Translations under genes and position numbers: made by a program
The notes under the pieces: generated by a model
What the model was told of the DNA's origin: nothing
The model's input: the letters and a program-made list of their open reading frames with translations, nothing else
Databases searched by the model: none
Part shown: positions 1-64,000 of the stretch, piece after piece
How the letters are laid out: every line of letters begins with the position of its first letter
Position numbering within the stretch: position 1 is the stretch's first letter
DNA from: Deltaproteobacteria bacterium
GTDB taxonomy: Bacteria; Desulfobacterota; BSN033; UBA1163
Assembly (NCBI GenBank): GCA_037444165.1
Contig: JBBIMX010000004.1
Location: 19 to 64,018 of the forward strand
Direction of reading: 5' to 3'
DNA: 64,000 bases

Positions 1-68
1 TGACTGTTTGCGAGATTATAATAAAATATAAAATCAATCCCTGAAACGAAGGAGCAGAAAAAAAACAG

Positions 69-1091
69 ATGGAAGATAGAATCCTAATCGTCGATGATGA
101 AGAAGTGGTCTGCCATATTTTAGACAAAAGACTGACCATGGAAGGCTACCTCTGTACCACTTCCAACAATGGAAAGGAAGCCCTCACTCACTTCTATAAA
201 GAATCTTTTTCCATTATTATCTCGGACATCAAAATGCCCGAGATGAACGGAATAGAGCTTCTAAAAAGGGTCAAGGCCATCCATCCCAGGATGAAGATGA
301 TCATGGTCACCGCTTATCCAGATATAGATATGGCCGTGGAGGCCATGCGGCTGGGGGCCTACGACTTTCTCATCAAACCAGTGGATTTAGAACTGGTCGT
401 TCTCAGCGTAAAGAGGGCTCTGGAGAGTAAGCGTCTTGAGGAAGAAATCGAATCCTATCACAATCGATTGGAGGAGTTAGTCGAGGAGAGGACGGCAAAA
501 CTCCAGCAGGCCTATCGGGTTCTTAAAAAAGCCCATCTCGATTCGGTAAAGGTTCTTGCCGAGGCCATTGATGCAAAGGATCCCTATACTCGAGGACATT
601 CCGATCGGGTAAAACGAATGAGTTTAAGTATCGCTCGGGGATTGGGATTTTCAGAAGAAAGATTGGAAGCCCTTGAATATGGCGCCTTACTTCATGATAT
701 CGGAAAGATAGGGATCAAAGACGAAATCCTTCAAAAGCAAGGGCCTCTGAGCCCTGAGGAGTATCGAATCATTCAGGCCCATCCCCTCATAGGAGAAAAG
801 ATTGTGGAGGGGGTCGAATTTTTTCGAGACAAGATCCCTATGATTCGTCATCATCACGAACATTATGATGGGAATGGATATCCGGATGGACTGGCCGGAG
901 AGCAGATTCCTCTCGAAGCCAGAATCATCACCGTGCCCGATGCCTTTGACGCGATGACCAGTATTAGACCTCATCGAAAGGCAAGGCCTCTGCAGGAAGT
1001 TTTGGAGGAGCTGGAGAAGTTTAAAGGGACCCAATTTGACCCTCAAATTCTCGATTATTTTATAAAGGAAAAGGTTTATAAACTCTTATAA
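69..1091 (+). CDS. Two-component response regulator with an N-terminal receiver (REC) domain and a C-terminal HD-GYP phosphodiesterase domain
   Basis: The N-terminus (ILIVDDEEVV...DIKMPEMNG) is a CheY-like receiver. The C-terminus carries HD-GYP motifs (HDIGK, HHHEHYDGNGYP). A coiled-coil linker joins them. Confidence 0.8.
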   Translation: MEDRILIVDDEEVVCHILDKRLTMEGYLCTTSNNGKEALTHFYKESFSIIISDIKMPEMNGIELLKRVKAIHPRMKMIMVTAYPDIDMAVEAMRLGAYDFLIKPVDLELVVLSVKRALESKRLEEEIESYHNRLEELVEERTAKLQQAYRVLKKAHLDSVKVLAEAIDAKDPYTRGHSDRVKRMSLSIARGLGFSEERLEALEYGALLHDIGKIGIKDEILQKQGPLSPEEYRIIQAHPLIGEKIVEGVEFFRDKIPMIRHHHEHYDGNGYPDGLAGEQIPLEARIITVPDAFDAMTSIRPHRKARPLQEVLEELEKFKGTQFDPQILDYFIKEKVYKLL

Positions 1092-1100
1092 CGATAAGAG

Positions 1101-2087
1101 ATGCCTGCCAATTTAACCCCAGAATATTTAGAAGCTGAGGCCAAATTTAAACAGGCAAAGACCATTCCAGATAAAATCAAAGCTCTGGAAGTCATGCTGG
1201 CGGTCATCCCGAAACACAAGGGAACCGAAAAGATGCGGGCTCAACTCAGGAGCAGGATGGCTAAGCTGAAAGAAGAGCTCCATCGAAAACCTACCATTTC
1301 CCGGGCAGAACAGGCTTTTAATATCAAGAAAGAAGGGGCGGGGCAGGTGATTCTATTGGGTCTCCCTAATGCAGGGAAGTCGAGCCTTTTTTCGAAGGTG
1401 ACCAATGCCCCCTCCGAAATAGGGGATTATCCCTTTACGACTCAAAAACCGATCCCAGGAATGATGCGATTCGAAAATATTCAGATTCAATTGGTAGATA
1501 CCCCTCCCCTTCAATTGGATCATATCGAACCTGGATTCCCAAACCTCATTCGGAATGGAGATGCCCTTCTCATTGTGTTAGATCTTGGAGACGACCCTCT
1601 TTTCCAGATGGAGGTTTTAACGGAAATCTTAAAGGAGATGAAGATAAAGATGATTGGAAGAGAACAGGCCTCCCCACCAGAGGTAGGATGGGTCTGTAAA
1701 AAAAGTCTTCTCATCGGGAATAAATGTGATCTTCCAGAGGGGATGAGAGAATACAGAAAGCTGGAAGAGCAGGTGAATGGAATCTTTCCCCTCCTCCCCA
1801 TCTCCACTCGAGGGGAGATGAATTTCGAAGAGATGAAGAGAGAGATCTATCTCCTTCTCGATATTATTCGGGTTTATACAAAAGCCCCTGGCAAGGAACC
1901 CGATTACACTGAACCCGTCATCCTAAAAAAAGGGAGCACGGTAGAAGACGTGGCCCTCTCCATCCATAAGGAGTTTGCTCAAAAACTTCGCTATGCGAGA
2001 ATATGGGGATCCGGAAAGTTTGGTGGCCAGATGGTGAAGCGGGATTTCCCCGTCCAAGAAGGAGACGTGGTGGAGCTCCATATCTAA
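1101..2087 (+). CDS. DRG/Obg-related GTPase with a C-terminal TGS domain (COG1163-like)
   Basis: G1 motif GLPNAGKSSLFS, DxxG motif LVDTPP and NKxD motif GNKCDL are present. The C-terminus is a TGS-like beta-grasp (VILKKGSTVEDVALSIHKEF...). The N-terminus is the helical DRG type. Confidence 0.7.
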   Translation: MPANLTPEYLEAEAKFKQAKTIPDKIKALEVMLAVIPKHKGTEKMRAQLRSRMAKLKEELHRKPTISRAEQAFNIKKEGAGQVILLGLPNAGKSSLFSKVTNAPSEIGDYPFTTQKPIPGMMRFENIQIQLVDTPPLQLDHIEPGFPNLIRNGDALLIVLDLGDDPLFQMEVLTEILKEMKIKMIGREQASPPEVGWVCKKSLLIGNKCDLPEGMREYRKLEEQVNGIFPLLPISTRGEMNFEEMKREIYLLLDIIRVYTKAPGKEPDYTEPVILKKGSTVEDVALSIHKEFAQKLRYARIWGSGKFGGQMVKRDFPVQEGDVVELHI

Positions 2088-2974
2088 TGCCGAAAGAAAA
2101 GCACCTCATTAACTCTTTTACGAGAAGAATTTTTTTGCGATGGATTTTAGGTCTCTCCCTTCTTCCTTTCTTGCCTCTCCATTTCTCTGAAATCGGGGCG
2201 AATCCCTATTCTTCCTTAAGAGGAGAACGCCTCTCCATAGGAAGGTTTTTCAATGGAGAGGAGTTAAGCTATGAGATTGGATTTTGGTTATTTACTCGAG
2301 CAGCCGTAGGAAAGCTCTCCTTTAGAGAGATGGAACAGAAAGGTCACTATCTCTCCACCCTTCAGGGTGAAACCCTGGGTGTCCTGGGATTTATCTCTCG
2401 ATATCGAGTGGATACCTACCGGGCAATGATGATGGAGGTGGAAGATGGGAATCGACTTCGCCCCCTTCGATTTGAAGAGGAGATAAAAATTGGAGATAGG
2501 TTTAGGAGAAGAACCTATCTCTTCGATTATCAAAAAATGAAGATGATTCGATTGAGGCAGAGAAAGGATGGGACCATAGAAAGAAGAGAGGAAGGGATTC
2601 CTCAGGGAAGAATCTATGATGATTTTCTTACGGCCTCGTATAATTTTCGCTATGGGGTCTATGGAGAGATCGAAAGGGGAAGAACCTATAAGATCCCAAC
2701 TTTCCCTAAAAAGGGACAGTTTCATTATGAAGTAAGGATAGGTTCTAAGGAAGAGGAAGAGAAGAAAAGGGGGGCTAAGAAAGAGAAAGGAGAAAGGGAA
2801 TATTATGTGACCCTTTACTTAGACCCCGAGATTACCCATTCAAAAGAGGGGCTCATTGAAGGATGGCTATCAAAAGAACTCATCCCGGTGGAAGGCAGAA
2901 TTCCAGATGTCATCCTCTTTGGAGATGTAAAAGGAAGACTCGTAGAGGCCAACACGTCTATGGGGACAAGGTAG
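2087..2974 (+). CDS. Hypothetical exported or membrane-anchored protein, possibly DUF3108-like, with an E/K-rich insert
   Basis: The ORF-track start at 2003 overlaps the upstream GTPase. An ATG at 2087 overlaps the upstream TAA as TAATG and gives an N-terminal hydrophobic segment (FLRWILGLSLLPFLPL). No catalytic motif was recognised. Confidence 0.45.
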   Translation: MPKEKHLINSFTRRIFLRWILGLSLLPFLPLHFSEIGANPYSSLRGERLSIGRFFNGEELSYEIGFWLFTRAAVGKLSFREMEQKGHYLSTLQGETLGVLGFISRYRVDTYRAMMMEVEDGNRLRPLRFEEEIKIGDRFRRRTYLFDYQKMKMIRLRQRKDGTIERREEGIPQGRIYDDFLTASYNFRYGVYGEIERGRTYKIPTFPKKGQFHYEVRIGSKEEEEKKRGAKKEKGEREYYVTLYLDPEITHSKEGLIEGWLSKELIPVEGRIPDVILFGDVKGRLVEANTSMGTR

Positions 2975-3196
2975 ATGGATACCCGCTCTCTCTTTTTAAG
3001 AGTTCCGAGGAAGGAGATTGCCTATCTTAAATTTATTATAGAATCCTATGAAGGGATGGCCGTGATAAGGACGAAAGACCCCTGTCAAGCGATTGTGGAA
3101 TTGATGATTGCACCGGGTTGGGAGAAAGAGGTGGAGGCCCTCTTAGAAGACCTCCAAAAAGAGATTCCGATGGAGAGAGTGGAGGGGGAGGAATAG
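2975..3196 (+). CDS. Small conserved hypothetical protein of 73 aa
   Basis: It is tightly packed with a 0 bp gap after the upstream gene and before tldD. It has no anomalous composition. Its function is unknown. Confidence 0.4.
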   Translation: MDTRSLFLRVPRKEIAYLKFIIESYEGMAVIRTKDPCQAIVELMIAPGWEKEVEALLEDLQKEIPMERVEGEE

Positions 3197-4618
3197 ATGA
3201 AAACGGATCTTAACTTTCAGAAGATCCTGAAAGAGGCCTTGAGAGAGGGTGGAGAATTTTCAGACCTTTACCTTGAAGAGACCCACTCCACATTCATTGT
3301 GTGTGAAGAGGATCGAATCGAGAAGATGATCTCTGGCCAGGACCTGGGGGCAGGACTTCGTGTGATCCATCAAGGAAGGACCTTTTATAGTTTTACGAAT
3401 CGAATCACGGAAAAGGATCTCCTTCAATTGGGAGATCTCCTCTGCCATTCCATTAGGGAAGAAAAAGGAGAGGAGGAGGTTTTTATCCATTCCCCAATTC
3501 CCTTTCCTCAACCCCTCGTCCTTCCTTCCCCCTCTCTCATTGAGAGGGATCCCGATGGAATTTCAATTCATGAAAAAGTGTCGATGGTGAAAAGGGCAAA
3601 TGATTTAGCCCGAAGGCTGGATCCTCGTATTCAACAAGTAAAAGTCCTTTATCGGGACTATACCCAGAGCCTCGCGATTATCAATTCAGAGGGGAAATGG
3701 GTGGAAGGAATAAGAAAGGGAATCCTTTTCTCTGTCCAGATCGTCTCAAAAAAAGACGATCTCATTCAAACTGGATATGAGCCTGTTGGAGGAACCATGG
3801 GGTTTGAGCTCTTCGACCTTTATTCTCCCGAGGAAGTGGCAGAGGTAGCGGCTAAAAGATCCCTTCTGATGTTATCGGCAAGGTTGGCTCCAATGGGGAG
3901 AATGACCGTCGTCCTTTCGAGTGAAGCAGGAGGAACCATGATTCATGAAGCGGTAGGACACGGTCTTGAGGCAGATCTGGCTCAACAGGGACTTTCGGTT
4001 TATTCCAATAGAATTGGTGAAAAGGTTGCCTCTTCATTGATTACGGTTGTGGATGATCCTACATTGCCAAACAAGAGGGGTTCTTACGGATTTGATGATG
4101 AAGGAGTTCCTTCCCAAAGGACCATCTTGGTCGAAGAAGGAATTCTAAAAGGGTATCTCTATGACCGCCTGACTGCCCTTAAGGCAGGGGTGTCTTCCAC
4201 GGGAAATGGAAGAAGAGAATCTTATCATCATAAGCCTATTCCGAGGATGAGCAACACCTTGATTCTACCCGGGAAGATGAAGCCCGAAGAGATTGTTCAT
4301 TCTGTGGAGAAAGGACTATGGGTGAAGAAGATGGGAGGAGGGCAGGTCAACACGGTTAACGGGGATTTTGTCTTTGAAGTCAACGAAGGATACTTGATCG
4401 AGAAAGGAGAGATTGGAGAACCTGTTCGTGGAGCCATTCTCATTGGAAATGGTCCCCAGATCCTTAAAGAGATTGATATGGTGGGAGAGGATCTTGGATT
4501 CGGGATAGGGACATGCGGCAAAGAGGGTCAAGGGGTTCCTGTTTCAGATGCTCAGCCCACGATCAGGATTCCAGAAATCATTGTGGGTGGCCGGGAATCC
4601 TCCGATTCATTAAATTGA
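3197..4618 (+). CDS. tldD: Metalloprotease TldD (TldD/PmbA family)
   Basis: The HEAVGHGLE zinc motif is present. Length and N-terminus match TldD, and similarity runs the full length. Confidence 0.8.
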   Translation: MKTDLNFQKILKEALREGGEFSDLYLEETHSTFIVCEEDRIEKMISGQDLGAGLRVIHQGRTFYSFTNRITEKDLLQLGDLLCHSIREEKGEEEVFIHSPIPFPQPLVLPSPSLIERDPDGISIHEKVSMVKRANDLARRLDPRIQQVKVLYRDYTQSLAIINSEGKWVEGIRKGILFSVQIVSKKDDLIQTGYEPVGGTMGFELFDLYSPEEVAEVAAKRSLLMLSARLAPMGRMTVVLSSEAGGTMIHEAVGHGLEADLAQQGLSVYSNRIGEKVASSLITVVDDPTLPNKRGSYGFDDEGVPSQRTILVEEGILKGYLYDRLTALKAGVSSTGNGRRESYHHKPIPRMSNTLILPGKMKPEEIVHSVEKGLWVKKMGGGQVNTVNGDFVFEVNEGYLIEKGEIGEPVRGAILIGNGPQILKEIDMVGEDLGFGIGTCGKEGQGVPVSDAQPTIRIPEIIVGGRESSDSLN

Positions 4619-4627
4619 AATGAGGAC

Positions 4628-5968
4628 CTATTCTTTTAGGGTGACTTTTTCTGAGATGTCTGCTTTCACCTTCGAGATTCTTTGTCCAAACATTTCTACA
4701 ATCTGAAGTCTTTTGCCCTCCACCTCCACGGTATCACCTACCTGGGGAATCTTCTGCAACATGGTCATTAGGAATCCCCCCAGGGTCTCATATTCAGGAG
4801 ACTCAGGAAGAGAGATATGATAATCCTCTTTTAAATCCCTGAGGGCGATCGATGCATCAATTAAAAAGGTCCCATCTTTGAGTTGGATGACCGGGCTTTC
4901 GATATCGTATTCGTCCCGAATCTCACCCACCAATTCTTCAAGAAGATCCTCGATCGTCACCAGACCTGAGATCCCTCCGTATTCATCCACCAGGAAGGCC
5001 ATGTGGGTTCTTCGCCTCTGCATCTCTCCTAAGAGGAGGCTCAATCTCATCGTCTCTGGAATAAAAAAGGGAGGTTTCATCAATTTTCGAATATCCACCT
5101 GAGGGGTTTTTGTAAGGAGGGTCAAAAAATCTTTCGCATGGAGAACCCCTCGAATATCTTGAAGGTCTTTTCCATAGATAGGATAACGAGAAAACTGTTC
5201 CTCTTCGATCATCATTCTAATCTCCTCGGGAGATTTATCGATCTGAATCCCTACGATTTGGGTGATGGGAACCATCACCTCCTTGGCAGACATATCTGTA
5301 AATTCAAACACACTTTGAAGAATCTTCTCCTCTGTGGGATCGAATACCCCGTGCTTCCCACCCTCTTTGATGAGCATCCTCACCTCCTCTTCGGTAATAT
5401 AGGCCCTTTCTGTAAAGGGTTTTCTTCCGAAGGGACTGAGCACAATGGAGGTGCTCAGCGTCAATAACTTTACAAATAGGAAGGCCATCTTAGAGAAGGC
5501 CTCGATGGTTCTTGCCGTAAAGAGCCCAATGGTTTCAGGATGTCTCAGGGCAATCGATTTTGGGACGAGCTCTCCGAAAATCACGGAAAAATAGGTGATC
5601 GCAAGAACCACCATTCCAATCGCAATCGGTTCTGCTCCCAATGAGACCATTTTTATAGGAACGAGCTGAAGAGCAGGTTTAAGGATTTTGATTGCAGCCG
5701 CCCCTCCAACAGCAGAGGCGAGGGCACTGACGGCCGTGATTCCAATCTGGATGGTGGCCAAGAAACGGTCAGGTTCCTCCTTGAGCTTGAGAAAGATCTT
5801 TGCATTCCTATTCCCCGTTTCCACCAATTTCTGAATACGACTTTTCCTCGCCGTGACCACGGCGATTTCTGTTCCTGCCAAATAGCCATTTAAAAGGATA
5901 AGGAGACCAATGAGCAATATCTCCTCAACGAGTTCTTCCATAAAACCCTCCACATTTTCTTTGAGCAA
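4628..5968 (-). CDS. CNNM/HlyC-CorC family transporter (DUF21 transmembrane domain, CBS pair and CorC_HlyC domain)
   Basis: An N-terminal 4-TM DUF21 domain is followed by tandem CBS domains and a C-terminal CorC/HlyC transporter-associated domain. Confidence 0.75.
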   Translation of the reverse strand: MLKENVEGFMEELVEEILLIGLLILLNGYLAGTEIAVVTARKSRIQKLVETGNRNAKIFLKLKEEPDRFLATIQIGITAVSALASAVGGAAAIKILKPALQLVPIKMVSLGAEPIAIGMVVLAITYFSVIFGELVPKSIALRHPETIGLFTARTIEAFSKMAFLFVKLLTLSTSIVLSPFGRKPFTERAYITEEEVRMLIKEGGKHGVFDPTEEKILQSVFEFTDMSAKEVMVPITQIVGIQIDKSPEEIRMMIEEEQFSRYPIYGKDLQDIRGVLHAKDFLTLLTKTPQVDIRKLMKPPFFIPETMRLSLLLGEMQRRRTHMAFLVDEYGGISGLVTIEDLLEELVGEIRDEYDIESPVIQLKDGTFLIDASIALRDLKEDYHISLPESPEYETLGGFLMTMLQKIPQVGDTVEVEGKRLQIVEMFGQRISKVKADISEKVTLKE

Positions 5969-6021
5969 GAAGAAAGGCTTGAAGCCTTAAAGGGTGGTTC
6001 GATCGAGAAGATGAAGCGGCT

Positions 6022-7188
6022 TTAAAATTCGATTTTTTTGAGTCGTTCAATGGCTTCCCTCAATCTCGATTCATCTACCGTAAGGGCCATTCGAATATAC
6101 CCTTCCCCAGCCTCTCCAAATCCATTCCCAGGAGTGACCACGATTCCTGCTTTTTCAAGAAGCAAGCTTGAAAATTGGGCTGAGCTATATCCCTTTGGGA
6201 TCGGAACCCATAGGTAGAAGGTGGCCTTAGGGATTTCTACTTCCAATCCAATCTCTCTAAGCCCTCCAACCATCAGGTCTCTTCGTCTTTGATAAATTTG
6301 GGTCGTTTCAGGGATGGGAGTATCGAAGTGGGTGAGGGCCAGAACGCCTGCCTCCTGGATCGCCTGAAAGAGTCCAGAATCGATATTGGTCTTTACTCTT
6401 CCCAGCCCAGCGATGATTTGAGCATTTCCAACGGCAAAACCAATTCTCCAGCCCGTCATATTGAAGGTTTTTGATAGGCTATGAAATTCAATTCCTAATT
6501 CCTTTGCCCCTTCAACCTCAAAAAAGCTTAGAGGACGATATCCATCAAAAGCCAATTCAGAATAGGCAGCATCATGACACACAATGACCTGGTATCGGCG
6601 TGCGAAGGTGACCACCTCTTCAAAGAAGGCCCTCTCGGCAATCGCTGAGGTGGGATTGTTGGGATAGTTAATGAAAAGAAGCTTTGTTTTCTCTGCTACC
6701 TCTTTTGGAACGTCTGAAAGTTTCGGAAGAAAGCCGTTCTCTTTGAGAAGGGGGAGAAAGTAAGGGATTCCCCCTGCAAAGAGAGTAGAAACCCGATAGA
6801 CCGGATATCCCGGGCTGGGAACAAGGACATAATCCCCTGGATTGACAAAAGCCAGTGGAATATGGGCAATCCCTTCTTTGGATCCGATGAGCGTCAGAAT
6901 TTCGGTCTCGGGATCAAAGGTGAGATGAAACCTCTTCTCGAACCATTGGGCTACGGCTCTCCGAAATTCAATCATTCCCTCGTAGGAAGGATAGCGATGA
7001 TTCTTCGGATCTTCAGAAGCTTTTTTGAGTTGGTCGATGATGGGTTTGGGAGTGGGAAGATCGGGGTCGCCCACTCCGAGATCAATAAGGTCCACTCCCT
7101 TTTTTTTCATCTCGGCTTTCTTCTTATCGATTTCGGCAAAGAGATAGGGAGGAATTTGATGAATTCGCTCTGCATATTCAATTTTCAT
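6022..7188 (-). CDS. dapL: LL-diaminopimelate aminotransferase-like class I aminotransferase
   Basis: The N-terminus (YLFAEIDKKKAEMKKKGVDLIDLGVGDPDLPTP) is DapL-like. The PLP-lysine region (SLSKTFNMTGWRIG) is present. Length is about 388 aa. Confidence 0.65.
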   Translation of the reverse strand: MKIEYAERIHQIPPYLFAEIDKKKAEMKKKGVDLIDLGVGDPDLPTPKPIIDQLKKASEDPKNHRYPSYEGMIEFRRAVAQWFEKRFHLTFDPETEILTLIGSKEGIAHIPLAFVNPGDYVLVPSPGYPVYRVSTLFAGGIPYFLPLLKENGFLPKLSDVPKEVAEKTKLLFINYPNNPTSAIAERAFFEEVVTFARRYQVIVCHDAAYSELAFDGYRPLSFFEVEGAKELGIEFHSLSKTFNMTGWRIGFAVGNAQIIAGLGRVKTNIDSGLFQAIQEAGVLALTHFDTPIPETTQIYQRRRDLMVGGLREIGLEVEIPKATFYLWVPIPKGYSSAQFSSLLLEKAGIVVTPGNGFGEAGEGYIRMALTVDESRLREAIERLKKIEF

Positions 7189-7405
7189 CTCTCTTCCTTT
7201 CTTTAATTTTTAATCTCTTTCGATCCCTCACCCTTCTCCCCATCCCGTGGGAGAGAGGATCGAGTAGAATTAACCCTAAAATGTTTATCGAGAATATATC
7301 TTATGGGTTTTTAGGCAGAAATTCAAGGGAAACCATTTTACTCAATACCCCTCTCGGGCTTATTCCCCATCTGAGTGAGGGGTTACCAAGAGAGATATGT
7401 TTATA

Positions 7406-7434
7406 TTGACATCATTCCTTCTTCCTATCATAAT
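7406..7434 (+). promoter_or_regulatory. Sigma70-type promoter: TTGACA at 7406-7411, a 17 nt spacer, and CATAAT at 7429-7434
   Basis: A consensus -35 hexamer with optimal spacing to a near-consensus -10 hexamer lies 28 nt upstream of the 7463 start. Confidence 0.5.
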
Positions 7435-7462
7435 TTAGAAGCCATTCTGTAAAAATGATGGT

Positions 7463-9001
7463 ATGAAAAAGAGAGCTTTTCTAATCCCTTTTTTAATCCC
7501 TTCGATCTTTTTTCTCTTTTTTGGATGTGCCGGAAAGGAGAAAGAGATCAAAACCATAAAAGGAGATCCTGAACTCCTTTACAAGCAGGGTTTGGTTCAG
7601 TTCAATAAAAGAAATTACACCGAGGCCTTAAAAATATTCGAGCAAATCAAATCGACCTTTCCGGACAGTCCCCCCTACAGCCTCTGGGCTGAATTAAAGA
7701 TCGGAGACTGTCATTTCTTTAAAGAGGAATATGTAGAAGCGATAGCGGCCTATGAAGAATTTAAGAAGGCTCACCCGACTCATGAGGAGATTCCTTACGT
7801 CTATTATCAAATCGGAATGGCCTACTTTCTTCAAATGCGAAGCGAAGATCGGGATCAGACAAACACCCGAAAGGCCCTCTCTACTTTTGAATATCTCATC
7901 CATAATTTCCCGCCAAGCCTCTTTACCGAGAAGGCCCAGGAGAAGGTAAGGGTCTGCAGAAGGCAACTGGCCGATCATGAATTCTATATCGGGAACTTCT
8001 ACTATAAAGAACGCAAATATCAAGCCGCCGCAGCACGATTTGAGGGATTGCTCGAAAAGTTTCCAGAAAAAGACGGACAGGATAGGACGCTCTATCTCTT
8101 AGGGAAATGTTATCTTGAACTTCATCAACCGGAGAAAGCCAGGGAGGCTTTTCAGAAGATTGTTGAGGGATACCCGAAGAGTGCCTATTTCAAAGAAGCT
8201 AAAGCGATTCTGGATCAGGGAGTTCAAGAGAGGAAGCCTTCTCCAAGAACTAAGTCCATAGACCCCAAACAGAGGGTGGAGGAAAGCAAGGGACCTTTCC
8301 TCGTCCGATTTGAAGAGGAAGGAAGAAGACTCCTCTCCTTTCGAGAGGAAAGGCATGATCGATCTCCTCAAAGCCCCCCTGTGGAGGGGGAGTTAAAACC
8401 AGAAGAAGAGAAGAGGGCGCTCCTTCTGTCCAAGACTTCGGTTGAAAGAGAAGAAAGGAAATCTCAAGGAAACCCATTCATGGATATGGAGGCTCCGAAG
8501 AGAGAAGAACCTATAAGAGAGAAAAAAGAAGAGAAATCTCCAAGAGAAAAGGTCTTAAGAGAGACAGAAAGAGTGGAGGCTCGGGATTTTGAATACCCCA
8601 TCGATATTACTTCTGATAGGGTGGAGGGCTATTTAAAAGAAAATCTAATCATCTTTAAAGGGAATGTCATCGCCCGGCAAAAAGAGATAGTCCTCTACTG
8701 TGATGCTCTGGAGGCAATCCTTGGAGAGGATGGAAAGGGCATCGAAAGGGTGATTGCAAGTGGAAATGTTAAGATCCAGCAAGGGGCTCGTGTAGCCAGT
8801 AGTGAAAAAGCAATATTCTATAATCGTGAGCAAAAGATCATCCTCACAGGGAATCCTAAAATCTCCGAGGATGAGAATCTGGTCTCTGGAGAAGAAATTC
8901 TTGTTGACCTTGAAAAGAATCGAGTGGAGGTAAAGGGGGGATCAGATAGGAGAGGGAAGGTAAAGGTCATTCCAAAAGAGGAATCAGAAAAAACCAGATG
9001 A
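7463..9001 (+). CDS. BamD-like TPR lipoprotein fused through an E/K/R-rich linker to a C-terminal LptA/OstA-like domain
   Basis: A lipobox (FFLFFGCAG) is followed by BamD/YfiO-like TPR repeats and then a low-complexity linker of about 130 aa. The C-terminal 125 aa match the OstA_N/LptA beta-jellyroll (ITSDRVEGY...GNVIARQ...ASGNVKIQQG...ILTGNPKI). Confidence 0.6.
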   Translation: MKKRAFLIPFLIPSIFFLFFGCAGKEKEIKTIKGDPELLYKQGLVQFNKRNYTEALKIFEQIKSTFPDSPPYSLWAELKIGDCHFFKEEYVEAIAAYEEFKKAHPTHEEIPYVYYQIGMAYFLQMRSEDRDQTNTRKALSTFEYLIHNFPPSLFTEKAQEKVRVCRRQLADHEFYIGNFYYKERKYQAAAARFEGLLEKFPEKDGQDRTLYLLGKCYLELHQPEKAREAFQKIVEGYPKSAYFKEAKAILDQGVQERKPSPRTKSIDPKQRVEESKGPFLVRFEEEGRRLLSFREERHDRSPQSPPVEGELKPEEEKRALLLSKTSVEREERKSQGNPFMDMEAPKREEPIREKKEEKSPREKVLRETERVEARDFEYPIDITSDRVEGYLKENLIIFKGNVIARQKEIVLYCDALEAILGEDGKGIERVIASGNVKIQQGARVASSEKAIFYNREQKIILTGNPKISEDENLVSGEEILVDLEKNRVEVKGGSDRRGKVKVIPKEESEKTR

Positions 9002-9073
9002 GGGGCGATTCAGGCTGTTTGACAAATTTAAAAAAATCTAATAATATAAATAACTTGTAACTTAAAAAAATTT

Positions 9074-10420
9074 ATGTTTGAAAACCTGTCTGCCAAATTA
9101 GACTCTATTTTTAAGAGATTAAGGGGCCATGGAAAATTAACGGAAGACAATATCCAAGAGGCCTTAAAGGAGGTCAGGATTGCTCTCCTTGAGGCCGATG
9201 TCCATTTTAAAATTGTCAAGGACTTCATCCAGTCGGTTCAGCAAAGGGCGATAGGTCAGGAAGTGATGGGGAGTCTTACCCCTGCCCAACAACTCATCAA
9301 GATCGTCAAGGAGGAATTGACCTCCCTGATGGGTGGTGAGGAACAGAAGATCAATCTTTCTGGAAGTCCACCCGTCCCCATTATGCTGGTAGGCCTTCAT
9401 GGCTCCGGAAAGACGACCACCGCGGCCAAACTTGCCCGATACTTTCAAGAAAGAAAGAGACGACCTTACCTCGTCCCTGCAGACGTTTACCGTCCAGCGG
9501 CCATCGAACAGCTTCAGAAATTAGGAAAAGAGTTGAGGGTTGATTTTTACCAACCCACCCCGGAGCAGAGTCCCCTGGAGATTTGTCTTAAAGCGAAAGA
9601 GATCGCTTTAAAGGGAGGGTATGACCTATTTTTGATTGATACCGCTGGAAGACTCCATATCGATGAAGCTCTCATGCTTGAGCTTCGAGAGATTAAATCT
9701 CATCTTCAGCCCAGAGAAGTTCTTTTAGTCGCAGATGCTATGACCGGACAGGATGCTGTCAATATCGCTAAGAGTTTTAATGAACGTTTAGGAATTGACG
9801 GAGTGATCCTTACCAAGATGGATGGAGATGCGCGGGGAGGAGCCGCCCTTTCCATTCGTGCGGTGACCCAAAAACCAATCAAGTTCATCGGGGTGGGAGA
9901 AAAGTTGGACGCCCTGGAGGTTTTCCATCCCGACCGGATGGCCTCAAGAATCTTAGGAATGGGCGATGTATTAAGTTTGATTGAGAAAGCAGAAGCCCTT
10001 TATGACGAAAAGAAAGCAAAAGAACTTGAGCGAAAGATTCGAAAGGATTCTTTTACCCTGGAGGATTTTCGGGATCAACTCCGTCAGGTTCGGAAGATGG
10101 GTTCCCTGGAGTCCATTCTGAGCATGATCCCTGGAATGTCAAAAAGGGTGAAAGGAATGGCAGACCTGGAATTGGATGAGAAAAAGTTGATCAGGGTCGA
10201 AGCGATCATTAACTCAATGACCCCTCAGGAACGGGCCAATGTCTCCATCCTCAATGGAAGCAGAAGGCTAAGAATTGCGAAAGGAAGTGGCACGACTGTT
10301 CAAGAAGTGAATCAACTCTTAAAACAATATCTTCAGGCCAAGAAGATGATGAAACGTTTTGCTCAACTGGAGAAGAAGAGGATCCGTGGTGGAAGAATGC
10401 CTTCCTTCTTAGGATCCTAA
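9074..10420 (+). CDS. ffh: Signal recognition particle protein Ffh
   Basis: An N domain, a G domain (GLHGSGKTTT, DTAGR, TKMDGD) and a methionine-rich M domain are all present. Confidence 0.95.
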   Translation: MFENLSAKLDSIFKRLRGHGKLTEDNIQEALKEVRIALLEADVHFKIVKDFIQSVQQRAIGQEVMGSLTPAQQLIKIVKEELTSLMGGEEQKINLSGSPPVPIMLVGLHGSGKTTTAAKLARYFQERKRRPYLVPADVYRPAAIEQLQKLGKELRVDFYQPTPEQSPLEICLKAKEIALKGGYDLFLIDTAGRLHIDEALMLELREIKSHLQPREVLLVADAMTGQDAVNIAKSFNERLGIDGVILTKMDGDARGGAALSIRAVTQKPIKFIGVGEKLDALEVFHPDRMASRILGMGDVLSLIEKAEALYDEKKAKELERKIRKDSFTLEDFRDQLRQVRKMGSLESILSMIPGMSKRVKGMADLELDEKKLIRVEAIINSMTPQERANVSILNGSRRLRIAKGSGTTVQEVNQLLKQYLQAKKMMKRFAQLEKKRIRGGRMPSFLGS

Positions 10421-10465
10421 ATGGAAACGGATGAATTGAGACAAAGGAGGTGTATCAGAGCGATC

Positions 10466-10729
10466 ATGGCCGTATCAATGAGATTGATGAGATTTGGAGA
10501 AAAGAAGAGACCTTTTTATCGAATCGTTGTTTCGGATTGCCGCTCCCCAAGGGATGGACGATTTATTGAGCAGATAGGGGTATACGACCCCCATCGGAAT
10601 CCTGCAGAGGTGCGTTTTAAAGAAGAAAGAACGATCGATTGGTTAAAAAAAGGGGCTCAGCCGACTCAAACCGTTCGTCAGCTTTTGATTCGATCGGGAA
10701 TCTATAAAAAGTGGGCTGAAGGCCAATAG
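10466..10729 (+). CDS. rpsP: 30S ribosomal protein S16
   Basis: The MAVSMRLMRFGEKKRPFYRIVV start matches S16. The ORF-track start at 10421 is probably an upstream in-frame extension. Confidence 0.85.
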   Translation: MAVSMRLMRFGEKKRPFYRIVVSDCRSPRDGRFIEQIGVYDPHRNPAEVRFKEERTIDWLKKGAQPTQTVRQLLIRSGIYKKWAEGQ

Positions 10730-10811
10730 GTGAAAGGACCTTTTCCCATTGGTTCATTTTAGGTTGACTTTTAGGAATCTCATTCAGAGAGATTGCTTTA
10801 AGTGGAGGTGG

Positions 10812-11051
10812 ATGATGACAACGAAAGAATTAATCGAGTATATTGCGAAGGCCCTGGTAGATCATCCAGAACAGGTAAGGGTTTCTGAGATTGAAGGGGA
10901 GAAGACCTCTGTCATCGAACTCTCGGTGGCGAAAGAAGACTTGGGAAAAGTGATCGGGAAACAGGGTAGGACCGCAAGGGCGATTCGAGTGATCCTGGGA
11001 GCGGCTTCTGCCAATTTAGGAAAACATTCGGTGTTAGAGATCATCGAATAG
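10812..11051 (+). CDS. KH-domain RNA-binding protein (UPF0109/YlqC-like)
   Basis: [14 protein letters not shown] motif is present. The gene sits in the conserved position between rpsP and rimM. The start is taken at MMTTKE. Confidence 0.75.
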
Positions 11052-11130
11052 CAAGCCCCTGATTCTCATATCAAGAAATTCAAAAAAGAAAATAACTCCT
11101 CTGACCCCAGGAGAGGGAAGTGGATTTCTC

Positions 11131-11661
11131 ATGGGCGAAACCGATTTTTGCCTGATCGGAAAAGTGATAAAACCTCATGGAGTCAGAGGGAAGATGAAAG
11201 TTGAATATTTTGGAGAAAGCCTCGATGGGTTTTCTTCCTATCGAATTGTCTATGTCCAGATAGAGCCTGGCAAATGGAAACCCTACGAGGTTGTAAAGAT
11301 TTTCCCTCAGCCACCTCGTCTTATTATTCAATTAAAAGGGGTTGAAAGGAGAGAAGAAACGGATCCTCTGATCGGGAAGGACATCTATGTCAAAAAGGAG
11401 GAGATGCCCAAATTAAGGGAAGGAGAATATTACTGGTTTGAGATCTTAGGATTAGAGGTAAAGACAAAAGAGGGGAGAACCCTTGGAAGGATAAAGGAAA
11501 TCTTTCCCACCGGCGCCAATGATGTTTATGTGGTCAAAGGAAAACGTAGAGAGATCTTTCTTCCCGCTATTGAAAAAGTGATTGAAAAGGTGGACCTTGA
11601 GAGAGGAATAATGGAGGTGGCCTGGATGGAAGGTCTTTGGGAGAAAGAGGATGAAATTTGA
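11131..11661 (+). CDS. rimM: 16S rRNA processing protein RimM
   Basis: The N-terminus ([16 protein letters not shown]) and a PRC-barrel C-terminus match RimM. It lies in the rpsP-rimM-trmD context. Confidence 0.85.
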
Positions 11662-12397
11662 TATCCTAACCCTCTTTCCAAACCTGTTTTCCTCTCCTTT
11701 TCAGGAGAGCATCCTTGGAAAGGCTCTCGCCAAAGGGCTCATCCAGATTCGGGTGATCAATATTCGGGATTTCAGTCTTGATCCCCATCGAGAAGTAGAC
11801 GATGCCCCTTATGGAGGGGGAGCAGGAATGGTCATGAAAGTCGAACCCATTGCTCGAGCCATTGAGTGGATCAAATCAGAAAACCCCTCTGCATGGACGA
11901 TTTACCTCACCCCCCAGGGGAAAACTCTGAACCAGGAGATCGCTCGAGAACTTTCCACTCGATCTCACCTCGTTCTCCTCTGTGGTCGATATGAAGGAGT
12001 CGATGAGAGAGTGAGGGAACTTTTTGTGGATCAAGAGATCTCTATAGGAGACTATGTGTTAACAGGTGGAGAGTTTGCTGCAATGGTTCTGGTCGATGTC
12101 GTATCAAGACTTCTCCCGGGGGTATTAGGCTCAGATCGTTCAGCCCTTGAGGATTCTTTCTCCCAATCCCTTTTAGAGTATCCCCAGTATACTCGACCCG
12201 CCAACTTCAGGGGACACCTTGTCCCAGAAATCCTTCTTTCAGGTAATCACTCTGCTATCTCTCGATGGAGGAGGAAAGAAGCACTCAAACGGACTTATTT
12301 AAGAAGGCCCGACCTTCTGGAGAAGGCCAATCTTTCTCAGGAAGATTGGGTTCTCCTCGAAGAGATTCAAAAAGAAGGGGTAAAAGAAAAGAGATGA
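11651..12397 (+). CDS. trmD: tRNA (guanine37-N1)-methyltransferase TrmD
   Basis: The SPOUT TrmD start ([10 protein letters not shown]) and SAM-loop motifs ([21 protein letters not shown]) are present. Confidence 0.9.
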
Positions 12398-13002
12398 AGG
12401 GGAAAAGGAATCTCTATATCGGGTTGGTCCATTATCCTGTCTACAACAGGAGAAGGGAGATTGCCGCCACCGCTGTGACCAATCTGGATATTCATGATTT
12501 AGCCCGCTGTGCCAGAACTTTTGATCTACCCGGCTTTTTCGTTGTGACCCCACTGGAGAGTCAGATTCAATTAGTTCAAAGAATCATTCGCCATTGGTTA
12601 GAAGGGGAAGGGGCGATCTATAATCCCACTCGAAAGGAGGCCCTCTCTTTGATTCAGGTGTCTCGAAGTATTGAAGAAGCAGAACAGAGGATCTTTCACC
12701 TATGGGAAAAGAGACCTAAACGAATTGTTACCGGGGCTTCTCCTTCACCTTCAGCCATTGATTATGAGGAGGCCAGAAGGCTGTTAAAAGACCAAGAGAC
12801 GCCCTACTTTCTTCTTTTCGGCACAGGATGGGGATTGGTCCAGGAAGTGAAAGACCATTCCGATTATGTATTGGCACCTATCGAAGGAAAAGGTTATAAT
12901 CATCTGTCCGTTCGGACAGCTGCGGCGATCATCCTTGATCGGCTATTAAGGGATCGTAAGGAAAAGAAGGGAGAAGAAGATGGATCCATTGGAGAGGGTT
13001 GA
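12394..13002 (+). CDS. Conserved hypothetical protein, possibly a SPOUT-like RNA methyltransferase (Methyltrn_RNA_4/DUF2168-like)
   Basis: An ATGA start/stop overlap with trmD puts the start at 12394. The C-terminus ([19 protein letters not shown]) resembles a SPOUT terminal motif. The gene sits between trmD and rplS. Confidence 0.4.
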
Positions 13003-13333
13003 AAGAGAATATCTAAGAACAGACTTGCCTGACTTCAGGGTGGGCGACACCGTTCGTGTCCATGTAAAGATTATTGAGGGAGACAAAGAAAGGATCCAAC
13101 CTTTTGAAGGGGTGGTCATTCAGAAAAAGGGAGGTGGGGTTCGCTCTACCTTCACGGTAAGAAAGATCTCCTATGGGATTGGTGTGGAGAGAATCTTCCC
13201 TCTTCACTCCCCTCGAATTGACCGAATCGATATCATTAGTCGCGGGAAAGTAAGACGGGCCAAACTGTTCTATTTGAGGAACCTGAAAGGGAAGGCAGCC
13301 CGGATTCGAGGAGAGAAAAAACAGGAAGCCTGA
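12980..13333 (+). CDS. rplS: 50S ribosomal protein L19
   Basis: The sequence [29 protein letters not shown] is typical of L19. Confidence 0.9.
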
Positions 13334-13345
13334 TCGATCGAGGGA

Positions 13346-13948
13346 ATGGACTATTTTGAAACGCGTTATACTCAGGAAGGGTATGTTCGGATTGCCGGGG
13401 TGGATGAAGCAGGAAGAGGGCCCCTCGCCGGACCGGTCGTAGCTGCCGCTATTATTCTTCCTCCCGAAGGAGTGGGAGAACCCCTCTTCGATTCCAAAAA
13501 GCTCTCTCCCAAAAAGAGAGAAAGACTCTACGACATCCTCTGCTCGAAAGCCCTTGCCATTGGGATTGGGATCGTCTCTTCAGAAGAGATTGACTCTCTC
13601 AATATTCTTCAGGCCACTCTAAAGGCAATGACCCAAGCCGTTGAGCATCTCTCTATTTCTCCCGACCTCCTCCTCATCGATGGACCCCATGGCCTCCCTC
13701 TTTCGATTCCTCAAAAGGCGATCCCTAAAGGAGATCAACTCTCTAATTCCATCGCTGCCGCATCCATTATAGCCAAAGTCACTCGAGATCGATTGATGCT
13801 CCAGTTTCATCAAAAGTATCCTCAATATAATTTTGCCAGACACAAAGGCTATGGAACTCTGGAACACCGGAAGGCGATCGAACAGTTTGGAATCTGTGAC
13901 ATTCACCGAAAAACCTTTCGAGGGGTAAGGGAATTCTTCGATCGATAA
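13346..13948 (+). CDS. rnhB: Ribonuclease HII
   Basis: The catalytic N-terminus (IAGVDEAGRGPLAGPVVAAAI) matches RNase HII. Confidence 0.9.
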   Translation: MDYFETRYTQEGYVRIAGVDEAGRGPLAGPVVAAAIILPPEGVGEPLFDSKKLSPKKRERLYDILCSKALAIGIGIVSSEEIDSLNILQATLKAMTQAVEHLSISPDLLLIDGPHGLPLSIPQKAIPKGDQLSNSIAAASIIAKVTRDRLMLQFHQKYPQYNFARHKGYGTLEHRKAIEQFGICDIHRKTFRGVREFFDR

Positions 13949-13976
13949 ACCCTTCGGAAAGGATCGTCTTATTAAG

Positions 13977-14357
13977 TTGAAGGAACCTTCCATTGATAAG
14001 AAGAGGATTGGGAGACGAGGGGAAGAAGTAGCCCTTCGTTTTTTAAGAAAGAATGGATATCGTATCCTTGAAAAAAATTATCTCTGTAAAATGGGTGAGG
14101 TGGATATCGTTGCAAAAGAAAAGGATACCCTCGCCTTCATCGAGGTGAAGACAAGAACCTCCACCGAATTTGGTCCCCCTCAGCTGGCTGTGGACACGGC
14201 CAAACAGAGACAGCTCTCAAAAGTGGCTCTCCATTATTTGAAGGAGAAACGTCTCGAAGAGGTCAAAGCAAGATTCGATGTCGTCTCCGTGATTTTGGGA
14301 TCGAGAGGAGAAGAGATCGAACTCATTCGAGACGCCTTTGAACTCCAATATCCCTAA
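13977..14357 (+). CDS. YraN/UPF0102 family endonuclease
   Basis: An RRGEEVALRFL...GEVDIVAKE...IEVKTR core is present, in the conserved position after rnhB. Confidence 0.8.
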   Translation: MKEPSIDKKRIGRRGEEVALRFLRKNGYRILEKNYLCKMGEVDIVAKEKDTLAFIEVKTRTSTEFGPPQLAVDTAKQRQLSKVALHYLKEKRLEEVKARFDVVSVILGSRGEEIELIRDAFELQYP

Positions 14358-14454
14358 ATCTCTTTTCATGATAAATTTCGGGGAGTAACCCATCACCGAA
14401 GGGTGGAAATAAAATTAAGCCTGAGTGAGGGGTTTTTCGGGAAAACCCTTATCA

Positions 14455-14484
14455 TTGACAAACTGAAAAAATTTATTTTATATT
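14455..14484 (+). promoter_or_regulatory. Sigma70-type promoter: TTGACA at 14455-14460, an 18 nt spacer, and TATATT at 14479-14484
   Basis: Consensus -35 and a near-consensus -10 lie immediately upstream of the TPP aptamer. Confidence 0.45.
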
Positions 14485-14489
14485 TTAAT

Positions 14490-14585
14490 CAACGCTAGGG
14501 GAGCTCAAAAGGCTGAGAGTCCCCACGCCAAAGTGGGGAGACCCTTTGAACCTGTTTGGGTAATTCCAGCGAAGGGAAGCGGAAA
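14490..14585 (+). ncRNA. TPP (thiamine pyrophosphate) riboswitch aptamer (THI element)
   Basis: The aptamer core signatures are GGGGAGC...CTGAGA...ACCCTTTGAACCTG...GGGTAAT.CCAGCG.AGGGAA. It lies directly upstream of thi4-thiDN-thiC. Confidence 0.85.
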
Positions 14586-14595
14586 CGAATTGAAG

Positions 14596-14636
14596 AAGCC
14601 GTAATACCTCCAATGGAATTACGGCTTTTTTATTTC
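14596..14636 (+). terminator. Rho-independent terminator or attenuator (riboswitch expression platform)
   Basis: A perfect 10 bp stem (AAGCCGTAAT at 14596-14605 pairs with ATTACGGCTT at 14618-14627) has a 12 nt loop and is followed by TTTTTATTT. Confidence 0.7.
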
Positions 14637-14644
14637 CAGAATCG

Positions 14645-15445
14645 TTGAAGAGGGGGAAAATCTCAATGGATGAAAGGATCATCACTCAGGCCATCATTGA
14701 TCGGTATTTTCAGAAGTTAAAAGAGAATCTTTCCGTGGATGTGGCTGTGGTTGGAGGGGGACCTTCTGGTCTGGTCTGTTCCTATTTCCTTTCCAAGAAT
14801 GGATACAAAGTGGCCCTTTTTGAAAGAAAGCTATCCATTGGAGGAGGAATGTGGGGAGGAGGAATGATGTTTAATGAGATCGTCGTTCAGGAGGAAGGAA
14901 AAAGGATTCTTGATGAGTTTGAGATTCGTTCTCGTCCTTACTGCGAAGGCTACTACACTGCCGATTCTATCGAAGCCATCTCGACCCTCTGTTCAAAAAC
15001 AATAAAGGCCGGGGTTAGCATCTTTAATCTAATCAGTGCTGAAGATCTTATTGTGCGAGAGAATCGAGTCAATGGTTTAGTTCTTAATTGGACAGCCGTG
15101 GAGATGGCCCACCTCCATGTAGATCCATTAACCATTCATTCTAAATTTGTTGTGGACGCAACGGGTCACGCCACCGAGGTCGTCGCCATTCTTCAGAGGA
15201 AGAACGATGTTCGTCTGTCCACCGAGACCGGGAAGATTGTGGGAGAGAGATCCCTATGGGCGGAGGCAGCCGAAAGGGATACTCTTCTCAATACAAGAGA
15301 AGTCTATCCAGGACTCTATGTAACAGGAATGGCCGCCAACGCCACGTTCGGTTCCTATCGGATGGGACCTGTCTTTGGAGGAATGCTTCTCTCAGGAGAA
15401 AAAGCAGCCTCTTTGATCACCCAGGAGTTAAAAAGATGGAAGTAA
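14645..15445 (+). CDS. thi4: Thiazole synthase, Thi4 family
   Basis: A GxGxxG FAD/NAD fold ([11 protein letters not shown]) and the [12 protein letters not shown] motif typical of Thi4/THI1 are present. The true start may be MDERI at 14666. Confidence 0.8.
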
Positions 15446-16770
15446 AGCGAATTCTCACCATTGCAGGATCCGATTCTGGAGGAGGGGCAGGGATTCAGGC
15501 AGATCTAAAGGCCATCACCCTTCTGGATGGTTACGGGATGAGTGTGGTGACCGCCCTTACAGCCCAGAATACCCTTGGCGTTCAGGCCATTCAAGAAATC
15601 TCTGCCTCTTTTGTGGCCAAACAGATCGATTCCGTTCTCTCTGATATCGGTGCAGATGCCATCAAGACAGGAATGCTTCCCAACCGTGAGATCATTGAGG
15701 TCGTGGCGAAAAAGATTAAACAGTATGGAATCGAAACCGTGGTAGTGGACCCGGTCATGGTCTCTAAAAATGGAGTCCCTCTCATTCGAAAAGACGCTCA
15801 GGAGGCCTTGATCAGAAGATTGATCCCTCTCTCTTTGATGGTGACACCCAATCTTTACGAGGCCTCCATCCTTACGGGACTAAAAGTGAATTCCATTGAC
15901 GGAATGCGAAAGGCAGCGGTTCGACTGTGGGAGCTTGGAGCCAAGAACGTCCTCATCAAAGGGGGGCACCTGAGAGGAATGGCTATTGATATTCTTTTTG
16001 ATGGAAATAATTATGCGGAGATTTCAGCTCCGAGGATAAAGACAAAGAATACCCATGGCACCGGCTGTACCCTTGCCTCCGCTATTGCTACCCTTTTAGC
16101 CAAGGGGGAATCTATCCCTGAAGCAGTGAGAAAGGCCAAGCTATTCATCAACCTTGCTATTCAAGCCGGTCTCCCTATTGGAAAGGGGAATGGTCCAACC
16201 AATCCTTCTGCTTACATCCTGAAAGAAATGGAACGCTATCCTGTTCTTCAAGAGTTAAAGAGAGCGATAAGGGTATTAAAAGAAAACCAGATCGGCCCTC
16301 TTATCCCAGAGGTCTCTTCCAATTTAGGTTACGCCCTTCCTTTTGCCGAAGGAATAGGGGATGTGGCTGCCTTTCCGGGAAGAATCATTCGAGTCGGAGA
16401 GACCATCGCTGTGCTCGGGGACCCGGAGTTTGGCGTCTCCCAACATGTGGCCCGAATCATTCTCACCGTGATGAAATGGAATCCAGAGTATTGCTCCGCC
16501 ATGAATATAAGATACTCTAAAGAAAATGTGGCAAGGCTCGAGGGAAAAGGGTTTACGGGAGGCCATTTTGAGAGAAGGCTCGAACCTAAAGAGATTAAAG
16601 CAACGGAGGGGTCATCTCTTGAATGGGGGGTTCAAGAGGTTCTGAAAAAGAAAAGAAGTGTCCCCGATTTTATCTACGATGAAGGAGAGGTAGGGAAAGA
16701 GCCAATGATTCGTATTTTAGGAAGAAACCCGATGGATGTGGTCAATAAGATTCTAAAGGCCTTCAAATAA
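15436..16770 (+). CDS. thiDN: Bifunctional ThiD-ThiN: hydroxymethylpyrimidine/phosphomethylpyrimidine kinase fused to a C-terminal ThiN-type thiamine-phosphate synthase domain
   Basis: The ATG at 15436 overlaps the thi4 stop. The N-terminus ([20 protein letters not shown]) matches ThiD. The C-terminal 170 aa match the ThiN domain. The first 60 codons of the ORF-track frame are rejected because they overlap thi4. Confidence 0.75.
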
Positions 16771-16802
16771 TCGATCTCCCAAGGAAGGAGGAAGAGAATT
16801 CC

Positions 16803-18092
16803 ATGACACAGAGGATTCAGGCACAAAAAGGAAATATCACAGAAGAGATGAGGAGGGTTGCTCAAGAGGAAGGGGTCTCTCCGGAGTGGCTTCGGGAGAA
16901 GATGGCTTCAGGGCGTATCGTCATCCTCGCGAATCGAAATCATAAAGGAGTCAAACCGGTCGGTGTTGGAGAGGGCCTTCGAATTAAAGTCAATACCAAC
17001 ATTGGAACGTCCTCCGATCATATCGATTTAGAAGAAGAATTGAAAAAACTGGAGGTGGCTATTCAGGCAGGGACCGATACGGTGATGGACCTGAGTACGG
17101 GTGGAGACATCGATACGATTCGAAAAGAGATCATTCGAAACTCTCCCATTCCGGTAGGGACAGTGCCAATCTATGAGGCCGCCGTAAGAGCAGCGAGAGA
17201 AAGAAAGGCCTTGGCCCATATGAGGGTCCAGGACCTTTTTGAGGTCATTGAACGACAGGCTGAAGAAGGAGTCGACTTTATGACCCTCCACTGTGGAGTC
17301 ACTCGCCATGCCGTAGAACGTCTAAGAAAGGCAAAAAGATTCTTAGGAGTGGTTAGCCGAGGAGGCTCTTTTTTGATCGAATGGATGATTTATAACGGCC
17401 AGGAGAATCCGTTGTATGAGTATTATGATCGACTCTTGGAGATTGCAAAGTCCTATGACGTGACCCTAAGTTTGGGGGATGGGTTAAGACCAGGATGTTT
17501 AGCGGATGCTACCGATCGACCTCAGGTGGAGGAGACCATCCTTCTTGGAGAGTTGACCGAAAGGGCATGGGCAGAAGGGGTCCAAGTGATGATTGAGGGA
17601 CCTGGCCATGTTCCCCTTGACCAGATTGAGGCGAATATCCTCTTAGAAAAAAGATTATGCAAAGGGGCTCCCTTCTATGTATTAGGTCCGTTAGTCACAG
17701 ATATCACTCCTGGTTACGATCACATCACCTGTGCGATTGGGGGGGCCATTGCAGGGAAGGCAGGGGCAGACTTCCTCTGCTATGTCACTCCATCAGAACA
17801 TCTTAAACTCCCCTCTGTAGAAGATGTTCGAGAAGGAGTGATCGCTACGAGAATTGCAGGTCATGCGGCTGATATTGCAAGGGGAAATAGAAAAGCCCTT
17901 GAGCGGGACTTAGAGATGTCAATAGCGCGCAGGGAATTTAACTGGGAGAGGCAGATCGAACTCTCCATCGATCCGGAAAAGGCCCGACGCTATCATGATG
18001 AAGGAAAGTCTACCACAAAGGATGTCTGTACCATGTGTGGAGAGTTCTGTGCCATCAAGAGGGTAAAAGATTTTTTTGAAAGTGAATCCTAA
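16803..18092 (+). CDS. thiC: Phosphomethylpyrimidine synthase ThiC
   Basis: Similarity runs the full length, and the C-terminal Fe-S motif CTMCGEFC is present. Confidence 0.9.
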   Translation: MTQRIQAQKGNITEEMRRVAQEEGVSPEWLREKMASGRIVILANRNHKGVKPVGVGEGLRIKVNTNIGTSSDHIDLEEELKKLEVAIQAGTDTVMDLSTGGDIDTIRKEIIRNSPIPVGTVPIYEAAVRAARERKALAHMRVQDLFEVIERQAEEGVDFMTLHCGVTRHAVERLRKAKRFLGVVSRGGSFLIEWMIYNGQENPLYEYYDRLLEIAKSYDVTLSLGDGLRPGCLADATDRPQVEETILLGELTERAWAEGVQVMIEGPGHVPLDQIEANILLEKRLCKGAPFYVLGPLVTDITPGYDHITCAIGGAIAGKAGADFLCYVTPSEHLKLPSVEDVREGVIATRIAGHAADIARGNRKALERDLEMSIARREFNWERQIELSIDPEKARRYHDEGKSTTKDVCTMCGEFCAIKRVKDFFESES

Positions 18093-18100
18093 GGTGTCCT

Positions 18101-18128
18101 CTCAGAAAATACCCTTCATCTTTCTGAG
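18101..18128. terminator. Hairpin downstream of thiC (possible bidirectional terminator)
   Basis: An 8 bp stem (CTCAGAAA pairs with TTTCTGAG) has a 12 nt loop and is followed by AAAACGTTTT. The U-tract is weak. Confidence 0.3.
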
Positions 18129-18221
18129 AAAACGTTTTAGCAGTAAGAGTGAGGTAAGCTCAACTTTCAATTTTACCAATGACATTTGGATCTTAAGATT
18201 TTTCATTTCCTTCTACTCAAT

Positions 18222-18416
18222 TTATTCATTTGAGAAAGACTGATTCCCCTGTAAAAACCGATAAAGTTCTGATTGAAGGATTCGCCATCCTTTCCCAGCT
18301 TTAATGGCTTTGATCTTTCCCATATGGATATATTTAAGAAAGGTTGGTTTAGAAATCTTCAAATATCGGATGGCTTCATTTGTTGTCAACACGATATCTT
18401 TTTCTACCATTGACAT
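18222..18416 (-). CDS. Small excisionase/AlpA-family helix-turn-helix DNA-binding protein
   Basis: The sequence MSMVEKDIVLTTNEAIRYLKISKPTFLKYIHMGKIKAIKAGKGWRI fits the HTH_17/excisionase family. It is isolated within a 500 bp AT-rich intergenic islet. Confidence 0.55.
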   Translation of the reverse strand: MSMVEKDIVLTTNEAIRYLKISKPTFLKYIHMGKIKAIKAGKGWRILQSELYRFLQGNQSFSNE

Positions 18417-18606
18417 AGAAATTCTCCTAATTATACAATTTTTAATTAATTTTAGCAAAATTTATGCCCAAAAAGCTTGATTTTGCATTTCTGTAATTAT
18501 CTGTTTTTATTTATGAATTTTTAAATCCCTTAAAAAGGGAATAATATTGGGGTGACTTTTTGTCAAAAATGCGCAATCCCTGGTTAAAAAGGAAACAGGG
18601 GTGGGT

Positions 18607-19320
18607 TTATGTCTCTCCGAGGTAGGCTTTCCGGACCATTTCATTTCGCTGTAAATTTTTTGCTGTATCTGTGAGAACGATTACCCCAGACTGCAGGACA
18701 TATCCCCGACTTGCAACTTCGAGGGCCTTTCGTGCATTCTGTTCTACCAGAAGAATCGTGGTTCCTTCGGCATGGAGTTGTCGTATAGTATCAAAGATAT
18801 TGTCTACCAAAACTGGGGCCAATCCCATTGAGGGTTCATCCATTAAAAGGACACGGGGATTTGCCATTAAAGCTCGACCTGTGGCAAGCATTTGTTGTTC
18901 TCCACCACTGAGTGTTCCTGCAACCTGTTTTTGACGTTCTTTGAGTCGAGGGAAAAGATTGAAAACCCTTTCAAAGTTTGCCTCGATGCTTTTTGGATCG
19001 GATATGGCAAAAGCCCCCATTTCGAGGTTTTCCCTTACCGTAAGACGCCCAAAAACCCGCCGTCCTTCGGGTACCTGAACCACCCCTTTGGCCACAATTT
19101 CATGGGGACGGTAACCAGTGAGCTCTTCACCTTCAAAACGGATGGATCCATGCCGAGGGGAAAGAATGCCGCTGGTGGTCTTTAACAGAGTACTCTTTCC
19201 AGCCCCATTTGCACCGATTAAGGTAACAATCTCTCCTTTTTCTACATGGAGAGATACTCCCTTGAGGGCATGGATGTGACTATAATAGGTATGGATCTCT
19301 TCGATCTCAAGAAAAGCCAT
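18607..19320 (-). CDS. livF: Branched-chain amino acid ABC transporter ATP-binding protein LivF
   Basis: Walker A (GANGAGKST), the ABC signature (LSGGEQQ) and Walker B are present, in liv operon context. Confidence 0.85.
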   Translation of the reverse strand: MAFLEIEEIHTYYSHIHALKGVSLHVEKGEIVTLIGANGAGKSTLLKTTSGILSPRHGSIRFEGEELTGYRPHEIVAKGVVQVPEGRRVFGRLTVRENLEMGAFAISDPKSIEANFERVFNLFPRLKERQKQVAGTLSGGEQQMLATGRALMANPRVLLMDEPSMGLAPVLVDNIFDTIRQLHAEGTTILLVEQNARKALEVASRGYVLQSGVIVLTDTAKNLQRNEMVRKAYLGET

Positions 19321-19344
19321 CCCATCCTCTTTTCATAAATCCTT

Positions 19345-20142
19345 TTAGGCTGCAGTAGCCTCTTCAACACTTCCTCGTCCTAAATAGGCTTCGATGACTC
19401 TTGGATTCCTCTGGATCTCGACCGGAGGCCCTTCAGCAATCTTCTCTCCATAATCAAGAACAGTCACGATCTCAGAGATCCCCATCACCACCCTCATCTG
19501 ATGCTCGATGAGGAGGATGGTGATTCCCAGTTCATCCCTGAGTCGTTGAATAAACTCCATCATATCCTGTGTTTCCTTTGGGTTCATCCCAGCGGTGGGT
19601 TCGTCAAGCAGTAAAAGTTTGGGTTTGGAGGCAAGCGCCCTTGCGATCTCGAGTTTTCTTTGATCTCCATAAGGAAGATTCTTGGCCAAAAAATCCCCTT
19701 TGCCTGAGAGACTCACAAATCTGAGAAGTTTTCGGGCCTCCTCAGCTGCCTCCGCCTCCTCCTTTCGGGTTGAAGAAGAGCCTATCACAATGCCAAAAAA
19801 ATTTGCCTTCAGATGCCCATGAAGACCGACCAAAACATTTTCCATGGCAGTCAGATTGGGAAAGAGTCGAATGTTTTGGTACGTTCTTGAGATTCCTAAA
19901 CGGACAATCTTATCTGGAAGAAGTCCAACAAGAGAGTGATGATTGAAGAGAATCTCTCCCTCCTCGGGTCGATAAAAACCGGTAACGCAATTGAAGAAGG
20001 TGGTCTTCCCTGCCCCATTCGGGCCAATAATACTATGGATACTCTTCTCCTGAATTTCCAAATCTAACCGGTCTACCGCGACCAATCCACCAAATCGTTT
20101 CGTCACTTTTTTTGCAATAAGAATTGCCATTCCTTTCCCCAT
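19345..20142 (-). CDS. livG: Branched-chain amino acid ABC transporter ATP-binding protein LivG
   Basis: Walker A (GPNGAGKTT), LivG-type C-terminal extension. The start overlaps the livM stop. An alternative start lies at 20130. Confidence 0.85.
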   Translation of the reverse strand: MGKGMAILIAKKVTKRFGGLVAVDRLDLEIQEKSIHSIIGPNGAGKTTFFNCVTGFYRPEEGEILFNHHSLVGLLPDKIVRLGISRTYQNIRLFPNLTAMENVLVGLHGHLKANFFGIVIGSSSTRKEEAEAAEEARKLLRFVSLSGKGDFLAKNLPYGDQRKLEIARALASKPKLLLLDEPTAGMNPKETQDMMEFIQRLRDELGITILLIEHQMRVVMGISEIVTVLDYGEKIAEGPPVEIQRNPRVIEAYLGRGSVEEATAA

Positions 20143-21854
20143 TAAACAGATGTTTCTTCTGTTGGCTGACTTGAGGTCTTCTCCTCCGATTCCTCATGTA
20201 ATTCCCTTCGCCGAATGGCTTCAGGCCATAGACCCTCGGGCTTCAACAACATCATCGCGACCAATGCAGCCCCATATACCAAAAGGCGATATTCGGCAAA
20301 TTCACGGAGTAACTCTGGAAGACCAACCAGGGCGAAGGCTCCCACCATGACCCCTGGAATACTCCCCATCCCCCCGACAATAATGAGGCAGACCACATTG
20401 ATGGAAATCATCACATTGAAGCTATGAGGATAAACAGAACCCAATTTACTTGCAAAAATGGCTCCACTGAGAGCGGAGAAACCCGCTCCTGTAGCAAAGG
20501 CTAATAATTTTGTAGAAACAAGATTAATCCCCATGGCTTGAGCCACATCTTCATCCTCTCGCATCGCCATCCATGCTCGGCCTATCCGTGAATCTTTCAG
20601 GCGTAGGGAAATAAAGACTACTAAAAGACATCCTGCAAGAATGAGATAGTAGATATCTTGAGGGCGGGCGAATTCGAAGCTTCCGATCGTCGCCTTCGGA
20701 ATTTTCCCTATCCCTTGGGCACCTCCTAACCAGGGCCTTAAAAAGTCCGAAAGAACAAGGATTCGAATAATCTCTCCAAATCCCAATGTGGCAATAGCAA
20801 GATAATCTCCACGCATCTTGAGGACAGGAATGCCGAGCAGCACTCCCGAAAAGATTCCCATCAGAATGGCGATGGGAAGGGCAGACCAGAAGGAAAGATG
20901 GAAGAAGCCCAGTTCCGGAGAGGTCAAGATTGCCGTGGTATAGGCTCCGATAGCGAAGAAGGCCACATAACCGAGATCTAAAAGGCCTGCATATCCAACC
21001 ACGATATTGAGTCCTAATCCAAGAAGAATATAAAGCCCAACAATGGTGAGAACTTCACTTAAAAAAAGACCTAAAAGGTGGGGAAGGATGAGCAAGAGAA
21101 AGATGAGGATAAGGAACCCACTATAGGTGATGATCCTTCTTTTTCTAAGAGAAAGATTTTTTATTCCCTTTTGGATACCCTTTCCTTTGGAGGACCAGAA
21201 ATGACTCCCTATTCCGATAAATATGGTTAAAGTGATTGCGCCGGATAATGAGAGGCCATTCGCCGTAAAGAGCCAATCACTGAGTTTAGAAAGGGGTCCC
21301 CAGGCCGAGAGAGTAGGCCGAAGTAAATCTTGAAGCACTCCGGCGAGTAATACACTGCTTAGAGGAAGAACAATGGCCTTTCTTATTCTTACCGGAAAGA
21401 GATATAGGGTTCCCGAAAAAAGACCGATTAAGGCTCCGATCAAGATAAGAAGAAGGGATCCTTTCTCTATGCCTTGTCCCAAAAGGATGAGATTAAAGAG
21501 TACGGGAGAGGCATTGATAAAGACGGATCGGAGATTGACAAAGTGTCCCAAAACGACAAGGAGAATTAAGGATACACTGCTTAGGATTCCAGCAATAAGA
21601 CTATTAATAAGGATTAGGGATTTTTTCTCCGATAAGGTCCTTTTGGCCGAAAAATAGGCAATGAAGCATCCTGCAAGGAGGAGTAAGGCATGACCCATGG
21701 AAATAACTTCATAGATGATCTCCCTCTGACTGAAGGCTTCCACCATTCCAATTAAAGAGAGAAGAACCGTGAGGATGGCTCCAATGAGTCCAGTCTTTAA
21801 CCCCACAATTAAGGAGGAAATAGGAGCAAACTGATTTTGATTTTTACGCTTCAT
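20142..21854 (-). CDS. livM: Branched-chain amino acid ABC transporter permease LivM with an N-terminal transmembrane extension of about 250 aa
   Basis: The C-terminal 320 aa form the LivM permease core. The N-terminal half contains additional predicted TM helices. Confidence 0.75.
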   Translation of the reverse strand: MKRKNQNQFAPISSLIVGLKTGLIGAILTVLLSLIGMVEAFSQREIIYEVISMGHALLLLAGCFIAYFSAKRTLSEKKSLILINSLIAGILSSVSLILLVVLGHFVNLRSVFINASPVLFNLILLGQGIEKGSLLLILIGALIGLFSGTLYLFPVRIRKAIVLPLSSVLLAGVLQDLLRPTLSAWGPLSKLSDWLFTANGLSLSGAITLTIFIGIGSHFWSSKGKGIQKGIKNLSLRKRRIITYSGFLILIFLLLILPHLLGLFLSEVLTIVGLYILLGLGLNIVVGYAGLLDLGYVAFFAIGAYTTAILTSPELGFFHLSFWSALPIAILMGIFSGVLLGIPVLKMRGDYLAIATLGFGEIIRILVLSDFLRPWLGGAQGIGKIPKATIGSFEFARPQDIYYLILAGCLLVVFISLRLKDSRIGRAWMAMREDEDVAQAMGINLVSTKLLAFATGAGFSALSGAIFASKLGSVYPHSFNVMISINVVCLIIVGGMGSIPGVMVGAFALVGLPELLREFAEYRLLVYGAALVAMMLLKPEGLWPEAIRRRELHEESEEKTSSQPTEETSV

Positions 21855-21872
21855 CGATCTTTCTCTATCTTT

Positions 21873-22943
21873 TCATGCCTTCTTTACAGCCAGACGTTCT
21901 CCTAAAATCCCTGTGGGTCTAAAGATCAATACGAGAACAAGCATGGTAAAAGCAATGGCATCTTTGAGTTGATAAGGAGCAATAATGCCCAGGCCATCTA
22001 AAAATAAACTTGGTCCTATGGATTCAATCAGACCTAAAAAGATTCCTCCTAACATCGCTCCCGGGATGTTTCCGATTCCCCCAAGCACGGCTGCAGTAAA
22101 GGCCTTAATCCCTGGAATAAACCCCATGAAAAAATGGACCTGTTTAAACATTAAGGCATAGAGGACCCCTGCGGCTCCGGCCGCCATTCCGCCGATGACA
22201 AAGGTGGTCGAAATCATTCGATCCACATCGATTCCCATCAAATAGGCTGTCTCCTTATCCTCGGAGACGGCACGGATCGCTTTCCCAACTTTGGTTTGTT
22301 GAATAAAGGAATAAAGGGCGGCCAATAGCAAGGCTGCAGCAAGAATGACGATGACTTGAAATTTCAAGAGTCGAAACTCCCCGAAGGTCCATTCCCCCTC
22401 GAGAATCCTAACGACTGGATAGGCCTGGAAACCAGAACCAAAAAGACCTCGAAAGACATACTGGAGAAAGAAAGAGGCGCCAATCGCCGTGATGAGAGGG
22501 ATAAGGCGAGGGGCCGTTCGTAAGGGTCGGTATGCGACTCGTTCGAGGAGAAAGGCAATGCCACTGGAGGTGATCATGGCCACTACGAAAATGACGATTA
22601 AACAGAGGATCGGGTATCGATCTAAAAGGCCGGAGGAGTAGAAGGCTGCAGCAACGTAATAGGCCGTATAAGGACCACTCATAAAGACTTCACTATGGGC
22701 GAAGTTAATCATTCTCAGCACCCCATAGACCATCGTATAACCCATCGCAATGAGGGCGTAGATACTTCCCTGAGCCAAACCAAAAATAATGAAGTCGAAC
22801 CAATGATGGAGGGTGTAAGTTCCAGCCTTGATCGTGGCAATGGATCCCCAGGTCATCATGGCGAGCAGAACCGCCCCGATCACCCACATAATCATATCTG
22901 TAAGAGTTAACCTTTCCCTGATTCTTTGAAGCATTAGATTCAA
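21873..22943 (-). CDS. livH: Branched-chain amino acid ABC transporter permease LivH
   Basis: Polytopic membrane protein of the LivH/BPD-2 family, adjacent to livM. Confidence 0.8.
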   Translation of the reverse strand: MNLMLQRIRERLTLTDMIMWVIGAVLLAMMTWGSIATIKAGTYTLHHWFDFIIFGLAQGSIYALIAMGYTMVYGVLRMINFAHSEVFMSGPYTAYYVAAAFYSSGLLDRYPILCLIVIFVVAMITSSGIAFLLERVAYRPLRTAPRLIPLITAIGASFFLQYVFRGLFGSGFQAYPVVRILEGEWTFGEFRLLKFQVIVILAAALLLAALYSFIQQTKVGKAIRAVSEDKETAYLMGIDVDRMISTTFVIGGMAAGAAGVLYALMFKQVHFFMGFIPGIKAFTAAVLGGIGNIPGAMLGGIFLGLIESIGPSLFLDGLGIIAPYQLKDAIAFTMLVLVLIFRPTGILGERLAVKKA

Positions 22944-23067
22944 ACTTCTTTTGAAAATTTATTTAATGAAAGGCTAAAAGGATTGATCATTTAGATCTCC
23001 CTTTCCCCTCTTAAATAAAAAGAGGATGGGTCAAACCACAAAAATCGTCGGACCCATCCCCCCTCTA

Positions 23068-24315
23068 TTAATAAGGTTTCCAGATTGGTTTGTCTGGCAT
23101 GACCAATTTTTTTACATTCTCAGCAGTCGTCTTATAGACCCCGATCTTTGGATCAGCGCAATCCCCATATTTATCGCAGCTTAGAGTCCCTGTGAGTCCC
23201 TTAAAATTTTTCGTTGCATAGAGCGCGTCCCGAAGTGCCTTTCTTCCAATATAGAGCGTTCCATCGGGAGCTCTTTTGGCAACCTTCTCAATCGCTGCAA
23301 AGACCATCATCGCGGCATCGTAGGCATGGGCATGGAAGGGAGCAAGAGGTTTCTCTCCGTATTTTTTCTGATGTTTTTCGAGGAAGCTCTTATACCCTTC
23401 TGCAAAAGCGGAGAAGTCAGGACTGGAATGGTACATGCCAATAGCAGCTTCGCCCGCAGCCTTATAGAAGTCAGGAGAAAAAATTCCATCTGCTCCCATT
23501 AAGGCCACCTTCTCTAATCCTTTGATCTCTTTCGCCTGACGGGTGATATGACCCCCTGCTGCAATAAAGATAGGATAATAGATGAATTCAGGTTTACCTG
23601 TTGCAATCTTGGTCAGTACAGGTCGCATATCCGTATCTGTAGGAGCAACCGCCTCTTGGGCGGTAATGGTTCCCCCAAGTTTTTTAAAGGTTTCAGCAAA
23701 TACAGCAGCTAATTGTTCAGCATAAACGCTTCCGTCATGAATGGTCGCTGCCTTTTTCACCTTCAACTGTTTGATAGCAAATTCTGCAGCCACAGCTCCC
23801 TGAACCTTATCATTGTGACAAGTTCGTAGGTAACCATCGTATTCAGGGCCTCGTTTAGGGTCTGTTAAATAGGGTGCTGTGTTGGAGGGAGAAACCGTGG
23901 GGATCCCTGCCTTCCAAAGAATAGGAGCTCCTGGTTTAGCCTCACTGGAACAGTTGGATCCAATCGCCGCAACAACGGTTGGATCAGCCGCAATCTTGGT
24001 CGCAGCCGCCTGTCCTCCCTCTGCATTACACCCCGTATCCTGGAAGCTCAATTTTATGGGATGACCAAGAAGCTTTCCTCCCTTATCATCCACAGCGATC
24101 TCCACTCCTCGTTTTGTGTCTGTTCCTAAAGAGGCATCCGGACCGGCAATGACAAACCAACAGGCGATATGGATGGGCTCCCCTTTCTTAATCTTAACTA
24201 CCCCAATGGGGTCTTCATATTTAAATTCACCCGGTTTCGCCTTTTGCTGAGCTTCTGAAATGGAAAAAATTCCCACTAATCCCATGATTAAAATGAAGAT
24301 AAAGATTTTTTTCAT
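23068..24315 (-). CDS. livK: Periplasmic branched-chain amino acid binding protein (LivK/LivJ family)
   Basis: A signal peptide (MKKIFIFILIMGLVGIFSISEA) and a type I periplasmic binding fold are present. An AGGAGG sequence lies 6 nt upstream of the ATG at 24315. Confidence 0.8.
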   Translation of the reverse strand: MKKIFIFILIMGLVGIFSISEAQQKAKPGEFKYEDPIGVVKIKKGEPIHIACWFVIAGPDASLGTDTKRGVEIAVDDKGGKLLGHPIKLSFQDTGCNAEGGQAAATKIAADPTVVAAIGSNCSSEAKPGAPILWKAGIPTVSPSNTAPYLTDPKRGPEYDGYLRTCHNDKVQGAVAAEFAIKQLKVKKAATIHDGSVYAEQLAAVFAETFKKLGGTITAQEAVAPTDTDMRPVLTKIATGKPEFIYYPIFIAAGGHITRQAKEIKGLEKVALMGADGIFSPDFYKAAGEAAIGMYHSSPDFSAFAEGYKSFLEKHQKKYGEKPLAPFHAHAYDAAMMVFAAIEKVAKRAPDGTLYIGRKALRDALYATKNFKGLTGTLSCDKYGDCADPKIGVYKTTAENVKKLVMPDKPIWKPY

Positions 24316-24475
24316 AACTCTCCTCCTTTCCAATAAATAGATTTACAGTCATCAATCAGGTGCCTATCCTCCCACAGGCCCCATCACCTCCTTTTTAACT
24401 TAGGGATTAGGATAGGATTTCTGAGTTAATGCCCAATTAAATACATAAAAATGGAGTTTGTCAAGGGGTTAAATT

Positions 24476-27445
24476 TCAAAATCTTAAGGGTTTTTGCCAG
24501 GCCTCTTTAAGATCATAAATATTAGTGTCAATGATCATTTCTCCTTTTAGACCGATCACCCGAAACCTCTCGGATTCGATTACCCTTCCAATCTCTCCAT
24601 AGATTACCTCTCCAAGAAGTTTTTCAAAGGCCGCTTTTTTATAGGGATCGATTGTGGCAATAAAACGGCTCTGAGACTCTGAAAAGAGGAGAAAATCATT
24701 CCGATTCACTCCCGACCGAGGAACCTTTCTTAAATCGATTTCCATCCCCAATCCCCCTGCAAAGGCCGTCTCAGCCAAGGCCACTCCTAATCCCCCATCT
24801 GAACAGTCATGACAGGAGTGAATGAGCCCCTGCTGGATTGCTTGAAAAACTCGTTGATAGAGAGTCTTAGCCCGATTGACATTGACCGTAGGCACCCGGT
24901 TTCCAATAAAGCCCTTTGAGGCAAAATATTCTGAACCTCCTAATTCCTCCAGGGTCTCACCAAGGATGTAGACCAAATCTCCTGGCTTTTTAGCATCCAT
25001 GGTGACTGCTTTTCGAACATCATTCATTTTTCCAAGGGCAGAAATGAGAACCGTTGGAGGGATAGAGATCTTAATTCCCCCTATCATCGCATCATTCTTC
25101 ATACTATCTTTACCTGAAATCAGGGGCATCCCAAAGCCTTTACAATACTCATAGAGGGCTTGATTGGCTCTGACAAGTTGAGCCAGTTTATATTCCCCGT
25201 CAGGGGTCTTTTCCGATTGAACAGGATCAGGCCAACAGAAATTATCGAGCCCGGCAATCCGATCGGGATCCCCTCCCACCGCCACATTGTTCCGAATGGC
25301 TTCATCGATGGCACAGGCCACCATATGGTAGGTGTCAATGTCGCTGTAGCGGGGACAGATCCCATTGGAGACCACGACCCCTTCCATGGATGTGAGAATA
25401 GGACGAATCACGGCCGCATCGCTGGGACCATCATTGAATCGTCCAGTCAAAGGCTTGATGACGACCCCTCCTTGAACCTCATGGTCATACTGACGAATGA
25501 TCGATTCTTTGCTTGCAATATTGAGTCGGGAGAGCATGGAGAGCAGGGTAAAGGTCAAATCCTCAGGTTCTGGAAAGTCGGGCTCAGGATGGGAGGGCCT
25601 CTTCCACCTGGCTCGGAGCTCCATTTTAGGAAGACCGTAATGGAAAAACTCCATGTCCAGATAAGCCACAGTCTTTCCCCGATAGAGGACGTGAAACTTT
25701 TTTGAATCCGTAAATTTTCCAAGAACCGTTGCCTCGACATCCATCTTTTTGGCCAGTTCAAGGAATTCATCAATCTTCTCAGGAGAGACAGCGAGTGTCA
25801 TTCTCTCCTGGGCCTCCGAAAGAAGGATCTCCCAGGGATCCAGACCCGGATACTTCAGAGGCGCTCTATCGAGGTGAAGTTCACACCCAATCTCCCGAGC
25901 CATCTCTCCTACCGAGGAGGAGAGTCCTCCTGCCCCGTTATCCGTGATCGACTGATAGAGACCTCGATCACGGGCAAGAAGCAAAAAATCGGTCATCTTC
26001 TTCTGTGTAATGGGGTCACCAATTTGAACGGCAGTAGCAGGAGAGTCTTCCCTCAACTCTTCAGAAGAGAAGGTAGCTCCATGGATTCCATCTTTTCCGA
26101 TTCGACCCCCGGTCATCACAATAAAATCTCCTGGTGAGGCTTTCTTCAGATGGGAAGGTTCTCCTAAAATCTCTCTCGGCATAATTCCTGCTGTTCCACA
26201 ATAGACCAAAGGCTTTCCAAGGTATCGGTCATCGAAGACGACCCCTCCATTGACGGTGGGAATTCCGCTCTTATTTCCTCCGTGTTCGACCCCTTCCCTC
26301 ACTCCCTCGTATACCCTTTTGGGATGAAAAAGGGGCGCAGGGACAGGCCCCTCATAGTAAGGGGAAGCAAAACAGAAGGTATCTACATTGAAAATCAGTT
26401 TTGCTCCCTTTCCTGTCCCAAACGGATCTCTGTTCACCCCTACAATCCCGGTCAGGGCTCCTCCATAAGGATCGAGAGCGCACGGGGTATTATGAGTCTC
26501 GACCTTAAAGACCAGGTTGTATTGGTCATTGAATTGAATAACCCCTGCATTGTCGTCAAAGACCGAGACACACCAATCCTTCTCTCCTAAGGAGAGACGA
26601 ATCTCTTCGGTCACCCTTCGAATATAGGTCTTAAAGAGACTGTCAATCACGAGACACTCTCCATCTTCATCCCAGTATTCGATCTTGGCATTGAAGATCT
26701 TATGCTTACAGTGTTCGGACCAGGTCTGGGCAATGGCCTCCAGTTCCACATCCGTAATCTTTTTTCCCAACCCCACCCGAGTTCGATGTTTGATCACTTT
26801 TGGATCGTTCAAATACTTCTGAATGGCCTTCATTTCTCTCAGATCCAGGGCCAAAAGACGTTTTTGGCTTAATTCCATTAAGGCTTCATCACTAAGTTCA
26901 AGATCTATCTCCTCAACCCTTCCTCCCCCCTCCATCACCACTTTCGGAACCTTCGGCTCAATCCTTCCTCTCCACTGATCTCGGCTCCAGACATCGAACC
27001 TCTGGATAAGGGGATTCCCCAAAAGGCCCACACAGATTCGTTCTACATCCTCCCGCCTGAAGTTTCCTTTCAGAAGATATTGAGTGGAGGTATAGACCTT
27101 CTCTTCGTCACTCAATCTTCTGCCAAGCCTCCACTCAATGGCCTCTTTGGCAGTCTTTCCCACATTATCTGTGACCCCGGGCTTAAAACTCACTTCCACC
27201 AGCCAATCAAAATCTCGAGCCAGCGATTCGTCAATTCGGTACTCTTGAATAATGGGGTCAAGAAAAGGATCCGAGGCGATCGTTTCTAACTCCTCTCGGG
27301 AGAGATCGATATCAAGAGTATAGACGGAAATCGTTTTGACCGATTCGATTGGAAGTCCAAGGTCGTTTTGAATTCTCCTTTTGACCTTCTCTCCCAAGGC
27401 ATCTCGAATCCCTTCTTTTAATCCGATCTCAATACGGTGAGGCAC
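24476..27445 (-). CDS. purL: Phosphoribosylformylglycinamidine synthase PurL fused to two N-terminal PurS-like domains (PurSL)
   Basis: Two PurS-like repeats occupy the N-terminal 160 aa. They are followed by the FGAM synthetase AIRS and AIRS_C domains (HNTPCALDPYGGALTG, ATP-grasp-like). Length is 989 aa. Confidence 0.8.
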   Translation of the reverse strand: MPHRIEIGLKEGIRDALGEKVKRRIQNDLGLPIESVKTISVYTLDIDLSREELETIASDPFLDPIIQEYRIDESLARDFDWLVEVSFKPGVTDNVGKTAKEAIEWRLGRRLSDEEKVYTSTQYLLKGNFRREDVERICVGLLGNPLIQRFDVWSRDQWRGRIEPKVPKVVMEGGGRVEEIDLELSDEALMELSQKRLLALDLREMKAIQKYLNDPKVIKHRTRVGLGKKITDVELEAIAQTWSEHCKHKIFNAKIEYWDEDGECLVIDSLFKTYIRRVTEEIRLSLGEKDWCVSVFDDNAGVIQFNDQYNLVFKVETHNTPCALDPYGGALTGIVGVNRDPFGTGKGAKLIFNVDTFCFASPYYEGPVPAPLFHPKRVYEGVREGVEHGGNKSGIPTVNGGVVFDDRYLGKPLVYCGTAGIMPREILGEPSHLKKASPGDFIVMTGGRIGKDGIHGATFSSEELREDSPATAVQIGDPITQKKMTDFLLLARDRGLYQSITDNGAGGLSSSVGEMAREIGCELHLDRAPLKYPGLDPWEILLSEAQERMTLAVSPEKIDEFLELAKKMDVEATVLGKFTDSKKFHVLYRGKTVAYLDMEFFHYGLPKMELRARWKRPSHPEPDFPEPEDLTFTLLSMLSRLNIASKESIIRQYDHEVQGGVVIKPLTGRFNDGPSDAAVIRPILTSMEGVVVSNGICPRYSDIDTYHMVACAIDEAIRNNVAVGGDPDRIAGLDNFCWPDPVQSEKTPDGEYKLAQLVRANQALYEYCKGFGMPLISGKDSMKNDAMIGGIKISIPPTVLISALGKMNDVRKAVTMDAKKPGDLVYILGETLEELGGSEYFASKGFIGNRVPTVNVNRAKTLYQRVFQAIQQGLIHSCHDCSDGGLGVALAETAFAGGLGMEIDLRKVPRSGVNRNDFLLFSESQSRFIATIDPYKKAAFEKLLGEVIYGEIGRVIESERFRVIGLKGEMIIDTNIYDLKEAWQKPLRF

Positions 27446-27464
27446 AAAACCTCCTTCCCTTGGG

Positions 27465-28241
27465 TTAAAATTTATAGATCGAGAGGAATTTCTCTGCCGC
27501 TTTCATTCCCCTCCAGAGATGATCTTCCTGATGGGGTTCGATGGTAAAGAGAGGACGGAGTTTTTCCCGGGAGAGGATTCGGAAGAATCCTTCCACATCG
27601 ATACTCCCTTCTCCCAGAGGGAGATGTTCATCTCTTTGCTGGCGATTATCATGAAGATGGATCTCGACCAGATAGGTCTTTAAGCTCTGGATCCATTCCG
27701 AAAAGTGGGTTTTTGAAAACAGATGATGATGGCCTGTGTCAAAACAGAACCTAAAGCAAGGCGAACCCACACGTTCAAGAAGTTGAGAAAGGGGGGTCGG
27801 GTCCTCTTCAAAGACATTTTCAATGGCAAGGGTCAACCCCCTTCTCTCCGCCTCCTCGACCAAAGGTTTCCACGTTTCCAGGCTGCTTTTAAGCCATAGA
27901 GAGACATCCCCATCGAACTTCCATTTTTCATAACCAGGGTGAAAGACAATGGTCTTGGGACGAAAAAAGTGGGCGAGTTCGATCGTCTTTCGAAACCGCT
28001 CTTGGGTCACCTCTTTGACCTTTCGGTCCACCCCCCCGGGGCTGAGATCCATAAAAGGCCCATGGATCGTGACCTCCAACCCATGGCGATGAAGGGCCTG
28101 GGACAAATTTTCTATTTCTTCCTCTTGGGTTTCGTCCAGATCCTCTGCGTTGAAATAGATTTCTGGATGGATCCGGTGCTCGATGGCAAAATCGATCCGC
28201 TGAAGAAGCATCCTATAGGGAACATTGACGTGGATAATGGT
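27465..28241 (-). CDS. Sugar phosphate isomerase/epimerase (xylose isomerase-like TIM barrel, AP_endonuc_2 family)
   Basis: TIM-barrel metal-site motifs (IHLHD, GPFMD) are present. A GAGGGAGG sequence lies upstream of the ATG at 28241. Confidence 0.65.
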   Translation of the reverse strand, partial: TIIHVNVPYRMLLQRIDFAIEHRIHPEIYFNAEDLDETQEEEIENLSQALHRHGLEVTIHGPFMDLSPGGVDRKVKEVTQERFRKTIELAHFFRPKTIVFHPGYEKWKFDGDVSLWLKSSLETWKPLVEEAERRGLTLAIENVFEEDPTPLSQLLERVGSPCFRFCFDTGHHHLFSKTHFSEWIQSLKTYLVEIHLHDNRQQRDEHLPLGEGSIDVEGFFRILSREKLRPLFTIEPHQEDHLWRGMKAAEKFLSIYKF

Positions 28242-28310
28242 CATCCCCTCCCTCACTCTCTTCTTGCTCCTTCCCTTGACCTTTTTCTCACTCACGAACC
28301 ATGAAAATCC

Positions 28311-28353
28311 CCCCTCACCTTAATCCACTCCCCTCCGGGGAAGGGGTGAGGGG
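28311..28353 (-). terminator. GC-rich hairpin downstream of the kefB-like gene
   Basis: A 9 bp stem (CCCCTCACC pairs with GGTGAGGGG) encloses a nested inner hairpin. On the minus strand it is followed by GATTTTCAT. Confidence 0.3.
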
Positions 28354-28403
28354 TAAAAATCATGTTGAAGGTAAATCTTTTATAGCATTCCATCCCTTAA
28401 ATC

Positions 28404-30398
28404 TCAATGTTGAGGGGGTGGGGACTCTAAAAGTTGAATGGTCTCCAGGATCGCTTCCTTCTTTCCGATAAGATAGAGGAGATCCCCTCCCTCGAAAATA
28501 AAATTAGGTTCCGGATTGGGAAAGATCTCCTCTCCTCTTTTTACAGCGATCACGGTGACTCCTGCTCGAGAACGAATCTGAAGATCTTTAATGGAGCGAC
28601 CCTGAATTGGAGCGTCTTTATTGATCAGATAGGTCTCCACCTCTATATCCGAAATCACCTCGCACTTCTCCGGAAGGCTTCTCGGCGGAAGCTCCACTCT
28701 TCGCAACACCTCATAACTTCCTTTTCGGATATTCTCGATCTGCTCCATGAGAAGATTTCTTGGGACCTGGTAATGATGAAGCACTTTAGCAAAGATTTCG
28801 ATCGAGGTCTCAAATTCTTCTGGTATCACTTCATTGGCGCCCATGGCAAGGAGCTCTTCCACCTCAGAAGCATACCTTGTTCTGACAATGAGATAGAGCC
28901 TCGGATTCTCCTTTCTCGCGACGGCCACAATTCTTCGGGTTGAGGCAGGATCGGAGATGGCGACGACAAGCAAACGAGCTGTGGAGATTCCTAATTTGTG
29001 AAGAATTTCAGGGCTCGTTCCATCTCCATAGAAAATGGGCTCCCCTCTCTTTCTCATCTCAAGGACTGTCTCGTTGTTCAAGTCGAGGATGACATAAGGG
29101 ATAGACGTCGCTTTTAAGACCTCCGCAAGGTTTCTTCCATTGAGACCGAAGCCGACAATGATCACATGATCTTCTCTTCTGAATGGATACCCCTCTTGAT
29201 TTGCCCTCCTTCTCATTCGATCCAATCGTTCCACCAATCGTTTTGAAGTAACCCAGGCAGAAAGGCTTGGAGAGGCCCTCAGGATAAAAGGGGTAAAGAA
29301 CATCGTCAAGATCGACGCAGAGAGGAAGACCTGGTAATGAATATCTGAAATGAGGTTTGCCGATTTTCCAGCCGTTGCAAGGATGAAAGAAAATTCTCCA
29401 ATTTGAGAGAGGTGAAGCCCCGTCTGGAGAGAGATCCGAAGGGGATGCCCAATGAGATGAACCGAGAGGCCTGCGAGAGTCGTCTTTAAACATAGAATGA
29501 CGAGCGCCCCACCAAAGAGCAGAGCAAGATGTTGGTAAAGAAATCGGAGATCCATGAGCATTCCAATGGAAACAAAGAAGAGTCCGTTGAAACTTTCTTT
29601 GAAAGGGAGAATGTCAGAGATGGCCTGATAAGCATATTCGGATTCCGAGATAACGAGGCCTGCAAGGAAGGCCCCTAAGGCCAAGGAGAGACCGAATGAA
29701 GAGGTCATCAGTGCTGTCCCGAGACAGAGTAAGATGAGGGTGATAATGAATAACTCCCGGCTTCGTGTGCGGACGATCTGATGGAGGATATTGGGGACCA
29801 ACCATCTCGCCCCAAAGATGATGATAAAAAGAAGGACGCCAGATTTCAGAAGGGTCCATAGGAACTCGAAGGGGCTGCCTTTTGTTCCGGAGAGGATAGG
29901 GATGAAGAGCATGAGAGGTACCACGCAGAGATCCTGAAAAATGAGGATTCCAATTGAAAGTCGGCCATGAGGGGAGTCGATCTCTCCCCGATCAAAGAGA
30001 ATCTTCATGACGATCGCCGTGCTGCTCAGGGCTACAAGGAATCCTGAAAATAGGGCCTTGTTCCATTGACGGAGAAAGGGATAGGTGAGGAGAGAAGTGG
30101 CGATGATTGTGAGAAGGACTTGAGCGATTCCTCCGCCGAAGATGGAGGAACGGACTTTCTTTAGATTTTTCAAAGAGATTTCAAGCCCCACCATGAAGAG
30201 GAGAAGGATGACCCCTATCTCTGCAAGGAGTTCCACCTCCCGAATATTTCTTATTAGCCCAAATCCATGAGGACCAACAAGGACCCCAGCGATGAGAAAT
30301 CCAACAAGAGGAGGAATCCTTACCTTATGAAGGAGGAAGATGACAGAGGCCGACACTCCAAATAGGAGGACCAGGGTGTTTAAAAATTCGATTCCCAT
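28404..30398 (-). CDS. CPA2 family K+/H+ antiporter (KefB/KefC-like) with two C-terminal RCK/TrkA domains
   Basis: An N-terminal Na_H_Exchanger membrane domain of about 380 aa is followed by TrkA_N (VIIVGFGLNG) and TrkA_C domains. Confidence 0.8.
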   Translation of the reverse strand: MGIEFLNTLVLLFGVSASVIFLLHKVRIPPLVGFLIAGVLVGPHGFGLIRNIREVELLAEIGVILLLFMVGLEISLKNLKKVRSSIFGGGIAQVLLTIIATSLLTYPFLRQWNKALFSGFLVALSSTAIVMKILFDRGEIDSPHGRLSIGILIFQDLCVVPLMLFIPILSGTKGSPFEFLWTLLKSGVLLFIIIFGARWLVPNILHQIVRTRSRELFIITLILLCLGTALMTSSFGLSLALGAFLAGLVISESEYAYQAISDILPFKESFNGLFFVSIGMLMDLRFLYQHLALLFGGALVILCLKTTLAGLSVHLIGHPLRISLQTGLHLSQIGEFSFILATAGKSANLISDIHYQVFLSASILTMFFTPFILRASPSLSAWVTSKRLVERLDRMRRRANQEGYPFRREDHVIIVGFGLNGRNLAEVLKATSIPYVILDLNNETVLEMRKRGEPIFYGDGTSPEILHKLGISTARLLVVAISDPASTRRIVAVARKENPRLYLIVRTRYASEVEELLAMGANEVIPEEFETSIEIFAKVLHHYQVPRNLLMEQIENIRKGSYEVLRRVELPPRSLPEKCEVISDIEVETYLINKDAPIQGRSIKDLQIRSRAGVTVIAVKRGEEIFPNPEPNFIFEGGDLLYLIGKKEAILETIQLLESPPPQH

Positions 30399-30469
30399 CT
30401 TGGTGGCTTCAGGATAAAAGATTTAGCCTCCTATTGCAAGGTAGAGAGAAATTATGATATAAAATTTTC

Positions 30470-30838
30470 ATGTTTAATATTGGGCTTCCAGAATTACTCA
30501 TCATCTTAGCCATCGCTCTTATCGTCTTCGGTCCTAATAAACTTCCAGAACTGGCCAGGGCTTTTGGGCGAGCCATGAGAGAATTTAAGAAGGCGACCGA
30601 AGAGGTGAAGGAGAGCTTTGAGGCCGAAACGAGAGACCTTGAAGAGATCAAATCTGAACTCACCCAGGGCCATCTTTTGACCGACTTAACCCAGGAACTT
30701 TCTTCTGAGGAAGAAGTCCTCAGGGAATCTCAGGCTGAAGCCGTGCAGGCCGCTGAAGCCATTTTGCCCCAAAGGGAAGACACCGATGAGGTGAAAAAGG
30801 AAGAGGGACCGAAAGAGGAGTTTCCTTCTCATGGATGA
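30470..30838 (+). CDS. tatA: Twin-arginine translocase subunit TatA/TatB family (TatB-like, acidic C-terminal tail)
   Basis: The TM and amphipathic helix motif [33 protein letters not shown] is present. Confidence 0.85.
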
Positions 30839-31595
30839 GAAGAAACTACCGCTCACGGCCCATCTTCAAGAGTTAAGATCGAGGCTCATCGCCTCCTTCA
30901 TCGCCATCGGGATTGGCTTTATTGTTTGTTATACCTTCTCTCAAACCCTCTTCGATATTCTTGCCAAACCCCTTTTTAAGCTTCTTCCTCAGGGAGGTTC
31001 ACTGATCTTTACCAGTGTAGCGGAGGCCTTCTTTACCTATATGAAGGTGGCCTTCATCGGAGGGCTCATCCTCGCCTCTCCTTTTGTTCTCTACCAGATC
31101 TGGGCTTTTGTGGCTCCAGGACTCTATCGGCATGAAAAACGATATGTCCTGCCTTTACTTTTTGGAGGATCCTTCTTCTTTCTCTTAGGAATTCTCTTTG
31201 GATATTTCATTGCCATCCCCGTTGGGTTTAAGTTTCTCTTGGGATATGCCGCAGACCTGATCAAACCCATGCCCAGCATGAAGGAGTATCTCTCCTTCTC
31301 TATCAAATTTTTATTGGCCTTCGGTCTCGTCTTTGAATTTCCTGTGGTCTTAGTGATGTTGGCGAGGATAGGTATCATTGATGCTCGAATGATGGCTAAA
31401 CAGAGAAAGTATGCCATCCTTCTCATTTTTATATTTGCAGCCGTCCTGACTCCGCCCGACCTCATCTCCCAGCTTATCATGGCCTTCCCGCTGATCGGAC
31501 TTTATGAATGGAGTATCCTTCTTGCAAAAATCTTCGGGAAGAAAACGAAACCAGGAACAAAAATCGAATCCCAAGAAGGCGTCCATACGCACTGA
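30831..31595 (+). CDS. tatC: Twin-arginine translocase subunit TatC
   Basis: A six-TM TatC with the [13 protein letters not shown]-terminal motif. Confidence 0.9.
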
Positions 31596-31629
31596 GAGAT
31601 GGAGGGGGAGGACAAAGTGATCGATCCCT

Positions 31630-32784
31630 ATGCGGGTCTTCGTTACAGATGGACACTTCAGGAAAACACTGGCCCTCGTTCGATCCCTTGGGGAAAAAAG
31701 GGTTTCGGTCACAGTGGGTGAGAGAACCTTTCTCAATACCTCCTTTTTCTCAAAGTACTGTTCAAATCGAGTCGTCTACCCCTCTCCCCGACGATATCCC
31801 CAACGATTTATTGAATATCTATTAACGGAAATTAGAACACATCACTATGACTGCCTCTTTCCGATGGAAGAGGAAACCCTTATCTTGATTGCAAAATATC
31901 AATCTGAGATTTCGAAACATACCTATCTCCTCATTCCTGAGCTCGAAAAGATTGAGTTTGTCCGTGATAAAGGAAAACTGATCCAATTTGCAGAAACTCA
32001 TGGGATTCCAGTGCCAAAAACTTACCCGTCCTTTTCCTCTCCTCCCCCCTCCCTTCCCATTCCAGCCGTGATCAAGCCCCGGATCAGCTCCGGTTCCTTT
32101 GGAATTCTCTATGTGAAAAAAAGGGAAGAACTTCACCCTTCCTATCAAAAGGTCCATGAGCGTTATCCATTCCCTTTGATCCAGGAATATATCCCAGACG
32201 GAGGAGGAACCTTTGGCCTCTCTGCCCTCTTTGATGAGGCCTCAAAGGTGAAGGCTGCCTTCGTTCATAAGAAGTTAAGGATGTATCCTGTTCAAGGAGG
32301 ACCAAGTACGCTGAGGGAGAGTGTAAACCATCCCCAGATTATGGAGATGGGGCTCTCCCTATTAAAAGCATTGAATTGGGTTGGGGTGGCGATGGTCGAA
32401 TTTAAGGTGGATCCAAGAGATGGGCTGCCGAAACTCATGGAGGTCAATCCCAGATTCTGGGGTTCTTTACAATTAGCCATCCTCTCCGGGATAGACTTTC
32501 CCTATTTGATTCTAAGAATGGCAAAAGGGGAAAAGATTGAGCCGGTTCTTCATTACGAAGTGGGAAGACGGTGCCGGTGGCTTCTGCTTGGGGATGTCCT
32601 TCATTTTTTAAAGAATCCCAATCGATTCAAGCTTAACCCTTCTTTCTTTCGCTTCTTTGATCCCAATACCTCTGACGATATCCTTTCAAAAAAGGACCCT
32701 TTTGCCGTCTTAGGGGCCATGGCCACCTTCCTTACCTTCCTTTATGATCCCGAAATGAAACGCTTTCTTGAAAGAAGGGGATAG
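31630..32784 (+). CDS. ATP-grasp superfamily enzyme (COG3919-like predicted carboxylate-amine ligase)
   Basis: An N-terminal pre-ATP-grasp domain and a central ATP-grasp fold (EYIPDGGG..., MVEFKVD) are present. Confidence 0.6.
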   Translation: MRVFVTDGHFRKTLALVRSLGEKRVSVTVGERTFLNTSFFSKYCSNRVVYPSPRRYPQRFIEYLLTEIRTHHYDCLFPMEEETLILIAKYQSEISKHTYLLIPELEKIEFVRDKGKLIQFAETHGIPVPKTYPSFSSPPPSLPIPAVIKPRISSGSFGILYVKKREELHPSYQKVHERYPFPLIQEYIPDGGGTFGLSALFDEASKVKAAFVHKKLRMYPVQGGPSTLRESVNHPQIMEMGLSLLKALNWVGVAMVEFKVDPRDGLPKLMEVNPRFWGSLQLAILSGIDFPYLILRMAKGEKIEPVLHYEVGRRCRWLLLGDVLHFLKNPNRFKLNPSFFRFFDPNTSDDILSKKDPFAVLGAMATFLTFLYDPEMKRFLERRG

Positions 32785-32851
32785 AAGAGATTCGATTCCC
32801 CTTGAAATTGAAGCTCGAAATAAAGAAAATGATAGAAAATGAAAAGGAACG

Positions 32852-33544
32852 GTGATGATGATCTCCAAAGAAAAAATCTGTATCCTCATCCCTGCCTATA
32901 ATGCTCAGAACACGATTGGACCTGTCCTGGAGAAAGCCTGTTCCTTGGGGTTAGATACCCTTGTCGTCAACGATGGGTCCACGGATGGGACTTCAGCAAT
33001 AGTCCAAAGCTATGGGGTGAAGCTCTTGGAACATCCCAAGAATCTTGGAAAAGGGGCATCTCTTCGGACTGGATTTCAATATCTCCTTGAGAAGAATTAT
33101 GAGTTAGTCATTACGCTCGATGCGGATGGTCAACACGATCCCTTAGAAATTCCCCTCCTTCTTAAAGCCTTTGATCGGGCGGAACCTGATCTTCTCATTG
33201 GTTCGAGAGCTGCAGAATTCGGGCAGATGCCTTTTCTTCGCCGGTTCTGGAATCGATTGGGAGTGAGGGCAGTCAGTCGCCTCTGTCACGCCGATATTAC
33301 GGATAGTCAATCAGGATTTCGAGTGATGCGAACAGAGCTGTTACGAAGGATTTCTCTCACCACAAAGGGATTTGACACCGAATTGGAACTTTTGATCAAA
33401 GCTTGCAAAATGGGGTTTCGTGTGTTATCCATTCCTGTACATTCTCAAAAATTTAATGGCCCATTTCCCAGTCATTTTAAACCCGTCAAAGACACATGGT
33501 TGGTTTGTAAATTATTTCTCAGGAGTCTCTTTTGGAAGGCATAG
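32852..33544 (+). CDS. Family 2 glycosyltransferase (DPM1-like)
   Basis: The GT-A fold motifs ILIPAYNAQNTIG, VNDGSTDGT and a DAD-type DxD motif are present. Confidence 0.8.
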   Translation: MMMISKEKICILIPAYNAQNTIGPVLEKACSLGLDTLVVNDGSTDGTSAIVQSYGVKLLEHPKNLGKGASLRTGFQYLLEKNYELVITLDADGQHDPLEIPLLLKAFDRAEPDLLIGSRAAEFGQMPFLRRFWNRLGVRAVSRLCHADITDSQSGFRVMRTELLRRISLTTKGFDTELELLIKACKMGFRVLSIPVHSQKFNGPFPSHFKPVKDTWLVCKLFLRSLFWKA

Positions 33545-33549
33545 AATAA

Positions 33550-34947
33550 ATGGATATTTATCAAAAGGCTAAACACTATTCGATCGAAAAATTTACCGTC
33601 AGTGCCTTATCCCTTCTGTCCAATGCGTCAGAGGAGCATTTGATTCGATTGACCATTCTGGCCGAAAAGATTCCCCAGAAAGAATCCTATCGGGAAAAGA
33701 TTCGCTGGATTCGAACCCTCTTTGAAACCCATCATCCTGGATTGACCTTGGCTAAAAGAGTTCTCAGCCAAACCCATCCCCTTCATCGACATAAACTGAT
33801 CTCAAACTTCATCATCAATCAACTCCTCGTGGGAACGAATCAACGAAAAGCCTTTGCGGAAAAAAGCGGGTTCTACCCACCCGATGCCATGCTCCTCAGT
33901 CCCACGATGAGATGTAACCTCCGATGTTATGGTTGTTATGCAGGGTCCTATTCAAAGCAAGAGGATCTCCCCTTGGAGATTATTGATCGACTGATAGAAG
34001 AATGCAAAGGGATGGGAATCTATTTGGTTCTGATGACCGGAGGGGAACCCTTTCTGAGGGAAGACCTTTTTGATCTCTTCGAGAAGCATGGGGACTGTCT
34101 CTTCCAAATTTATACCAATGCCACTCTTATCGATGAGAGGATGATCGAACGATTGGTTTCTCTGGGAAACGTGGTTCCAGCGATCAGCCTCGAAGGGTTC
34201 CGAGAGGAGACCGATGAAAGAAGGGGAAAAGGGCGATTTGATCAAATCCTTAAGGTGATGGATGGGCTAAGGAGGGCCGGCCTCTTCTTCGCTGTCTCCA
34301 CCACTCAGACCTCGAAAAATACAGAGGTATTGGGCAGCGAGGCTTTCGTTGACTTTTTGATTGAGAAGGGATGCATCCTCCTCTGGAATTTTCATTATGT
34401 TCCCATTGGAAAGGACCCGGATCTCAGTTTGATGGCCACCCCGGAACAGAGACAGAAGATCAGGCAACGCTTTGCGTATTTTCGGGCGACTAAACCCATG
34501 CTCTTTGTGGACTTCTGGAATGATGGTTGTCTGACCGGGGGGTGTATCGCAGCTGGGAGAAAGTACTTCCACGTCAATGCAAGAGGGGATGTTGAACCCT
34601 GTGTGTTCTGTCATTTCGCCTCGGATAATATCAAAGAAACGACCCTTTTCGAAGCCCTCAACTCACCCCTCTTCAAAGAGATCCGTAAAAGACAGCCCTT
34701 CTCGGAGAACCTCTATCGTCCCTGTCTTTTGATTGATCATCCGGAACAAGGAAGAGAGATTGCCTTAAAGCATGCCCGATACTTCACCCACCCCCAAGCC
34801 GAACAATTCTTTACCGAATTCTCTCAGGCCATTGATGCCTACGCGAAACGGTATGGTGAGATTGCCGAGAGGGCTTGGCAAGAACAGAAACAACTGAAAA
34901 ACCAACAAAGGGGTCATGGCCAAAAGGTTGCGGGTAGACATGGATGA
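33550..34947 (+). CDS. Radical SAM enzyme with a SPASM/twitch-like C-terminal Fe-S domain and an N-terminal extension of about 100 aa
   Basis: A CxxxCxxC motif (CNLRCYGCYAG) is followed by GGEPF. The C-terminal cysteine cluster GGCIAAG...CVFCHF is SPASM-like. Confidence 0.7.
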   Translation: MDIYQKAKHYSIEKFTVSALSLLSNASEEHLIRLTILAEKIPQKESYREKIRWIRTLFETHHPGLTLAKRVLSQTHPLHRHKLISNFIINQLLVGTNQRKAFAEKSGFYPPDAMLLSPTMRCNLRCYGCYAGSYSKQEDLPLEIIDRLIEECKGMGIYLVLMTGGEPFLREDLFDLFEKHGDCLFQIYTNATLIDERMIERLVSLGNVVPAISLEGFREETDERRGKGRFDQILKVMDGLRRAGLFFAVSTTQTSKNTEVLGSEAFVDFLIEKGCILLWNFHYVPIGKDPDLSLMATPEQRQKIRQRFAYFRATKPMLFVDFWNDGCLTGGCIAAGRKYFHVNARGDVEPCVFCHFASDNIKETTLFEALNSPLFKEIRKRQPFSENLYRPCLLIDHPEQGREIALKHARYFTHPQAEQFFTEFSQAIDAYAKRYGEIAERAWQEQKQLKNQQRGHGQKVAGRHG

Positions 34948-36044
34948 AAGTTACCTTTCCTCATCTTGGCACCATGCATATCTTCTGCAAGGCCATTGCA
35001 GAGACCTCCCACATCCCTTATGTCGTTCCTCCTGAGACCAGTCGCAGAACCCTTACCTTAGGCGTTCAACATTCAAACGAATGTATCTGTCTTCCTTTTA
35101 AAATCATCCTGGGGAATTTCATCGAGGCCCTGGAACGGGGGGCAGATACGATTGTCATGGTTGGAAGTGGTCCTCCCTGTCGACTGGGACTCTATGATCT
35201 GGTTCACAAAGTCATTCTCGAAGACCTTGGGCTTCCTTTTCGATGGCTGACGATCCCTCCTCGATTGACCTGGCAGGCCTTCTGGAAAAACTATGAAGAG
35301 ACAAAGGAGCTCAAAAAAGAGTTGACCTGGAAAAATATTCTTCTTTTCCCTTATGGACTCTATATGGGATGGAAGAAGATGATGGCCTGTGAGACCCTCG
35401 AGAAGCTGGCGATGAAGGTCAGGCCAAAAGAGATCCGAAAGGGAGAGACTCAGAAAAGATTAAAGAAGGCCCTCGATTGGGTGGATAAAGCTCAAACGCC
35501 AAAAAAAGTGGAGGAAGCCCTGAAGGGGGGAGAAAAACTCCTTCTAAACACGGAACAGGATCCTTCTCGAGCCGTTCTTAAAATTGCCATCGTAGGGGAA
35601 CTCTATACGGTGATGGATCCCCATATCAATCGAGGAGTCGAACAGAAATTAGGAGAATTGGGAGCAGAGGTCACCCGTTCTTCCTGGTTTTCCACCCATA
35701 TCCTCAGAAGTCTGAGAAAAAATAAAGCCAATCGACTCTCGGAGAGGATTCAGTTCCTCGAGGCTTCAAAGCTTTATCTGGGTTATGACGTGGGAGCGGA
35801 GTGTAATGTCTCGATAGGAGAAGCGATCTTAAGATCCAGAGAGGGGTATGATGGGGTCGTCCATCTCATGCCCTTTGCCTGTATGCCTGAGACTACCGCT
35901 TCCGGGATTTTAACCCGGGTGGGGAAGGATTGGAACATCCCCATCCTGACCCTTCTTCTGGATGAACAGGAAATCGAGGGCCGGATTCAAACTCTCCTTG
36001 AGGCCTTTGTGGAGATGTTGCAGTGGAAGAGAAAGGGGTCATAG
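34944..36044 (+). CDS. 2-hydroxyacyl-CoA dehydratase-like / activase-associated protein (DUF2229-type domain)
   Basis: The conserved cysteines (ECICLPF, GPPCRLG) resemble the C-terminal modules of fused CoA-substrate-specific enzyme activase proteins. The start overlaps the upstream stop as ATGA. Confidence 0.45.
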   Translation: MKVTFPHLGTMHIFCKAIAETSHIPYVVPPETSRRTLTLGVQHSNECICLPFKIILGNFIEALERGADTIVMVGSGPPCRLGLYDLVHKVILEDLGLPFRWLTIPPRLTWQAFWKNYEETKELKKELTWKNILLFPYGLYMGWKKMMACETLEKLAMKVRPKEIRKGETQKRLKKALDWVDKAQTPKKVEEALKGGEKLLLNTEQDPSRAVLKIAIVGELYTVMDPHINRGVEQKLGELGAEVTRSSWFSTHILRSLRKNKANRLSERIQFLEASKLYLGYDVGAECNVSIGEAILRSREGYDGVVHLMPFACMPETTASGILTRVGKDWNIPILTLLLDEQEIEGRIQTLLEAFVEMLQWKRKGS

Positions 36045-37042
36045 GAATTCCAAGGGCATTGATGTTTTATCGATATTTCCCCCTCTGGAGGAGTTTCTTC
36101 GAGGAGTTGGGTTGGAAGGTCCTCACCTCGGAGGAGTTAGGGAAAAGGGGAAGGCTTATCTATTTTGAGGACAGTTGCCTTCCCATGAAACTTTTAGTCA
36201 CCCATTCCCTCTCTTTAAAGGAAAGGGTCGACTTCCTATTCATTCCCCGCTTGGTCAGCCTCGATCGAGATTATATCATGTGCCCTAAGTTTCGAGGGGC
36301 TCCAGACATTGCTCGATTAGCCATGGAGGGATCCCCTCCAATACTGGATGAAACCATCGATGGACGAACGAAAGGATTTTCCTGGGAGGACGCCTTTTTA
36401 AGGATTGGAAAGAGATTGGGGGCTCAAAGAAAGGACATTCAAAAGGCTATCAAGAAGGCCTGGACTTTTTATTTCAATTTCATGAAGGGATGGGAAGAAC
36501 GGATCAATACCCTTCCTTTGAATCAACTTTGGGAATTTGAAATCCCTCCCGAGACCTCACAAAGAAAGGAGGAGCAATCCTATCGCGTAGCCTTAATAGG
36601 ACATCCTTACAATCTTTATGATAGGGATATCAGTAAAGATCTCCTCTCCTTTATTCGAAAGCTTGGGATGAGAATCACCACCTCGGATTCCCTTTCAAAA
36701 AAAGAGGTGGAGCAGGAGGTCTCAGGTCTTTCAAAAGAGATCTACTGGTCCTCAGGAAGAGAGATAGTCGGCTCTCTGTTTCACTTTCTCTCCAGCTCCC
36801 TTGATGGGGTGATTTTTCTTACCTCTTTCAAATGCGGGATCGATGCCCTCCTTCAGGAATTTGTCAAAAGAAGATTAAAGTGGATGGGAGAAAGCAAGAA
36901 GCCTCTCCTCATCCTCACCCTCGATGAGCATTCAGGAAGGGAGGGGTTGATGACACGGCTTGAAGCCTTCAGGGATGTGTTGGAACAAAAGAAGATTCAA
37001 AATCCGATCCATGAGGGTCAAAACCCTCTCACGGATGGTTAA
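36023..37042 (+). CDS. 2-hydroxyglutaryl-CoA dehydratase D-component-like protein (HGD-D family)
   Basis: The N-terminus (IGIPRALMFYRYFPLWRSFFEELGWKVLTS) is the HGD-D hallmark. It has a translationally coupled overlap with the upstream gene. Confidence 0.55.
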   Translation: MEEKGVIGIPRALMFYRYFPLWRSFFEELGWKVLTSEELGKRGRLIYFEDSCLPMKLLVTHSLSLKERVDFLFIPRLVSLDRDYIMCPKFRGAPDIARLAMEGSPPILDETIDGRTKGFSWEDAFLRIGKRLGAQRKDIQKAIKKAWTFYFNFMKGWEERINTLPLNQLWEFEIPPETSQRKEEQSYRVALIGHPYNLYDRDISKDLLSFIRKLGMRITTSDSLSKKEVEQEVSGLSKEIYWSSGREIVGSLFHFLSSSLDGVIFLTSFKCGIDALLQEFVKRRLKWMGESKKPLLILTLDEHSGREGLMTRLEAFRDVLEQKKIQNPIHEGQNPLTDG

Positions 37043-37044
37043 CG

Positions 37045-37986
37045 ATGGGACTTTATTTAGGAATTGATGTAGGGTCGATCACCACAAAAATGGCCGTCCT
37101 CAATGAGCAGGATGAGGTTTTAGCCCATGTCTATCTTCGAAACAATGGCCGACCCCTTGAAGCGATAAAGAAGGGACTCGAGCAGATTGAGTCTCAACTG
37201 GGAGTCCTTTCAGGGGTGGAGGGGGTGGCCACCACTGGCAGTGCTCGACATCTTGCAGCCTATCTGATCGGGGCCGATCTGATCAAGAATGAAATTACCG
37301 CCCATGCCATCGCTGTGATTGAATCTTTTCCAGAAGCCAAAACGATCATGGAGATTGGAGGACAGGATTCGAAGGTCATCCTCTTGAGGGAAGGGGTGGT
37401 GGTTGACTTTGCAATGAATACGGTCTGCGCGGCAGGGACAGGTTCGTTCCTGGATCAACAGGCCTCCCGGTTAGGAATTTCTATCGAAGAATTTGGCCGT
37501 TTAGCTCTTCGGGCAAAACACCCTGTCCGGATTGCAGGGCGATGTACGGTCTTTGCGGAAACCGATATGATTCACAAACAGCAGATCGGCCATGCGATGG
37601 AGGATATCCTCGCAGGACTGTGTGACTCTCTGGTGAAGAACTATTTGAATAATGTGTGTCGAGGAAAGGAGATCCTCCCTCCTGTGGTCTTTCAGGGAGG
37701 GGTAGCGGCGAATCCCGGGATACGCCAAGCCCTTGAGAAAGAACTGGGATTTGAACTGATCCTTCCAGAGTATTATGGGGTCATGGGAGCCATTGGAGCG
37801 GCCAAGCTCGTCAAACGGAGCAAACCCCAAAAGACACGATTCAAAGGATTTGAATGGTCTCGAAAACCCTGTCAAACTCGGGGCTTTGAATGTAACGAAT
37901 GCGGAAATCAGTGCGAGGTCATCCAACTCTGGGTGGACGATGAAGTGGTCGCCTCCTGGGGCGATCTCTGTGAGAGATATCGATGA
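37045..37986 (+). CDS. CoA-substrate-specific enzyme activase (BadF/BadG/BcrA/BcrD ATPase family, HgdC-like)
   Basis: The ASKHA fold N-terminus (LGIDVGSITTKMAV) and the AMNTVCAAGTGSFLD motif, with the cluster-bridging Cys, are present. The C-terminus is Cys-rich. Confidence 0.75.
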   Translation: MGLYLGIDVGSITTKMAVLNEQDEVLAHVYLRNNGRPLEAIKKGLEQIESQLGVLSGVEGVATTGSARHLAAYLIGADLIKNEITAHAIAVIESFPEAKTIMEIGGQDSKVILLREGVVVDFAMNTVCAAGTGSFLDQQASRLGISIEEFGRLALRAKHPVRIAGRCTVFAETDMIHKQQIGHAMEDILAGLCDSLVKNYLNNVCRGKEILPPVVFQGGVAANPGIRQALEKELGFELILPEYYGVMGAIGAAKLVKRSKPQKTRFKGFEWSRKPCQTRGFECNECGNQCEVIQLWVDDEVVASWGDLCERYR

Positions 37987-39353
37987 AGATTCTGATGATT
38001 AATCCCGCGCCCATCGGAACATTGAAAGCAACGGGTGTGCTCTTTCCACCCCTTGGTCTTCTTTACGTCGCTGCCGTTGCTGAAAAAGAAGGCCATGAGG
38101 TGGAGGTCGTGGATCTGGCTCTTCAAAAGAAGGGAGAAAAGATTGATTTTAAAAGGTATGAGATTGTAGGAATCTCTACGGACACGACCCGGCATCGCCA
38201 GGCTCTCCAATTGGCTAAGAGGGCGAAAAGAGAAGGCTGCACGGTAATCATGGGAGGCCCTCACCCGACCTATGTGGACAAAGAGATTCTCTCCACCGAA
38301 ATGGTCGATTTTATTGTTCGAGGAGAGGGAGAAGTCACTTTCTCGGAATTGATTTCAACTTTAAATCGGGAAAAGGGCAAGTTGGATTCCGTACAGGGGA
38401 TCAGTTTTTTATCCAAAGGCGAAATCCTTCGAACCCCCAGCCGCCCCTTTATTGAGAATCTCGATGAACTCCCCTTCCCTGCCAGGCATCTGGTTCCGAT
38501 GGAGAAGTACCGGCGAACAAAAATGGGAGACCGGGAGGTCACTCCTATCCTGACCAGTCGGGGGTGTCCATTTCAGTGCACCTTTTGTGCCTCATCCCAT
38601 TTTTTTGGAACGAAGGTCAGGCTTCGGAGTCCTGCATCGGTATTAAAGGAGCTCGAAGAACTCTATCATCGATACTCCTTTCAGGCCGTTGCCTTTGTGG
38701 ATGATACCTTCACTCTCTTTCCGGATAGGGTGATCGAAATTGGTAAAGGAATTCTGGAAAGAGGGATGAACCTCTGGTGGTGGTGTCTTTCGAGAGCGGA
38801 CCTTCTCATTCGAAACGAAGAGATGATTCAATGGATGGTTCGGTCAGGGGCGAAATCGGTCTTCATTGGAGTTGAGTCGGCCAATCCAAAGACCCTTGAG
38901 AGTCTGAAAAAAAGGATCGATCGAAACACCACGACTCGGGCTGTTGAAATGCTGAAACGATATGGCCTCGAGATCCATGCCTCTTATATCTTAGGCGGAC
39001 TCGATGAGACGGCTCGGGCAATTCATGAAACGATCCGATTGGCAAAAGAACTGGACACGAATGTGGCCCAATTTTCCATCCTTACCCCCTATCCAGGGAC
39101 CCTCCTCTATGAGCAGTTGAAGGATCGGATCTTCAGGTGGAGAGCTCCATGGTCATTTTTCGACATGCAACATCTGGTCTTCAAACACGACCATCTCTCC
39201 TTCATTCGGATGGAATGGCTTTTGATGAAGGCTCATCTTCTCTACTATCTGCGATCAAAGAAAGGGATTCGTGATCTCTGGCATCATATTAAAAAACACC
39301 GGATTACCCTTCGAACCTTCTTTCAATTTCTTAAAGAATACTTCTGGGGATAA
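37983..39353 (+). CDS. Cobalamin-binding (class B) radical SAM enzyme, paralog 1
   Basis: An N-terminal B12-binding Rossmann domain (MKILMINPAP...GHEVEVVDLA) is followed by a radical SAM core (RGCPFQCTFCAS). Confidence 0.8.
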   Translation: MKILMINPAPIGTLKATGVLFPPLGLLYVAAVAEKEGHEVEVVDLALQKKGEKIDFKRYEIVGISTDTTRHRQALQLAKRAKREGCTVIMGGPHPTYVDKEILSTEMVDFIVRGEGEVTFSELISTLNREKGKLDSVQGISFLSKGEILRTPSRPFIENLDELPFPARHLVPMEKYRRTKMGDREVTPILTSRGCPFQCTFCASSHFFGTKVRLRSPASVLKELEELYHRYSFQAVAFVDDTFTLFPDRVIEIGKGILERGMNLWWWCLSRADLLIRNEEMIQWMVRSGAKSVFIGVESANPKTLESLKKRIDRNTTTRAVEMLKRYGLEIHASYILGGLDETARAIHETIRLAKELDTNVAQFSILTPYPGTLLYEQLKDRIFRWRAPWSFFDMQHLVFKHDHLSFIRMEWLLMKAHLLYYLRSKKGIRDLWHHIKKHRITLRTFFQFLKEYFWG

Positions 39354-39355
39354 AG

Positions 39356-40270
39356 ATGGAGAATCGAGATCGTCTCTCTACCTACCGATTTCTCTCCCTC
39401 TTTCTCTTCCAATTCTTCTCTACCCTTATCCCCCGTTCCATGCAGAAGTTCTTCAGTGTCGTCGTAGGAGATCTCTTCTATTTATTGATGCCCAAGACAA
39501 GGACTTCTGTTCGAAAGAATATCGAAGGGATCAGCCAAGGAAGATGGGCGAAAGGAAAGATTGAAACCTATACCCGTAAAACTTTTCAGAACTATGGACA
39601 GTATCTCTTAGATTATATGGTCATGCATCGACTCTCTCCTTCTCATAAAGACCGGTGGGTGGAAGAAGAGATTGGAGGTCACTATATGATAGAAGCCCTC
39701 CAGAGAGGAAAAGGGGTGATCTGTATCACTCCTCATCTTGGAAACTGGGAGCTGGGAGGACTCCTCTTTTCCTTTAAAGGAGGAAAACTCAATGTCCTTA
39801 CCCTGGACGAAGAAGATCGAGGAATTAAATCTTATCGTGAAGAGATGCGAAGAAGATGGGGGATTCGAAACATCTATATTCACCCCGGAGACGATTCTCC
39901 TCTGGCCACCCTCGAAGCGGTTCAAGCATTGAGGCGAAATGAGATTGTGGCCATGTTGGGAGATCGGATCGAAACTCAGAGGACGATGGAGTTGGATTTC
40001 TTTGGTAAGAAAACCCCTTTCCCCATTGGAGCAGCCTTGATGGCCATGACCACAGGGGCTGCGGTCCTCCCGGTCTTTGTCGTCATGGAAAGGAATCGAA
40101 AATATCGAGGGATCATCGAATCCCCTGTCTATTTTGATTCCTCTTCTCGAGAGGAACGCGAATCCATCCTGAGAAAAGGGATGGAAGAGATCGTGAAAAA
40201 ATTTGAATCCTATATCGAAAAATATCCTGATCAATGGTATAATTTTTATTCTTATTGGAACGATTCCTGA
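39356..40270 (+). CDS. LpxL/HtrB-family lysophospholipid (lipid A-type) acyltransferase
   Basis: The HX4D-type motif ITPHLGNWELGG is present, with an N-terminal TM anchor. It is in the LPLAT_LABLAT-like family. Confidence 0.75.
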   Translation: MENRDRLSTYRFLSLFLFQFFSTLIPRSMQKFFSVVVGDLFYLLMPKTRTSVRKNIEGISQGRWAKGKIETYTRKTFQNYGQYLLDYMVMHRLSPSHKDRWVEEEIGGHYMIEALQRGKGVICITPHLGNWELGGLLFSFKGGKLNVLTLDEEDRGIKSYREEMRRRWGIRNIYIHPGDDSPLATLEAVQALRRNEIVAMLGDRIETQRTMELDFFGKKTPFPIGAALMAMTTGAAVLPVFVVMERNRKYRGIIESPVYFDSSSREERESILRKGMEEIVKKFESYIEKYPDQWYNFYSYWNDS

Positions 40271-40295
40271 GATCGATAAAAAGAGGGAGTTTCCA

Positions 40296-40565
40296 ATGAC
40301 ACCAAAGGATGAGATGATCGAAAAGATGAAACGACTCATTATTACGAGGTTAAAGCTGGTGGAGATGACCCCCGAAATGATTGACCCAGAGGCTCCCCTC
40401 TTCGGAGAGGGACTTGGACTGGATTCCATCGATGCCCTTGAGTTGGTATTAGGTTTGGAAAAAGAGTTTGGTGTCATGATCCCGGATGCGGAGGTGGGTA
40501 AAAAGGTCTTCCAATCGGTAAGAACGATGGCCGAGTATGTTTTAGACCATCAGCTCAAAGGTTAA
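40296..40565 (+). CDS. Acyl carrier protein
   Basis: The phosphopantetheine attachment motif GLGLDSIDALELV is present in a helical bundle of about 90 aa. The start is taken at MTPKDE. Confidence 0.8.
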   Translation: MTPKDEMIEKMKRLIITRLKLVEMTPEMIDPEAPLFGEGLGLDSIDALELVLGLEKEFGVMIPDAEVGKKVFQSVRTMAEYVLDHQLKG

Positions 40566-40569
40566 AGAG

Positions 40570-41502
40570 ATGGAAGCCAAAAACAAAATTGCCTTCTGTT
40601 TCCCAGGACAAATTCAGGAAAGACCCATTCTTTCGAAGTACCACCCCCTCTCTGAAGACCCTTTCTTCCGAGATTGGGTAGATCGGGCAGAGAAGGAAAC
40701 TGGAATAGAATTATGGAAATTTATGAACGAGGAGACGGAGGGAGAGCAAGTCCCTCTCAAATTACAGCTCACCACCTATCTCTTCTCGGTGATCTATTTT
40801 CAACGACTTTTAGAGAAAGGATGGACTCCTGAAATCCTCACCGAACATAGCATGGGAATCTATGCAGCGCTCACCGCTTCCGAGGCCATCACCTTTGAAG
40901 AAGGACTCTTTATCACCCATTCCATTGGGAGACTTCTCGAGGAAGAAGGGGCTCTCTGCCCCGGGATGATGGCAAGCATCATCGGTCTTCCTCTTGAAGA
41001 AATCCAGAAGATTATCAGTACCCTTGATGGATATCGCTTAGCCATTGCCAATTACAATGGATCAATGCATTTTGTGATTTCAGGAGAGGAGGAGGGGGTT
41101 CAAAAAGCGATGGAGCTTGCCCTGGCCCGGAAGGCCCTTTCAGTGAGTAAACTTTCTTTCAACACGGCTCTTCACTCTCCTCCCCTGAGCCATCTCAGGG
41201 GAAAGATCCGGGATCTGTTGAGGGAGATTGAAGTCCGTCCATTCCGGTATCCTATTCTTAATCACTGGACCATCCAACCACTCAACCGGGGGGAAGTGAA
41301 AGACTTTCTTTCCGAAGAGATTGCCCGCCCGGTTTACTGGGTTCGATGTGTGGAGAAATGTATTCAGGAAGGGGTTCGTCAGTTCGTCGAAGTCGGCAAA
41401 GAATCGACCCTGACGAAACTGATTCGTTGGATTGATCGGGAGGTCGAGGCCCTCTCGGCTGAGGAACTCCTCTTCTCGGGGGGACGAGATGGGATCCTAT
41501 GA
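40570..41502 (+). CDS. ACP S-malonyltransferase-like acyltransferase (FabD family)
   Basis: The sequences IAFCFPGQ and the nucleophile motif EHSMGIYAAL (GHSxG-like) are present. Length is 310 aa. Confidence 0.7.
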   Translation: MEAKNKIAFCFPGQIQERPILSKYHPLSEDPFFRDWVDRAEKETGIELWKFMNEETEGEQVPLKLQLTTYLFSVIYFQRLLEKGWTPEILTEHSMGIYAALTASEAITFEEGLFITHSIGRLLEEEGALCPGMMASIIGLPLEEIQKIISTLDGYRLAIANYNGSMHFVISGEEEGVQKAMELALARKALSVSKLSFNTALHSPPLSHLRGKIRDLLREIEVRPFRYPILNHWTIQPLNRGEVKDFLSEEIARPVYWVRCVEKCIQEGVRQFVEVGKESTLTKLIRWIDREVEALSAEELLFSGGRDGIL

Positions 41503-41911
41503 AACTCGATTCCGGGTTCGTTTTCATGAGGTCGATGCTTATGGAATGGTCTGGCATGGTCATTTTGTGGCCTGGTTTGAAATGGGTCGAAATGAATTGA
41601 CTGAAAAATTTGGCTTGGGCCCCTTTCAACTCAAGGGAAGAGGGCTCTTGGCTCCGGTGGTCCATCTTTCCTGTGAATTCAAACAACCTGCTCGGTTCGG
41701 AGAGACCCTTCTCCTTCAAACGAGTATGGAAAGGACGGAAGTGGCCAAGTTAATCTTTCATTATCGAATCCTCCACCAAGGAGAAGAAAAGATAGTGGCG
41801 ACAGGATCGACGACCCATGTGTTGACCGATCTCAATGGAAATCTCCTTTACCGGATCCCTCCCGACCTCCTTAAAAAGATAGAAGAGATGATGAAATTTT
41901 TAGGGGTATAG
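41489..41911 (+). CDS. Hotdog-fold acyl-CoA/acyl-ACP thioesterase (4HBT/YbgC family)
   Basis: The sequence VRFHEVDAYGMVWHGHFVAWFEMGRNE is typical of 4HBT. The start overlaps the upstream stop. Confidence 0.7.
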   Translation: MGSYETRFRVRFHEVDAYGMVWHGHFVAWFEMGRNELTEKFGLGPFQLKGRGLLAPVVHLSCEFKQPARFGETLLLQTSMERTEVAKLIFHYRILHQGEEKIVATGSTTHVLTDLNGNLLYRIPPDLLKKIEEMMKFLGV

Positions 41912-41912
41912 G

Positions 41913-43349
41913 ATGAAGGTTTTATTGATCGATCCTCCCCATCGAATCTTCCCTGGGTTAAGAATGTGGGCTCCTTCCTTTGGTCTTCTCCAACTCTCCG
42001 CCTATCTGGAAGCCGAGGGAGTGAGCGTTCAAATCATAGATGGAACCACTCTTCGAGAACCCTGGAAAGAGCTTCAAGAACAGATCGTCTCCTCAAAAGC
42101 CGATGTGATTGGAATCACCTGTACAGCTACCTGTCTATCTCCCGAAGCGATTCAGACGATTTATCTTTCACGAAGACTTTCTCCTCGATCCATCCTCGTG
42201 GGAGGAGGAAGTCACTTCACCCTGATGGCCAAAACCATTCTCGAGGAGGTTCCCGATCTGGACTACATTGTTCTGGGGGAAGGAGAGATCGCCTTTCTTC
42301 AACTTCTCAAAAGCCTTTCCAATGGAAAAAATGGAAGAGAGGTGAGGGGAATCGCCTATCGGGAAGATGGAAGGGTGATTCTCAATGAAAGACAGCCATT
42401 GATTACTCCTCTGGATGGTCTTCCTCTTCCAGCCTATCATCTCATCGATGTCGAGAGCGAAGCCTACTACTGGCATGGAATGGGTCGAAGGGCCTTTGGA
42501 GTGTCCACCAGTCGGGGATGTGGGGATCACTGTAGCTACTGTTCCGAGACAAAATTTTGGGAAGGGGTCTGGAGGGGAAGAAGCGGGAAGAAGGTCGTCG
42601 AGGAGATCTCCTTCCTTTATCGAAAATATGGAAAAAGTCTCTTTGTCTTTAATGAAAACGCCTTCAATTGGAGTCGGAAACGGCTGGAGGAGTTTCTCGA
42701 AGAGTTAGGAAAATCAGGGCTCCGGATTCATTTCTGGTTCCAATCTCGAGTGAAAGATATCCTGAGGGACGAAGATCTCCTTCCGGAAATGAAGCGCCTC
42801 GGCCTTTATGAGGTGATGTTAGGGATTGAGAGCATTCAACCCGACGTCCTACAGCGATATGAAAAAGACCAGTCTCGGGAGTTGGCTGAGAAGGCGATTG
42901 AGCTCCTTCGTCGAAATGGGATCATGGTCATGGCTAACGTCATGTTTGGGGATTGGAATGATTCGGAGGCCAATCTGAAAGAGATCTTTCGTTTTGTGAA
43001 AAAAAAGAGCGATTTCTTAGTCCTCACCATCACCACTCCTCTCCCTGGGACAAAATACTTCGAAGAGGCGGAGCGTCTGGGAAGGATAAGGGAAAAGGAC
43101 TTTGGAAAATACGACTTTATGCATCCCGTCATGGATACAAAATTTCTCTCCGCTCCTGAGGTAGAGCGACTTCAAAAGGCTTACCTTAAAAAGTATTATA
43201 CCCAACCGAGGATTCTGCTCGGAGCCTTCTTTAACCCAAACCCTTTTAAGAGAATGGCCTACCGACTCATCTTAAGATACGTCTGGGAGAATGCCACAAA
43301 GAGACCCTGGAAGCAACCCAATTGGAAAGATGACAGGCAAGAGGGATAG
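41913..43349 (+). CDS. Cobalamin-binding (class B) radical SAM enzyme, paralog 2
   Basis: B12-binding N-terminus (MKVLLIDPPHR...GVSVQIIDG). The radical SAM motif is RGCGDHCSYCSE. Confidence 0.8.
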   Translation: MKVLLIDPPHRIFPGLRMWAPSFGLLQLSAYLEAEGVSVQIIDGTTLREPWKELQEQIVSSKADVIGITCTATCLSPEAIQTIYLSRRLSPRSILVGGGSHFTLMAKTILEEVPDLDYIVLGEGEIAFLQLLKSLSNGKNGREVRGIAYREDGRVILNERQPLITPLDGLPLPAYHLIDVESEAYYWHGMGRRAFGVSTSRGCGDHCSYCSETKFWEGVWRGRSGKKVVEEISFLYRKYGKSLFVFNENAFNWSRKRLEEFLEELGKSGLRIHFWFQSRVKDILRDEDLLPEMKRLGLYEVMLGIESIQPDVLQRYEKDQSRELAEKAIELLRRNGIMVMANVMFGDWNDSEANLKEIFRFVKKKSDFLVLTITTPLPGTKYFEEAERLGRIREKDFGKYDFMHPVMDTKFLSAPEVERLQKAYLKKYYTQPRILLGAFFNPNPFKRMAYRLILRYVWENATKRPWKQPNWKDDRQEG

Positions 43350-43352
43350 AGA

Positions 43353-44696
43353 TTGAAATCAAAATCCACTCCCCACTCTCCGAATTCGAAAAAGGTCCTT
43401 CTTATCTTTCCGAGGGAGAAGGGGATCAAATTTTCAAACGATACCTTCTATCCCTTTCCCATGATTGGCCTTCCTCTTCTGGCCGCCTATTTTCCCAACA
43501 CCTACGAGGTCAAAATTCTAAACGAAGCCATCGAACCGATCGATTTCGATACGGAAGTGGATCTGGTCGGAATCACTGCCCTTACCTGTATAGCGCACCG
43601 GGCCTATGAAGTGGCGGATCGGTTCCGAAGAAGAGGGGTAAAGGTCATTTTAGGAGGGGTTCACCCAAGCATTCAACCTGAGGAGGCAAAGGAACACGCC
43701 GATTCTGTGGTGATTGGGGAAGCAGAAGGGGTCCTTGGAGAGATCCTCAAAGACTTTGAAGCCGGGGCCCTTAAACCTTTTTATCAGAATCATTCCCTGT
43801 GTGACTTAAGAGGACTCCCCTTGCCGAGAAGGGATCTTCTGAGTAAACGGTACAGCCCCTTGTTTAAGGCGATCGAAACCACCCGGGGCTGTCCCCATCG
43901 ATGCGAATTCTGTTCGGTCCCCATTCTCAATGGGAGAAGGTATCGGATGCGACCCCTCGAGGAGGTCGATCGGGAACTCTCCCTGATCATCAAAAAGCCA
44001 AAGGAGTATCTCTTTGTTACCGATGACAACATCGTCGCCATCGAGGATTATGCCCTCGGCCTCTTTGACATCTTTAAACGGCATCAGGTGAGATGGATGG
44101 GGTTTTCTACCCTTCAGATTGCAACCAATGAGACACTTCTGCGGAAAGCGAGCGAGAGTGGGTGTCTCTCTCTCTTTATCGGATTCGAATCCCTCCTTCA
44201 AGAGAATCTCAATCACGTCTCAAAGTCCTTTGTTCACACCGAACTTCTTCCGGAGTGGATTAGGAGCATTCATGGCTATGGAATTGGCATCCATGGTTCT
44301 TTCATCTTTGGCTTTGATGGGGATGATTCAACGATCTTTCGGAAAACCGTTGAGTTTGTTCAAAAGAATCGAATCGATCTTCCCTCTTTTTCTATCCTCA
44401 CCCCTTTTCCGGGGACTCGACTCTATCAGCGGTTAGAAGAGGAAGGCCGGATCATTGACCGCAATTGGTCCCATTACGATATGAGCCATGTCGTCTTTCA
44501 ACCCAAGCAGATGACGGTCAGACAGCTTCAAGAGGGATATCTCTGGGCTCAACAGTATAGCTGTTCTCCTCGTTCGATCTTCCAACGCCTCCTCTGGAGG
44601 TGGAGAAATCACTTTTTCTTTTTTTTAATGTCAAATTTTGTCCTCCGGGGAGCCCAAATGGATGTGATTCGAAGAATAAGAAAAAGGCCCCAATAA
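43353..44696 (+). CDS. Cobalamin-binding (class B) radical SAM enzyme, paralog 3
   Basis: B12-binding N-terminus (VLLIFPREKG...). The radical SAM motif is RGCPHRCEFCSVP. Confidence 0.8.
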   Translation: MKSKSTPHSPNSKKVLLIFPREKGIKFSNDTFYPFPMIGLPLLAAYFPNTYEVKILNEAIEPIDFDTEVDLVGITALTCIAHRAYEVADRFRRRGVKVILGGVHPSIQPEEAKEHADSVVIGEAEGVLGEILKDFEAGALKPFYQNHSLCDLRGLPLPRRDLLSKRYSPLFKAIETTRGCPHRCEFCSVPILNGRRYRMRPLEEVDRELSLIIKKPKEYLFVTDDNIVAIEDYALGLFDIFKRHQVRWMGFSTLQIATNETLLRKASESGCLSLFIGFESLLQENLNHVSKSFVHTELLPEWIRSIHGYGIGIHGSFIFGFDGDDSTIFRKTVEFVQKNRIDLPSFSILTPFPGTRLYQRLEEEGRIIDRNWSHYDMSHVVFQPKQMTVRQLQEGYLWAQQYSCSPRSIFQRLLWRWRNHFFFFLMSNFVLRGAQMDVIRRIRKRPQ

Positions 44697-44700
44697 AAGG

Positions 44701-46110
44701 ATGAAGATTCTACTGATCTCTATCAATCGGGAACGAATGCCGGCTCCTGTTTTTCCTCTGGGGCTGGCCTATATCGCCCGAGCTTTAAAAGAGAGGGGAC
44801 ATCGGATAGAAGTATCGGATCTCTGTTTTTCTCAAGATCCCTCTCACGAGGTTCAAGAGGTCCTCTTTCGATTTCAACCGGATCTCATAGGACTCTCCCT
44901 GAGAAATCTTGACAATCTGACCTATCCCCACTCTCTCTCTTATCTTGATGAACTCAAAGAGGTGATCTCCATCTGTCGTCAACTCCCCTCATCAAAATTA
45001 GTCCTCGGTGGCTCAGGGTTCTCCCTCGCACCTAAGGAACTCTTCAATGAACTGGATGTGGATTTTGGGATTATTGGAGAGGGGGAGGAGATCATGGTGA
45101 AACTGGTGGAATCTCTCGAAAGGAAGGAACCCCTCCCTTTCCTCCCCTCTCTTCTCATCAAAGGGGAACCGATCCCCTCTAAAATCGAAGGGGCCAGAGC
45201 CCCGTTGAGTTTTACCCCGGAACGCTCTTTCTTCAAGAGTGAGCGTTATCTCAGGGAAGGGGGAATGCTTAATCTTCAAACCAAACGGGGTTGCCCTTTC
45301 TCTTGTATCTACTGCACGTACCCTCTTCTGGAAGGCAAAGAGGTGAGACTCCGGCAGATAGAGGAAGTCATCGAAGAGATCCGACACCTCATCCAAGACG
45401 AGGGAGCGGATTATCTCTATTTCGTTGACGACCTCTTCAATTATCCCTCTTCCTATGCCGAGCAGTTATGTCGAAAGATGGTTCGGGAAGGACTGAAGGT
45501 TCGGTGGAGCGCCTTTATCCATCCTCGCTTTCTTTCCAAAGAACTCTTAAAATGGATGAAAGAGGCGGGATGTGTGGGGATTGAATTTGGAACCGACTCG
45601 GGTTCACCCAGAATGCTTAAACAGTATCGAAAAGCCTTTTCTCAAGAAGAGATCGTCCGCTCTTCCCGAATCTGTGAGGAACTCGGGATGAATTACTGTC
45701 ATTATCTTCTGCTGGGAGGACCTGGAGAGGATGAGGAAACCATCGAAGAATCCTTTCAATTGATGGATCGGCTCAATCCGACTGCAGTCATTGCTATGTT
45801 AGGGATCCGTATCTATCCGGGAACAGAACTCCATCGACTCGCTCTTCTCGAAGGGAGGATCCAGAAAGGGACTAATCTCGCCTATCCCATTTTTTATCTC
45901 TCTCCGAAACTTGAAGGAAGATTAGAAGAGATCCTTCGTGAAAAGGCCATGGAGCGAAGACAGTGGATCGTTCCAGGTCTCGAGATCAATCTCTCCAATA
46001 CCCTGATGGAACAGATTCGACAATTTCAGATTCGAGGTCCCCTGTGGGACCTTGTAGGCAGAATGAAACGGCCAAGAATAAGACCCTTAAAAAATGACGG
46101 AAGTCATTAA
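44701..46110 (+). CDS. Cobalamin-binding (class B) radical SAM enzyme, paralog 4
   Basis: B12-binding N-terminus (MKILLISINRERMPAP...GHRIEVSDL). The radical SAM motif is RGCPFSCIYCTYP. Confidence 0.8.
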   Translation: MKILLISINRERMPAPVFPLGLAYIARALKERGHRIEVSDLCFSQDPSHEVQEVLFRFQPDLIGLSLRNLDNLTYPHSLSYLDELKEVISICRQLPSSKLVLGGSGFSLAPKELFNELDVDFGIIGEGEEIMVKLVESLERKEPLPFLPSLLIKGEPIPSKIEGARAPLSFTPERSFFKSERYLREGGMLNLQTKRGCPFSCIYCTYPLLEGKEVRLRQIEEVIEEIRHLIQDEGADYLYFVDDLFNYPSSYAEQLCRKMVREGLKVRWSAFIHPRFLSKELLKWMKEAGCVGIEFGTDSGSPRMLKQYRKAFSQEEIVRSSRICEELGMNYCHYLLLGGPGEDEETIEESFQLMDRLNPTAVIAMLGIRIYPGTELHRLALLEGRIQKGTNLAYPIFYLSPKLEGRLEEILREKAMERRQWIVPGLEINLSNTLMEQIRQFQIRGPLWDLVGRMKRPRIRPLKNDGSH

Positions 46111-46125
46111 ATCGATTGTGGGAGG

Positions 46126-46872
46126 TTGACCATGTTACTTCAAGATAAGGTGGCAATTGTGACCGGGGGAACTCGAGGGATTGGAAGGGCCATCTCTCTC
46201 CTCTTCGCAGAGGAGGGGGCAAGGGTCGTGGCTAACTTTTCGAAAAACGTGGAGGCTGCAGAGTCCTTAATTGAAGAAGCTCGGAGCAAAAAATTGACAT
46301 TAGGGCTCTTTAAGGCCGATGTGACCCAATTTGATCAAGTCAAGGAGATGGTGGAGGAGGTCTTCAGAGGATACGGAAGAATCGATATTTTAGTGAATAA
46401 TGTGGGACTCGTCCGAGACAATTTTCTGATGCTCATGAGTGATGAAGATTGGGACTCCCTCCTCAAGGCAAATCTTACAAGTCTTTTTTATTGCTGTAGG
46501 GCTGTCATTCGGAAGATGATTCCGGAGCGAAGAGGGAAAATTGTCAATCTCTCTTCCATCAGTGGTATCCTTGGAACTTCTGGTCAAACCAACTATGCAG
46601 CGACCAAAGGAGGAGTGATCGGTTTTACCAAATCCCTGGCTCGAGAATTAGGACCCTTCAATATTCAGGTCAATGCGGTGGCTCCAGGATTGATTGAATC
46701 TGAGGTGGTCTCAAAAATGCCAAAAGAAAGGGTAGAGGCCATTATTAAATCCTCAAGCCTGGGAAGGATGGGGAAACCTGAGGAAGTGGCCCAGGCGGTC
46801 CTCTTCTTGGCCTCAGATCGTTCAAGTTATATCACCGGCCAAACCCTCATCGTCGATGGGGGAATCTTATAG
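46126..46872 (+). CDS. fabG: 3-oxoacyl-ACP reductase (SDR family, FabG-like)
   Basis: The cofactor-binding motif [11 protein letters not shown] and the catalytic motifs S...NYAATK are present, with similarity over the full length. Confidence 0.85.
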
Positions 46873-46877
46873 GGAAA

Positions 46878-48095
46878 ATGAAGAGAGTGGTGGTGACAGG
46901 ATTGGGTGTTTTTTGTTCGATAGGGAAAAATGTGGAGGAGTTTTTCCGATCCTTAAGAGAGGGCCACTCAGGAATCGGCCCGATCACCCTCTTTGATCCC
47001 TCGAAATATCCTTCGAAGATTGGAGCCGAAGTGAGGGATTATTTCCCGGAAAGATATTTTGAAAAGAAGGAACTTAAGAGGCTTTCGAGGACGGACCAGA
47101 TGGCCCTTATTGCGGCTGAAGAAGCAGTCCGATCCTCTAAATTTGAAACCTATAAGCCCGAAGAAGTAGGGGTCTGCATGGGTGCGGGTGCTGGCGGAAT
47201 GTTTGAAGCAGAAGGCTATCACCGGCAAGTGCTTCTCAAGGGAAAATCCCGCCCTTCTTTGATTCTTCCTTTTATCCCAAGCTATACTACAAACCGAATC
47301 ACAGAACGATTTGGACTTTCAGGGCCCAAAATGACCATTACTACTGCCTGCAGTTCATCGGCCACGGCCATCGGTTATGGGGCTGATCTGATTCGAAGGG
47401 GAAAATGCAAAGCCGTCTTATGTGGAGGAAGTGAGGCGTTGTGTGAACTCACTTTTGGGGGATTTAACTCCCTTAAAGCCATGGATCCCTCTCCCTGCAA
47501 ACCTTTCGATCGAAGGAGGGCTGGAATGTCATTGGGAGAAGGAGCAGCCATCTTGATCTTAGAAGATGAGGAGGAAGCAATAAAAAGGGGAGCGAGGATT
47601 TATGCGGAATGTTTAGGCTATGGAATCGGGGGAGAGGCTTACCATATTACAGCACCAGAACCCAATGGATTCATTGAGGCTCAAATCATGAGGCAAGCCC
47701 TTAAAGAGGGAAGAGTATCTCCAGAGCAGGTCGATTATATCAACGCCCATGGAACAGCGACACCTCTGAATGATAAAGTGGAAAGCCTGGCTATTAAAAG
47801 AGTGTTTGGTGAAAGGGCTTACCAGATTCCTGTAAGTTCGATCAAGTCAATGGTGGGTCATTGTCTGGGAGCGGCAGGGGCGATCGAGGCGGTCGCATCG
47901 ATTCTTTCCATCTTTTATCAATTTATCCCACCCACCCTAAACTTCGAGCAGGGAGATGAGGACTGCGATCTTGATTATGTTCCCAAGATGGCCCGAGAGA
48001 AAGAGGTCCAAGTGGTGCTTTCCAACTCCTTCGCCTTCGGCGGAAACTGTACCTCCCTTGCCTTCGGCAAGATAGATGGATCCTTTATTAGTTAA
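46878..48095 (+). CDS. Beta-ketoacyl-ACP synthase (KAS I/II, FabF-like)
   Basis: The Cys-His-His triad is present (TTACSSS, HGTATPLND, GHCLGAAG). Length is 405 aa. Confidence 0.85.
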   Translation: MKRVVVTGLGVFCSIGKNVEEFFRSLREGHSGIGPITLFDPSKYPSKIGAEVRDYFPERYFEKKELKRLSRTDQMALIAAEEAVRSSKFETYKPEEVGVCMGAGAGGMFEAEGYHRQVLLKGKSRPSLILPFIPSYTTNRITERFGLSGPKMTITTACSSSATAIGYGADLIRRGKCKAVLCGGSEALCELTFGGFNSLKAMDPSPCKPFDRRRAGMSLGEGAAILILEDEEEAIKRGARIYAECLGYGIGGEAYHITAPEPNGFIEAQIMRQALKEGRVSPEQVDYINAHGTATPLNDKVESLAIKRVFGERAYQIPVSSIKSMVGHCLGAAGAIEAVASILSIFYQFIPPTLNFEQGDEDCDLDYVPKMAREKEVQVVLSNSFAFGGNCTSLAFGKIDGSFIS

Positions 48096-48107
48096 AAAAA
48101 TTCTTTT

Positions 48108-48136
48108 TTGACAATCAAGACCAATTTTTATATATA
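48108..48136 (+). promoter_or_regulatory. Sigma70-type promoter: TTGACA, a 17 nt spacer, and TATATA
   Basis: Consensus hexamers lie upstream of tctC. A strong AGGAGGAGG RBS precedes the ATG at 48173. Confidence 0.5.
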
Positions 48137-48172
48137 AAAAAGAGAAATATATTATAGGAGGAGGTAAAAATC

Positions 48173-49138
48173 ATGAAAAAATTTTTCTGGCTACTCTTTG
48201 TTGTGTTCACATTGATAGGAGCAATCTGGAGCAAGGCTGAGGCGACCTATCCCGAGAGGGCGATTGAAATCATTGTCCCATTTGGGGTGGGTGGAGGAAG
48301 TGATACAGCAGCGAGGGCTGTAGCGGAAGGACTGAAACCGTTGCTTCCCGTTCCTCTGGTGATTACCAATATGCCAGGGGGTGGAGCAACAAAGGGGATG
48401 CTCCATGTCGCCCAGCAACCCGCAGATGGTTATACCATTCTCGCGGTCACCACTTCCCACCTCATCGATGCCGTAAAGCCCAAAACCCGAGCCCATATCC
48501 TAAGAGATTTTGATCCCATTATGAGAATCCAGTGGGACACCACCACCGTTTTTGTTTCTGGAGAGTCCAAATTTAAAACCCTTTCTGATCTGATTGAATA
48601 CGGGAAGAAACATCCAAGGATGCTCAAATTTGCAGGGACCTCTCCTGGAGGGTGGTCTGAGATCCAGACCGTGGCCTTCTTTAAAAAAGTAGGTATAGAA
48701 GTCACCTTCGTTCCATTTGAGTCAGGAGCAGAAATCAAGGCCGCTATCCTTGGAGGTCACATCCACGGAGCCATGGAGGAACTTGCCGAAACCTTGCCTC
48801 TCGTTAAGGCAGGAAAGTTGAGGGCTTTGGCCGTATTGATGGAAAAGAGGCATCCAGCTCTTCCCGATGTACCATGTACTCCAGAATTAGGAATCGATTA
48901 TACCCATGGATTGATGAGGGCCTGGGCTGTCCGAAAAGGGACTCCCCCGGATCGGATTAAATATCTTCACGATGTGATAAAAAAAGCGCTTGAAACCCCA
49001 GTGTATAAGAAGTTTGAACAGGATAACCATCTCTATGCCCGACCCGGTTACCTTGGGCCTGAAGAGACAAGAAAGTACTGGGAAGACCAGGTGAAATTTT
49101 TTACCGAAGTATTGAGGGATCTGGGTTATATAAAGTAA
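48173..49138 (+). CDS. tctC: Tripartite tricarboxylate transporter substrate-binding protein (TctC/Bug family)
   Basis: A signal peptide and a Bug/TctC periplasmic binding fold are present, followed by tctB and tctA. Confidence 0.8.
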   Translation: MKKFFWLLFVVFTLIGAIWSKAEATYPERAIEIIVPFGVGGGSDTAARAVAEGLKPLLPVPLVITNMPGGGATKGMLHVAQQPADGYTILAVTTSHLIDAVKPKTRAHILRDFDPIMRIQWDTTTVFVSGESKFKTLSDLIEYGKKHPRMLKFAGTSPGGWSEIQTVAFFKKVGIEVTFVPFESGAEIKAAILGGHIHGAMEELAETLPLVKAGKLRALAVLMEKRHPALPDVPCTPELGIDYTHGLMRAWAVRKGTPPDRIKYLHDVIKKALETPVYKKFEQDNHLYARPGYLGPEETRKYWEDQVKFFTEVLRDLGYIK

Positions 49139-49159
49139 CCCATAGTCTCACGGAGAGAC

Positions 49160-49657
49160 ATGAAAAAAACTCATTTAATTGCAAATGGAGCCGTATTTGT
49201 TTTTTTTCTTTTCATGCTGATCCATGCTTTTGGTTTGCATGAGATTAGGCGTTTTGGTGAAGTAGGAAGTGGATTCTGGCCTTTACTCGTCCTCTCCTCT
49301 GCGACCATTCTGAGCTTCATTTTATGGATTAGAGAATGGAGATCAAAAGTGAGAGAGAAGGAAGAACAGCCAGAGGGAAATGAAGGAGATTCTGGTGGGA
49401 ACAGAATCAAGGTTTTTGGGAGCATCCTTTGTCTCCTTTTCTATGTCATAGGAATGCCCTTTATTGGATTTATTCTTTCTACCTTTATTTTTATTTTACT
49501 CTTTATTTTTGTTCTTGGAGAGAGGAGAAAGTGGATTTTAGCGCTTTCTCCTCCTTTGGTGACAGGATTGATCGTTTTGGTTTTTGGAAAATTGATTTCA
49601 ATGCCTCTTCCCAAAGGAGTGGGTATTTTTGCTGACTTCAGTCGTCTTTTTTACTGA
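49160..49657 (+). CDS. tctB: Tripartite tricarboxylate transporter small permease TctB
   Basis: Small 4-TM protein located between tctC and tctA. Confidence 0.7.
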   Translation: MKKTHLIANGAVFVFFLFMLIHAFGLHEIRRFGEVGSGFWPLLVLSSATILSFILWIREWRSKVREKEEQPEGNEGDSGGNRIKVFGSILCLLFYVIGMPFIGFILSTFIFILLFIFVLGERRKWILALSPPLVTGLIVLVFGKLISMPLPKGVGIFADFSRLFY

Positions 49658-49666
49658 GCCATTTTC

Positions 49667-51157
49667 ATGATTGAACACTATCTCACTGCCTTTTCGACTA
49701 TTTTTCTCCCACAAAACCTTTTGGCCATCTGTTTAGGTGGATTATGGGGCCTGATGGCAGGAGCCCTTCCAGGAATCAGCACTTCAATGGGAGTCGTCCT
49801 TCTTCTCCCTTTCACTTATGCCATGTCTCCCATTACCGCTTTTACGATCCTGGTAAGTGCCTATTGTGGAGGAATCACTGGAGGATCGATCACCTCTATC
49901 CTCTTCGGAATTCCAGGGGAACCTTCTTCTGTTCCCACCGTCATTGAAGGCCATTCATTGGCTAAACAAGGGAGAGCCGCTTATGCCCTCTGGGTATTTC
50001 TCTTATGCTCCATTGGAGGAGGCCTCTTTAGTGTGTTTGTGATGATGGGAGCCACTCCCCTGATTGCCAACTTTGCCCTTCGATTTGGCCCTCCTGAATA
50101 CTTCGCTCTCACCATTCTCGGTCTAAGCGTTGTTTCCGGACTTTCTGGAGGTTCCATTTTAAAAGGTGTGATTTCGGCTCTTTTTGGATTATTTTTAGCC
50201 ATGGTTGGAACGGATGGAATTACAGGAGTGGAGAGATTTACCTTTGGAACAAGTATTCTTCTCGGGGGAGTAAGTTTTGTTACAGCCATGGTTGGACTTC
50301 TTGCCGTTTCAGAGATATTGATCGAGGCCGAAGAACCCTTCAAGGAGTATAAAGAGGCATCCGGTTATAAAGGGATGAGAAAAGAATTCCCGAAACTTTC
50401 GGATTTCAGAAAGAACCTCACCAATCTCATCCGTTCTCCCATCATTGGAACCATTGTAGGCGCTTTGCCCGGGGCAGGGGCCACCATTGCGGCCTTTCTT
50501 GCCTACGGGGAGGCTGCAAGAACCTCAAAAAATCCAGAGAAGTTTGGGAAAGGAGCAGTGGATGGTTTGATGGCCGCGGAATGTGCCAACAATGCTTCCA
50601 CAGGAGGATCCATGACGATTCTCCTCTCCTTAGGAATCCCTGGAAGCAATACCACAGCGATGTTGATTGCCGCTTTTATGATCCACGGACTTCAACCTGG
50701 CCCTCTCCTTCTGAGTCAGAAGCCAGATATCATTTATGGGATCTTTGTGGCGATGCTCATGGCCAATCTCTTTCTCCTTGGATTGACGATTATTGGAATT
50801 CGGGTCTTTCTTCAGTTGACCAGGCTTCCCTATTCTGTCTTTTCAGCAGCCATCCTCATTCTTTGTGTCATCGGGGCCTTCGGTTTGAACAATAATGTGG
50901 ATGATCTTTATGTGATGTTTACCTTTGGTCTCATCGGTTATTTTATGAGAAAACAGGGCTTCCCCATTGCACCGGCTGTGCTGGGTCTTGTTCTTGGAGA
51001 CCTTGCGGAACTCTCCTTAAGAAGATCCCTTCTCCTCTCCCTGGGTAACCCATTGATCCTTATTTCTCGCCCGATCAGTCTCCTCCTGCTTTGTGGGGCT
51101 GGATTCTCCATCATATATCCTCTCATTAAAAAACCAAAAGCATTGAAAGGGGTTTGA
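49667..51157 (+). CDS. tctA: Tripartite tricarboxylate transporter large permease TctA
   Basis: Polytopic protein of about 500 aa in the TctA family. Confidence 0.85.
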   Translation: MIEHYLTAFSTIFLPQNLLAICLGGLWGLMAGALPGISTSMGVVLLLPFTYAMSPITAFTILVSAYCGGITGGSITSILFGIPGEPSSVPTVIEGHSLAKQGRAAYALWVFLLCSIGGGLFSVFVMMGATPLIANFALRFGPPEYFALTILGLSVVSGLSGGSILKGVISALFGLFLAMVGTDGITGVERFTFGTSILLGGVSFVTAMVGLLAVSEILIEAEEPFKEYKEASGYKGMRKEFPKLSDFRKNLTNLIRSPIIGTIVGALPGAGATIAAFLAYGEAARTSKNPEKFGKGAVDGLMAAECANNASTGGSMTILLSLGIPGSNTTAMLIAAFMIHGLQPGPLLLSQKPDIIYGIFVAMLMANLFLLGLTIIGIRVFLQLTRLPYSVFSAAILILCVIGAFGLNNNVDDLYVMFTFGLIGYFMRKQGFPIAPAVLGLVLGDLAELSLRRSLLLSLGNPLILISRPISLLLLCGAGFSIIYPLIKKPKALKGV

Positions 51158-51161
51158 TCCG

Positions 51162-52523
51162 ATGGAGTCTCCCACACGAGCCTTGGCACGATTCTCCTCC
51201 AATCTTCGATTTGAAGATTTGGACTTAAATCTTATCGAAAGCTTTAAAAAATATCTTCTTGACGGGATCGGTTGCGGGATCTTTGGAAAAAAGCAACCCT
51301 GGGTCCGAATCGTAAATCAGATGATTAAAGAAGGGAGAGGACGAAGAGAATCGACCCTCTGGCTGGAACGATTTAAAGGCCCGGCTCCTCACATCGCCCT
51401 TGGATTAGGAGTCATGATTCATAGCTTCGATTTCGATGATTATCATAATGCTAAAATTCACCCTGGAGCCGTGGTCATTCCGGCAGTGATCTCCATGGGG
51501 GAAAGATTAAATGCCCCGGGAAGAAAGATCATCCAGGCGATGGCGGCAGGCTATGAGACTATGGTCAGGGTGGCTCTTGCTACAGGACCCAATTCTTCCC
51601 GATTAAGAGGATGGCACCTGACAGGAACCACCGGGACATTTGGTTCTGCTTCAGCTTCAGGCAATCTTCTTGGACTGGATGAGGAAAAGATGACCAGTGC
51701 TCTGGGGTTGGCAGGTACTCAATCCGCAGGCCTTTGGGCTTTTAATGTGGATGGGGCCATGAGCAAACGATTTCATCCTGGAAGATCGAGCCAGAGCGGT
51801 ATCATGGCAAGTCTTCTTGCTTCAAAAGGATTTAAGGGACCTTCTCAGATTCTTGAGGCCGAGGATGGAGGATTCTTTAAAGCCACCTCTGACGAGGCCA
51901 ATCCCTCATTCGTCTTTGAAGGTTTAGGAGAGAAGTTTTTTAGCCTTGAAACCAATATCAAACCTTATGCTTGTTGTGCAAGCATTCACTCCTCCATTGA
52001 TGGAATTCTTAACCTTAAGAAGACCTATGGCTTTACCCCTTCAGAAGTGGAGAAGATCAGAGTGGGCACAGCTCATGGAGTGATCCTTCAGTGTGGTTTT
52101 CCATACCAACCTAAAAGTGTCCTTCAGGCCCAGATGAGCCTCCAATACTGTATCGCTGTCTCCTTGCTCGAGGGAAAGGCCCTGATCGAACAATTTTCCG
52201 AAAAGAAGATCTCTGACCCAGAAATCTTACACCTTGCTGAGCGTATCGAAGTTCACTTAGATCCCGAGATCGATAGGCTTTATCCAGAAAGATTTGCAAA
52301 CAAGGTGGAAGTCACTTTGAACAATGGGAAAAGATTGGAGATAAAAGTCGACTCACCATTAGGTTCTTTTGAAAAACCAATGACCATTGAAGAGGTAGCC
52401 CAGAAATTCAGAAGTTTAACCCAAGGTATAATCCACGAGGAAAAATCTCAGGCAATCATTGAGAAAATCAAAAAAATAGAGGAGATCAAAGAAATTCAAG
52501 AACTCACCAAACTTTTAACATAA
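51162..52523 (+). CDS. MmgE/PrpD family protein (2-methylcitrate dehydratase / cis-aconitate decarboxylase-like)
   Basis: Similarity to the PrpD fold runs the full length (for example GCGIFG...HSFDFDDYH). Length is 453 aa. Confidence 0.75.
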   Translation: MESPTRALARFSSNLRFEDLDLNLIESFKKYLLDGIGCGIFGKKQPWVRIVNQMIKEGRGRRESTLWLERFKGPAPHIALGLGVMIHSFDFDDYHNAKIHPGAVVIPAVISMGERLNAPGRKIIQAMAAGYETMVRVALATGPNSSRLRGWHLTGTTGTFGSASASGNLLGLDEEKMTSALGLAGTQSAGLWAFNVDGAMSKRFHPGRSSQSGIMASLLASKGFKGPSQILEAEDGGFFKATSDEANPSFVFEGLGEKFFSLETNIKPYACCASIHSSIDGILNLKKTYGFTPSEVEKIRVGTAHGVILQCGFPYQPKSVLQAQMSLQYCIAVSLLEGKALIEQFSEKKISDPEILHLAERIEVHLDPEIDRLYPERFANKVEVTLNNGKRLEIKVDSPLGSFEKPMTIEEVAQKFRSLTQGIIHEEKSQAIIEKIKKIEEIKEIQELTKLLT

Positions 52524-52537
52524 AAAGGGAGTCCGCG

Positions 52538-53683
52538 ATGAGAAGGAAAACGGTGTTTCCGTGTACGATTATGAGAGGGGGGACAAGCAAAGGGGTTTTC
52601 CTTATGGAGCAGGACCTTCCTAAAGATCCTAAATTAAGGGATCGAATTATTTTAGCCATTTTTGGAAGTCCGGATATTCGCCAGATCGATGGTCTGGGGG
52701 GAGCAGATTCTTTGACCAGTAAACTGGCTATCATTTCTAAGGCGGATGATCCAAAGATTGATGTCTACTATACCTTCGGAGCCGTGGGCATTGATAAACC
52801 CTTTGTGGACTACTCCGCCAATTGCGGAAATATCAGCTCTGCTGTGGGCCCTTTTGCCATTGACAAAGGTCTGGTTCATGGAGAAGAGCCTTTTACCCTG
52901 GTTAAAATCTTTAATACCAATACACGAAAGATGATTCATGCAAGGGTCCCCGTAAAGAAGGGAAAAGTCGTAACGGATGGGGATTATGCCATTGATGGAG
53001 TTCCTGGGACAGGAGCAAGAATTGATCTCAGTTTTTTTGATCCCGCAGGAGTCACGACAGGGCGCCTTCTTCCCACAGGAAAGGTCGTGGATCAGGTGAC
53101 CCTTGAAACGGGTAAGACGATTTCCCTTACCATTGTGGATGCAGGAAATCCTACGGCTTTCATTCCTGCAGAAGATCTGGGGCTTCGGGGTACGGAACTT
53201 CCGCCGGAGTTCGATCAAAACTTAGAGATGAGAGAAAGACTCGAATCGATTAGGAAGAAGGTGGCTGAACGGATGGGAATCCCTCTCCATCCTTCCATTC
53301 CCAAAGTTGCTTTTGTGGCCCCTTGCCAGAGTTATGAAACGATTAATCGGACTGAAGTGAAGGCGGATGAGATCGATTTTGTGGCACGGGCGATGGCGAT
53401 GGGAAAGATGCACAAGGTATTTCCTATTACGGGTGGAATTCCGGCAGCCATTGCCGCCGTGATTCCAGGATCGACCGTTAATAAAATAGTAGGCAAAAAA
53501 GAAGAAGGCCTCCTAAAGAGAAGATTCCATATTGGCCATCCTTCAGGAATTCTTGATGTGGAGGTGGAGGCCAAGATAAGGGGAAAGGAGATTCAGATCA
53601 TTCAATGTACCATCGGAAGGACAGCCCGCAAGATTATGGAGGGACGAGTGTACATCTCAGAAAGGGTATATCACTCAGGTTAA
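52538..53683 (+). CDS. PrpF/AcnD-accessory family isomerase (3-methylitaconate isomerase / 2-methylaconitate isomerase-like)
   Basis: The N-terminus (RGGTSKGVFL) and the sequence ANCGNISSAVGPFAID, with the catalytic Cys region of the PrpF/DUF453 family, are present. Confidence 0.75.
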   Translation: MRRKTVFPCTIMRGGTSKGVFLMEQDLPKDPKLRDRIILAIFGSPDIRQIDGLGGADSLTSKLAIISKADDPKIDVYYTFGAVGIDKPFVDYSANCGNISSAVGPFAIDKGLVHGEEPFTLVKIFNTNTRKMIHARVPVKKGKVVTDGDYAIDGVPGTGARIDLSFFDPAGVTTGRLLPTGKVVDQVTLETGKTISLTIVDAGNPTAFIPAEDLGLRGTELPPEFDQNLEMRERLESIRKKVAERMGIPLHPSIPKVAFVAPCQSYETINRTEVKADEIDFVARAMAMGKMHKVFPITGGIPAAIAAVIPGSTVNKIVGKKEEGLLKRRFHIGHPSGILDVEVEAKIRGKEIQIIQCTIGRTARKIMEGRVYISERVYHSG

Positions 53684-53747
53684 GCCCTCCTTGACTCTCC
53701 CCATCTATCTCTTTTATGAAAAAAGAAGATCAGGAGTTTAACGAACG

Positions 53748-55376
53748 ATGTCAGCTTATCCAGAGAGTATGCAGGCTTCCATTCGGAAGGTGGAGGAGAC
53801 CAGGCTCTCTCGAGCGAAAGAAGAGTTTCCTAAACTTTCATTAAAAGAACGTCAAGAACTCCTCCAGCAATTTCATCCTGATTATCGGGAGGGTGGAAGA
53901 CGGGAGTTAAAGGTTGGAGTCAACAGGGGACAAAGGGTACCCAATGAACTCGCCGATCTCTTCGAAGGGTTAAGCCTCATTCGCCCCCACGAGATAGATC
54001 TTCATCGAATCCAAAGGGAGGTCGATGTGTTGGTCATAGGGGGAGGAGGGGGAGGGGCCTGTGCGGCCATCTTTGCTTCGGAGCGGGGTGCCCGAACACT
54101 TCTGACCACCAAGCTTCGATTTGGGGATTCCAATACCCTTATGGCCGAAGGCGGGATTCAGGCAGCCGTAGGACCTTACGATTCTCCAGCCCTTCATTAT
54201 CTCGATACAATGGGTGGTGGCGGATTTGAAAACCTCCCCCACCTTGTTCAGGCACTGGTGGAAGACGCCCCATTGATTCTTGAATGGCTTGCCCGCCTTG
54301 GGGTGATGTTTGACCGAAAAGAGGATGGGGATCTTCTGGCCTCTTTTGCAGGAGGACAATGTCGAAGGAGAGTCCATTCCGCAGCCGATTATACAGGAAT
54401 GGAGATGATGAGGGTGATGAAGGATGAGATCTACAGCCGTGGGATAGAAGTGATTGAATTCTGTCCTGCTGTAGAATTACTTTTAGATGAAAAGGGAAGG
54501 TGCGGAGGGGCCATCTTCATCAATCTCGATACGAAAGAACGTTTCGTCATTCGTTCAAAGACAACCATTTTAGCCACAGGAGGAATTGGACGACTCCATA
54601 TTCAGGGATTTCCTACCACGAATCACTATGGGGCGACAGCCGATGGCCTGGTCATTGCCAATCGGGCAGGGGCAAAGATCATCTTCATGGATGCGATCCA
54701 GTTTCATCCCACAGGAACGGCCTACCCGGAGCAGTTGGTAGGACTTTTGGTCTCGGAGGCCTTCCGGGGGTGGAGTGCCCAACTGGTCAATTGCGAGGGA
54801 AAGCGATTTATCAATGAGTTGGAGACAAGGGATGTCACTTCCTCAGCTACCATCAGGGAGGTAGTGGAGCGGAAGAAAGGGGTCTCTACTCCCACCGGGA
54901 TGCAGGGGGTCTGGTTAGATACCCCTCTTGTAGAATTGAACAAGGGAAAAGGAACGATTCATCGAATCTTTCCTCATCTGTTTCACCGATTTCATACCTT
55001 CGGGATCGATATTACCAAGGAACCTATTCTTGTCTATCCCACCCAGCATTATCAGAACGGAGGGCTTCTTATCGATGAGAACGGAGAAACGACCGTTCCA
55101 AATCTCTTTGCTGCTGGAGAGGTTTCAGGAGGAGTTCATGGAAGGAATCGGTTGGGTGGAAACTCTCTTCTTGATATCTTTGTTTTTGGTCGCCGGGCAG
55201 GAATACTTGCAGCCGAGCGATCCAGGGAGATAAAGGTGGGGAAGCTTTCGTTAAACCATATCATCGAATATGAAAGAGAACTGGAGAGAGAAGGAATTAT
55301 AAAAAAAGAGATCAAATCTCCGATCCTTTTCCCGGATTATCGATATGAAAGAGCGCTTCCCCAAACCCACCAGTAA
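53748..55376 (+). CDS. Fumarate reductase/succinate dehydrogenase flavoprotein subunit-like (non-covalent FAD type) with an N-terminal extension of about 97 aa
   Basis: A GxGxxG motif (VLVIGGGGGGACAA) is present, and the FRD/SDH FAD and capping domains follow. At the covalent-FAD histidine position the sequence is SNTLMAEGG rather than RSHT. An internal AGGGAGG-N5-GTG lies at about 54040. Confidence 0.7.
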   Translation: MSAYPESMQASIRKVEETRLSRAKEEFPKLSLKERQELLQQFHPDYREGGRRELKVGVNRGQRVPNELADLFEGLSLIRPHEIDLHRIQREVDVLVIGGGGGGACAAIFASERGARTLLTTKLRFGDSNTLMAEGGIQAAVGPYDSPALHYLDTMGGGGFENLPHLVQALVEDAPLILEWLARLGVMFDRKEDGDLLASFAGGQCRRRVHSAADYTGMEMMRVMKDEIYSRGIEVIEFCPAVELLLDEKGRCGGAIFINLDTKERFVIRSKTTILATGGIGRLHIQGFPTTNHYGATADGLVIANRAGAKIIFMDAIQFHPTGTAYPEQLVGLLVSEAFRGWSAQLVNCEGKRFINELETRDVTSSATIREVVERKKGVSTPTGMQGVWLDTPLVELNKGKGTIHRIFPHLFHRFHTFGIDITKEPILVYPTQHYQNGGLLIDENGETTVPNLFAAGEVSGGVHGRNRLGGNSLLDIFVFGRRAGILAAERSREIKVGKLSLNHIIEYERELEREGIIKKEIKSPILFPDYRYERALPQTHQ

Positions 55377-55385
55377 GAAGAACCT

Positions 55386-56141
55386 ATGGAGAGAAAAGAG
55401 AGGAGATTGATTCCTATCCATATCTTTGGGAAACGGTACGAGGTTCCTGAGGGGCTAACTATTCAGAAAGCGATGGAATATTCGGGCTATCAATTCATTC
55501 GTTCCTGCGGATGTCGAGGAGGAATCTGCGGAGCATGTCTTACGGAATACCGAACTCCCAAGGATTATAAAATCAAAATGGTCCTGGCCTGTCAATCCTT
55601 AGTAGAACCGGAGATGCAGATTACCCAGTCCCCCTTTATCCCGATGAACCGGGCTCAATACGAACTTGAAAAACTCAGGGCTCAACCTGATATTTTAGGG
55701 AGGATTTATCCAGAGATCTTTCGTTGTCTTCAATGTAATACCTGCACCCGGGTCTGCCCCATGGAGATTCCCGTGATGGAATATATCGCCTGTGCGATAA
55801 GAGGGGAGATTGAGAGGGTGGCTCACCTCTCCTTTCCCTGTGTGATGTGTGGAGCCTGCGCCTCGAAGTGCCCTGCCGAGATCTCTCAACCCAATGTGGC
55901 CCTTTTAGCCAGGCGAATCTATGGAAGGCACATGCTTCCCCTCCCCCAGCGTCTTTATCAGAGAATGGAGGAGATCAAGCAAGGAAAGTATGAATGGGTT
56001 CTTGGAAGGTTGGCCGAGCTTCCTACCTCTAAATTAATAGACCTCTACACCCAGAGGGAACAGGAGCCTCAGGAGAGTAACCATTGGGTTCCGAAGGAGA
56101 TCGATTTCCCGGAGAATCGTTTGAGGGAGGAGAGAGAATAA
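55386..56141 (+). CDS. Fumarate reductase/succinate dehydrogenase iron-sulfur subunit
   Basis: The 2Fe-2S motif CGCRGGICGAC, the 4Fe-4S motif CLQCNTCTRVCP and the 3Fe-4S motif CVMCGACASKCP are present. Confidence 0.8.
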   Translation: MERKERRLIPIHIFGKRYEVPEGLTIQKAMEYSGYQFIRSCGCRGGICGACLTEYRTPKDYKIKMVLACQSLVEPEMQITQSPFIPMNRAQYELEKLRAQPDILGRIYPEIFRCLQCNTCTRVCPMEIPVMEYIACAIRGEIERVAHLSFPCVMCGACASKCPAEISQPNVALLARRIYGRHMLPLPQRLYQRMEEIKQGKYEWVLGRLAELPTSKLIDLYTQREQEPQESNHWVPKEIDFPENRLREERE

Positions 56142-58069
56142 TGGGAGAGAATCTATTTGAAAAGATCGTCCGATCCCATCTCGTCGAGGGAAGGGTTCAG
56201 CCTGGAGAAATGATAGCCCTTTCCGTAGACCAAACCCTTTTTCATGATGCCACGGGAACGATGGCTGCGCTCCAGTTCGAAGCCCTTTCCATTCCTCGAG
56301 TCAAGACGAGATTATCCGTAGCCTATATTGATCACAATACCCTTCAGATTGGATTTGAGAATGCCGACGATCATCTCTTTCTTCAAAGTTTTTCTGCAAA
56401 ATATGGGCTCTATTTCTCAAGGCCTGGAAATGGAATCTGCCATCAGGTTCATCTGGAGAGGTTTTCGGTCCCAGGCCAGTTTCTATTAGGGGCAGACAGC
56501 CACACCCCCACTTGTGGGGGGATGGGAATGCTTGCCATTGGGGCGGGCGGATTGGATGTAGCCTTAGCCATGGCGGGAGAACCTTTCTATTTGAAAGTGC
56601 CAAAAGTGGTTTTGGTGAAACTGATGGGGCAACTCTCTCCGTGGGTGAGTGCCAAGGATATGATTCTTGAAATGTTAAGAAGACTCACTGTAAAAGGAGG
56701 GGTGGGAAAGATATTTGAATATGGAGGGCCGGGAGTAAGGAGTCTCAGCGTCCCTGAGAGGGCCACCATCACCAATATGGGAGCAGAATTAGGAGCTACC
56801 ACCTCCATTTTCCCAAGTGATGAGATGACCCTTACCTTTCTCAAGGCACAGAGAAGAGAGAAGGATTGGGTTCCCCTCGCTCCAGATCCCGATGCCCGTT
56901 ATGATGAAGAGATCGAGATAGATTTAGGGGCTCTTGAACCGATGGTCGCTTGTCCCCATAGTCCTGACCGTGTTTTCCCGGTCAAAGAATTGGAAGGACT
57001 CAAAATCGATCAGATAGCCATAGGAAGTTGTACGAACTCCTCTTATAAAGACCTAATGACAGTGGCTTCCATTCTTAAGGGAAAGACCATCCCTCCTCAT
57101 GTAAGTCTTGTCATCTCTCCTGGCTCGAGGCAGGTTCTAAAGATGCTGGCTTCCAATGGGGCCCTCGGGGATTTAATCGAATCCGGCGCAAGGATTCTCG
57201 AGAGTGTATGCGGTCCTTGTATTGGGATGGGTCAGGCTCCTAAAACGAACGGGGTTTCCATTCGAACGTTTAATCGAAATTTTAAGGGGCGATCGGGAAC
57301 AGAAACGGCCGAGGTCTACCTTGTGAGTCCTGAGGTCGCTGCAGCCTCCGCTATCCGGGGAGTCCTGACGGACCCGAGACGTCTCGGTGCCCCTCCAGTC
57401 ATCGAACTTCCTCACTCCTTTCCGGTTGAAGACAATATGATTCAGCCCCCTCTTCCTCCTCAGGAGGCGGAGAAGGTTCAGCTCCTTCGAGGCCCTAACA
57501 TTAAACCTCTCCCCAAAAAGGATCCTCTTCCTTCGACCCTTTCGGGTATCATTCTTCTCAAGACATCAGACAATATTACTACGGATGATATTCTTCCCGG
57601 AGGAGCAAAGGTTCTTCCCTTAAGATCTAATATCCCGGCGATCGCCGAATATACATTTGAAAGGATGGATCCTTCCTTTGTAAAGAGAGCCAAGGAATTT
57701 AAAGGGGGATTTATAGTCGGTGGAAGCAATTACGGTCAAGGTTCGAGTCGTGAACATGCCGCTCTTGCCCCCATGTTTTTAGGAGTCAAGGCCGTGATCG
57801 CCAAATCCTTTGCAAGGATTCACTTAGCCAATCTTATCAATTTTGGAATCCTCCCTCTCCTTTTCCAAAAGGAGGAGGATTACGAGGCTCTCTCTCAAGG
57901 GGATGAGATCGAACTGGAGGTGGGCGATCTCACAGGCAATGAGATCCCCCTTACCAACAAGACGAGTGGAAAAAGAATCCTTCTCTCCATTCCTCTTAAC
58001 GAAAGAGAAAGAAAGATTGTGAGGGCTGGAGGGACTCTGGCCTTTGTCAGGGAAAAGAGAAGACAGTAG
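56141..58069 (+). CDS. Aconitate hydratase (short Aquifex-type, about 640 aa)
   Basis: The aconitase catalytic domain Cys ligands ([15 protein letters not shown]) and a C-terminal swivel domain are present. A TAATG overlap with the upstream stop puts the start at 56141. Confidence 0.8.
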
Positions 58070-58080
58070 AGGAGAAGACC

Positions 58081-59295
58081 ATGGGTGAACTCATCGAGAT
58101 TCAAGAAGATGGAACTCTGTCCGTCCCAGATCATCCTGTGATTCCTTTTATCGAAGGGGATGGAGTAGGTCCGGATATCTGGAGGGCCTCGGTCCGGGTG
58201 TTTGACGAAGCAGTAGAAAAATGCTACGGAGGACGGAGAAAGATTGATTGGGTAGAGGTTTATGCAGGGGAAAAAGCCTTTCGAATGAAAGGAGATTGGG
58301 CTCCCGAAGAAACGATCGAAGCCATTCGAAAATATAAAGTGGGGATTAAAGGGCCTTTGACCACTCCTGTGGGAGAAGGGATTCGAAGTATCAATGTCCT
58401 GTTAAGGCAGCGGCTCGATCTTTATGCCTGTATCCGTCCTGTAAAATATATTTCGGGAACTCCCAGTCCTCTAAAACATCCCGAGAAAGTGGATATGGTG
58501 GTTTTCAGAGAGAATACCGAGGATGTCTATGCGGGGATCGAGTGGCAGGCCGAGACCCCTGAGGCCCTTCGAGTCAGGGAATTCCTTGACAAAGAGATGG
58601 GGAAGAAGATCCGAGAGGATTCAGGGATTGGAATCAAACCCATCAGTCGTTTCGGGACCAAGCGGCTCGTTCGGAAGGCTATCCAATATGCCCTCGCACA
58701 TGGCCGAAAAAGTGTCACCCTTGTCCATAAGGGAAACATCATGAAATTCACGGAAGGGGCTTTTCAGAAATGGGGATATGAATTAGCCAGAGAGGAGTTT
58801 CAAGATCGAGTGATTTTAGAAAGTGAATTCTTGGGTCAGAAGATGAAGAGTCTTCCTGAGGGAAAGATTGTTCTGAAGGATCGAATTGCCGATGCGATGT
58901 TTCAGCAGATTCTTTTAAGACCCGAGGAGTATGAGGTTCTGGCCATGCCCAATCTGAACGGGGATTATATGTCGGATGCACTGGCCGCTCAGGTGGGAGG
59001 GCTCGGAATGGCCCCGGGAGCCAACATTGGGGATCGAGCGGCTGTCTTTGAGGCAACCCATGGCTCAGCCCCTAAATATGCCAATCAGGATGTGATTAAT
59101 CCCGGGTCCCTTCTTCTCTCCGGAGCCATGATGTTTGAATTTATTGGATGGAAGGAGGTTGGAGAAAGGATCAAGAAGGCTTTGGAAAAGACGATCTCAC
59201 AGAAGATAGTGACCTACGATCTGGCACGCCAGATGAGAGGGGCAAAGAAAGTGAAGTGTTCTGAATTTGCCTCTGCGATCATCGAAAATCTTTGA
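58081..59295 (+). CDS. icd: Isocitrate dehydrogenase (NADP-dependent, homodimeric prokaryotic type)
   Basis: The N-terminus ([13 protein letters not shown]) and the sequences [17 protein letters not shown] and GSAPKYA are present. Length is 404 aa. Confidence 0.85.
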
Positions 59296-59321
59296 CAAAC
59301 CCTTTTGGGTTCATTTATAAA
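59292..59321 (+). promoter_or_regulatory. Sigma70-type promoter: TTGACA, a 17 nt spacer, and TTATAAAT
   Basis: Consensus hexamers lie between icd and korD. The spacer contains the small hairpin AACCCTTTTGGGTT. Confidence 0.4.
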
Positions 59322-59358
59322 TAGTTCAGAAATTTAAAGTAATAAGCGAGAAAGTTTA

Positions 59359-59685
59359 ATGCTTTCAGAGAAGGTCGAGCCGAAGAAAAAGAAGGAAGTC
59401 CCGAGGATTGATATTTATCGAGCGTGGTGCAAGGCCTGTGGGATCTGTGTCGCCTTCTGTCCCACTGGGGTCTTAGAGATGGATGAAGCCGGATATCCTT
59501 TTGTGAAGGAGATTGGGAAGTGTATCAATTGTGGGTGGTGTGAGATCCGCTGTCCGGATTTTGCGATTACTGTAAGGCCGGGTTTAAAGGAGAAAAAGAG
59601 GGCCGAAGTCAAACATGGAGAAGAAGAAAGGGAACCAAAGGAAGAAGAGGTCCTCCCGGAGAGAGTTGCTGCTCCAGGGAAATGA
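59359..59685 (+). CDS. korD: 2-oxoacid:ferredoxin oxidoreductase delta subunit (2x[4Fe-4S] ferredoxin)
   Basis: The ferredoxin motifs CKACGICVAFCP and CINCGWCEIRCP are present, with an E/K-rich tail. Confidence 0.75.
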   Translation: MLSEKVEPKKKKEVPRIDIYRAWCKACGICVAFCPTGVLEMDEAGYPFVKEIGKCINCGWCEIRCPDFAITVRPGLKEKKRAEVKHGEEEREPKEEEVLPERVAAPGK

Positions 59686-60784
59686 AGCCGTTGCAGAGGG
59701 GGCGCTGAGAGCAGGCTGTCGTTTCTTTGCGGGCTATCCTATTACACCTGCCACAGAGATCTCAGAGATCCTATCGGTCAGGCTTCCCCAGGTGGATGGG
59801 ACCTTTATTCAGATGGAGGACGAGATTGCAAGCCTTGGGGCAGTGATTGGGGCTTCTCTGGCCGGGGTGAAGGCCATGACAGCGACCAGTGGCCCGGGGT
59901 TCTCCTTAATGCAGGAGAACCTTGGATTTGCCATTATTGCGGAGATCCCTTGTGTCATTGTGAATGTGATGAGAGGGGGGCCGAGTACAGGGCTTCCGAC
60001 GTTTCCTGCCCAGGGGGATGTGATGCAGGCCCGATGGGGGACCCATGGGGATCATCCCATTATTGTTCTTTCTGCTTCCACGGTGCGGGAATGTTATGAT
60101 ATGACGATTCGAGCTTTTAATCTCTCTGAGCGGTTTCGGATTCCTGTCATTCTTTTGATTGATGAGGTGGTCGCTCATATGCGAGAGAAGGTCGTCTTTT
60201 TTGAAGACGAGAAAATAGAGATTTTTAACCGGGTCAAACCCACAATGCCTCCTGAGTGGTATATCCCCTATGAGGACACTCCCAGTGGAATTCCACCCAT
60301 GGCCAATTTTGGGGAGGGTTATCGGTACCATGTCACGGGGCTTACCCATGACATTCGGGGCTTTCCGACCTCAAGACCTGATGAGATCGGTCCCTTTATT
60401 GCCCGACTTCATCGAAAGATTAGTTCCCATTTTTCTGAGATTCAGATGGCGGAGTTCTTTCTTACGGAGGACGCAGAAATTACAATCATTGCCTATGGAT
60501 GTGTGGCTCGATCGGCGAAGCGAGCGGTCATTGAAGCAAGGGAGAAGGGCCATAAGGTAGGTCTCCTTAAGCTAATGACCCTTTGGCCCTTTATGAGGAA
60601 TGCAATCGAGAAGGTGCTTCAGACTTCTAAGGTTCTTTTGGTTCCTGAGATGAATATGGGTCAGATCTCCCGGGAGGTCAAGAGGGTCAATCAGGGGGTG
60701 GCCAAGGTCCTGACCCTCAACAAAGTGGACGGAACGATCATCACCCCTTCGGAGATTTTGAGTCGTATGGAGGAGGCTCTCTGA
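59615..60784 (+). CDS. korA: 2-oxoacid:ferredoxin oxidoreductase alpha subunit
   Basis: The sequence LLQGNEAVAEGALRAGCRFFAGYPITPATEI matches the alpha subunit. The ATG at 59615 overlaps korD by 70 nt, so the true start may be TTG at about 59666. Confidence 0.8.
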   Translation: MEKKKGNQRKKRSSRRELLLQGNEAVAEGALRAGCRFFAGYPITPATEISEILSVRLPQVDGTFIQMEDEIASLGAVIGASLAGVKAMTATSGPGFSLMQENLGFAIIAEIPCVIVNVMRGGPSTGLPTFPAQGDVMQARWGTHGDHPIIVLSASTVRECYDMTIRAFNLSERFRIPVILLIDEVVAHMREKVVFFEDEKIEIFNRVKPTMPPEWYIPYEDTPSGIPPMANFGEGYRYHVTGLTHDIRGFPTSRPDEIGPFIARLHRKISSHFSEIQMAEFFLTEDAEITIIAYGCVARSAKRAVIEAREKGHKVGLLKLMTLWPFMRNAIEKVLQTSKVLLVPEMNMGQISREVKRVNQGVAKVLTLNKVDGTIITPSEILSRMEEAL

Positions 60785-61623
60785 TGCCTGAGATTACGAA
60801 ACTGATCCATCATTATCTTCGTCACGACAAAAAGTTTCCTCATGTATGGTGTCCTGGTTGTGGGATCGGGATTATGTTAGGGGCTTTGATTCGGGCCATT
60901 GATCGGATTGGTTATGAGAAGGACGAGGTGGTGCTGGTTTCAGGGATTGGTTGTTCGGGGAGGCTTCCGGTCTATGTCGATTTTAATACCCTTCATACGA
61001 CCCATGGACGGGCTTTGACTTTTGCGACCGGGATTAAATTGGCCAAGCCTCAGTTGAAGGTCATTGTGATCATGGGGGATGGGGATGCGGTCGCGATAGG
61101 AGGGAATCATTTTATTCATGCAGCACGAAGAAACATCGATGTGACCGCGATCATTCTCAACAATAGCATCTATGGGATGACGGGGGGTCAGAGTTCTCCT
61201 ACGACCCCTTATGGAATGAAGTCGACCACCACGGTCTATTCCAATATCGAACATGCCTTCAAGATCTCCGAGCTGGCTGTGACTGCAGGGGCAGTCTTTG
61301 TGGGAAGGGGAACTGTCTATCATGCCAAACTTTTAGACAGCCTGATGGAGAAGGCCTTCTTGAAACAGGGTTTTTCAGTGGTGGAGGTCATTTCCCATTG
61401 TCATACCCAGTATGGAAGGCAGAACCGTCTGGGTTCGGCCGTGGAGATGATGAAGTGGCAGAGGGACAATGCGATTCCGGTGGAGCAATCCTTGAAGATG
61501 AAGCCTGAGGAGCTGGAGGGGAAGATTCTGATCGGGGTGTTGGTCGATCGGGATTTGCCCATCTACCAGGAGGAGTATGAAAAGATTCGGGAGCGGGCGA
61601 AGGCTTCGGCAGAACGAGGATAG
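60784..61623 (+). CDS. korB: 2-oxoacid:ferredoxin oxidoreductase beta subunit (TPP-binding)
   Basis: The TPP and Fe-S motifs WCPGCG, GIGCSGR and GDGD...N are present. Confidence 0.85.
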   Translation: MPEITKLIHHYLRHDKKFPHVWCPGCGIGIMLGALIRAIDRIGYEKDEVVLVSGIGCSGRLPVYVDFNTLHTTHGRALTFATGIKLAKPQLKVIVIMGDGDAVAIGGNHFIHAARRNIDVTAIILNNSIYGMTGGQSSPTTPYGMKSTTTVYSNIEHAFKISELAVTAGAVFVGRGTVYHAKLLDSLMEKAFLKQGFSVVEVISHCHTQYGRQNRLGSAVEMMKWQRDNAIPVEQSLKMKPEELEGKILIGVLVDRDLPIYQEEYEKIRERAKASAERG

Positions 61624-61640
61624 ACGGAGAAGAATCAAAG

Positions 61641-62243
61641 ATGGGTTCAAGGTATGAGATTCGGTTGGGAGGATCTGGAGGACAGGGAATCATCCTGATG
61701 GGGATTATTCTGGCTGAGGCCATTGGGATTTACGATGGGAAGTGGGTGGCCCAGACCCAGAGTTATGGCCCCGAGGCAAGAGGAGGCTCCAGTAAATCCG
61801 AGGTGATCGTCAGTGACGAAGAGATAGACTATCCAAAGGCCATGAGGCCGGATCTTCTTCTGGCAATGAACCAGAAGTCCTGCGATGAGTTCTACCCTGA
61901 TCTTAAGCCGGATGGGATTCTGATTGTGGACTCTACCTTTGTGACCCAGGTTCCAACCCCCCGTGCTTATCAGATCCCTTTTACTCGGATTGCTCGAGAG
62001 AGGTTTAAAAGGGAAGTGGTGGCCAATATCATTGCCTTAGGAGCCCTGTCTCAGTTGAGTCCGATGGTGAGTGCGAAGGCGATTGAGGAGGCGGTGTTGA
62101 AGCGTGTCCCTAAAGGGACGGAGAAATTGAATCGAGAGGCCTTAAGAGCCGGGATCGCCGCGGCGAGAAAAGCCATAAGGGAGATGGCCAAGATAGACAT
62201 TCCTCCCGAGAATCCCAAGGAAGACCTTTTTGATTCCTATTGA
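61641..62243 (+). CDS. korG: 2-oxoacid:ferredoxin oxidoreductase gamma subunit
   Basis: The POR/KOR gamma domain is present (LGGSGGQGIILMG...SYGPEARGG). Confidence 0.8.
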   Translation: MGSRYEIRLGGSGGQGIILMGIILAEAIGIYDGKWVAQTQSYGPEARGGSSKSEVIVSDEEIDYPKAMRPDLLLAMNQKSCDEFYPDLKPDGILIVDSTFVTQVPTPRAYQIPFTRIARERFKREVVANIIALGALSQLSPMVSAKAIEEAVLKRVPKGTEKLNREALRAGIAAARKAIREMAKIDIPPENPKEDLFDSY

Positions 62244-62266
62244 AGTAGCCATCTCTAACCTATAAG

Positions 62267-62881
62267 ATGGGAAGGAATCCTCTGGTCTATTCCATTACCA
62301 AAAAGATTGCCCATTTCGTATTTTCTCTCCTCTATCGAATTAAGATCCACGGATCTTCTATTCTTCCTAAAGAAGGACCCCTTATTATTCTTCCTAAACA
62401 TCAGTACTGGACGGATATCCCGATTATAAGCCTGGCCTTCAAACCCCTTCTCTATTTCGTTGCTAAAAAGGAACTCTTCCATTGTCCCATCGTCCGAAAG
62501 TATCTCTCTCTTCTGGGTGGAATTCCTGTGGATCGCCAAAAGACTCTCCGCACCTTGGATTCCTTCAGGTATCTTGTCACCTTGTTGAAATCGGGTGAAA
62601 AAATCGTTATCTTTCCTGAGGGAACCTATTATCGAGAGGGAGTCGGCCCAGGGAAGAGTCGGCTACTTCAGATGATTCTAAAGATCCAGGAAGAATTGGA
62701 TCAGAATGTTCCTTTCTTACCTGTTGGGATTCGCTACGGGGAAAGAAGAGGATGGAGAAGAGAGGTGGAGGTTCATATTGGTTCTCCACTCTACGGGAAA
62801 GGAGAAAGGAATGCCTCTGCCTTAACCCATCGAGTGATGGAAGAGATTAGCCATTTGTCTAAGATGCCGAGACTTCATTAA
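62267..62881 (+). CDS. plsC: 1-acyl-sn-glycerol-3-phosphate acyltransferase (PlsC family)
   Basis: The HX4D-like region (KHQYWTD) and the FPEGT motif are present. Length is 204 aa. Confidence 0.7.
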   Translation: MGRNPLVYSITKKIAHFVFSLLYRIKIHGSSILPKEGPLIILPKHQYWTDIPIISLAFKPLLYFVAKKELFHCPIVRKYLSLLGGIPVDRQKTLRTLDSFRYLVTLLKSGEKIVIFPEGTYYREGVGPGKSRLLQMILKIQEELDQNVPFLPVGIRYGERRGWRREVEVHIGSPLYGKGERNASALTHRVMEEISHLSKMPRLH

Positions 62882-62898
62882 AAAGGAGAAGAGAAAAA

Positions 62899-63108
62899 AT
62901 GCCCAGGAGAGAAAGGGATCGAGAACTGGCAAGAAGAAGAAAAAGAAGGGAGAAGAGAAAGAAACTTCGTGCTAAGGGACTTTTACCCCCTTCCGCTACC
63001 ACTCAAGGGGTGAAAGGAGGAGTGGAGAAAAAACCGGAAAAGGCTTTGGAGGAATCACCCACGAAAGCTCCTAAGGTGGAGGGAGAACCCTTGGCGTCGG
63101 AAGGCTAA
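62899..63108 (+). CDS. Small, highly basic hypothetical protein of 69 aa
   Basis: An AGGAGAAGAG RBS-like sequence lies upstream. The N-terminus is RRKRREKRKK. Coding status is uncertain. Confidence 0.25.
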   Translation: MPRRERDRELARRRKRREKRKKLRAKGLLPPSATTQGVKGGVEKKPEKALEESPTKAPKVEGEPLASEG

Positions 63109-63136
63109 TGGGTTCCAGAATGGAGGGCCGGGCCGT

Positions 63137-63772
63137 TCATTTGGATTTCTTTGGGATAAAGTACCACGTCCCCTTCTTCATCTGCTCGATCTCCCGAACC
63201 AATTGAGTAAAATCTTCTTTTCGATTCACGAAGTCAATCTCACTGGTATCGATGACCAGAAGGGGAGATCGATCGTAATGGAAGAAATAGTAATTATAGG
63301 CTTCCACTAATTCCTGAAGATAGTTTAGGTCGATCTCTTTCTCGTAAGGGATATTTCGAGTTTTAATTCGGTGAAGAAGAATCTCGGCTTTGGCTTGAAG
63401 AAAGACGACCAGATCAGGGGTTGGAATCTGGTCACTGAGAAGGTCGTAGAGTTGTTCGTATAAAGCCAACTCATCATGGCTTAAATTGAGGGAAGCAAAG
63501 ATTCGATCTTTTGCAAAAAGATAATCAGTCAGGGTCACCTGATTGAAAAGATCGAGCTGGGCAATCTCCTTCTGCTGCTGAAAACGGCTGAGAAGGAAGA
63601 AGACCTGCGTTTGAAAGGCATACGATTTACGATCCCGATAGAATTGGGGGAGAAAAGGGTTCTCTTCCGGTTTTTCCAGAATTAATCTTGCCTTTAATTC
63701 TTTGGCCAATAAGGTGGCAAGGCTTGTTTTACCCACCCCGATGGGGCCTTCGATAGCGATATATCGAAACAT
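63137..63772 (-). CDS. Deoxynucleoside kinase (dAK/dGK/dCK family)
   Basis: The P-loop (IEGPIGVGKTS), the ERS-like region and the dNK fold are present. Length is 211 aa. Confidence 0.75.
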   Translation of the reverse strand: MFRYIAIEGPIGVGKTSLATLLAKELKARLILEKPEENPFLPQFYRDRKSYAFQTQVFFLLSRFQQQKEIAQLDLFNQVTLTDYLFAKDRIFASLNLSHDELALYEQLYDLLSDQIPTPDLVVFLQAKAEILLHRIKTRNIPYEKEIDLNYLQELVEAYNYYFFHYDRSPLLVIDTSEIDFVNRKEDFTQLVREIEQMKKGTWYFIPKKSK

Positions 63773-63819
63773 TTACCTCCCTGGTAAACCCCTGACCCCT
63801 CCAGGCGATTTATTTGGGA

Positions 63820-64000
63820 TTAAGGCATGGTAAATTTTTTCCCTGGAAGTCTGATGGTCATGACCGGATAAGGAGAATTTCGGACTACTTTTTCGGCCGT
63901 GCTCCCGAAAAGGATATAGTCCACTCCGGTCCTTCCATGAGTCCCCATGACGATCAGATCCACCTTCTCTTTTTTTGCCGTCTGAATAATTTCGTAAAAG
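63820..64000 (-). CDS. Universal stress protein UspA family, truncated at the 5' end by the window edge
   Basis: The minus-strand translation ends ...VDLIVMGTHGRTGVDYILFGSTAEKVVRNSPYPVMTIRLPGKKFTMP*, and the stop is at 63820. Confidence 0.65.
   Translation of the reverse strand, partial: FYEIIQTAKKEKVDLIVMGTHGRTGVDYILFGSTAEKVVRNSPYPVMTIRLPGKKFTMP

Follow-up and report, generated by a model that had tools for sequence, protein, structure and literature searches.

A conserved outer membrane lipoprotein of deltaproteobacteria that joins BamD to a complete LptA domain

Results

The locus and its product

The window, that is the whole 64-kb stretch of DNA that was analysed, contains at positions 7463..9001 a gene for one bifunctional outer membrane (OM) lipoprotein, in which BamD is followed by a long flexible leash and a complete copy of LptA. 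Its features are the following:

7406..7434, + strand: putative sigma-70-like promoter, TTGACA-17-CATAAT, 29 bp upstream of the start codon
7463..9001, + strand: CDS of the BamD-linker-LptA lipoprotein; ATG start, 512 amino acids plus stop, no internal stop
7463..7528, + strand: lipoprotein signal peptide and lipobox, ending in Cys22 (LFFGC), as read from the sequence
7556..8227, + strand: BamD (YfiO) TPR domain, residues ~32-255 (HMM, AF2, Foldseek)
8228..8587, + strand: disordered tether rich in E, K, R and P, residues ~256-375 (no Pfam family, AF2 pLDDT ~30)
8297..8335, + strand: linker motif M1, FLVRFEEEGRRLL, residues 279-291; family consensus aLVKFEEEgRQPV
8387..8431, + strand: linker motif M2, GELKPEEEKRALLLS, residues 309-323; family consensus vEvKPEEEKRiAALP
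8588..8977, + strand: complete LptA-type β-jellyroll ("β-taco"), residues ~376-505 (HMM, AF2, Foldseek)

The putative promoter, which was assigned by consensus match only, agrees with the consensus at 11 of 12 positions and is the top site within positions 7100-9200. A preliminary description had proposed the position of the ORF, the lipobox, the charged linker and the assignment of the two domains to BamD and LptA; the ORF list, the HMM searches and Foldseek showed all of these to be correct. In a scan restricted to the ~40 larger ORFs of the 64-kb window, no further Lpt or Bam gene was found, and an exact-sequence lookup of the protein returned no identical record. Annotation pipelines name such proteins either LptA (NCBI) or BamD (JGI); either name hides half of the protein.

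The N-terminal half is BamD

The N-terminus, MKKRAFLIPFLIPSIFFLFFGC-AGK, has the pattern of a lipoprotein. Cys22 is invariant (121/121 family members), a lipobox-like pattern is present in at least 100 of the 121 sequences, and the residues at positions +2 to +4 are AGK, GGK or SGK. Residues 36-228 match the Pfam family YfiO (PF13525; E = 8.6e-41, 140 bits, cut-off 25), and the NCBIfam model of BamD, TIGR03302, scored 225 bits over residues 13-242 (cut-off 81.4); the CpoB/YbgF model TIGR02795 reached 84 bits, which is less than its cut-off of 90.1. Solved BamD chains were matched by sequence with E-values down to 2e-21. The domain adopts the five-TPR fold of BamD: superposition with BamD chains in BAM complexes by means of Foldseek gave target-normalised TM values of 0.78-0.92, and the AF2 model has pLDDT values above 90 over residues 32-255. 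The dN/dS ratio of this domain is 0.03-0.09. These data identify the N-terminal half as a genuine BamD, whose lipid anchor sits in the inner leaflet of the OM. Delta-proteobacteria lack BamB, BamC and BamE and possess BamA and BamD only (PMC3359395). The cysteines C83 and C165 were considered as a fusion-specific pair in BamD and rejected, as C165 is common among BamD-only relatives; likewise, four high-scoring "BamD-only" relatives (P0125-P0128), which might have signaled a second BamD, are truncated fragments of the fusion.

The C-terminal half is a complete LptA domain

Residues 382-486 match the Pfam family LptD_N/OstA (PF03968) with 60-64 bits at a cut-off of 20.4; this domain is common to LptA and LptD. 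The LptA model TIGR03002 (cut-off 71.7) aligned over positions 3-138 of its 142; it gave 77.0 bits with the isolated domain and 73.2 bits with the full-length protein, whereas the isolated domain reached only 15 bits with LptC and 13 bits with LptD models. LptD combines the jellyroll with the 26-stranded OstA_C barrel; here this barrel is absent, and the LptD model NF002997 scored 12.8 bits. Solved LptA chains were matched by sequence at E = 4e-5, and a comparison with LptA/LptH structures (2r19, 2r1a, 4uu4) by means of Foldseek gave TM values of ~0.8 over 134-141 columns. The AF2 model of the domain is all-beta with pLDDT values of 80-94, and the fused domain is collinear with the entire mature standalone LptA, from PIDITSD to the C-terminal GG..R..P. 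It had been noted beforehand that a failure of the C-terminal domain to hit LptA/OstA models would speak against the fusion; the domain does match these models. With a dN/dS ratio of 0.04-0.07 the domain is under purifying selection as strong as that on BamD, which argues that the fusion is real and conserved.

The linker contains conserved motifs

In the query, 117-123 residues separate the two domains, which is close to the previously estimated length of about 130 amino acids. Over residues ~256-375 there is no Pfam match and the AF2 pLDDT is ~30. The composition is dominated by charged residues and proline (25 E, 17 R, 13 K, 12 P and 10 S out of 116); within the family, the linker varies in length from 90 to 269 residues (median 158) and consists of 17.9% E, 15.3% K and 13.3% P. 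It had been characterized as a low-complexity charged linker. Its charge stands, but it is not merely of low complexity: it contains conserved short motifs, φ-LVKFEEEGRQP and φ-EVKPEEEKR, which vary in copy number and share the general form φ-x-φ-K-[FP]-E-E-E-x-R. For the linker the dN/dS values are 0.33-0.49; those of M1 and M2 are 0.08-0.16 and 0.17-0.30, respectively. In M1, F283 is conserved in 110 and E286 in 120 of the 121 family members; in M2, which occurs in extra copies in some homologues, the corresponding numbers are 114 for E310, 112 for P313, 111 for E316 and 106 for R318. The strict M1 motif was found 68 times in the fusions and not once in the 649k residues of the other ORFs of the loci; among these residues, no other protein with a linker motif was found that could point to a partner. 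Intramolecular docking of the motifs on BamD or on the jellyroll was considered and rejected, as the AF2 model has a pLDDT of ~30 in this region and shows no docking. In the same model neither the linker motifs nor the LptA domain are docked on anything, and an interface is predicted nowhere.

The fusion is conserved within the clade

Both domains (PF13525 and PF03968) are present in all of the best 120 of 624 homologue clusters (E ≤ 1e-5), and they lie in a single ORF in 42 of 44 related genome loci. The gene order corC-dapL-[fusion]-ffh-rpsP is conserved, and in all loci, which represent 44 species-level genomes, the fusion is located between dapL and ffh. Conservation of the fusion thus extends over a group of anaerobic "deltaproteobacteria" (Thermodesulfobacteriota). 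The preliminary description had called the architecture uncommon; this is true globally, but within the clade the fusion is the rule, as judged from these best 120 of 624 clusters and 44 genomes. Other Thermodesulfobacteriota contain divergent fusions with short linkers or with the arrangement BamD-LptA-NTF2. In the short-linker fusions P0138, P0152, P0154 and P0147 the linker comprises only ~20-35 residues, and the domains added in some variants are NTF2-like (Cds6_C/DUF4440). A full-text search of the literature yielded no description of a BamD-LptA fusion, and the survey of delta-proteobacterial BamD proteins by Anwari et al. (2012) does not note it (PMC3359395).

It had also been considered that the ORF might consist of two genes separated by a sequencing frameshift. 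In an artefact of this kind, neighbouring bamD and lptA genes would have been joined through a frameshift or the loss of a stop codon. The two halves do lie in different frames at one locus, L037; this locus comes from a long-read MAG, its stop falls within the repetitive linker, and the frame resumes downstream, a pattern resembling an indel error. In contrast, the single ORF recurs in independent assemblies (the best 120/120 homologues and the 42 loci mentioned above), no separate signal peptide precedes the LptA part, and the real lptA is found elsewhere, adjoining lptC and lptB. An artefact is effectively refuted; the BAM subunit and the LptA-fold domain are confirmed to be parts of one real and conserved polypeptide.

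Fused and free LptA differ at the C-terminal edge

The MAG CAZMWF01 contains a fusion locus which is ~95% identical to the window at the nucleotide level, and in addition a separate, canonical kdsD-lptC-lptA-lptB-rpoN locus (L046), in which every gene scores above its curated cut-off; the co-occurrence of the fusion with a free LptA was observed in this one genome. The search for separate lptA and lptC genes, which had been suggested as a check, thus detected lptC, lptA and lptB in this close relative. The fused domain therefore represents a further paralogue of LptA, neither a replacement nor the sole LptA. The notion that it is the only LptA of the cell was rejected for the lineage on the basis of this sister MAG and of the 602 free LptAs of the clade.

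These 602 standalone LptAs show parallel divergence. The identity between the fused domain and the clade's own LptA is ~41%; the free LptAs have signal peptides, and a lipobox was found in 0 of 120. The N-terminal edge, P379-I-D-I-T-S-D-x-V-E388, is invariant and identical between the fused and the free family, and core motifs are common to both (F398-G-N-V, A432-G-N-V, R443-A, L461-G, G476). There are 16 positions that discriminate the families, among them a charge reversal at the C-terminal edge: in fused versus free domains, residue 478 is E versus R, residues 485/486 are K-N versus E-E, and residue 491 is K versus E. Inside the fused family this edge is conserved (K491 93%, G492 and G493 100%, R497 99%), which suggests a specific partner. 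Residue C447 (C413 in the subclade of the window) appeared as a striking signature of the fusions when compared with four free LptAs, but was downgraded: it is present in 25% of 123 free LptAs and is enriched in, not exclusive to, the fusions. An NJ tree based on identity distances, whose resolution was too low to decide whether the fused LptA domains all arose once, grouped them together in 0 of 50 bootstraps.

Discussion

Gram-negative bacteria have to coordinate BAM, which assembles proteins, and Lpt, which delivers LPS; both are essential assembly lines of the OM. The known links between them in E. coli are indirect: LptD is a substrate of BAM, LptDE partly remains on BAM through BamB and BamD (bioRxiv 10.1101/2025.01.03.631273), and LptM is loaded onto LptD at BAM (PMC12644819; bioRxiv 10.1101/2025.01.03.631273). 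In the fusion, a core BAM subunit is covalently joined to a full Lpt module, and selection on both halves has been equally strong across many species; a free LptA is retained besides.

From homology and conservation, we regard as the best reading, with a probability of roughly 45%, that the fused domain is an OM-tethered module of the Lpt bridge, which keeps LPS delivery beside BAM. The tethered jellyroll would stack head-to-tail with other Lpt jellyrolls and form an OM-proximal part of the LPS bridge. Through its N-terminal edge, which is identical to that of free LptA, it could take over LPS from LptC or free LptA, and the diverged, charge-reversed C-terminal edge would contact another partner further downstream, for which the N-terminal jellyroll of LptD is the most plausible candidate. 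The length of the leash would let the N-terminus of the domain face the inner membrane while BamD remains at the OM; the covalent tie to BamD would hold the bridge ends beside BAM, such that LPS delivery, the first connection of a new LptD, or both would be co-localised with OM protein insertion and stoichiometrically tied to it. In the short-linker fusions, with their ~20-35 residues, the jellyroll would be kept just beneath BAM; for this reason a BAM-proximal role seems to fit better than that of a mid-periplasm bridge protomer. That the fused domain bridges toward the inner membrane or binds a lipid, as had been supposed earlier, is plausible, and an unusual organisation of the cell envelope may be involved. 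A further-reaching version is an ordered heteromeric bridge leading from LptC via free LptA and the BamD-tethered paralogue, as an obligatory OM-proximal adaptor, to LptD, with the linker motifs recruiting a further partner; we consider this unlikely. If it existed, LPS would reach the OM only at BAM-occupied sites, and the insertion of LPS and of OM proteins would be coordinated in a hard-wired manner. The protein, as a "Rosetta-stone" fusion, would then also predict a functional contact between BamD and Lpt in species where the proteins are separate.

The diverged C-terminal edge could equally be read as a sign that the fused domain no longer joins Lpt bridges. The jellyroll might aid the assembly of LptD specifically, capturing the N-terminal β-taco of nascent LptD by edge-to-edge β-augmentation and holding or orienting LptD while BAM folds the 26-stranded barrel; it would then be an analogue of LptM/BepA-type helpers and stand outside the LPS conduit. 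In E. coli, BAM is the site of folding for LptD, which needs dedicated helpers and does not fully leave BamB and BamD (bioRxiv 10.1101/2025.01.03.631273; PMC12644819), and the absence of BamB, BamC and BamE in delta-proteobacteria, the short-linker variants, which put the domain directly beneath BamD, and the divergence from free LptA of just that edge which faces LptD in the bridge geometry are all in agreement with such a role. However, a pure holder of LptD would not need an invariant N-terminal edge identical to that of free LptA, the entire groove-forming core is as strongly conserved as BamD, and a leash of 90-270 residues exceeds what a BAM-proximal clamp requires; we therefore judge this alternative to be possible but rather doubtful.

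It is quite improbable that the domain is a general holder of hydrophobic cargo for BAM, whose groove binds unfolded segments of OM proteins, acyl chains of lipoproteins or another lipid and so offsets the missing BamB, BamC and BamE, its LptA ancestry being incidental. Lineage-specific accessory modules of BAM are common, as exemplified by the extended Bacteroidota BAM complexes among our fold matches (9n2d, 9hiv), delta-proteobacteria have to manage with BamA and BamD, and some variants carry NTF2-like domains, a fold which often goes with small hydrophobic ligands. On the other hand, the domain exceeds the equivalog cut-off of the LptA model and scores much higher with it than with the LptC or LptD models, it has retained the edge strand which LptA uses in Lpt stacking, and there is no sign of an altered groove. 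Similarly low is the credence we give to a regulator or decoy, which would cap free LptA or LptC at the OM without passing on LPS and titrate bridge formation by the amount of BAM. An N-terminal edge as in free LptA combined with an altered C-terminal edge is what a terminator would have, and excess LptC titrates bridges through LptA in E. coli (PMC12644819); nevertheless, a pure decoy would not need conservation of the whole domain (dN/dS 0.04-0.07), and the high conservation of the C-terminal edge within the fused family again points to a specific partner.

The fused and the free LptA would be a natural case of subfunctionalised paralogues with the same N-terminal and different C-terminal edges. 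The fusion also offers a testable hypothesis, a spatial or stoichiometric coupling of BAM and Lpt, plus a set of periplasmic short linear motifs.

Comparison with known systems

With the BamD proteins of known structure (E. coli, Neisseria, Rhodothermus) the fusion shares the lipobox cysteine and the five-TPR fold. Classical BamD stops after the TPR domain at ~245 residues, whereas the fusion adds a tether of 120 and an LptA domain of 130 residues; the C-terminal extension of alpha-proteobacterial BamD comprises just 60 residues (PMC3359395). Common to LptA (YhbN) and the fused domain are the complete β-jellyroll, a TIGR03002 score above the cut-off and the N-terminal edge strand. However, LptA is soluble, has its own signal peptide and is encoded together with lptC and lptB, whereas the fused domain is internal to an OM lipoprotein, lacks a signal peptide of its own and is encoded outside the lptC-lptA-lptB operon. 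The jellyrolls of LptD and LptC resemble the fused domain in belonging to the PF03968 fold family and in being permanently attached to a membrane component. The anchor of LptC is a TM helix; that of the fused domain is a lipoprotein of another machine, BAM, reached via a long flexible leash. In LptD the β-taco is disulfide-locked and fused directly to the barrel of the same protein (PMC12644819), unlike the leash-borne fused domain.

LptM and LptY, both lipoproteins of the OM, stabilise the β-taco of LptD and aid the connection of translocon and bridge (PMC12644819). They act where the Lpt bridge meets the OM, as proposed for the fusion, but LptM (short and peptide-like) and LptY (lipocalin-like) are unrelated to it in sequence or fold, and they belong neither to the BAM subunits nor to the Lpt jellyrolls. 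The periplasm-spanning linker of TonB is a Glu-Pro/Lys-Pro spacer, which the tether presumably resembles in its E/K/P composition; linkers of the TonB/TolA type are anchored at the inner membrane, whereas the tether of the fusion is anchored at the OM and carries motifs of its own.

Domain structure of the fusion

The preliminary description had proposed, from the sequence alone, a lipoprotein combining BamD with an LptA-like part at 7463..9001; these coordinates turned out to be exact and the frame is without interruption. The features are as follows (residue numbers refer to the product).

7406-7434: strong putative sigma-70-like promoter, TTGACA-17-CATAAT (consensus match)
7463..9001, + strand: one uninterrupted ORF, ATG start, 512 aa (ORF listing)
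residues 32-255: all-helical domain, pLDDT >90 (AlphaFold2)
residues 36-228: YfiO domain PF13525, E=8.6e-41 (Pfam)
residues 259-375: predicted disordered segment, pLDDT about 30 (AlphaFold2)
residues 279-291, window 8297-8335: linker motif M1, consensus aLVKFEEEgRQPV
residues 309-323, window 8387-8431: linker motif M2, consensus vEvKPEEEKRiAALP
residues 376-493: all-beta domain, pLDDT 80-94 (AlphaFold2)
residues 382-486: LptD_N/OstA domain PF03968, 60 bits, cut-off 20.4 (Pfam)

At its N-terminus the product has a lipoprotein signal, MKKRAFLIPFLIPSIFFLFFGC-AGK. It scores 225 bits with the BamD model TIGR03302 of NCBIfam (cut-off 81.4) and 73.2 bits with the LptA equivalog TIGR03002 (domain alone 77.0; cut-off 71.7), covering positions 3-138 of the 142 in the latter model; the LptC and LptD models gave only 15 and 13 bits, respectively. 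The segment between the two domains is without a Pfam match. When solved structures were searched by sequence, the first half hit BamD chains (E to 2e-21) and the last 153 residues hit LptA chains (E to 4e-5). The AlphaFold2 model was based on 71 homologues; its comparison with the PDB by means of Foldseek related the N-terminal part, with a TM of up to 0.92, to BamD as present in BAM complexes and also returned LptA/LptH, with a TM of about 0.8 across the whole jellyroll (134-141 columns). The fusion observation is thus confirmed in every detail.

Conservation and distribution

Searching 5.8 billion proteins with the fusion gave 624 clusters at E<=1e-5. All of the best 120 contain both PF13525 and PF03968; they are 485-666 aa long, 44-94% identical, named 'LptA' (NCBI) or 'BamD' (JGI), and originate from Thermodesulfobacteriota, Deltaproteobacteria and Syntrophaceae MAGs. 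Among the GTDB species representatives scanned, there were 44 fusion loci, at 42 of which both domains were found in a single ORF by two domain HMMs built for this analysis. Taken together, these two results effectively exclude an assembly artefact as the source of the fusion. The locus L035 is interrupted by a contig end. At L037 (CAVOIK010000025.1, 10999-11014), the sole locus of its kind, the BamD and LptA halves lie in different frames: a stop occurs within the repetitive linker of this long-read MAG and the frame resumes downstream, so that an indel error is the most likely cause and the gene is probably not truly split.

Synteny is constant across the loci: corC(-) dapL(-) [fusion](+) ffh rpsP KH rimM trmD. 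Between the window and locus L001, from the MAG CAZMWF01 ('uncultured Syntrophaceae bacterium'), nucleotide identity is about 95%. In comparisons with the three closest relatives, the BamD part has a dN/dS of 0.03-0.09 and the LptA domain one of 0.04-0.07, against 0.33-0.49 in the linker; thus, purifying selection acts with equal strength on both folded domains.

When 1.84 billion representatives at 50% identity were searched exhaustively with a profile, 693 proteins were obtained at E<=1e-30, and both domains occurred in 29 of the best 150. Among the variants are fusion proteins of Syntrophorhabdales (cluster of representative P0136), short-linker fusions with about 20-35 aa between the domains (P0138, P0147, P0152 and P0154, from 'Deltaproteobacteria bacterium' MAGs), and a BamD-LptA-NTF2-like form of 800-1135 aa with Cds6_C (PF24125) and DUF4440, which comprises 25 clusters from Thermodesulfobacteriota MAGs (P0129, P0130, P0134, P0139, P0300-P0319; locus L049, 8001-10613). 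In GCA_037481695.1, the gene of this latter form lies between ftsQAZ and tolQ-tolR-tolA-tolB-pal-cpoB. EEE motifs are absent from the divergent forms, and a simple NJ analysis did not settle whether all fused jellyrolls have a single origin. All fusion carriers seen were MAGs or metagenome contigs, none a cultured isolate. In the BamD-only proteins P0150, P0155 and P0159 of other lineages, a short tail rich in E and K leads into a C-terminus of aromatic, hydrophobic character (…KKFLFF, …KKKWFVFF, …KKFILF) that recalls an OMP beta-signal.

Linker motifs

The linker had been described as low-complexity and charged. It is indeed E/K-rich (E 17.9%, K 15.3%, P 13.3%; length 90-269 aa across the family, median 158), but it is not featureless, as M1 and M2 are conserved and have the pattern phi-x-phi-K-[FP]-E-E-E-x-R in common. 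A loose version occurs in one to three copies in 116 of 121 proteins, some homologues having additional copies; the strict pattern has 68 occurrences in the fusion linkers and none in the 649,000 residues of other ORFs from the fetched loci. For M1, dN/dS is 0.08-0.16, well under the rest of the linker. In the AlphaFold2 model neither motif docks on the BamD or the LptA domain; therefore their partner, if any, would be another molecule.

Separate lpt genes

The preliminary description had called for a check for separate lptA and lptC genes, and both are present in CAZMWF01, on a contig (L046) other than that of L001, in the order pyrG, kdsD, lptC, lptA, lptB, rpoN, hpf, ptsN, hprK, rapZ. LptC scores 116 bits with TIGR04409 (cut-off 38), LptB 361 bits with TIGR04406 (240), and LptA, which has 188 aa and its own signal peptide, 88 bits with TIGR03002 (71.7). 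The fused domain, 42% identical to this free LptA, is consequently an additional paralogue and not the only LptA of the cell. With free LptA as query, 602 relatives were found; the best 120 have 171-214 aa, exclusively Lpt-jellyroll Pfam domains (PF03968, some with PF13100 or PF06835), and neither a BamD domain nor a lipobox. Divergence within this set proceeds in steps (99%, 74-79%, about 60-70%) that run parallel to those of the fusion family. An lptA-lptB pair with 93% nucleotide identity to L046 lies at 1832-2452 of L045 (JAIMBU010000777.1, 'Gorillibacterium sp.' MAG), a contig binned as Firmicute and probably mis-binned.

Among some 40 larger ORFs scanned in the window, no other Lpt or Bam gene was detected. 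Further genes of the window are:

2003-2974, +: DUF3108 protein upstream of the fusion, between a GTPase/TGS gene and a TldD/PmbA-type peptidase
15256-16770, +: ThiD-ThiN fusion, 504 aa
24476-27445, -: PurS fused to PurL-type FGAM synthase, 989 aa (PurS, FGAR-AT linker and AIRS domains)
32852-48095: lipid-related cluster with a family-2 glycosyltransferase, five radical-SAM enzymes (four B12-binding), two DUF2229 proteins, a BadF/BcrA-type ATPase, an LpxL-type lipid A acyltransferase (39356..40270), a further acyltransferase, a FabG-like reductase and a FabF-like ketoacyl synthase

The latter cluster may serve an unusual lipid A or membrane-lipid chemistry.

Fused versus free LptA

Mature LptA is matched collinearly by the fused domain over its whole length. 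Protomers within an LptA filament are joined by pairing between the C-terminal strand of each and the N-terminal strand of the following one (2R1A crystal form). The fused and free families were compared column by column, using 121 close fusions, 68 divergent fusions and 123 free LptAs. They share the N-terminal edge strand (P379-I-D-I-T-S-D-x-V-E388) as well as the core motifs. Sixteen positions are more than 85% conserved inside each family and differ between the two; these concentrate at the C-terminal edge, where charges are reversed (fused: E478...E-K-N-R-V-E-V-K-G-G; free: R478...D-E-E-R-S-V-V-E-G-G). At the N-edge, position 386 is R/K in fused and T in free LptA. From these edges we infer that both could receive from the same upstream partner and that their downstream partners differ. 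Exactly one cysteine is found in the LptA domain of 120 of the 121 family members, either at position 447 (115 members) or, mutually exclusively, at 413 in the subclade of the window (8699-8701); 16 divergent fusions have two. Cys447 was considered as a signature of the fused type and downgraded, as 25% of free LptAs have it as well; it is thus enriched in fusions, not specific.

Possible role of the tethered domain

The fusion is an outer-membrane (OM) lipoprotein in which a true BamD domain is joined by a flexible tether to an LptA paralogue that is complete and under constraint; it co-exists with a canonical Lpt system. The tethered jellyroll would act as the OM-proximal module of the Lpt bridge, so that bridge ends are held beside BAM. 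In bridge orientation the N-edge of LptA points to the inner membrane, and the chain therefore has to return to its OM anchor, which would account for the long leash. Alternatively, the domain could be an LptD-specific assembly clamp at BAM, which the short-linker variants favour, a general holder of hydrophobic cargo, or a regulator capping the bridge. The reading as an OM-proximal bridge module is supported by three reports: LptDE stays partly bound to BamB/BamD (bioRxiv 10.1101/2025.01.03.631273), two lipoproteins, LptM and LptY, make the beta-taco of LptD more stable and promote connection of the bridge (PMC12644819), and delta-proteobacteria are without BamB/C/E (PMC3359395).

A full-text literature search found no description of the BamD-LptA architecture. 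Both families are well known, and the fusion proteins are present in databases under half-correct names. Carried by uncultured anaerobes, the fusion connects BAM with Lpt as a natural 'Rosetta-stone' case and, for its putative function, leads to testable predictions.

Follow-up and report, generated by a model that had tools for sequence, protein, structure and literature searches.

A conserved gene cluster joining aryl-polyene-type anchor genes, fatty-acid-synthesis enzymes, radical SAM enzymes and a split PlsA/Ger-type module: a candidate membrane-lipid pathway of an uncultured Syntrophia-like lineage

Introduction

In the assembly of aryl-polyene (APE) lipids, genetic evidence supports a role of ApeJ in attaching GalNAc-phosphate and then acylating this sugar with the chain that ApeE carries (bioRxiv 10.1101/2020.12.19.423268; PMC8253772). 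The radical SAM family TIGR04072, named 'lipid biosynthesis B12-binding/radical SAM protein' at NCBI, was first linked to FAS-like clusters of Kuenenia and Desulfotalea (PMC2649909), and an anammox-specific set has been described that consists of amxACP, amxFabZ, a FabF/FabF2 pair, and a phytoene-dehydrogenase-like enzyme (PMC10139942). Moreover, Ger, which has a BcrAD x2 plus DUF2229 architecture, produces ethers from sn-1 esters upon expression in E. coli (PMC13159169).

Here we describe a cluster found in a 64,000-nucleotide stretch of DNA (the window) that is a mosaic of four modules: an APE-lipid-type anchor, FAS parts, radical SAM enzymes, and a split PlsA/Ger-type module. Compared with the APE locus of E. 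coli CFT073 it shares the anchor genes, whereas five radical SAM enzymes and a DUF2229 trio are without APE counterpart. The locus does not belong to the aryl-polyene, ladderane, hopanoid, or BchE type, and we assign a probability of roughly 55% to its being a membrane-lipid pathway.

Results

The first-pass annotation had reported fifteen co-directional genes at 32852-48095, which the ORF listing and a check of the junctions confirmed for the + strand, and each of its domain calls for the cluster genes was recovered with Pfam and NCBIfam profiles (Table 1). Neighboring genes either overlap or lie 1-25 bp apart, in agreement with the close spacing noted earlier; the five overlaps claimed then became four with the start codons chosen here, a minor change, namely rSAM-SPASM/HGDa (-4, ATGA), HGDa/HGDb (-22), activase/B12-rSAM1 (-4, ATGA), and AT/4HBT (-14, if the thioesterase starts at ATG 41489). 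A pattern scan of the locus for promoters and terminators gave nothing above shuffled sequence, so it is from gene packing that we infer a single transcription unit for the 15 genes. The ATP-grasp gene, correctly placed immediately upstream by the earlier annotation, adjoins the GT2 gene in nearly all related loci (70-84% identity; 61% in L038 of a distant clade; 146 of 384 alignment columns invariant) and is now counted into the conserved block, making 31630-48095 a real, tightly packed cluster of 16 genes.

Table 1. Genes of the cluster, with positions in the window and profile matches.
Gene product	Position	Strand	Profile match
ATP-grasp ligase	31630..32784	+	PF15632, PF02655
Soluble GT2 glycosyltransferase, DPM1/PpgS/AglJ type	32852..33544	+	PF00535, 95.7 bits
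rSAM-SPASM (SPASM/twitch-type auxiliary-cluster domain, 110-aa N-terminal extension)	33550..34947	+	PF04055, PF13186
HGDa, DUF2229/HGD-D protein (module 2 of fused PlsA/Ger-type proteins)	34944..36044	+	PF09989, 45.9 bits
HGDb, DUF2229 protein (module 1 of fused PlsA/Ger-type proteins)	36023..37042	+	
HgdC-type ATP-dependent activase (electron injector)	37045..37986	+	PF01869 (BcrAD_BadFG), 162 bits; TIGR00241
B12-rSAM1 (cobalamin-type), accessory	37983..39353	+	PF02310, PF04055
LpxL/PatA-type acyltransferase (LPLAT)	39356..40270	+	PF03279 (Lip_A_acyltrans), 109 bits
Dedicated ACP, ApeE type	40296..40565	+	PF00550 (PP-binding); NF006617
FabD-like acyltransferase (AT)	40570..41502	+	PF00698 (Acyl_transf_1), 51 bits
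Hot-dog thioesterase (4HBT, YbgC/FadM-type), ApeK type	41489..41911	+	PF13279, PF03061
B12-rSAM2 (cobalamin-type), conserved in lineage	41913..43349	+	PF02310, PF04055
B12-rSAM3 (cobalamin-type, DUF4070), conserved in lineage	43353..44696	+	PF04055, PF02310, PF13282
B12-rSAM4 (cobalamin-type)	44701..46110	+	TIGR04072
FabG-type 3-oxoacyl-ACP reductase	46126..46872	+	PF13561, 224 bits
FabF-type ketosynthase (KS)	46878..48095	+	NF005589, 435 bits (cutoff 387)

Approximately 45 species-level MAGs share synteny with the cluster at 57-87% amino-acid identity (syntenic relatives L001-L049 and L052, including the distant clade L038-L040, which is about 50% identical to the cluster). The carriers are anaerobic deltaproteobacteria represented by Syntrophaceae, Syntrophorhabdus, and Thermodesulfobacteriota MAGs, none of them cultured. 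The identical order in some 45 independent genomes places the gene cluster beyond chance. Its GC content is uniform, its flanks are housekeeping genes of an ordinary core chromosome, and its TatA/TatC neighbors recur in relatives; the cluster is therefore chromosomally fixed and inherited vertically within one uncultured Syntrophia-like (Thermodesulfobacteriota) lineage, which argues for a membrane lipid over a sporadic secondary metabolite. A diffusible product, i.e., a polyketide or fatty acid that is glycosylated and radical-tailored, could still be proposed, because ACP, KS, KR, AT, TE, GT, rSAMs, and ATP-grasp are gene classes that typify natural-product clusters as well and the closest solved relatives of rSAM-SPASM are natural-product maturases. 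We regard it as quite unlikely in view of the vertical inheritance at a fixed position beside TatAC, the uniform GC content, the lack of a transporter, regulator, or resistance gene, and an anchor module that is homologous to one making a membrane lipid.

This anchor module was tested by direct comparison with the APE locus of E. coli CFT073. The GT2, in which no hydrophobic segment was predicted and which scored about 102 bits against the AglJ and PpgS models, under their cutoffs, aligned with the N-half of the fused GT2/acyltransferase ApeJ (27.5% identity, E 1e-16), and the LPLAT with its C-half (24% identity, E 2e-16), so that on sequence the two together read as a split ApeJ, at identities that are low (24-27%). 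The ACP passes NF006617 (71.9 bits, cutoff 70), falls below the AcpP model TIGR00517 (45 bits vs 70.45), and keeps the serine of the DSI motif; it is 49% identical to ApeE, and its match to E. coli AcpP is short (45%). The 4HBT thioesterase passes TIGR00051 (74.5 bits, cutoff 68.7) and is 30% identical to ApeK (E 2e-16). The ATP-grasp enzyme is probably an amide-bond former acting on the head group.

Among the FAS-type enzymes, the AT scored 146.5 bits against TIGR00128, under the cutoff of 260.9. Its alignment to E. coli FabD showed that Q11, H91-S92, and H201 are retained, while Ile occupies the position of the malonyl-binding R117, both in the window protein and in each of the three relatives included in the alignment. 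The 'FabD-like' call is thus corrected to an acyltransferase lacking the malonyl-binding arginine, probably a starter-unit loader. The FabG-like enzyme passes NF009466 (266.5 bits, cutoff 222), the Cys-His-His triad of the KS is intact (C158, H291, H328), and both enzymes keep their catalytic residues. Profiles run over the window bore out that aryl-starter genes, FabZ/FabA, and enoyl reductase are absent; without a dehydratase or enoyl reductase there, chain length and saturation are not predictable. The product is not fixed by the sequence.

These genes bear on whether the locus could be a variant aryl-polyene/flexirubin-type pigment cluster, in which a type II PKS-like system makes a lipid-anchored conjugated polyene. 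The common possession of an ApeE-type ACP, ApeJ-type GT2 and acyltransferase, ApeK-type thioesterase, KR, and KS speaks for a pigment, as does a FabA/ApeI-like dehydratase after B12-rSAM2 in relative L003. However, the window contains no aryl-starter ligase, ammonia-lyase, chain-length factor, dehydratases, or LolA/MMPL export genes, and the KS and KR are nearer to housekeeping E. coli FabF (41% identity) and FabG (43%) than to the Ape ketosynthases (32-33%) and reductase (34%). With the radical SAM enzymes and the DUF2229 trio foreign to APE loci, we consider a pigment cluster very unlikely.

Five radical SAM enzymes are encoded, one of the SPASM type and four of the cobalamin type (three conserved, one accessory). 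The former carries CX3CX2C at residues 122-129 and invariant cysteines C275, C332, C351, C354, and C392, with C327 in 33 of 34 sequences; its nearest NCBIfam families, NirJ2 and AhbD, score about 100 bits, far under their cutoffs, and its nearest PDB relatives are SkfB, BlsE, and CteB. The accessory B12-rSAM1 is missing in roughly one third of the related clusters and best matches BchE (208 bits), ApyD (180), and HpnJ (179), all far under cutoff. B12-rSAM2 (75-82% identity across MAGs) scores best against BchE (251 bits vs cutoff 481), with distant PDB relatives only (9ccb, AprD4, TokK, TsrM, and CysS), and B12-rSAM3 (70-76% identity across MAGs) against HpnJ (96.9 bits vs 577.6). B12-rSAM4 passes TIGR04072 (402.8 bits, cutoff 360) ahead of BzaD (229 bits, below 450), and its closest solved structure is TsrM (124 bits). 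Membership of the cobalamin enzymes in BchE, HpnJ, or HpnR was rejected at scores of at most 251 bits against cutoffs of 481-650. The lipid-tailoring reading of these enzymes withstood the test against a cofactor or bacteriochlorophyll family, B12-rSAM4 being a TIGR04072 member.

The same membership, in a family tied to the FAS-like clusters of Kuenenia and Desulfotalea (PMC2649909), and the antiSMASH tag 'ladderane' for FAS plus rSAM clusters of Desulfobacterota would fit a ladderane or ladderane-precursor cluster as proposed for anammox bacteria. We find this extremely improbable: the anammox-specific set (PMC10139942) is absent, the single KS is catalytically normal, every carrier is a MAG of Syntrophaceae or Thermodesulfobacteriota type, with no anammox Planctomycetota among them, and D. 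psychrophila, with a related cluster, makes no ladderanes. The overlap with aryl-polyene and 'ladderane-type' clusters proposed earlier holds, and the annotated lack of a match to a characterized cluster was upheld, the CFT073 locus sharing anchor genes only.

HGDa shows the highest conservation in the cluster (80-87% identity across MAGs), with 169 of 366 alignment columns invariant, including six cysteines (15, 49, 79, 149, 287, and 313); HGDb has three conserved cysteines. In a fused BcrAD x2 plus DUF2229 protein, module 1 aligns with full-length HGDb and module 2 with HGDa, the latter weakly (residues 1204-1350 of 1495 aa, E 5e-6); identity to PlsA/Ger-type proteins is low (27%), and the fused comparator (Alkalispirochaeta) is itself uncharacterized. 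The top six fold matches of the predicted HGDb model, of moderate quality (pLDDT 63.5), are HadC, BzdN, MbdN, DCCP, BzdO, and HadB. The 'radical dehydratase' pair of the first-pass annotation hence belongs to the HGD superfamily, although to its DUF2229 PlsA/Ger branch and not to canonical HgdAB. The activase passes TIGR00241 (196.6 bits, cutoff 125.4), matches MbdQ (138.6 bits), HadI (133.1), and HgdC (122.2) in the PDB, and has invariant cluster cysteines C128 and C167 as well as an extra Cys-rich C-terminal tail (C283, C286, C290, and C309 invariant). In Desulfofundulus kuznetsovii, where the second gene of the trio is 38% identical to HGDa, and in a Nitrospirae MAG, the split trio occurs by itself, unaccompanied by lipid genes, which points to a general-purpose reductase whose substrate in this cluster is only guessed. 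The minimal sister cluster L051 retains only DUF2229, activase, LPLAT, ACP, and thioesterase, functionally tying the reductase module to the ACP/acyltransferase module.

Alternatively, the pair and activase might supply the missing dehydratase/reductase of the elongation cycle by ketyl-radical chemistry on hydroxyacyl- or enoyl-ACP thioesters rather than on a lipid ester. The window lacks FabZ/FabA and FabI, known superfamily chemistry requires a thioester carbonyl (HadBC, BzdNO), the ACP is always adjacent, also in L051, and the cysteines are conserved. Nevertheless, beta-hydroxyacyl dehydration does not need radical chemistry, dehydratases known from the superfamily eliminate a hydroxyl at the alpha position, a group that FabG does not produce, the nearest relatives by sequence have the DUF2229 PlsA/Ger architecture, and PF06050 scores under its gathering threshold; this role appears unlikely. 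The best reading of the module is ATP-driven reductive chemistry, possibly ester-to-ether conversion by analogy with Ger.

Discussion

The reading that we favor, at the probability given above, is that 31630-48095 encodes a lineage-fixed membrane-lipid pathway that places a radical-tailored acyl chain onto a sugar-phospholipid. The earlier proposal of a pathway dedicated to an unusual acyl lipid is supported by the match of the anchor genes to the APE lipid module and by B12-rSAM4. Moreover, every cluster protein was predicted to be soluble or peripheral and an exporter is absent from the cluster, as would suit a lipid of the inner membrane.

In such a pathway, the arginine-less AT would load a starter other than malonyl onto the dedicated ACP, and the chain would be extended and reduced by the FabF- and FabG-type enzymes, with dehydration and enoyl reduction, if any, coming from the housekeeping FAS. 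The cobalamin radical SAM enzymes, a class whose chemistry goes well beyond methylation (BchE, HpnJ, AprD4, OxsB), may methylate or rearrange the carrier- or lipid-bound chain at unactivated (or enolisable) carbons, and the SPASM enzyme may perform one further radical C-H functionalization, e.g., a cross-link or decarboxylation. On the model of aryl-polyene lipid assembly, GT2 would add a hexosamine(-phosphate) to a glycerolipid and the LpxL-type enzyme would O-acylate that sugar with the ACP-bound chain, after which the ATP-grasp ligase, assisted by a deacetylase in some relatives, could modify the head group further. The activase would spend ATP to charge the DUF2229/HGD heterodimer with a low-potential electron for reduction of a (thio)ester carbonyl, the likeliest outcome, after PlsA/PlsR and Ger, being conversion of an ester link to an (alkenyl/alkyl) ether. 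Finally, the thioesterase would edit or recycle the ACP. We regard the cluster as a variation on the known "FAS plus radical SAM" lipid cluster theme.

Gene organization and genomic setting

Searches with Pfam and NCBIfam models upheld all domain calls of the first-pass annotation, and gave the gene order GT2, a radical SAM enzyme with a SPASM domain (rSAM-SPASM), two DUF2229/HGD-D proteins (HGDa and HGDb), a BcrAD_BadFG activase, a first cobalamin radical SAM enzyme (B12-rSAM1), an LpxL-type acyltransferase (LPLAT), an acyl carrier protein (ACP), a FabD-like acyltransferase (AT), a 4HBT thioesterase, three further cobalamin radical SAM enzymes (B12-rSAM2, -3 and -4), FabG, and a FabF-like ketosynthase (KS), which forms the 3' end of the cluster. 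The activase passed TIGR00241 (196.6 bits, cutoff 125.4) and the thioesterase passed TIGR00051. The ATP-grasp gene directly upstream of GT2 is likewise a member of the cluster (see the table). The genes from GT2 to KS are separated by 1-25 bp or overlap by 4-22 bp, as established by a junction check, which corroborates the tight co-directional packing reported earlier, and the ORF listing displayed an uninterrupted series of plus-strand genes from 30470 to 62881. The accompanying proposal of a single transcription unit draws on this packing; the promoter and terminator pattern scan returned counts no higher than in shuffled sequence and is therefore silent on the operon question. Rfam and tRNA scans gave no hits inside the cluster, and a single TPP riboswitch (RF00059, 65.5 bits) elsewhere in the window, 5' of a thiamine operon. 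All cluster proteins are predicted to be soluble or peripheral, without multi-pass membrane segments, and an exporter is absent.

The window represents ordinary core chromosome, including ffh, rpsP, rimM, trmD, rplS, rnhB, and the thiamine operon behind the riboswitch. The cluster is preceded by genes for a Liv-type ABC transporter, PurL, KefC, and TatA/TatC, and followed by genes for TctCBA, PrpD, PrpF, aconitase, isocitrate dehydrogenase, and 2-oxoacid:ferredoxin oxidoreductase. A mobile island was ruled out on basis of the uniform GC content (0.45-0.49 throughout the window) and the conserved flanks. The long co-directional run 3' of the cluster also encodes a flavoprotein with an Fe-S partner and a ferredoxin, and may represent a tricarboxylate-use or reverse-TCA gene set. 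Approximately 4 kb 5' of the cluster, which contains four cobalamin enzymes, lies a gene for an AP_endonuc_2 protein resembling the cobamide-remodelling phosphodiesterase CbiR (88.9 bits, under the cutoff of 105), and a similar gene is encountered 5' of TatA in related locus L003. Elsewhere in the window, a 512-amino-acid protein has a BamD/YfiO TPR lipoprotein domain together with an LptA/LptD N-terminal domain, which is an unusual outer-membrane assembly pairing, and a weakly PurS-like N-terminal segment of the 989-residue PurL suggests that PurS and PurL are fused.

Coordinates of cluster genes and other features in the window and in related loci (L numbers)
Feature	Location	Strand	Remark
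Cluster	31630-48095	+	16 genes; ATP-grasp gene starts at 31630
GT2 to KS	32852-48095	+	15 genes
rSAM-SPASM	33550-34947	+
HGDa	34944-36044	+	DUF2229/HGD-D
HGDb	36023-37042	+	DUF2229
Activase	37045-37986	+
Activase C-terminal tail	37870-37986	+	residues 276-313
B12-rSAM1	37983-39353	+
ACP	40296-40565	+
AT	40570-41502	+
B12-rSAM2	41913-43349	+
B12-rSAM3	43353-44696	+
B12-rSAM4	44701-46110	+	TIGR04072
BamD/YfiO-LptA/LptD protein	7463-9001	+
TPP riboswitch	14487-14594	+	RF00059
Thi4	14645-15445	+	thiamine operon
ThiD-ThiN fusion	15256-16770	+	thiamine operon
ThiC	16803-18092	+	thiamine operon
PurL	24476-27445	-
CbiR-like protein	27465-28295	-
Gene run 3' of cluster	48173-62881	+
RadC	L001:3848-4537		TatC/ATP-grasp junction
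Polysaccharide deacetylase	L001:6028-6855, L038:5617-6459, L052:3418-4254, others		PF01522 + DUF3473
IS200-like transposase	L003:16173-16697		4HBT/B12-rSAM2 junction
FabA/ApeI-like dehydratase	L003:18527-18979		after B12-rSAM2
Minimal sister cluster	L051:3823-7829
Split trio, D. kuznetsovii	L054:8001-11052		CP002770.1

Conservation of the cluster

The protein collection contained no exact copy of the window DUF2229 protein and 1953 relatives of it, the best 120 of which all have at least 57% identity and derive from metagenome-assembled genomes (MAGs) labelled Deltaproteobacteria, Thermodesulfobacteriota, or Syntrophaceae; the closest relative (locus L006) reaches 93%. Related loci were collected by neighbourhood look-ups and by scanning a single genome for each GTDB species. 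Together these gave 45 loci, including 44 close ones in uncultured Syntrophaceae, Syntrophorhabdus, or Thermodesulfobacteriota MAGs, whose record titles name groundwater, the deep anoxic water of lakes, peat, soils, or sediments as the source, and one in an Alkalispirochaeta MAG, which has 27% identity and bears a fused protein. No cultured carrier of the cluster was found among the scanned genomes, all of its loci being in MAGs; cultured Firmicutes have the two DUF2229/HGD proteins and the activase (the trio) alone.

A tblastn matrix revealed a retained 5' order (ATP-grasp, GT2, rSAM-SPASM, HGDa, HGDb, activase, a variably present B12-rSAM1, LPLAT, ACP), as well as a retained 3' order after the ACP (AT, 4HBT, B12-rSAM2, -3, -4, FabG, KS), at 57-87% identity across the syntenic loci and approximately 50% in the more distant clade L038-L040. 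Conservation is highest in HGDa (80-87%; 169 of 366 columns invariant), and rSAM-SPASM and ATP-grasp come next. The pattern is one of vertical inheritance under purifying selection, which favours a physiological, membrane-related role over a sporadic secondary metabolite.

Variation among the loci concerns B12-rSAM1, a polysaccharide deacetylase, RadC, and an IS200-like gene that always occupies the same junction. The deacetylase gene occupies the ATP-grasp/GT2 junction in about one quarter of the related clusters and is absent from the window; its presence was not anti-correlated with that of B12-rSAM1 across the related loci. RadC is found in most relatives between TatC and ATP-grasp, which in the window are separated by 34 bp (31596-31629) without RadC. 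The IS200-like Y1 transposase of approximately 174 amino acids (168-175) is located exactly at the 4HBT/B12-rSAM2 junction in many related species (L003, L004, L005, L020, L029, L035, L044, and L045). The window, where this gap measures 1 bp, lacks the transposase gene, which may have been inherited as an insertion or may be of RAYT-like type and domesticated. In L003, a FabA/ApeI-like dehydratase gene takes the position that B12-rSAM3 has in the window, and some genomes may have a rearranged cluster tail.

Carrier, chain-extension, and anchor functions

The KS retains the Cys158/His291/His328 triad and shares 41% identity with E. coli FabF, and FabG is 43% identical to its E. coli namesake. 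The ACP contains the required serine, and scores above the cutoff of NF006617 (71.9, cutoff 70) and below that of the AcpP model. Alignment with E. coli FabD showed that AT has kept Gln11 and the Ser92-His201 dyad, and that Ile takes the place of the malonyl-carboxylate-binding Arg117, both in the window and in all three relatives aligned; its TIGR00128 score of 146.5 is below the FabD cutoff of 260.9. AT is unlikely to act as a malonyl transferase, and is best read as a starter loader. A housekeeping fatty acid synthesis operon was ruled out, since ACP falls short of the AcpP model and AT of the FabD model, and the cluster has no fabH, plsX, or fabZ.

Direct comparison of the cluster proteins with the aryl-polyene (APE) locus of E. 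coli CFT073 yielded 49% identity between the ACP and the ApeE-type carrier protein, 30% between the 4HBT thioesterase and the ApeK-type thioesterase C_RS05600 (E ~1e-16), and matches of GT2 to the N-terminal half (27.5%) and LPLAT to the C-terminal half (24%) of the fused GT2/acyltransferase ApeJ, C_RS05605 (E ~1e-16). In Xenorhabdus, genetics and structure elucidation (bioRxiv 10.1101/2020.12.19.423268) indicated that ApeJ transfers GalNAc-phosphate onto a glycerolipid and subsequently itself acylates the sugar with the ApeE-bound chain (bioRxiv 10.1101/2020.12.19.423268; PMC8253772). Because of these matches and the role of ApeJ, the window is predicted to contain the anchor module of aryl-polyene lipids. 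It thereby shares with the aryl-polyene lipid clusters of CFT073 (apeA-R) and Xenorhabdus doucetiae the ApeE-type ACP, ApeJ-like GT2 and LPLAT, ApeK-type thioesterase, and FAS-like ketosynthase and ketoreductase, as well as the putative logic of acylating a sugar-phospholipid with a special ACP-bound chain.

In contrast to those clusters, the polyene-making and export genes are absent, and KS and the ketoreductase are nearer to housekeeping enzymes than to Ape enzymes. No AMP-binding or SAM-methyltransferase domain was detected in the genes from 30470 to 49657, which leaves aryl starter activation (by the acyl-CoA synthetase/adenylating enzyme ApeH) and the head-group methyltransferase without a counterpart. 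The window contains a single KS with a full triad, without a chain-length factor or a FabA/FabZ domain equivalent to the ApeI/ApeP dehydratases, and the cluster has no LolA-like or MMPL export genes. Conversely, ApeJ is represented by two genes, and the five radical SAM enzymes, the ATP-grasp enzyme, and the DUF2229/activase trio are additional, in hosts that, unlike those of aryl-polyene lipids, are strict anaerobes known from MAGs only.

Radical SAM enzymes

All five radical SAM proteins contain the CX3CX2C motif, and rSAM-SPASM has six further conserved cysteines, five of which are invariant and one of which is present in 33 of 34 sequences. A peptide-modifying (RiPP) function of the latter was considered and ruled out, as the junctions hold no ORF of precursor size, a PqqD/RRE match is lacking, and the context is that of ACP and FAS genes. 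B12-rSAM4, the sole radical SAM enzyme of the cluster in a curated family, passes TIGR04072 'lipid biosynthesis B12-binding/radical SAM protein' (402.8 versus 360 bits), and its nearest solved relative is TsrM; the other three cobalamin enzymes score 84-118 bits against this model and are not members. The first-pass annotation had named membership of a cofactor or bacteriochlorophyll maturation family as an argument against lipid tailoring. The cobalamin enzymes do not belong to the BchE-, HpnJ-, HpnR- or HpnP-type families, and the scores remained under the equivalog cutoffs for BchE (208.4 and 251.4 versus 481), HpnJ (178.9 and 97 versus 577.6), and HpnR (170.9 versus 650). The mutual identity of the cobalamin enzymes is 24-29%, which indicates that they are old paralogues, presumably with different functions.

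The DUF2229/HGD trio

At 122-139 bits, the activase resembles MbdQ, HadI, and HgdC, and it has kept both cluster cysteines. Its C-terminal tail contains invariant C283, C286, C290, and C309, as well as C276, found in 36 of the 41 sequences; its matches among activases of solved structure are shorter (243-276 amino acids), and the tail may form an additional metal site. Sequence searches of the PDB gave no significant match for HGDa or HGDb, nor did a profile search with HGDb, so that a fold search was needed. The HGDb model, at moderate confidence, shares the fold of the 2-hydroxyacyl-CoA dehydratase/BCR/DCCP superfamily, and an HgdC-type activase partner is present. The PF06050 (2-hydroxyacyl-CoA dehydratase) scores of 25.5 and 18.3 are below the gathering score of 28.4. 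Compared with HgdAB/HadBC, class I benzoyl-CoA reductases, and the double-cubane cluster protein, there is no significant sequence match to solved members, and a CoA-transferase or aromatic-degradation context is absent here.

HGDb aligns end-to-end (27%, E 6e-24) with DUF2229 module 1 of the 1495-amino-acid fusion in the Alkalispirochaeta MAG, which includes two activase domains, and HGDa aligns weakly with module 2 of the same protein. This architecture (BBD(H...), two activase domains) is that described for Ger and PlsA, and Ger converts sn-1 esters to alkyl ethers upon anaerobic expression in E. coli (PMC13159169). The PlsA/Ger-type domains are present in the cluster (PF01869, 162 bits; PF09989, 138 and 46 bits), and the likeness to PlsA/PlsR and Ger extends to the BcrAD_BadFG activase, DUF2229, and HGD-D-like modules, the lipid context, and the need for anaerobic conditions. 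It differs in that three separate genes with one activase domain replace the fusion, identity is approximately 27%, and the genes of this putative reductase system are embedded in an ACP/acyltransferase cluster.

Stand-alone proteins of approximately 330 amino acids resembling HGDb are common, with 360 clusters at E <=1e-30 in an exhaustive search of 50% cluster representatives. A split trio without lipid genes occurs in Desulfofundulus kuznetsovii DSM 6115, beside spoVA sporulation genes, with identities of 37% (DUF2229), 38% (DUF2229/HGD), and 58% (activase). Since the trio stands alone there, it is an old, general module that was recruited to the present cluster. D. kuznetsovii is a cultured Firmicute, and tractable for finding the native substrate of the trio. 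Moreover, a minimal sister cluster in L051 encodes DUF2229 (44% to HGDb), activase (63%), LPLAT (43%), ACP (62%), and 4HBT (43%) without radical SAM enzymes, KS, ketoreductase, or GT2, which ties the reductase to the carrier/acyltransferase pair.

Relation to ladderane-type and hopanoid loci

AntiSMASH-type 'ladderane' clusters have been reported in Desulfobacterota, with products not given. Like the clusters of this class in Kuenenia stuttgartiensis, Desulfotalea psychrophila, and Geobacter, the present one mixes type II FAS parts with radical SAM enzymes, including one that passes TIGR04072, and has a glycosyltransferase and, in some relatives, a polysaccharide deacetylase. It lacks their phytoene-dehydrogenase-like gene, amxFabZ, inactive KS paralogues, and phenylacetyl-CoA ligase, and neither its DUF2229/HGD trio nor its SPASM enzyme figures in the descriptions of those clusters, on which the comparison with Kuenenia and Desulfotalea is based. 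The anammox ladderane candidate cluster comprises amxFabZ, a phytoene-dehydrogenase-like enzyme, and a FabF/FabF2 pair beside amxACP and a B12-rSAM (PMC10139942), of which the window contains only an ACP, one FabF, and B12-rSAMs. Ladderane biosynthesis was unsolved as of August 2026 (PMC13459092; PMC10139942).

The combination of GT2, an optional deacetylase, and HpnJ-like cobalamin radical SAM enzymes in a lipid cluster is also reminiscent of hopanoid loci. The hopanoid head-group enzymes HpnI, HpnK, and HpnJ are a GT2, a deacetylase, and a B12-type radical SAM enzyme, respectively. Against this likeness stand HpnJ scores far under the cutoff, the lack of squalene-hopene cyclase and HpnH equivalents, and the absence of the deacetylase from the window. 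Judged by these model scores and gene contents, the cluster is not a member of the aryl-polyene, anammox ladderane, hopanoid, or BchE loci, or of canonical HgdAB, and has modules in common with each.

Proposed pathway and implications

In the proposed pathway, a starter would be loaded onto the dedicated ACP and extended by FabF/FabG, with dehydration or enoyl reduction, if any, borrowed from the housekeeping FAS; both of these steps have support from the residue checks. We infer that the chain would then be methylated or rearranged by the cobalamin enzymes, and that the SPASM enzyme would add one more radical step. The homology to ApeJ, ApeE, and ApeK, which was tested, suggests that GT2 glycosylates a glycerolipid, whereupon LPLAT would O-acylate the sugar with the ACP-bound chain. 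The remaining steps we likewise infer: ATP-grasp, joined by the deacetylase in some relatives, may elaborate the head group, the DUF2229/HGD pair may use ATP to drive the one-electron reduction of a (thio)ester carbonyl, with conversion of ester to ether as the most plausible outcome, and the thioesterase may edit or recycle the ACP. The full reading, in which the cluster is the basis of an orphan anaerobic lipid class that combines methyl branches, introduced by cobalamin radical SAM enzymes on a carrier-bound chain, with a PlsA/Ger-type conversion of ester to ether, is a long shot, to which we assign a probability of about one in eight.

Among the papers found, none mentions TIGR04072 or describes this gene combination, and DUF2229 figures in no more than two of them, the Ger study and an unrelated one. 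Hardly any documentation exists of fatty-acyl lipids being tailored by radical SAM enzymes; for ketoacyl (non-isoprenoid) lipids, a 2026 review gives ladderanes (unsolved) and jawsamycin only, as proposed examples (PMC13459092). The cluster offers a compact test system, in which approximately 16.5 kb of a conserved, non-anammox, FAS-like locus encodes predicted-soluble proteins, including five radical SAM enzymes and an ATP-driven low-potential reductase, and its E. coli-related anchor module provides a handle for studying it. Solving the product could inform the stalled ladderane problem via the common TIGR04072 enzyme family.

If the full reading is true, the trio would be the first HgdC-activated iron-sulfur reductase inside an ACP-dependent lipid assembly line, and methyl branching would proceed without oxygen or branched-chain amino-acid primers. 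The anaerobic producers and methylases of branched and overly branched GDGT-type biomarkers are unknown (PMC11868695). The carriers of the cluster are widespread, with record titles that name peat, the deep anoxic water of lakes, and subsurface aquifers, and abundant orphan branched and ether lipids are found by geochemists in such anoxic settings. A solved product could assign a biomarker to a lineage and show how branched or ether lipids can be made anaerobically. Under the full reading, the uncultured Syntrophia-like lineage of peat, anoxic lake water, and groundwater would be a source of multi-methylated ether lipids, for example branched alkyl glycerol ethers or biomarkers of the 'overly branched' and branched GDGT types.

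Follow-up and report, generated by a model that had tools for sequence, protein, structure and literature searches.

Gene content of the operon

The window, that is, the whole 64 kb stretch of DNA analysed, comes from a metagenome-assembled genome of the Thermodesulfobacteriota and encompasses an operon of 16 genes on the plus strand, between positions 31630 and 48095 (Table 1). Three consecutive genes in this operon encode two reductase subunits, A and B, and an ATPase of the activase type (hereafter, the trio). No paper describing the operon was found in the literature.

Table 1. Genes of the operon, with the evidence for each assignment and the fraction of related loci that carry the gene
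Gene product	Position	Strand	Evidence	Related loci
ATP-grasp ligase, first gene of the operon (accessory)	31630..32784	+	Pfam ATPgrasp_Ter/ATP-grasp_3	20/26 (loci with room for the gene)
Family-2 glycosyltransferase, polyprenyl-phosphate sugar synthase-like	32852..33544	+	Pfam Glycos_transf_2, 95.7 bits	28/28
Radical SAM enzyme with SPASM domain	33550..34947	+	Pfam Radical_SAM and SPASM	32/32
Reductase subunit A (gene 1; DUF2229, Red2-like)	34944..36044	+	366 aa, ATG start	
Reductase subunit B (gene 2; DUF2229, Red1-like)	36023..37042	+	339 aa, GTG start	
ATP-dependent electron-transfer ATPase (activase; gene 3)	37045..37986	+	313 aa, ATG start	
B12-binding radical SAM enzyme 1 (B12rSAM_1), variable member	37983..39353	+	Pfam B12-binding and Radical_SAM	18/31
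LpxL/PatA-type O-acyltransferase	39356..40270	+	Lip_A_acyltrans, 109 bits	30/31
Dedicated acyl carrier protein (ACP), DSI motif	40296..40565	+	PP-binding, 43 bits; NF006617, 72.4 > 70	27/28
FabD-like acyltransferase, EHSMG active-site motif	40570..41502	+	Acyl_transf_1, 51 bits	27/28
4HBT/YbgC-type thioesterase, hotdog fold	41489..41911	+	4HBT_2, 57.1 bits; TIGR00051, 75 > 68.7	24/25
B12-binding radical SAM enzyme 2 (B12rSAM_2)	41913..43349	+	Pfam	25/25
B12-binding radical SAM enzyme 3 (B12rSAM_3) with DUF4070	43353..44696	+	Pfam	22/24
B12-binding radical SAM enzyme 4 (B12rSAM_4)	44701..46110	+	TIGR04072, 402.8 bits > 360	
3-oxoacyl-ACP reductase FabG	46126..46872	+	adh_short_C2, 224 bits; NF009466, 266.5 > 222	
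FabF-type beta-ketoacyl-ACP synthase	46878..48095	+	ketoacyl-synt N and C domains; NF005589, 435.1 > 387	

Several of the genes around the trio resemble known enzymes at scores below the respective profile cut-offs. The top NCBIfam matches of the glycosyltransferase are AglJ and PpgS, that of the O-acyltransferase is the PIM acyltransferase (109.7 bits against a cut-off of 209), B12rSAM_1 is BchE/HpnJ/HpnR-like and B12rSAM_2 is BchE-like (251 bits), all under the cut-offs, as are the FabD-like protein in TIGR00128 (146.5 against 260.9) and FabG in TIGR01830 (293.3 against 297.75). B12rSAM_4 is a member of TIGR04072, 'lipid biosynthesis B12-binding/radical SAM protein', and FabF retains an intact Cys158/His291/His328 triad. 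A PDB sequence search yielded no close match between the SPASM enzyme and tetraether synthase. The starts of the ACP (within the ORF 40203-40565) and the thioesterase are inferred internal ATG codons.

The initial annotation had described the operon as lacking FabZ/FabA and enoyl reductase, and this description holds. Neither tblastn across the whole 64 kb (best E 0.06) nor Pfam and NCBIfam scans of the larger ORFs beyond the operon detected FabZ or FabA. No enoyl reductase was found in the operon or in the rest of the 64 kb; FabG is the sole SDR. The accompanying statement that the cluster contains no hotdog dehydratase is correct with respect to the dehydratase; a hotdog protein does exist, at 41489-41911, but by its 4HBT_2 and TIGR00051 scores it is a thioesterase, not a dehydratase. 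FabZ/FabA and enoyl reductase are also missing from nearly all related loci; a variant locus, L020, has a genuine FabZ gene downstream of B12rSAM_2, in the same orientation.

The reductase subunits and the activase

The genes of the trio are tightly coupled to each other and to their neighbours. The A and B genes, the lengths of which agree with the initial annotation, overlap by 22 nt and are followed by the activase gene after a gap of 2 nt, whereas at both ends of the trio, start and stop codons overlap in ATGA, with the upstream radical SAM gene and with the next gene downstream, respectively. The GTG start of subunit B is supported by the residues E2, K4, G5, G8, I9 and P10, which are invariant across its homologs.

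Both catalytic subunits belong to the DUF2229 family (45.9 bits for subunit A, with a cut-off of 29.4, and 138.1 bits for subunit B) and both fail HGD-D (25.5 and 18.3 bits, respectively, below the cut-off of 28.4), with the residual HGD-D similarity confined to the last ~60 residues of each subunit. Thus, of the domains previously proposed for the trio, DUF2229 and TIGR00241 are borne out and HGD-D is not. The motif IGIPRALMFYRYFPLW, taken earlier for an HGD-D hallmark N-terminus of both proteins, is present in subunit B only and corresponds to the N-terminal end of the DUF2229 profile. The conserved Cys motifs noted in both genes are real: C49, C79 and C313 of subunit A (22 sequences) and C52, C87 and C271 of subunit B (49 sequences) are invariant and are putative [4Fe-4S] ligands. 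The two subunits are paralogs, with aligned three-Cys sets (hhalign 99.7%), and subunit A shows at least 80% identity across its best 120 homologs.

The AF2 models of both subunits (pLDDT 72.5 for A and 90.1 for B) adopt the fold of 2-hydroxyacyl-CoA dehydratases (HAD), benzoyl-CoA reductases (BCR) and the double-cubane cluster protein (DCCP). In Foldseek searches, the model of subunit A matched DCCP, HadBC, BzdNO and MbdON at probability 1.0, and that of subunit B matched DCCP (7yyl, E 8.5e-9), HadB (3o3o), BzdO and MbdO/N.

The third protein of the trio is a BadF/BadG/BcrA/BcrD-type ATPase, as originally recognized (BcrAD_BadFG, 162.2 bits; TIGR00241, 196.6 bits with a cut-off of 125.4), with MbdQ (2.6e-39), HadI (1.2e-37) and HgdC (2.5e-34) among its PDB matches. 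Its conserved cysteines are C128, inside AMNTVCAAGTGSF, and C167; in addition, it carries a Cys-rich tail, C283/C286/C290/C309 (CxxCxxxC...C), shared with the second activase domain (Act2) of fused proteins and with split activases of Firmicutes, and not found in the first (Act1).

Relationships with fused proteins and characterized systems

The modules of the trio map one-to-one onto those of fused 'CoA-substrate-specific enzyme activase' proteins. Subunit B matches the first reductase domain (Red1; 27-28% identity), subunit A the second (Red2; 21-24%), and the activase both activase domains (48-49%), with a full-length match, tail included, to Act2 only; the fused proteins compared, those of loci L033 and L045, are themselves unvalidated. 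These sequence comparisons support the earlier proposal that the trio is a split counterpart of this family, and show it to be a fully split one. [quoted passage not shown] Activity has been demonstrated for no other DUF2229 enzymes.

PlsA/PlsR (CPE1194-1195 of Clostridium perfringens, with a single-gene PlsA in Enterococcus, Lactococcus and Bifidobacterium) shares with the trio the activase (BcrAD), Red1 (DUF2229) and Red2 modules, Cys-based [4Fe-4S] sites (putative in the trio), a lipid context, and oxygen-sensitive BCR/HAD-type chemistry (proposed for the trio). A two-gene form was already known; the trio is divided over three genes (Red2-Red1-Act), has a single activase domain where PlsA/PlsR has two, and lies inside an ACP/FAS/radical SAM operon rather than standing alone. 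Ger (Thermotoga maritima Tmari_0479; Desulfatibacillum alkenivorans SHJ90043, from the same phylum as the operon) reduces esters to saturated alkyl ethers under anoxic conditions. It belongs to the same family and is assembled from the same building blocks (domain code BBD...), but is a single polypeptide of ~1,400 residues with two activation domains, a feature that its authors deem conserved among alkyl-ether producers, whereas the trio has a single, separately encoded activase. Ger and PlsA are indistinguishable by sequence (PMC13274423), so that the sequence of the trio does not tell a vinyl from an alkyl ether product.

The 2-hydroxyacyl-CoA dehydratases HgdAB/HgdC and HadBC/HadI resemble the trio in comprising two paralogous three-Cys [4Fe-4S] subunits and an ASKHA ATPase that dimerizes around a bridging cluster (the clusters and the ATPase homodimer being putative in the trio), and the folds match significantly (Foldseek probability 1.0). 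However, the catalytic subunits are only 12-15% identical and below the HGD-D threshold, no CoA-transferase or 2-hydroxyacid dehydrogenase genes lie nearby, and proteins of HgdC/HadI length (about 260-276 aa) are too short for the four-Cys tail of the trio activase. DCCP (PDB 6ENO, 7YYL) likewise works with an ATP-dependent reductase partner, DCCP-R, from the ATPase family of the trio activase. DCCP is a homodimer with a six-Cys [8Fe-9S] site; the catalytic subunits of the trio differ from one another, each has three invariant Cys, and they are 14-17% identical to DCCP.

At the level of the entire operon, there is a parallel with the FASII/radical SAM 'ladderane-type' clusters of anammox bacteria and Desulfotalea/Geobacter, which also combine ACP, FabF-type KS, FabG and B12 radical SAM genes in a single lipid cluster. 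The TIGR04072 membership of B12rSAM_4 fits this parallel, as do the two KS genes and the phytoene-desaturase-like flavoenzyme at the related locus L054. The published gene lists of these clusters, however, include FabZ and lack DUF2229 and BcrAD (Rattray 2009; Javidpour 2016), and nothing else ties the host to ladderanes.

Conservation of the trio and its partners

A scan of species-representative genomes identified 43 related loci from uncultured Thermodesulfobacteriota related to sulfate reducers, all in metagenome-assembled genomes, in which the operon is near-invariant and the trio is always embedded. In one, L033, a fused Ger/PlsA-type gene immediately adjoins the operon. In the nearest outgroups, where subunit B is 40-45% identical, it is the acyltransferase and ACP that persist as partners, whereas the elongation enzymes do not. 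An orthologous minimal module, B-Act-AT-ACP-TE (L050, L052 and L053), has no KS, KR or radical SAM gene; orthologs of the O-acyltransferase adjoin the reductase in L050 and L052 (43-45% identity), the acyltransferase encoded in L054 shares its Pfam family, and ACP orthologs remain adjacent in L050, L052 and L054 (57-62% identity). In the Firmicutes Desulfoscipio gibsoniae and Acetivibrio cellulolyticus and in one metagenomic contig, B-A-Act form an operon of their own, with no FAS, ACP or radical SAM genes nearby. Overall, comparative genomics strengthens the general idea that this branch is linked to lipid biosynthesis.

The more specific hypothesis of the initial annotation, that the trio substitutes for FabZ/FabA and/or enoyl reductase in chain elongation, derives its appeal from the presence of KS and KR, without these partners, here and at nearly all related loci, but appears highly improbable. 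The minimal module has no elongation cycle to complete and nothing to dehydrate, given the absence of KS and KR, and the stand-alone trios have no FAS genes. Dehydration of 3-hydroxyacyl thioesters is simple acid-base catalysis that requires no ketyl radical, so that there is no chemical rationale for a radical enzyme that consumes ATP. The canonical FabF and FabG should suit housekeeping FabZ/FabI encoded elsewhere and acting in trans, L020 has its own FabZ, and KS and KR suffice if the product retains the 3-hydroxyl, as in lipid A-type acyl chains.

It is also very unlikely that the trio serves as a general reductase of low potential, driven by ATP and acting on a small molecule as DCCP does, or as a dedicated electron donor or re-activator of the cobalamin/radical SAM enzymes of the operon, rather than as a lipid-modifying enzyme. 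Although DCCP is the top structural match of both subunits and the five radical SAM enzymes of the operon need low-potential electrons, the double-cubane cluster reportedly requires six Cys (Jeoung and Dobbek 2018), against three invariant ones per subunit, radical SAM genes are absent from both the minimal module and the stand-alone trios, and B12rSAM_1 is dispensable.

A stronger, albeit still rather unlikely, alternative is that the substrate of the trio is an acyl thioester bound to ACP, which would replace CoA in HAD/BCR-like ketyl chemistry. For example, a 2-hydroxyl or other alpha-substituent installed by a radical SAM enzyme could be removed, or an unsaturated or otherwise unreactive acyl group reduced, before off-loading by the acyltransferase. 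The structurally characterized relatives HadBC and BzdNO/MbdON all use thioesters and, apart from the acyltransferase, no partner is as constant as the dedicated ACP; in L051, the B gene and a KAS gene overlap, and in L054, B-A lie directly ahead of FabD-FabG-ACP. Yet, both subunits fall below the HGD-D threshold and in the DUF2229 branch, where the known substrates are O-esters, the minimal module of L050 and L052 includes no enzyme able to create an unusual ACP-bound substrate, and the stand-alone trios have no ACP nearby.

A putative ester-to-ether reductase

We tentatively favour, at somewhat less than even confidence, the reading that the trio is an ester-to-ether reductase acting on the ester produced by the neighbouring acyltransferase; ether-bond formation is more likely than replacement of the missing fatty-acid dehydratase. 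This reading draws on the assignment of both subunits to DUF2229, where the enzymes of demonstrated activity are PlsA/PlsR and Ger, and not to HGD-D; on the one-to-one match with the fused domains, the paralogous three-Cys subunits and the HAD/BCR/DCCP fold; on the fused gene beside the operon in L033; and on the constancy of the acyltransferase and ACP in the 43 related loci, the outgroups and the minimal module. The stand-alone operons fit a self-sufficient enzyme that, like PlsA, acts on a pre-existing lipid. Against this reading, the reductase subunits are only 21-28% identical to fused members that are themselves unvalidated, and the constant ACP fits an acyl-ACP thioester substrate, closer to HAD/BCR chemistry, equally well; furthermore, L054/L055 and L048/L056 have no activase nearby, and L022 lacks the acyltransferase-ACP block.

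Under the ester-to-ether reading, the trio would belong to the PlsA/PlsR-Ger (DUF2229) branch of the benzoyl-CoA reductase/2-hydroxyacyl-CoA dehydratase superfamily, as a heteromeric iron-sulfur reductase that works at low potential and is driven by ATP. The ATPase homodimer, with a predicted bridging [4Fe-4S] cluster on C128 and C167, would receive an electron from ferredoxin or flavodoxin and, upon ATP hydrolysis, pass it into the A/B heterodimer, with one three-Cys [4Fe-4S] cluster per subunit. The heterodimer would then reduce the carbonyl of a lipid ester via a ketyl-type intermediate, with loss of water yielding a vinyl ether that may be further reduced to an alkyl ether. As substrate, we favour the O-acyl ester that the LpxL/PatA-type acyltransferase would make from a chain carried on the operon's own ACP; FabF and FabG would extend this chain, and the B12 radical SAM enzymes would tailor it. 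The product of the operon would then be a specialized ether-linked lipid, probably glycosylated.

A split DUF2229 reductase within a lipid-type operon

Two genes for DUF2229 reductase subunits, designated A and B, and a third gene for an ATPase, the activase, form a compact trio within a dense run of 16 genes on the + strand (31630-48095), the operon listed in the table. The ORFs of the trio match exactly the interval 34944-37986 of the initial annotation. A and B overlap by 22 nt, B and the activase are separated by a gap of 2 nt, and ATGA overlaps join the trio to the neighbouring genes at both ends.

Genes of the operon in order, with coordinates where available and the number of loci that carry each gene among those in which the contig leaves room for it
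No.	Gene	Position	Strand	Size	Basis	Loci with gene/loci with room
1	ATP-grasp ligase		+			20/26
2	GT2 glycosyltransferase		+			28/28
3	Radical-SAM/SPASM enzyme		+			32/32
4	A	34944-36044	+	366 aa	ORF; Pfam DUF2229	38/39
5	B	36023-37042	+	339 aa, GTG start	ORF; Pfam DUF2229	
6	Activase	37045-37986	+	313 aa	ORF; Pfam BcrAD_BadFG, TIGR00241	37/37
7	B12rSAM_1		+			18/31
8	LpxL/PatA-type acyltransferase		+			30/31
9	ACP		+			27/28
10	FabD-like acyltransferase		+			27/28
11	4HBT thioesterase	41489-41911	+			24/25
12	B12rSAM_2		+			25/25
13	B12rSAM_3		+			22/24
14	B12rSAM_4	44701-46110	+		TIGR04072	
15	FabG		+			
16	FabF		+			

In the Pfam comparison, both A (45.9 bits) and B (138.1 bits) score above the DUF2229 (PF09989) cut-off of 29.4, and the activase is recognized as BcrAD_BadFG (162.2 bits) and as TIGR00241 (196.6, with a cut-off of 125.4). 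Of the domains proposed initially, DUF2229 and TIGR00241 are confirmed and HGD-D (PF06050) is not: A (25.5 bits) and B (18.3 bits) both miss its gathering threshold of 28.4, and the match is confined to the C-terminal ~60 residues of each protein. The IGIPRALMFYRYFPLW motif, originally taken for an HGD-D hallmark of both genes, occurs in B alone and represents the start of the DUF2229 profile. NCBIfam contains no model for A, B, the reductase part of their fused relatives, or PlsA/Ger.

Curated NCBIfam thresholds are passed by the ACP, the thioesterase, FabG, FabF and B12rSAM_4, the last of the four B12-binding radical-SAM enzymes of the operon (402.8 for 'lipid biosynthesis B12-binding/radical SAM protein', with a cut-off of 360). 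The Cys-His-His triad of FabF is intact. The cluster was correctly described as lacking a hotdog dehydratase: neither FabZ/FabA (PF07977) nor an enoyl reductase was detected across the whole 64 kb window, and the one hotdog protein of the operon is the thioesterase.

The operon is flanked by TatAC and a Kef-type antiporter upstream and by TctCBA with tricarboxylate-metabolism genes downstream. A horizontal-transfer island was considered and rejected, the GC content of the operon (0.46-0.49) being that of the flanks. Counts from a promoter and terminator scan were the same as in shuffled sequence. The run directly downstream of the operon (48173-62243, + strand) encompasses the TctCBA tricarboxylate transporter, PrpD, PrpF, a pair of FAD/Fe-S oxidoreductases, aconitase, isocitrate dehydrogenase and 2-oxoacid:ferredoxin oxidoreductase, and resembles a gene block for tricarboxylate utilisation or of the TCA type. 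A second lipid acyltransferase, a 204-aa protein of the PlsC/LPLAT type that scores below curated cut-offs, is encoded outside the operon (62267-62881). Elsewhere in the window, modules for outer-membrane assembly and LPS transport are unusually fused in one 512-aa protein (7463-9001), which has a BamD/YfiO lipoprotein domain, TPR repeats and, at the C-terminus, LptA/LptD_N (OstA), and a single 989-aa FGAM synthase (24476-27445, - strand) has an N-terminal PurS fused to PurL.

Placement in the BCR/HAD/DCCP superfamily

A and B are paralogs, aligned by hhalign with a probability of 99.7% (E 1.7e-25). Three cysteines are invariant in each, namely, C52/C87/C271 in B (alignment of 49 sequences) and C49/C79/C313 in A (22 sequences, Firmicute homologs included), and the two sets align with each other; through these conserved residues, each subunit is predicted to bind an iron-sulfur cluster. 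PDB sequence searches with A and B yielded nothing meaningful, and phmmer detected no HAD chain at E <= 10, so that a comparison of folds was needed instead. In Foldseek searches with AlphaFold (AF2) models, B (pLDDT 90.1) matched 7yyl_D (8.5e-9), 3o3o_A (2.2e-8), 8s02_B and 9gai_B, and A (pLDDT 72.5) matched 7yyl_A (8.2e-9), 3o3m and 8s02_B, in both cases with a probability of 1.0. These matches, at 12-17% identity, are DCCP, the 2-hydroxyisocaproyl-CoA dehydratase HadBC, and the benzoyl-CoA reductase catalytic subunits BzdNO and MbdON.

In the PDB sequence search, the activase aligned with MbdQ, HadI and HgdC (E 1e-34 to 1e-39), the CAAGTG and CTVFAE segments included, and it retains the cysteine pair C128 and C167, whose equivalents bridge the inter-subunit [4Fe-4S] cluster in these three proteins. 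It has the sequence features of an ASKHA-type ATPase with two cysteines for a subunit-bridging [4Fe-4S] cluster.

The initial assignment of the trio to the BCR/HAD/DCCP superfamily of predicted ATP-driven iron-sulfur radical enzymes is right, given the shared fold of the models, the aligned three-Cys sets and the HgdC-type ATPase. Membership in the 2-hydroxyacyl-CoA dehydratase family proper finds no support: in addition to the missed HGD-D threshold, the neighbours of the trio are lipid and radical-SAM genes, with no CoA-transferase or 2-hydroxyacid dehydrogenase that would denote an amino-acid fermentation context. In DCCP, six cysteines within one subunit ligate an [8Fe-9S] cluster, whereas A and B carry only three invariant cysteines each. 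This difference argues against the trio being a DCCP-like enzyme or an electron donor for the radical-SAM enzymes, as does the existence of modules without radical-SAM genes, and we regard such a role as very unlikely.

A split counterpart of the fused PlsA/Ger-type proteins

Fused relatives of the trio with the domain order Act1-Act2-Red1-Red2 were recovered from two of the loci compared with the window, one of 1192 aa in L033 (partial) and one of 1495 aa in L045, and the trio was compared with these predicted proteins. B aligns with Red1 at 27-28% identity (667-982 in L033 and 753-1064 in L045), A with Red2 at 21-24% (1000-1181 and 1204-1350, respectively), and the activase with both Act domains of L033 at 48-49%. 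The CxxCxxxC...C tail of the activase (C283/C286/C290/C309) aligns with Act2, not Act1, of L033 and L045, and with Firmicute split activases. By these alignments, the trio is the fully split form of the fused family, in the gene order Red2-Red1-Act. In L033, a Syntrophobacterales MAG, the operon is immediately preceded by a divergently oriented gene of the Ger/PlsA type with fused Act-Act-DUF2229 domains (1-3577, - strand), so that both the fused and the split enzyme are present.

The description of this group as an orphan family is outdated, lipid-ester chemistry having been demonstrated for both PlsA/PlsR and Ger. PlsA/PlsR of Clostridium perfringens makes plasmalogens by reduction of the sn-1 ester, as does the single-gene PlsA of Enterococcus, Lactococcus and Bifidobacterium (PMC9702350; PMC12838417), and Ger of Thermotoga maritima and Desulfatibacillum alkenivorans yields saturated alkyl ethers (PMC13159169). 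According to a 2026 paper, PlsA and Ger are not separable by sequence, and homologs without activation domains have no known role (PMC13274423). The trio shares with PlsA/PlsR and Ger the above-threshold DUF2229 match and the Red1 and Red2 modules. In the alkyl-ether producers, two activation domains (BB) per polypeptide are reported to be conserved, whereas the trio includes one separate 313-aa activase which, as a homodimer, could supply two activation domains.

Distribution and conserved neighbourhood

B has about 2,000 word-indexed homologs. Every one of the best 120 comes from a Deltaproteobacteria/Thermodesulfobacteriota MAG and is a stand-alone protein, with lengths of 313-394 aa. A is more conserved than B, with at least 80% identity across its best 120 homologs. 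A scan of one genome per species produced 45 loci, 44 of these in uncultured Thermodesulfobacteriota-type MAGs and none in a cultured carrier; the isolate names of the MAGs suggest peat, lake, aquifer, serpentinite-groundwater and soil as habitats. The similarity to the window reaches 93-99% identity in L001.

Gene neighbourhoods were counted over the 43 loci that contain a trio member, each gene being scored only where the contig extends far enough (last column of the table). Synteny holds down to 50% identity (L033-L035) and survives rearrangement, the KAS (ketoacyl synthase) gene being located upstream on the opposite strand in L029 and L031. Because the 43 loci all come from one lineage, this synteny may be partly inherited instead of selected.

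Some loci depart from the common arrangement. L022 lacks the acyltransferase-ACP-FabD-thioesterase block, the activase being followed directly by B12rSAM_2, and in L028, an extra SPASM radical-SAM gene is inserted after the activase. In L020 (16442-20540), from a soil long-read MAG, B12rSAM_2 is apparently frameshifted. Next on this strand come a genuine FabZ (PF07977; 47% identical to the E. coli protein) and two methyltransferases of the class-I SAM type, which stand where B12rSAM_3/4 and FabG are expected. L020 is the only variant locus with FabZ.

Nearest outgroups

When 1.84 billion cluster representatives were searched exhaustively with HMMER, 2,117 clusters were retrieved at E <= 1e-3, in which the clade of the window makes up one 50%-identity cluster. 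Apart from a few Red1-Red2 fusions of 690-770 aa, the best 150 of these clusters represent almost exclusively stand-alone proteins 300-380 aa long.

In L050, L052 and L053, a B protein 44% identical to that of the window is accompanied by an activase (63%), an LpxL-type acyltransferase (43-45%), an ACP (62%) and a thioesterase (43%), a module with no A, KS, KR (ketoacyl reductase) or radical-SAM gene. In L051, B (42%) overlaps a KAS gene (60%). L054 and L055, with B 40% identical, have the order acyltransferase, three B12 radical-SAM enzymes (44-47%), two KAS (54% and 35%) and a phytoene-desaturase-like flavoenzyme, then B, A (33%), FabD (34%), FabG (48%) and ACP. The interpretation of L054 as a housekeeping fabD-fabG-acpP locus was rejected on the 57% identity of this ACP to the dedicated ACP of the operon. 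L054 (1-14339) and L055 are a rearranged relative of the operon that also includes a polysaccharide deacetylase and has no activase nearby. They are similar to the FASII/radical-SAM clusters of anammox bacteria and Desulfotalea, yet add the DUF2229 proteins B and A.

B-A-activase operons with no lipid genes nearby are found in Desulfoscipio gibsoniae, Acetivibrio cellulolyticus and L057, and B-A pairs, likewise with no lipid genes nearby, in the Nitrospirae-type loci L048 and L056. In the lipid-linked loci that were read far enough, the constant partners of the reductase are an O-acyltransferase and ACP, not elongation enzymes.

Possible functions of the trio

The gap left in the operon by FabZ/FabA and enoyl reductase led to the original proposal that the trio, as a radical dehydratase, stands in for these enzymes. 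This proposal is attractive yet poorly supported: the minimal module comes without an elongation cycle, dehydration chemistry requires no radical, FabF and FabG of the operon are canonical, and L020 encodes a real FabZ on the same strand, downstream of B12rSAM_2. We therefore consider it very unlikely.

Enzymes of the LpxL/PatA type move an acyl group from ACP or CoA onto a hydroxyl, producing an ester. The sole chemistry demonstrated for DUF2229 enzymes, to our knowledge, is that they reduce lipid esters to ethers. On these grounds, the simplest reading, which we prefer tentatively and stop short of calling probable, is that the trio is an ester-to-ether reductase acting on the ester made by the acyltransferase, with cofactors, substrate and product that we infer. 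The acyltransferase would attach the acyl chain of the operon as an ester, and A/B with the activase would turn this ester into a vinyl or alkyl ether. Stand-alone trios probably perform the same ester reduction on bulk membrane lipids. The main alternative to ester reduction, namely, that the trio acts on the acyl-ACP thioester, is unlikely.

A ladderane cluster was also considered and rejected. Published Kuenenia gene lists include FabZ and no DUF2229 or BcrAD genes, and only one B12 radical-SAM enzyme of the operon shares a family with the ladderane clusters (TIGR04072, short name rSAM_ladder_B12). As judged by the published gene list, the run B12rSAM_4, FabG, FabF (44701-48095) resembles Kuenenia kuste2802-2805, for which the literature gives a SAM radical enzyme and KAS genes. 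The idea that the SPASM or B12 enzymes are tetraether/membrane-spanning synthases gained no support: of the two examined, neither the SPASM enzyme nor B12rSAM_4 matched tetraether synthase among PDB sequences at E <= 1e-3.

Implications

The enzyme type represented by the trio is already known. What appears to be new is that the enzyme is encoded by three genes, that these are tied in a fixed manner to a pathway of ACP, acyltransferase and B12 radical-SAM enzymes, and that a minimal module of five genes exists; a literature search with DUF2229 and cluster terms retrieved no description of the operon or of a lipid cluster containing a split DUF2229 trio. Within the PlsA/Ger family, the fused PlsA and Ger alone have been experimentally tested. 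The locus reveals a wide distribution of the fully split form, one branch of which is locked into a conserved ACP/acyltransferase/B12-radical-SAM operon, and corrects the idea of a radical dehydratase replacing FabZ. The minimal module, consisting of reductase, activase, acyltransferase, ACP and thioesterase, could be directly expressed and assayed.

A more far-reaching possibility, to which we assign a low probability, is that the operon encodes a pathway for undescribed ether-linked, radical-SAM-methylated or cross-linked (glyco)lipids of uncultured Syntrophia-like Thermodesulfobacteriota, with the trio as the first PlsA/Ger family member to be heteromeric and coupled to an ACP pathway, forming the ether on a non-canonical ester. 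Such an ester would involve, for example, a position or acceptor not used by the fused Ger. The anaerobic synthesis of ether-linked, heavily branched membrane lipids by bacteria is only partly solved, and anaerobic ether-lipid synthesis bears on the 'lipid divide' debate and on lipid-based climate proxies. If real, this lipid pathway could be the source of some orphan branched alkyl-ether lipids found by geochemists in anoxic environments.
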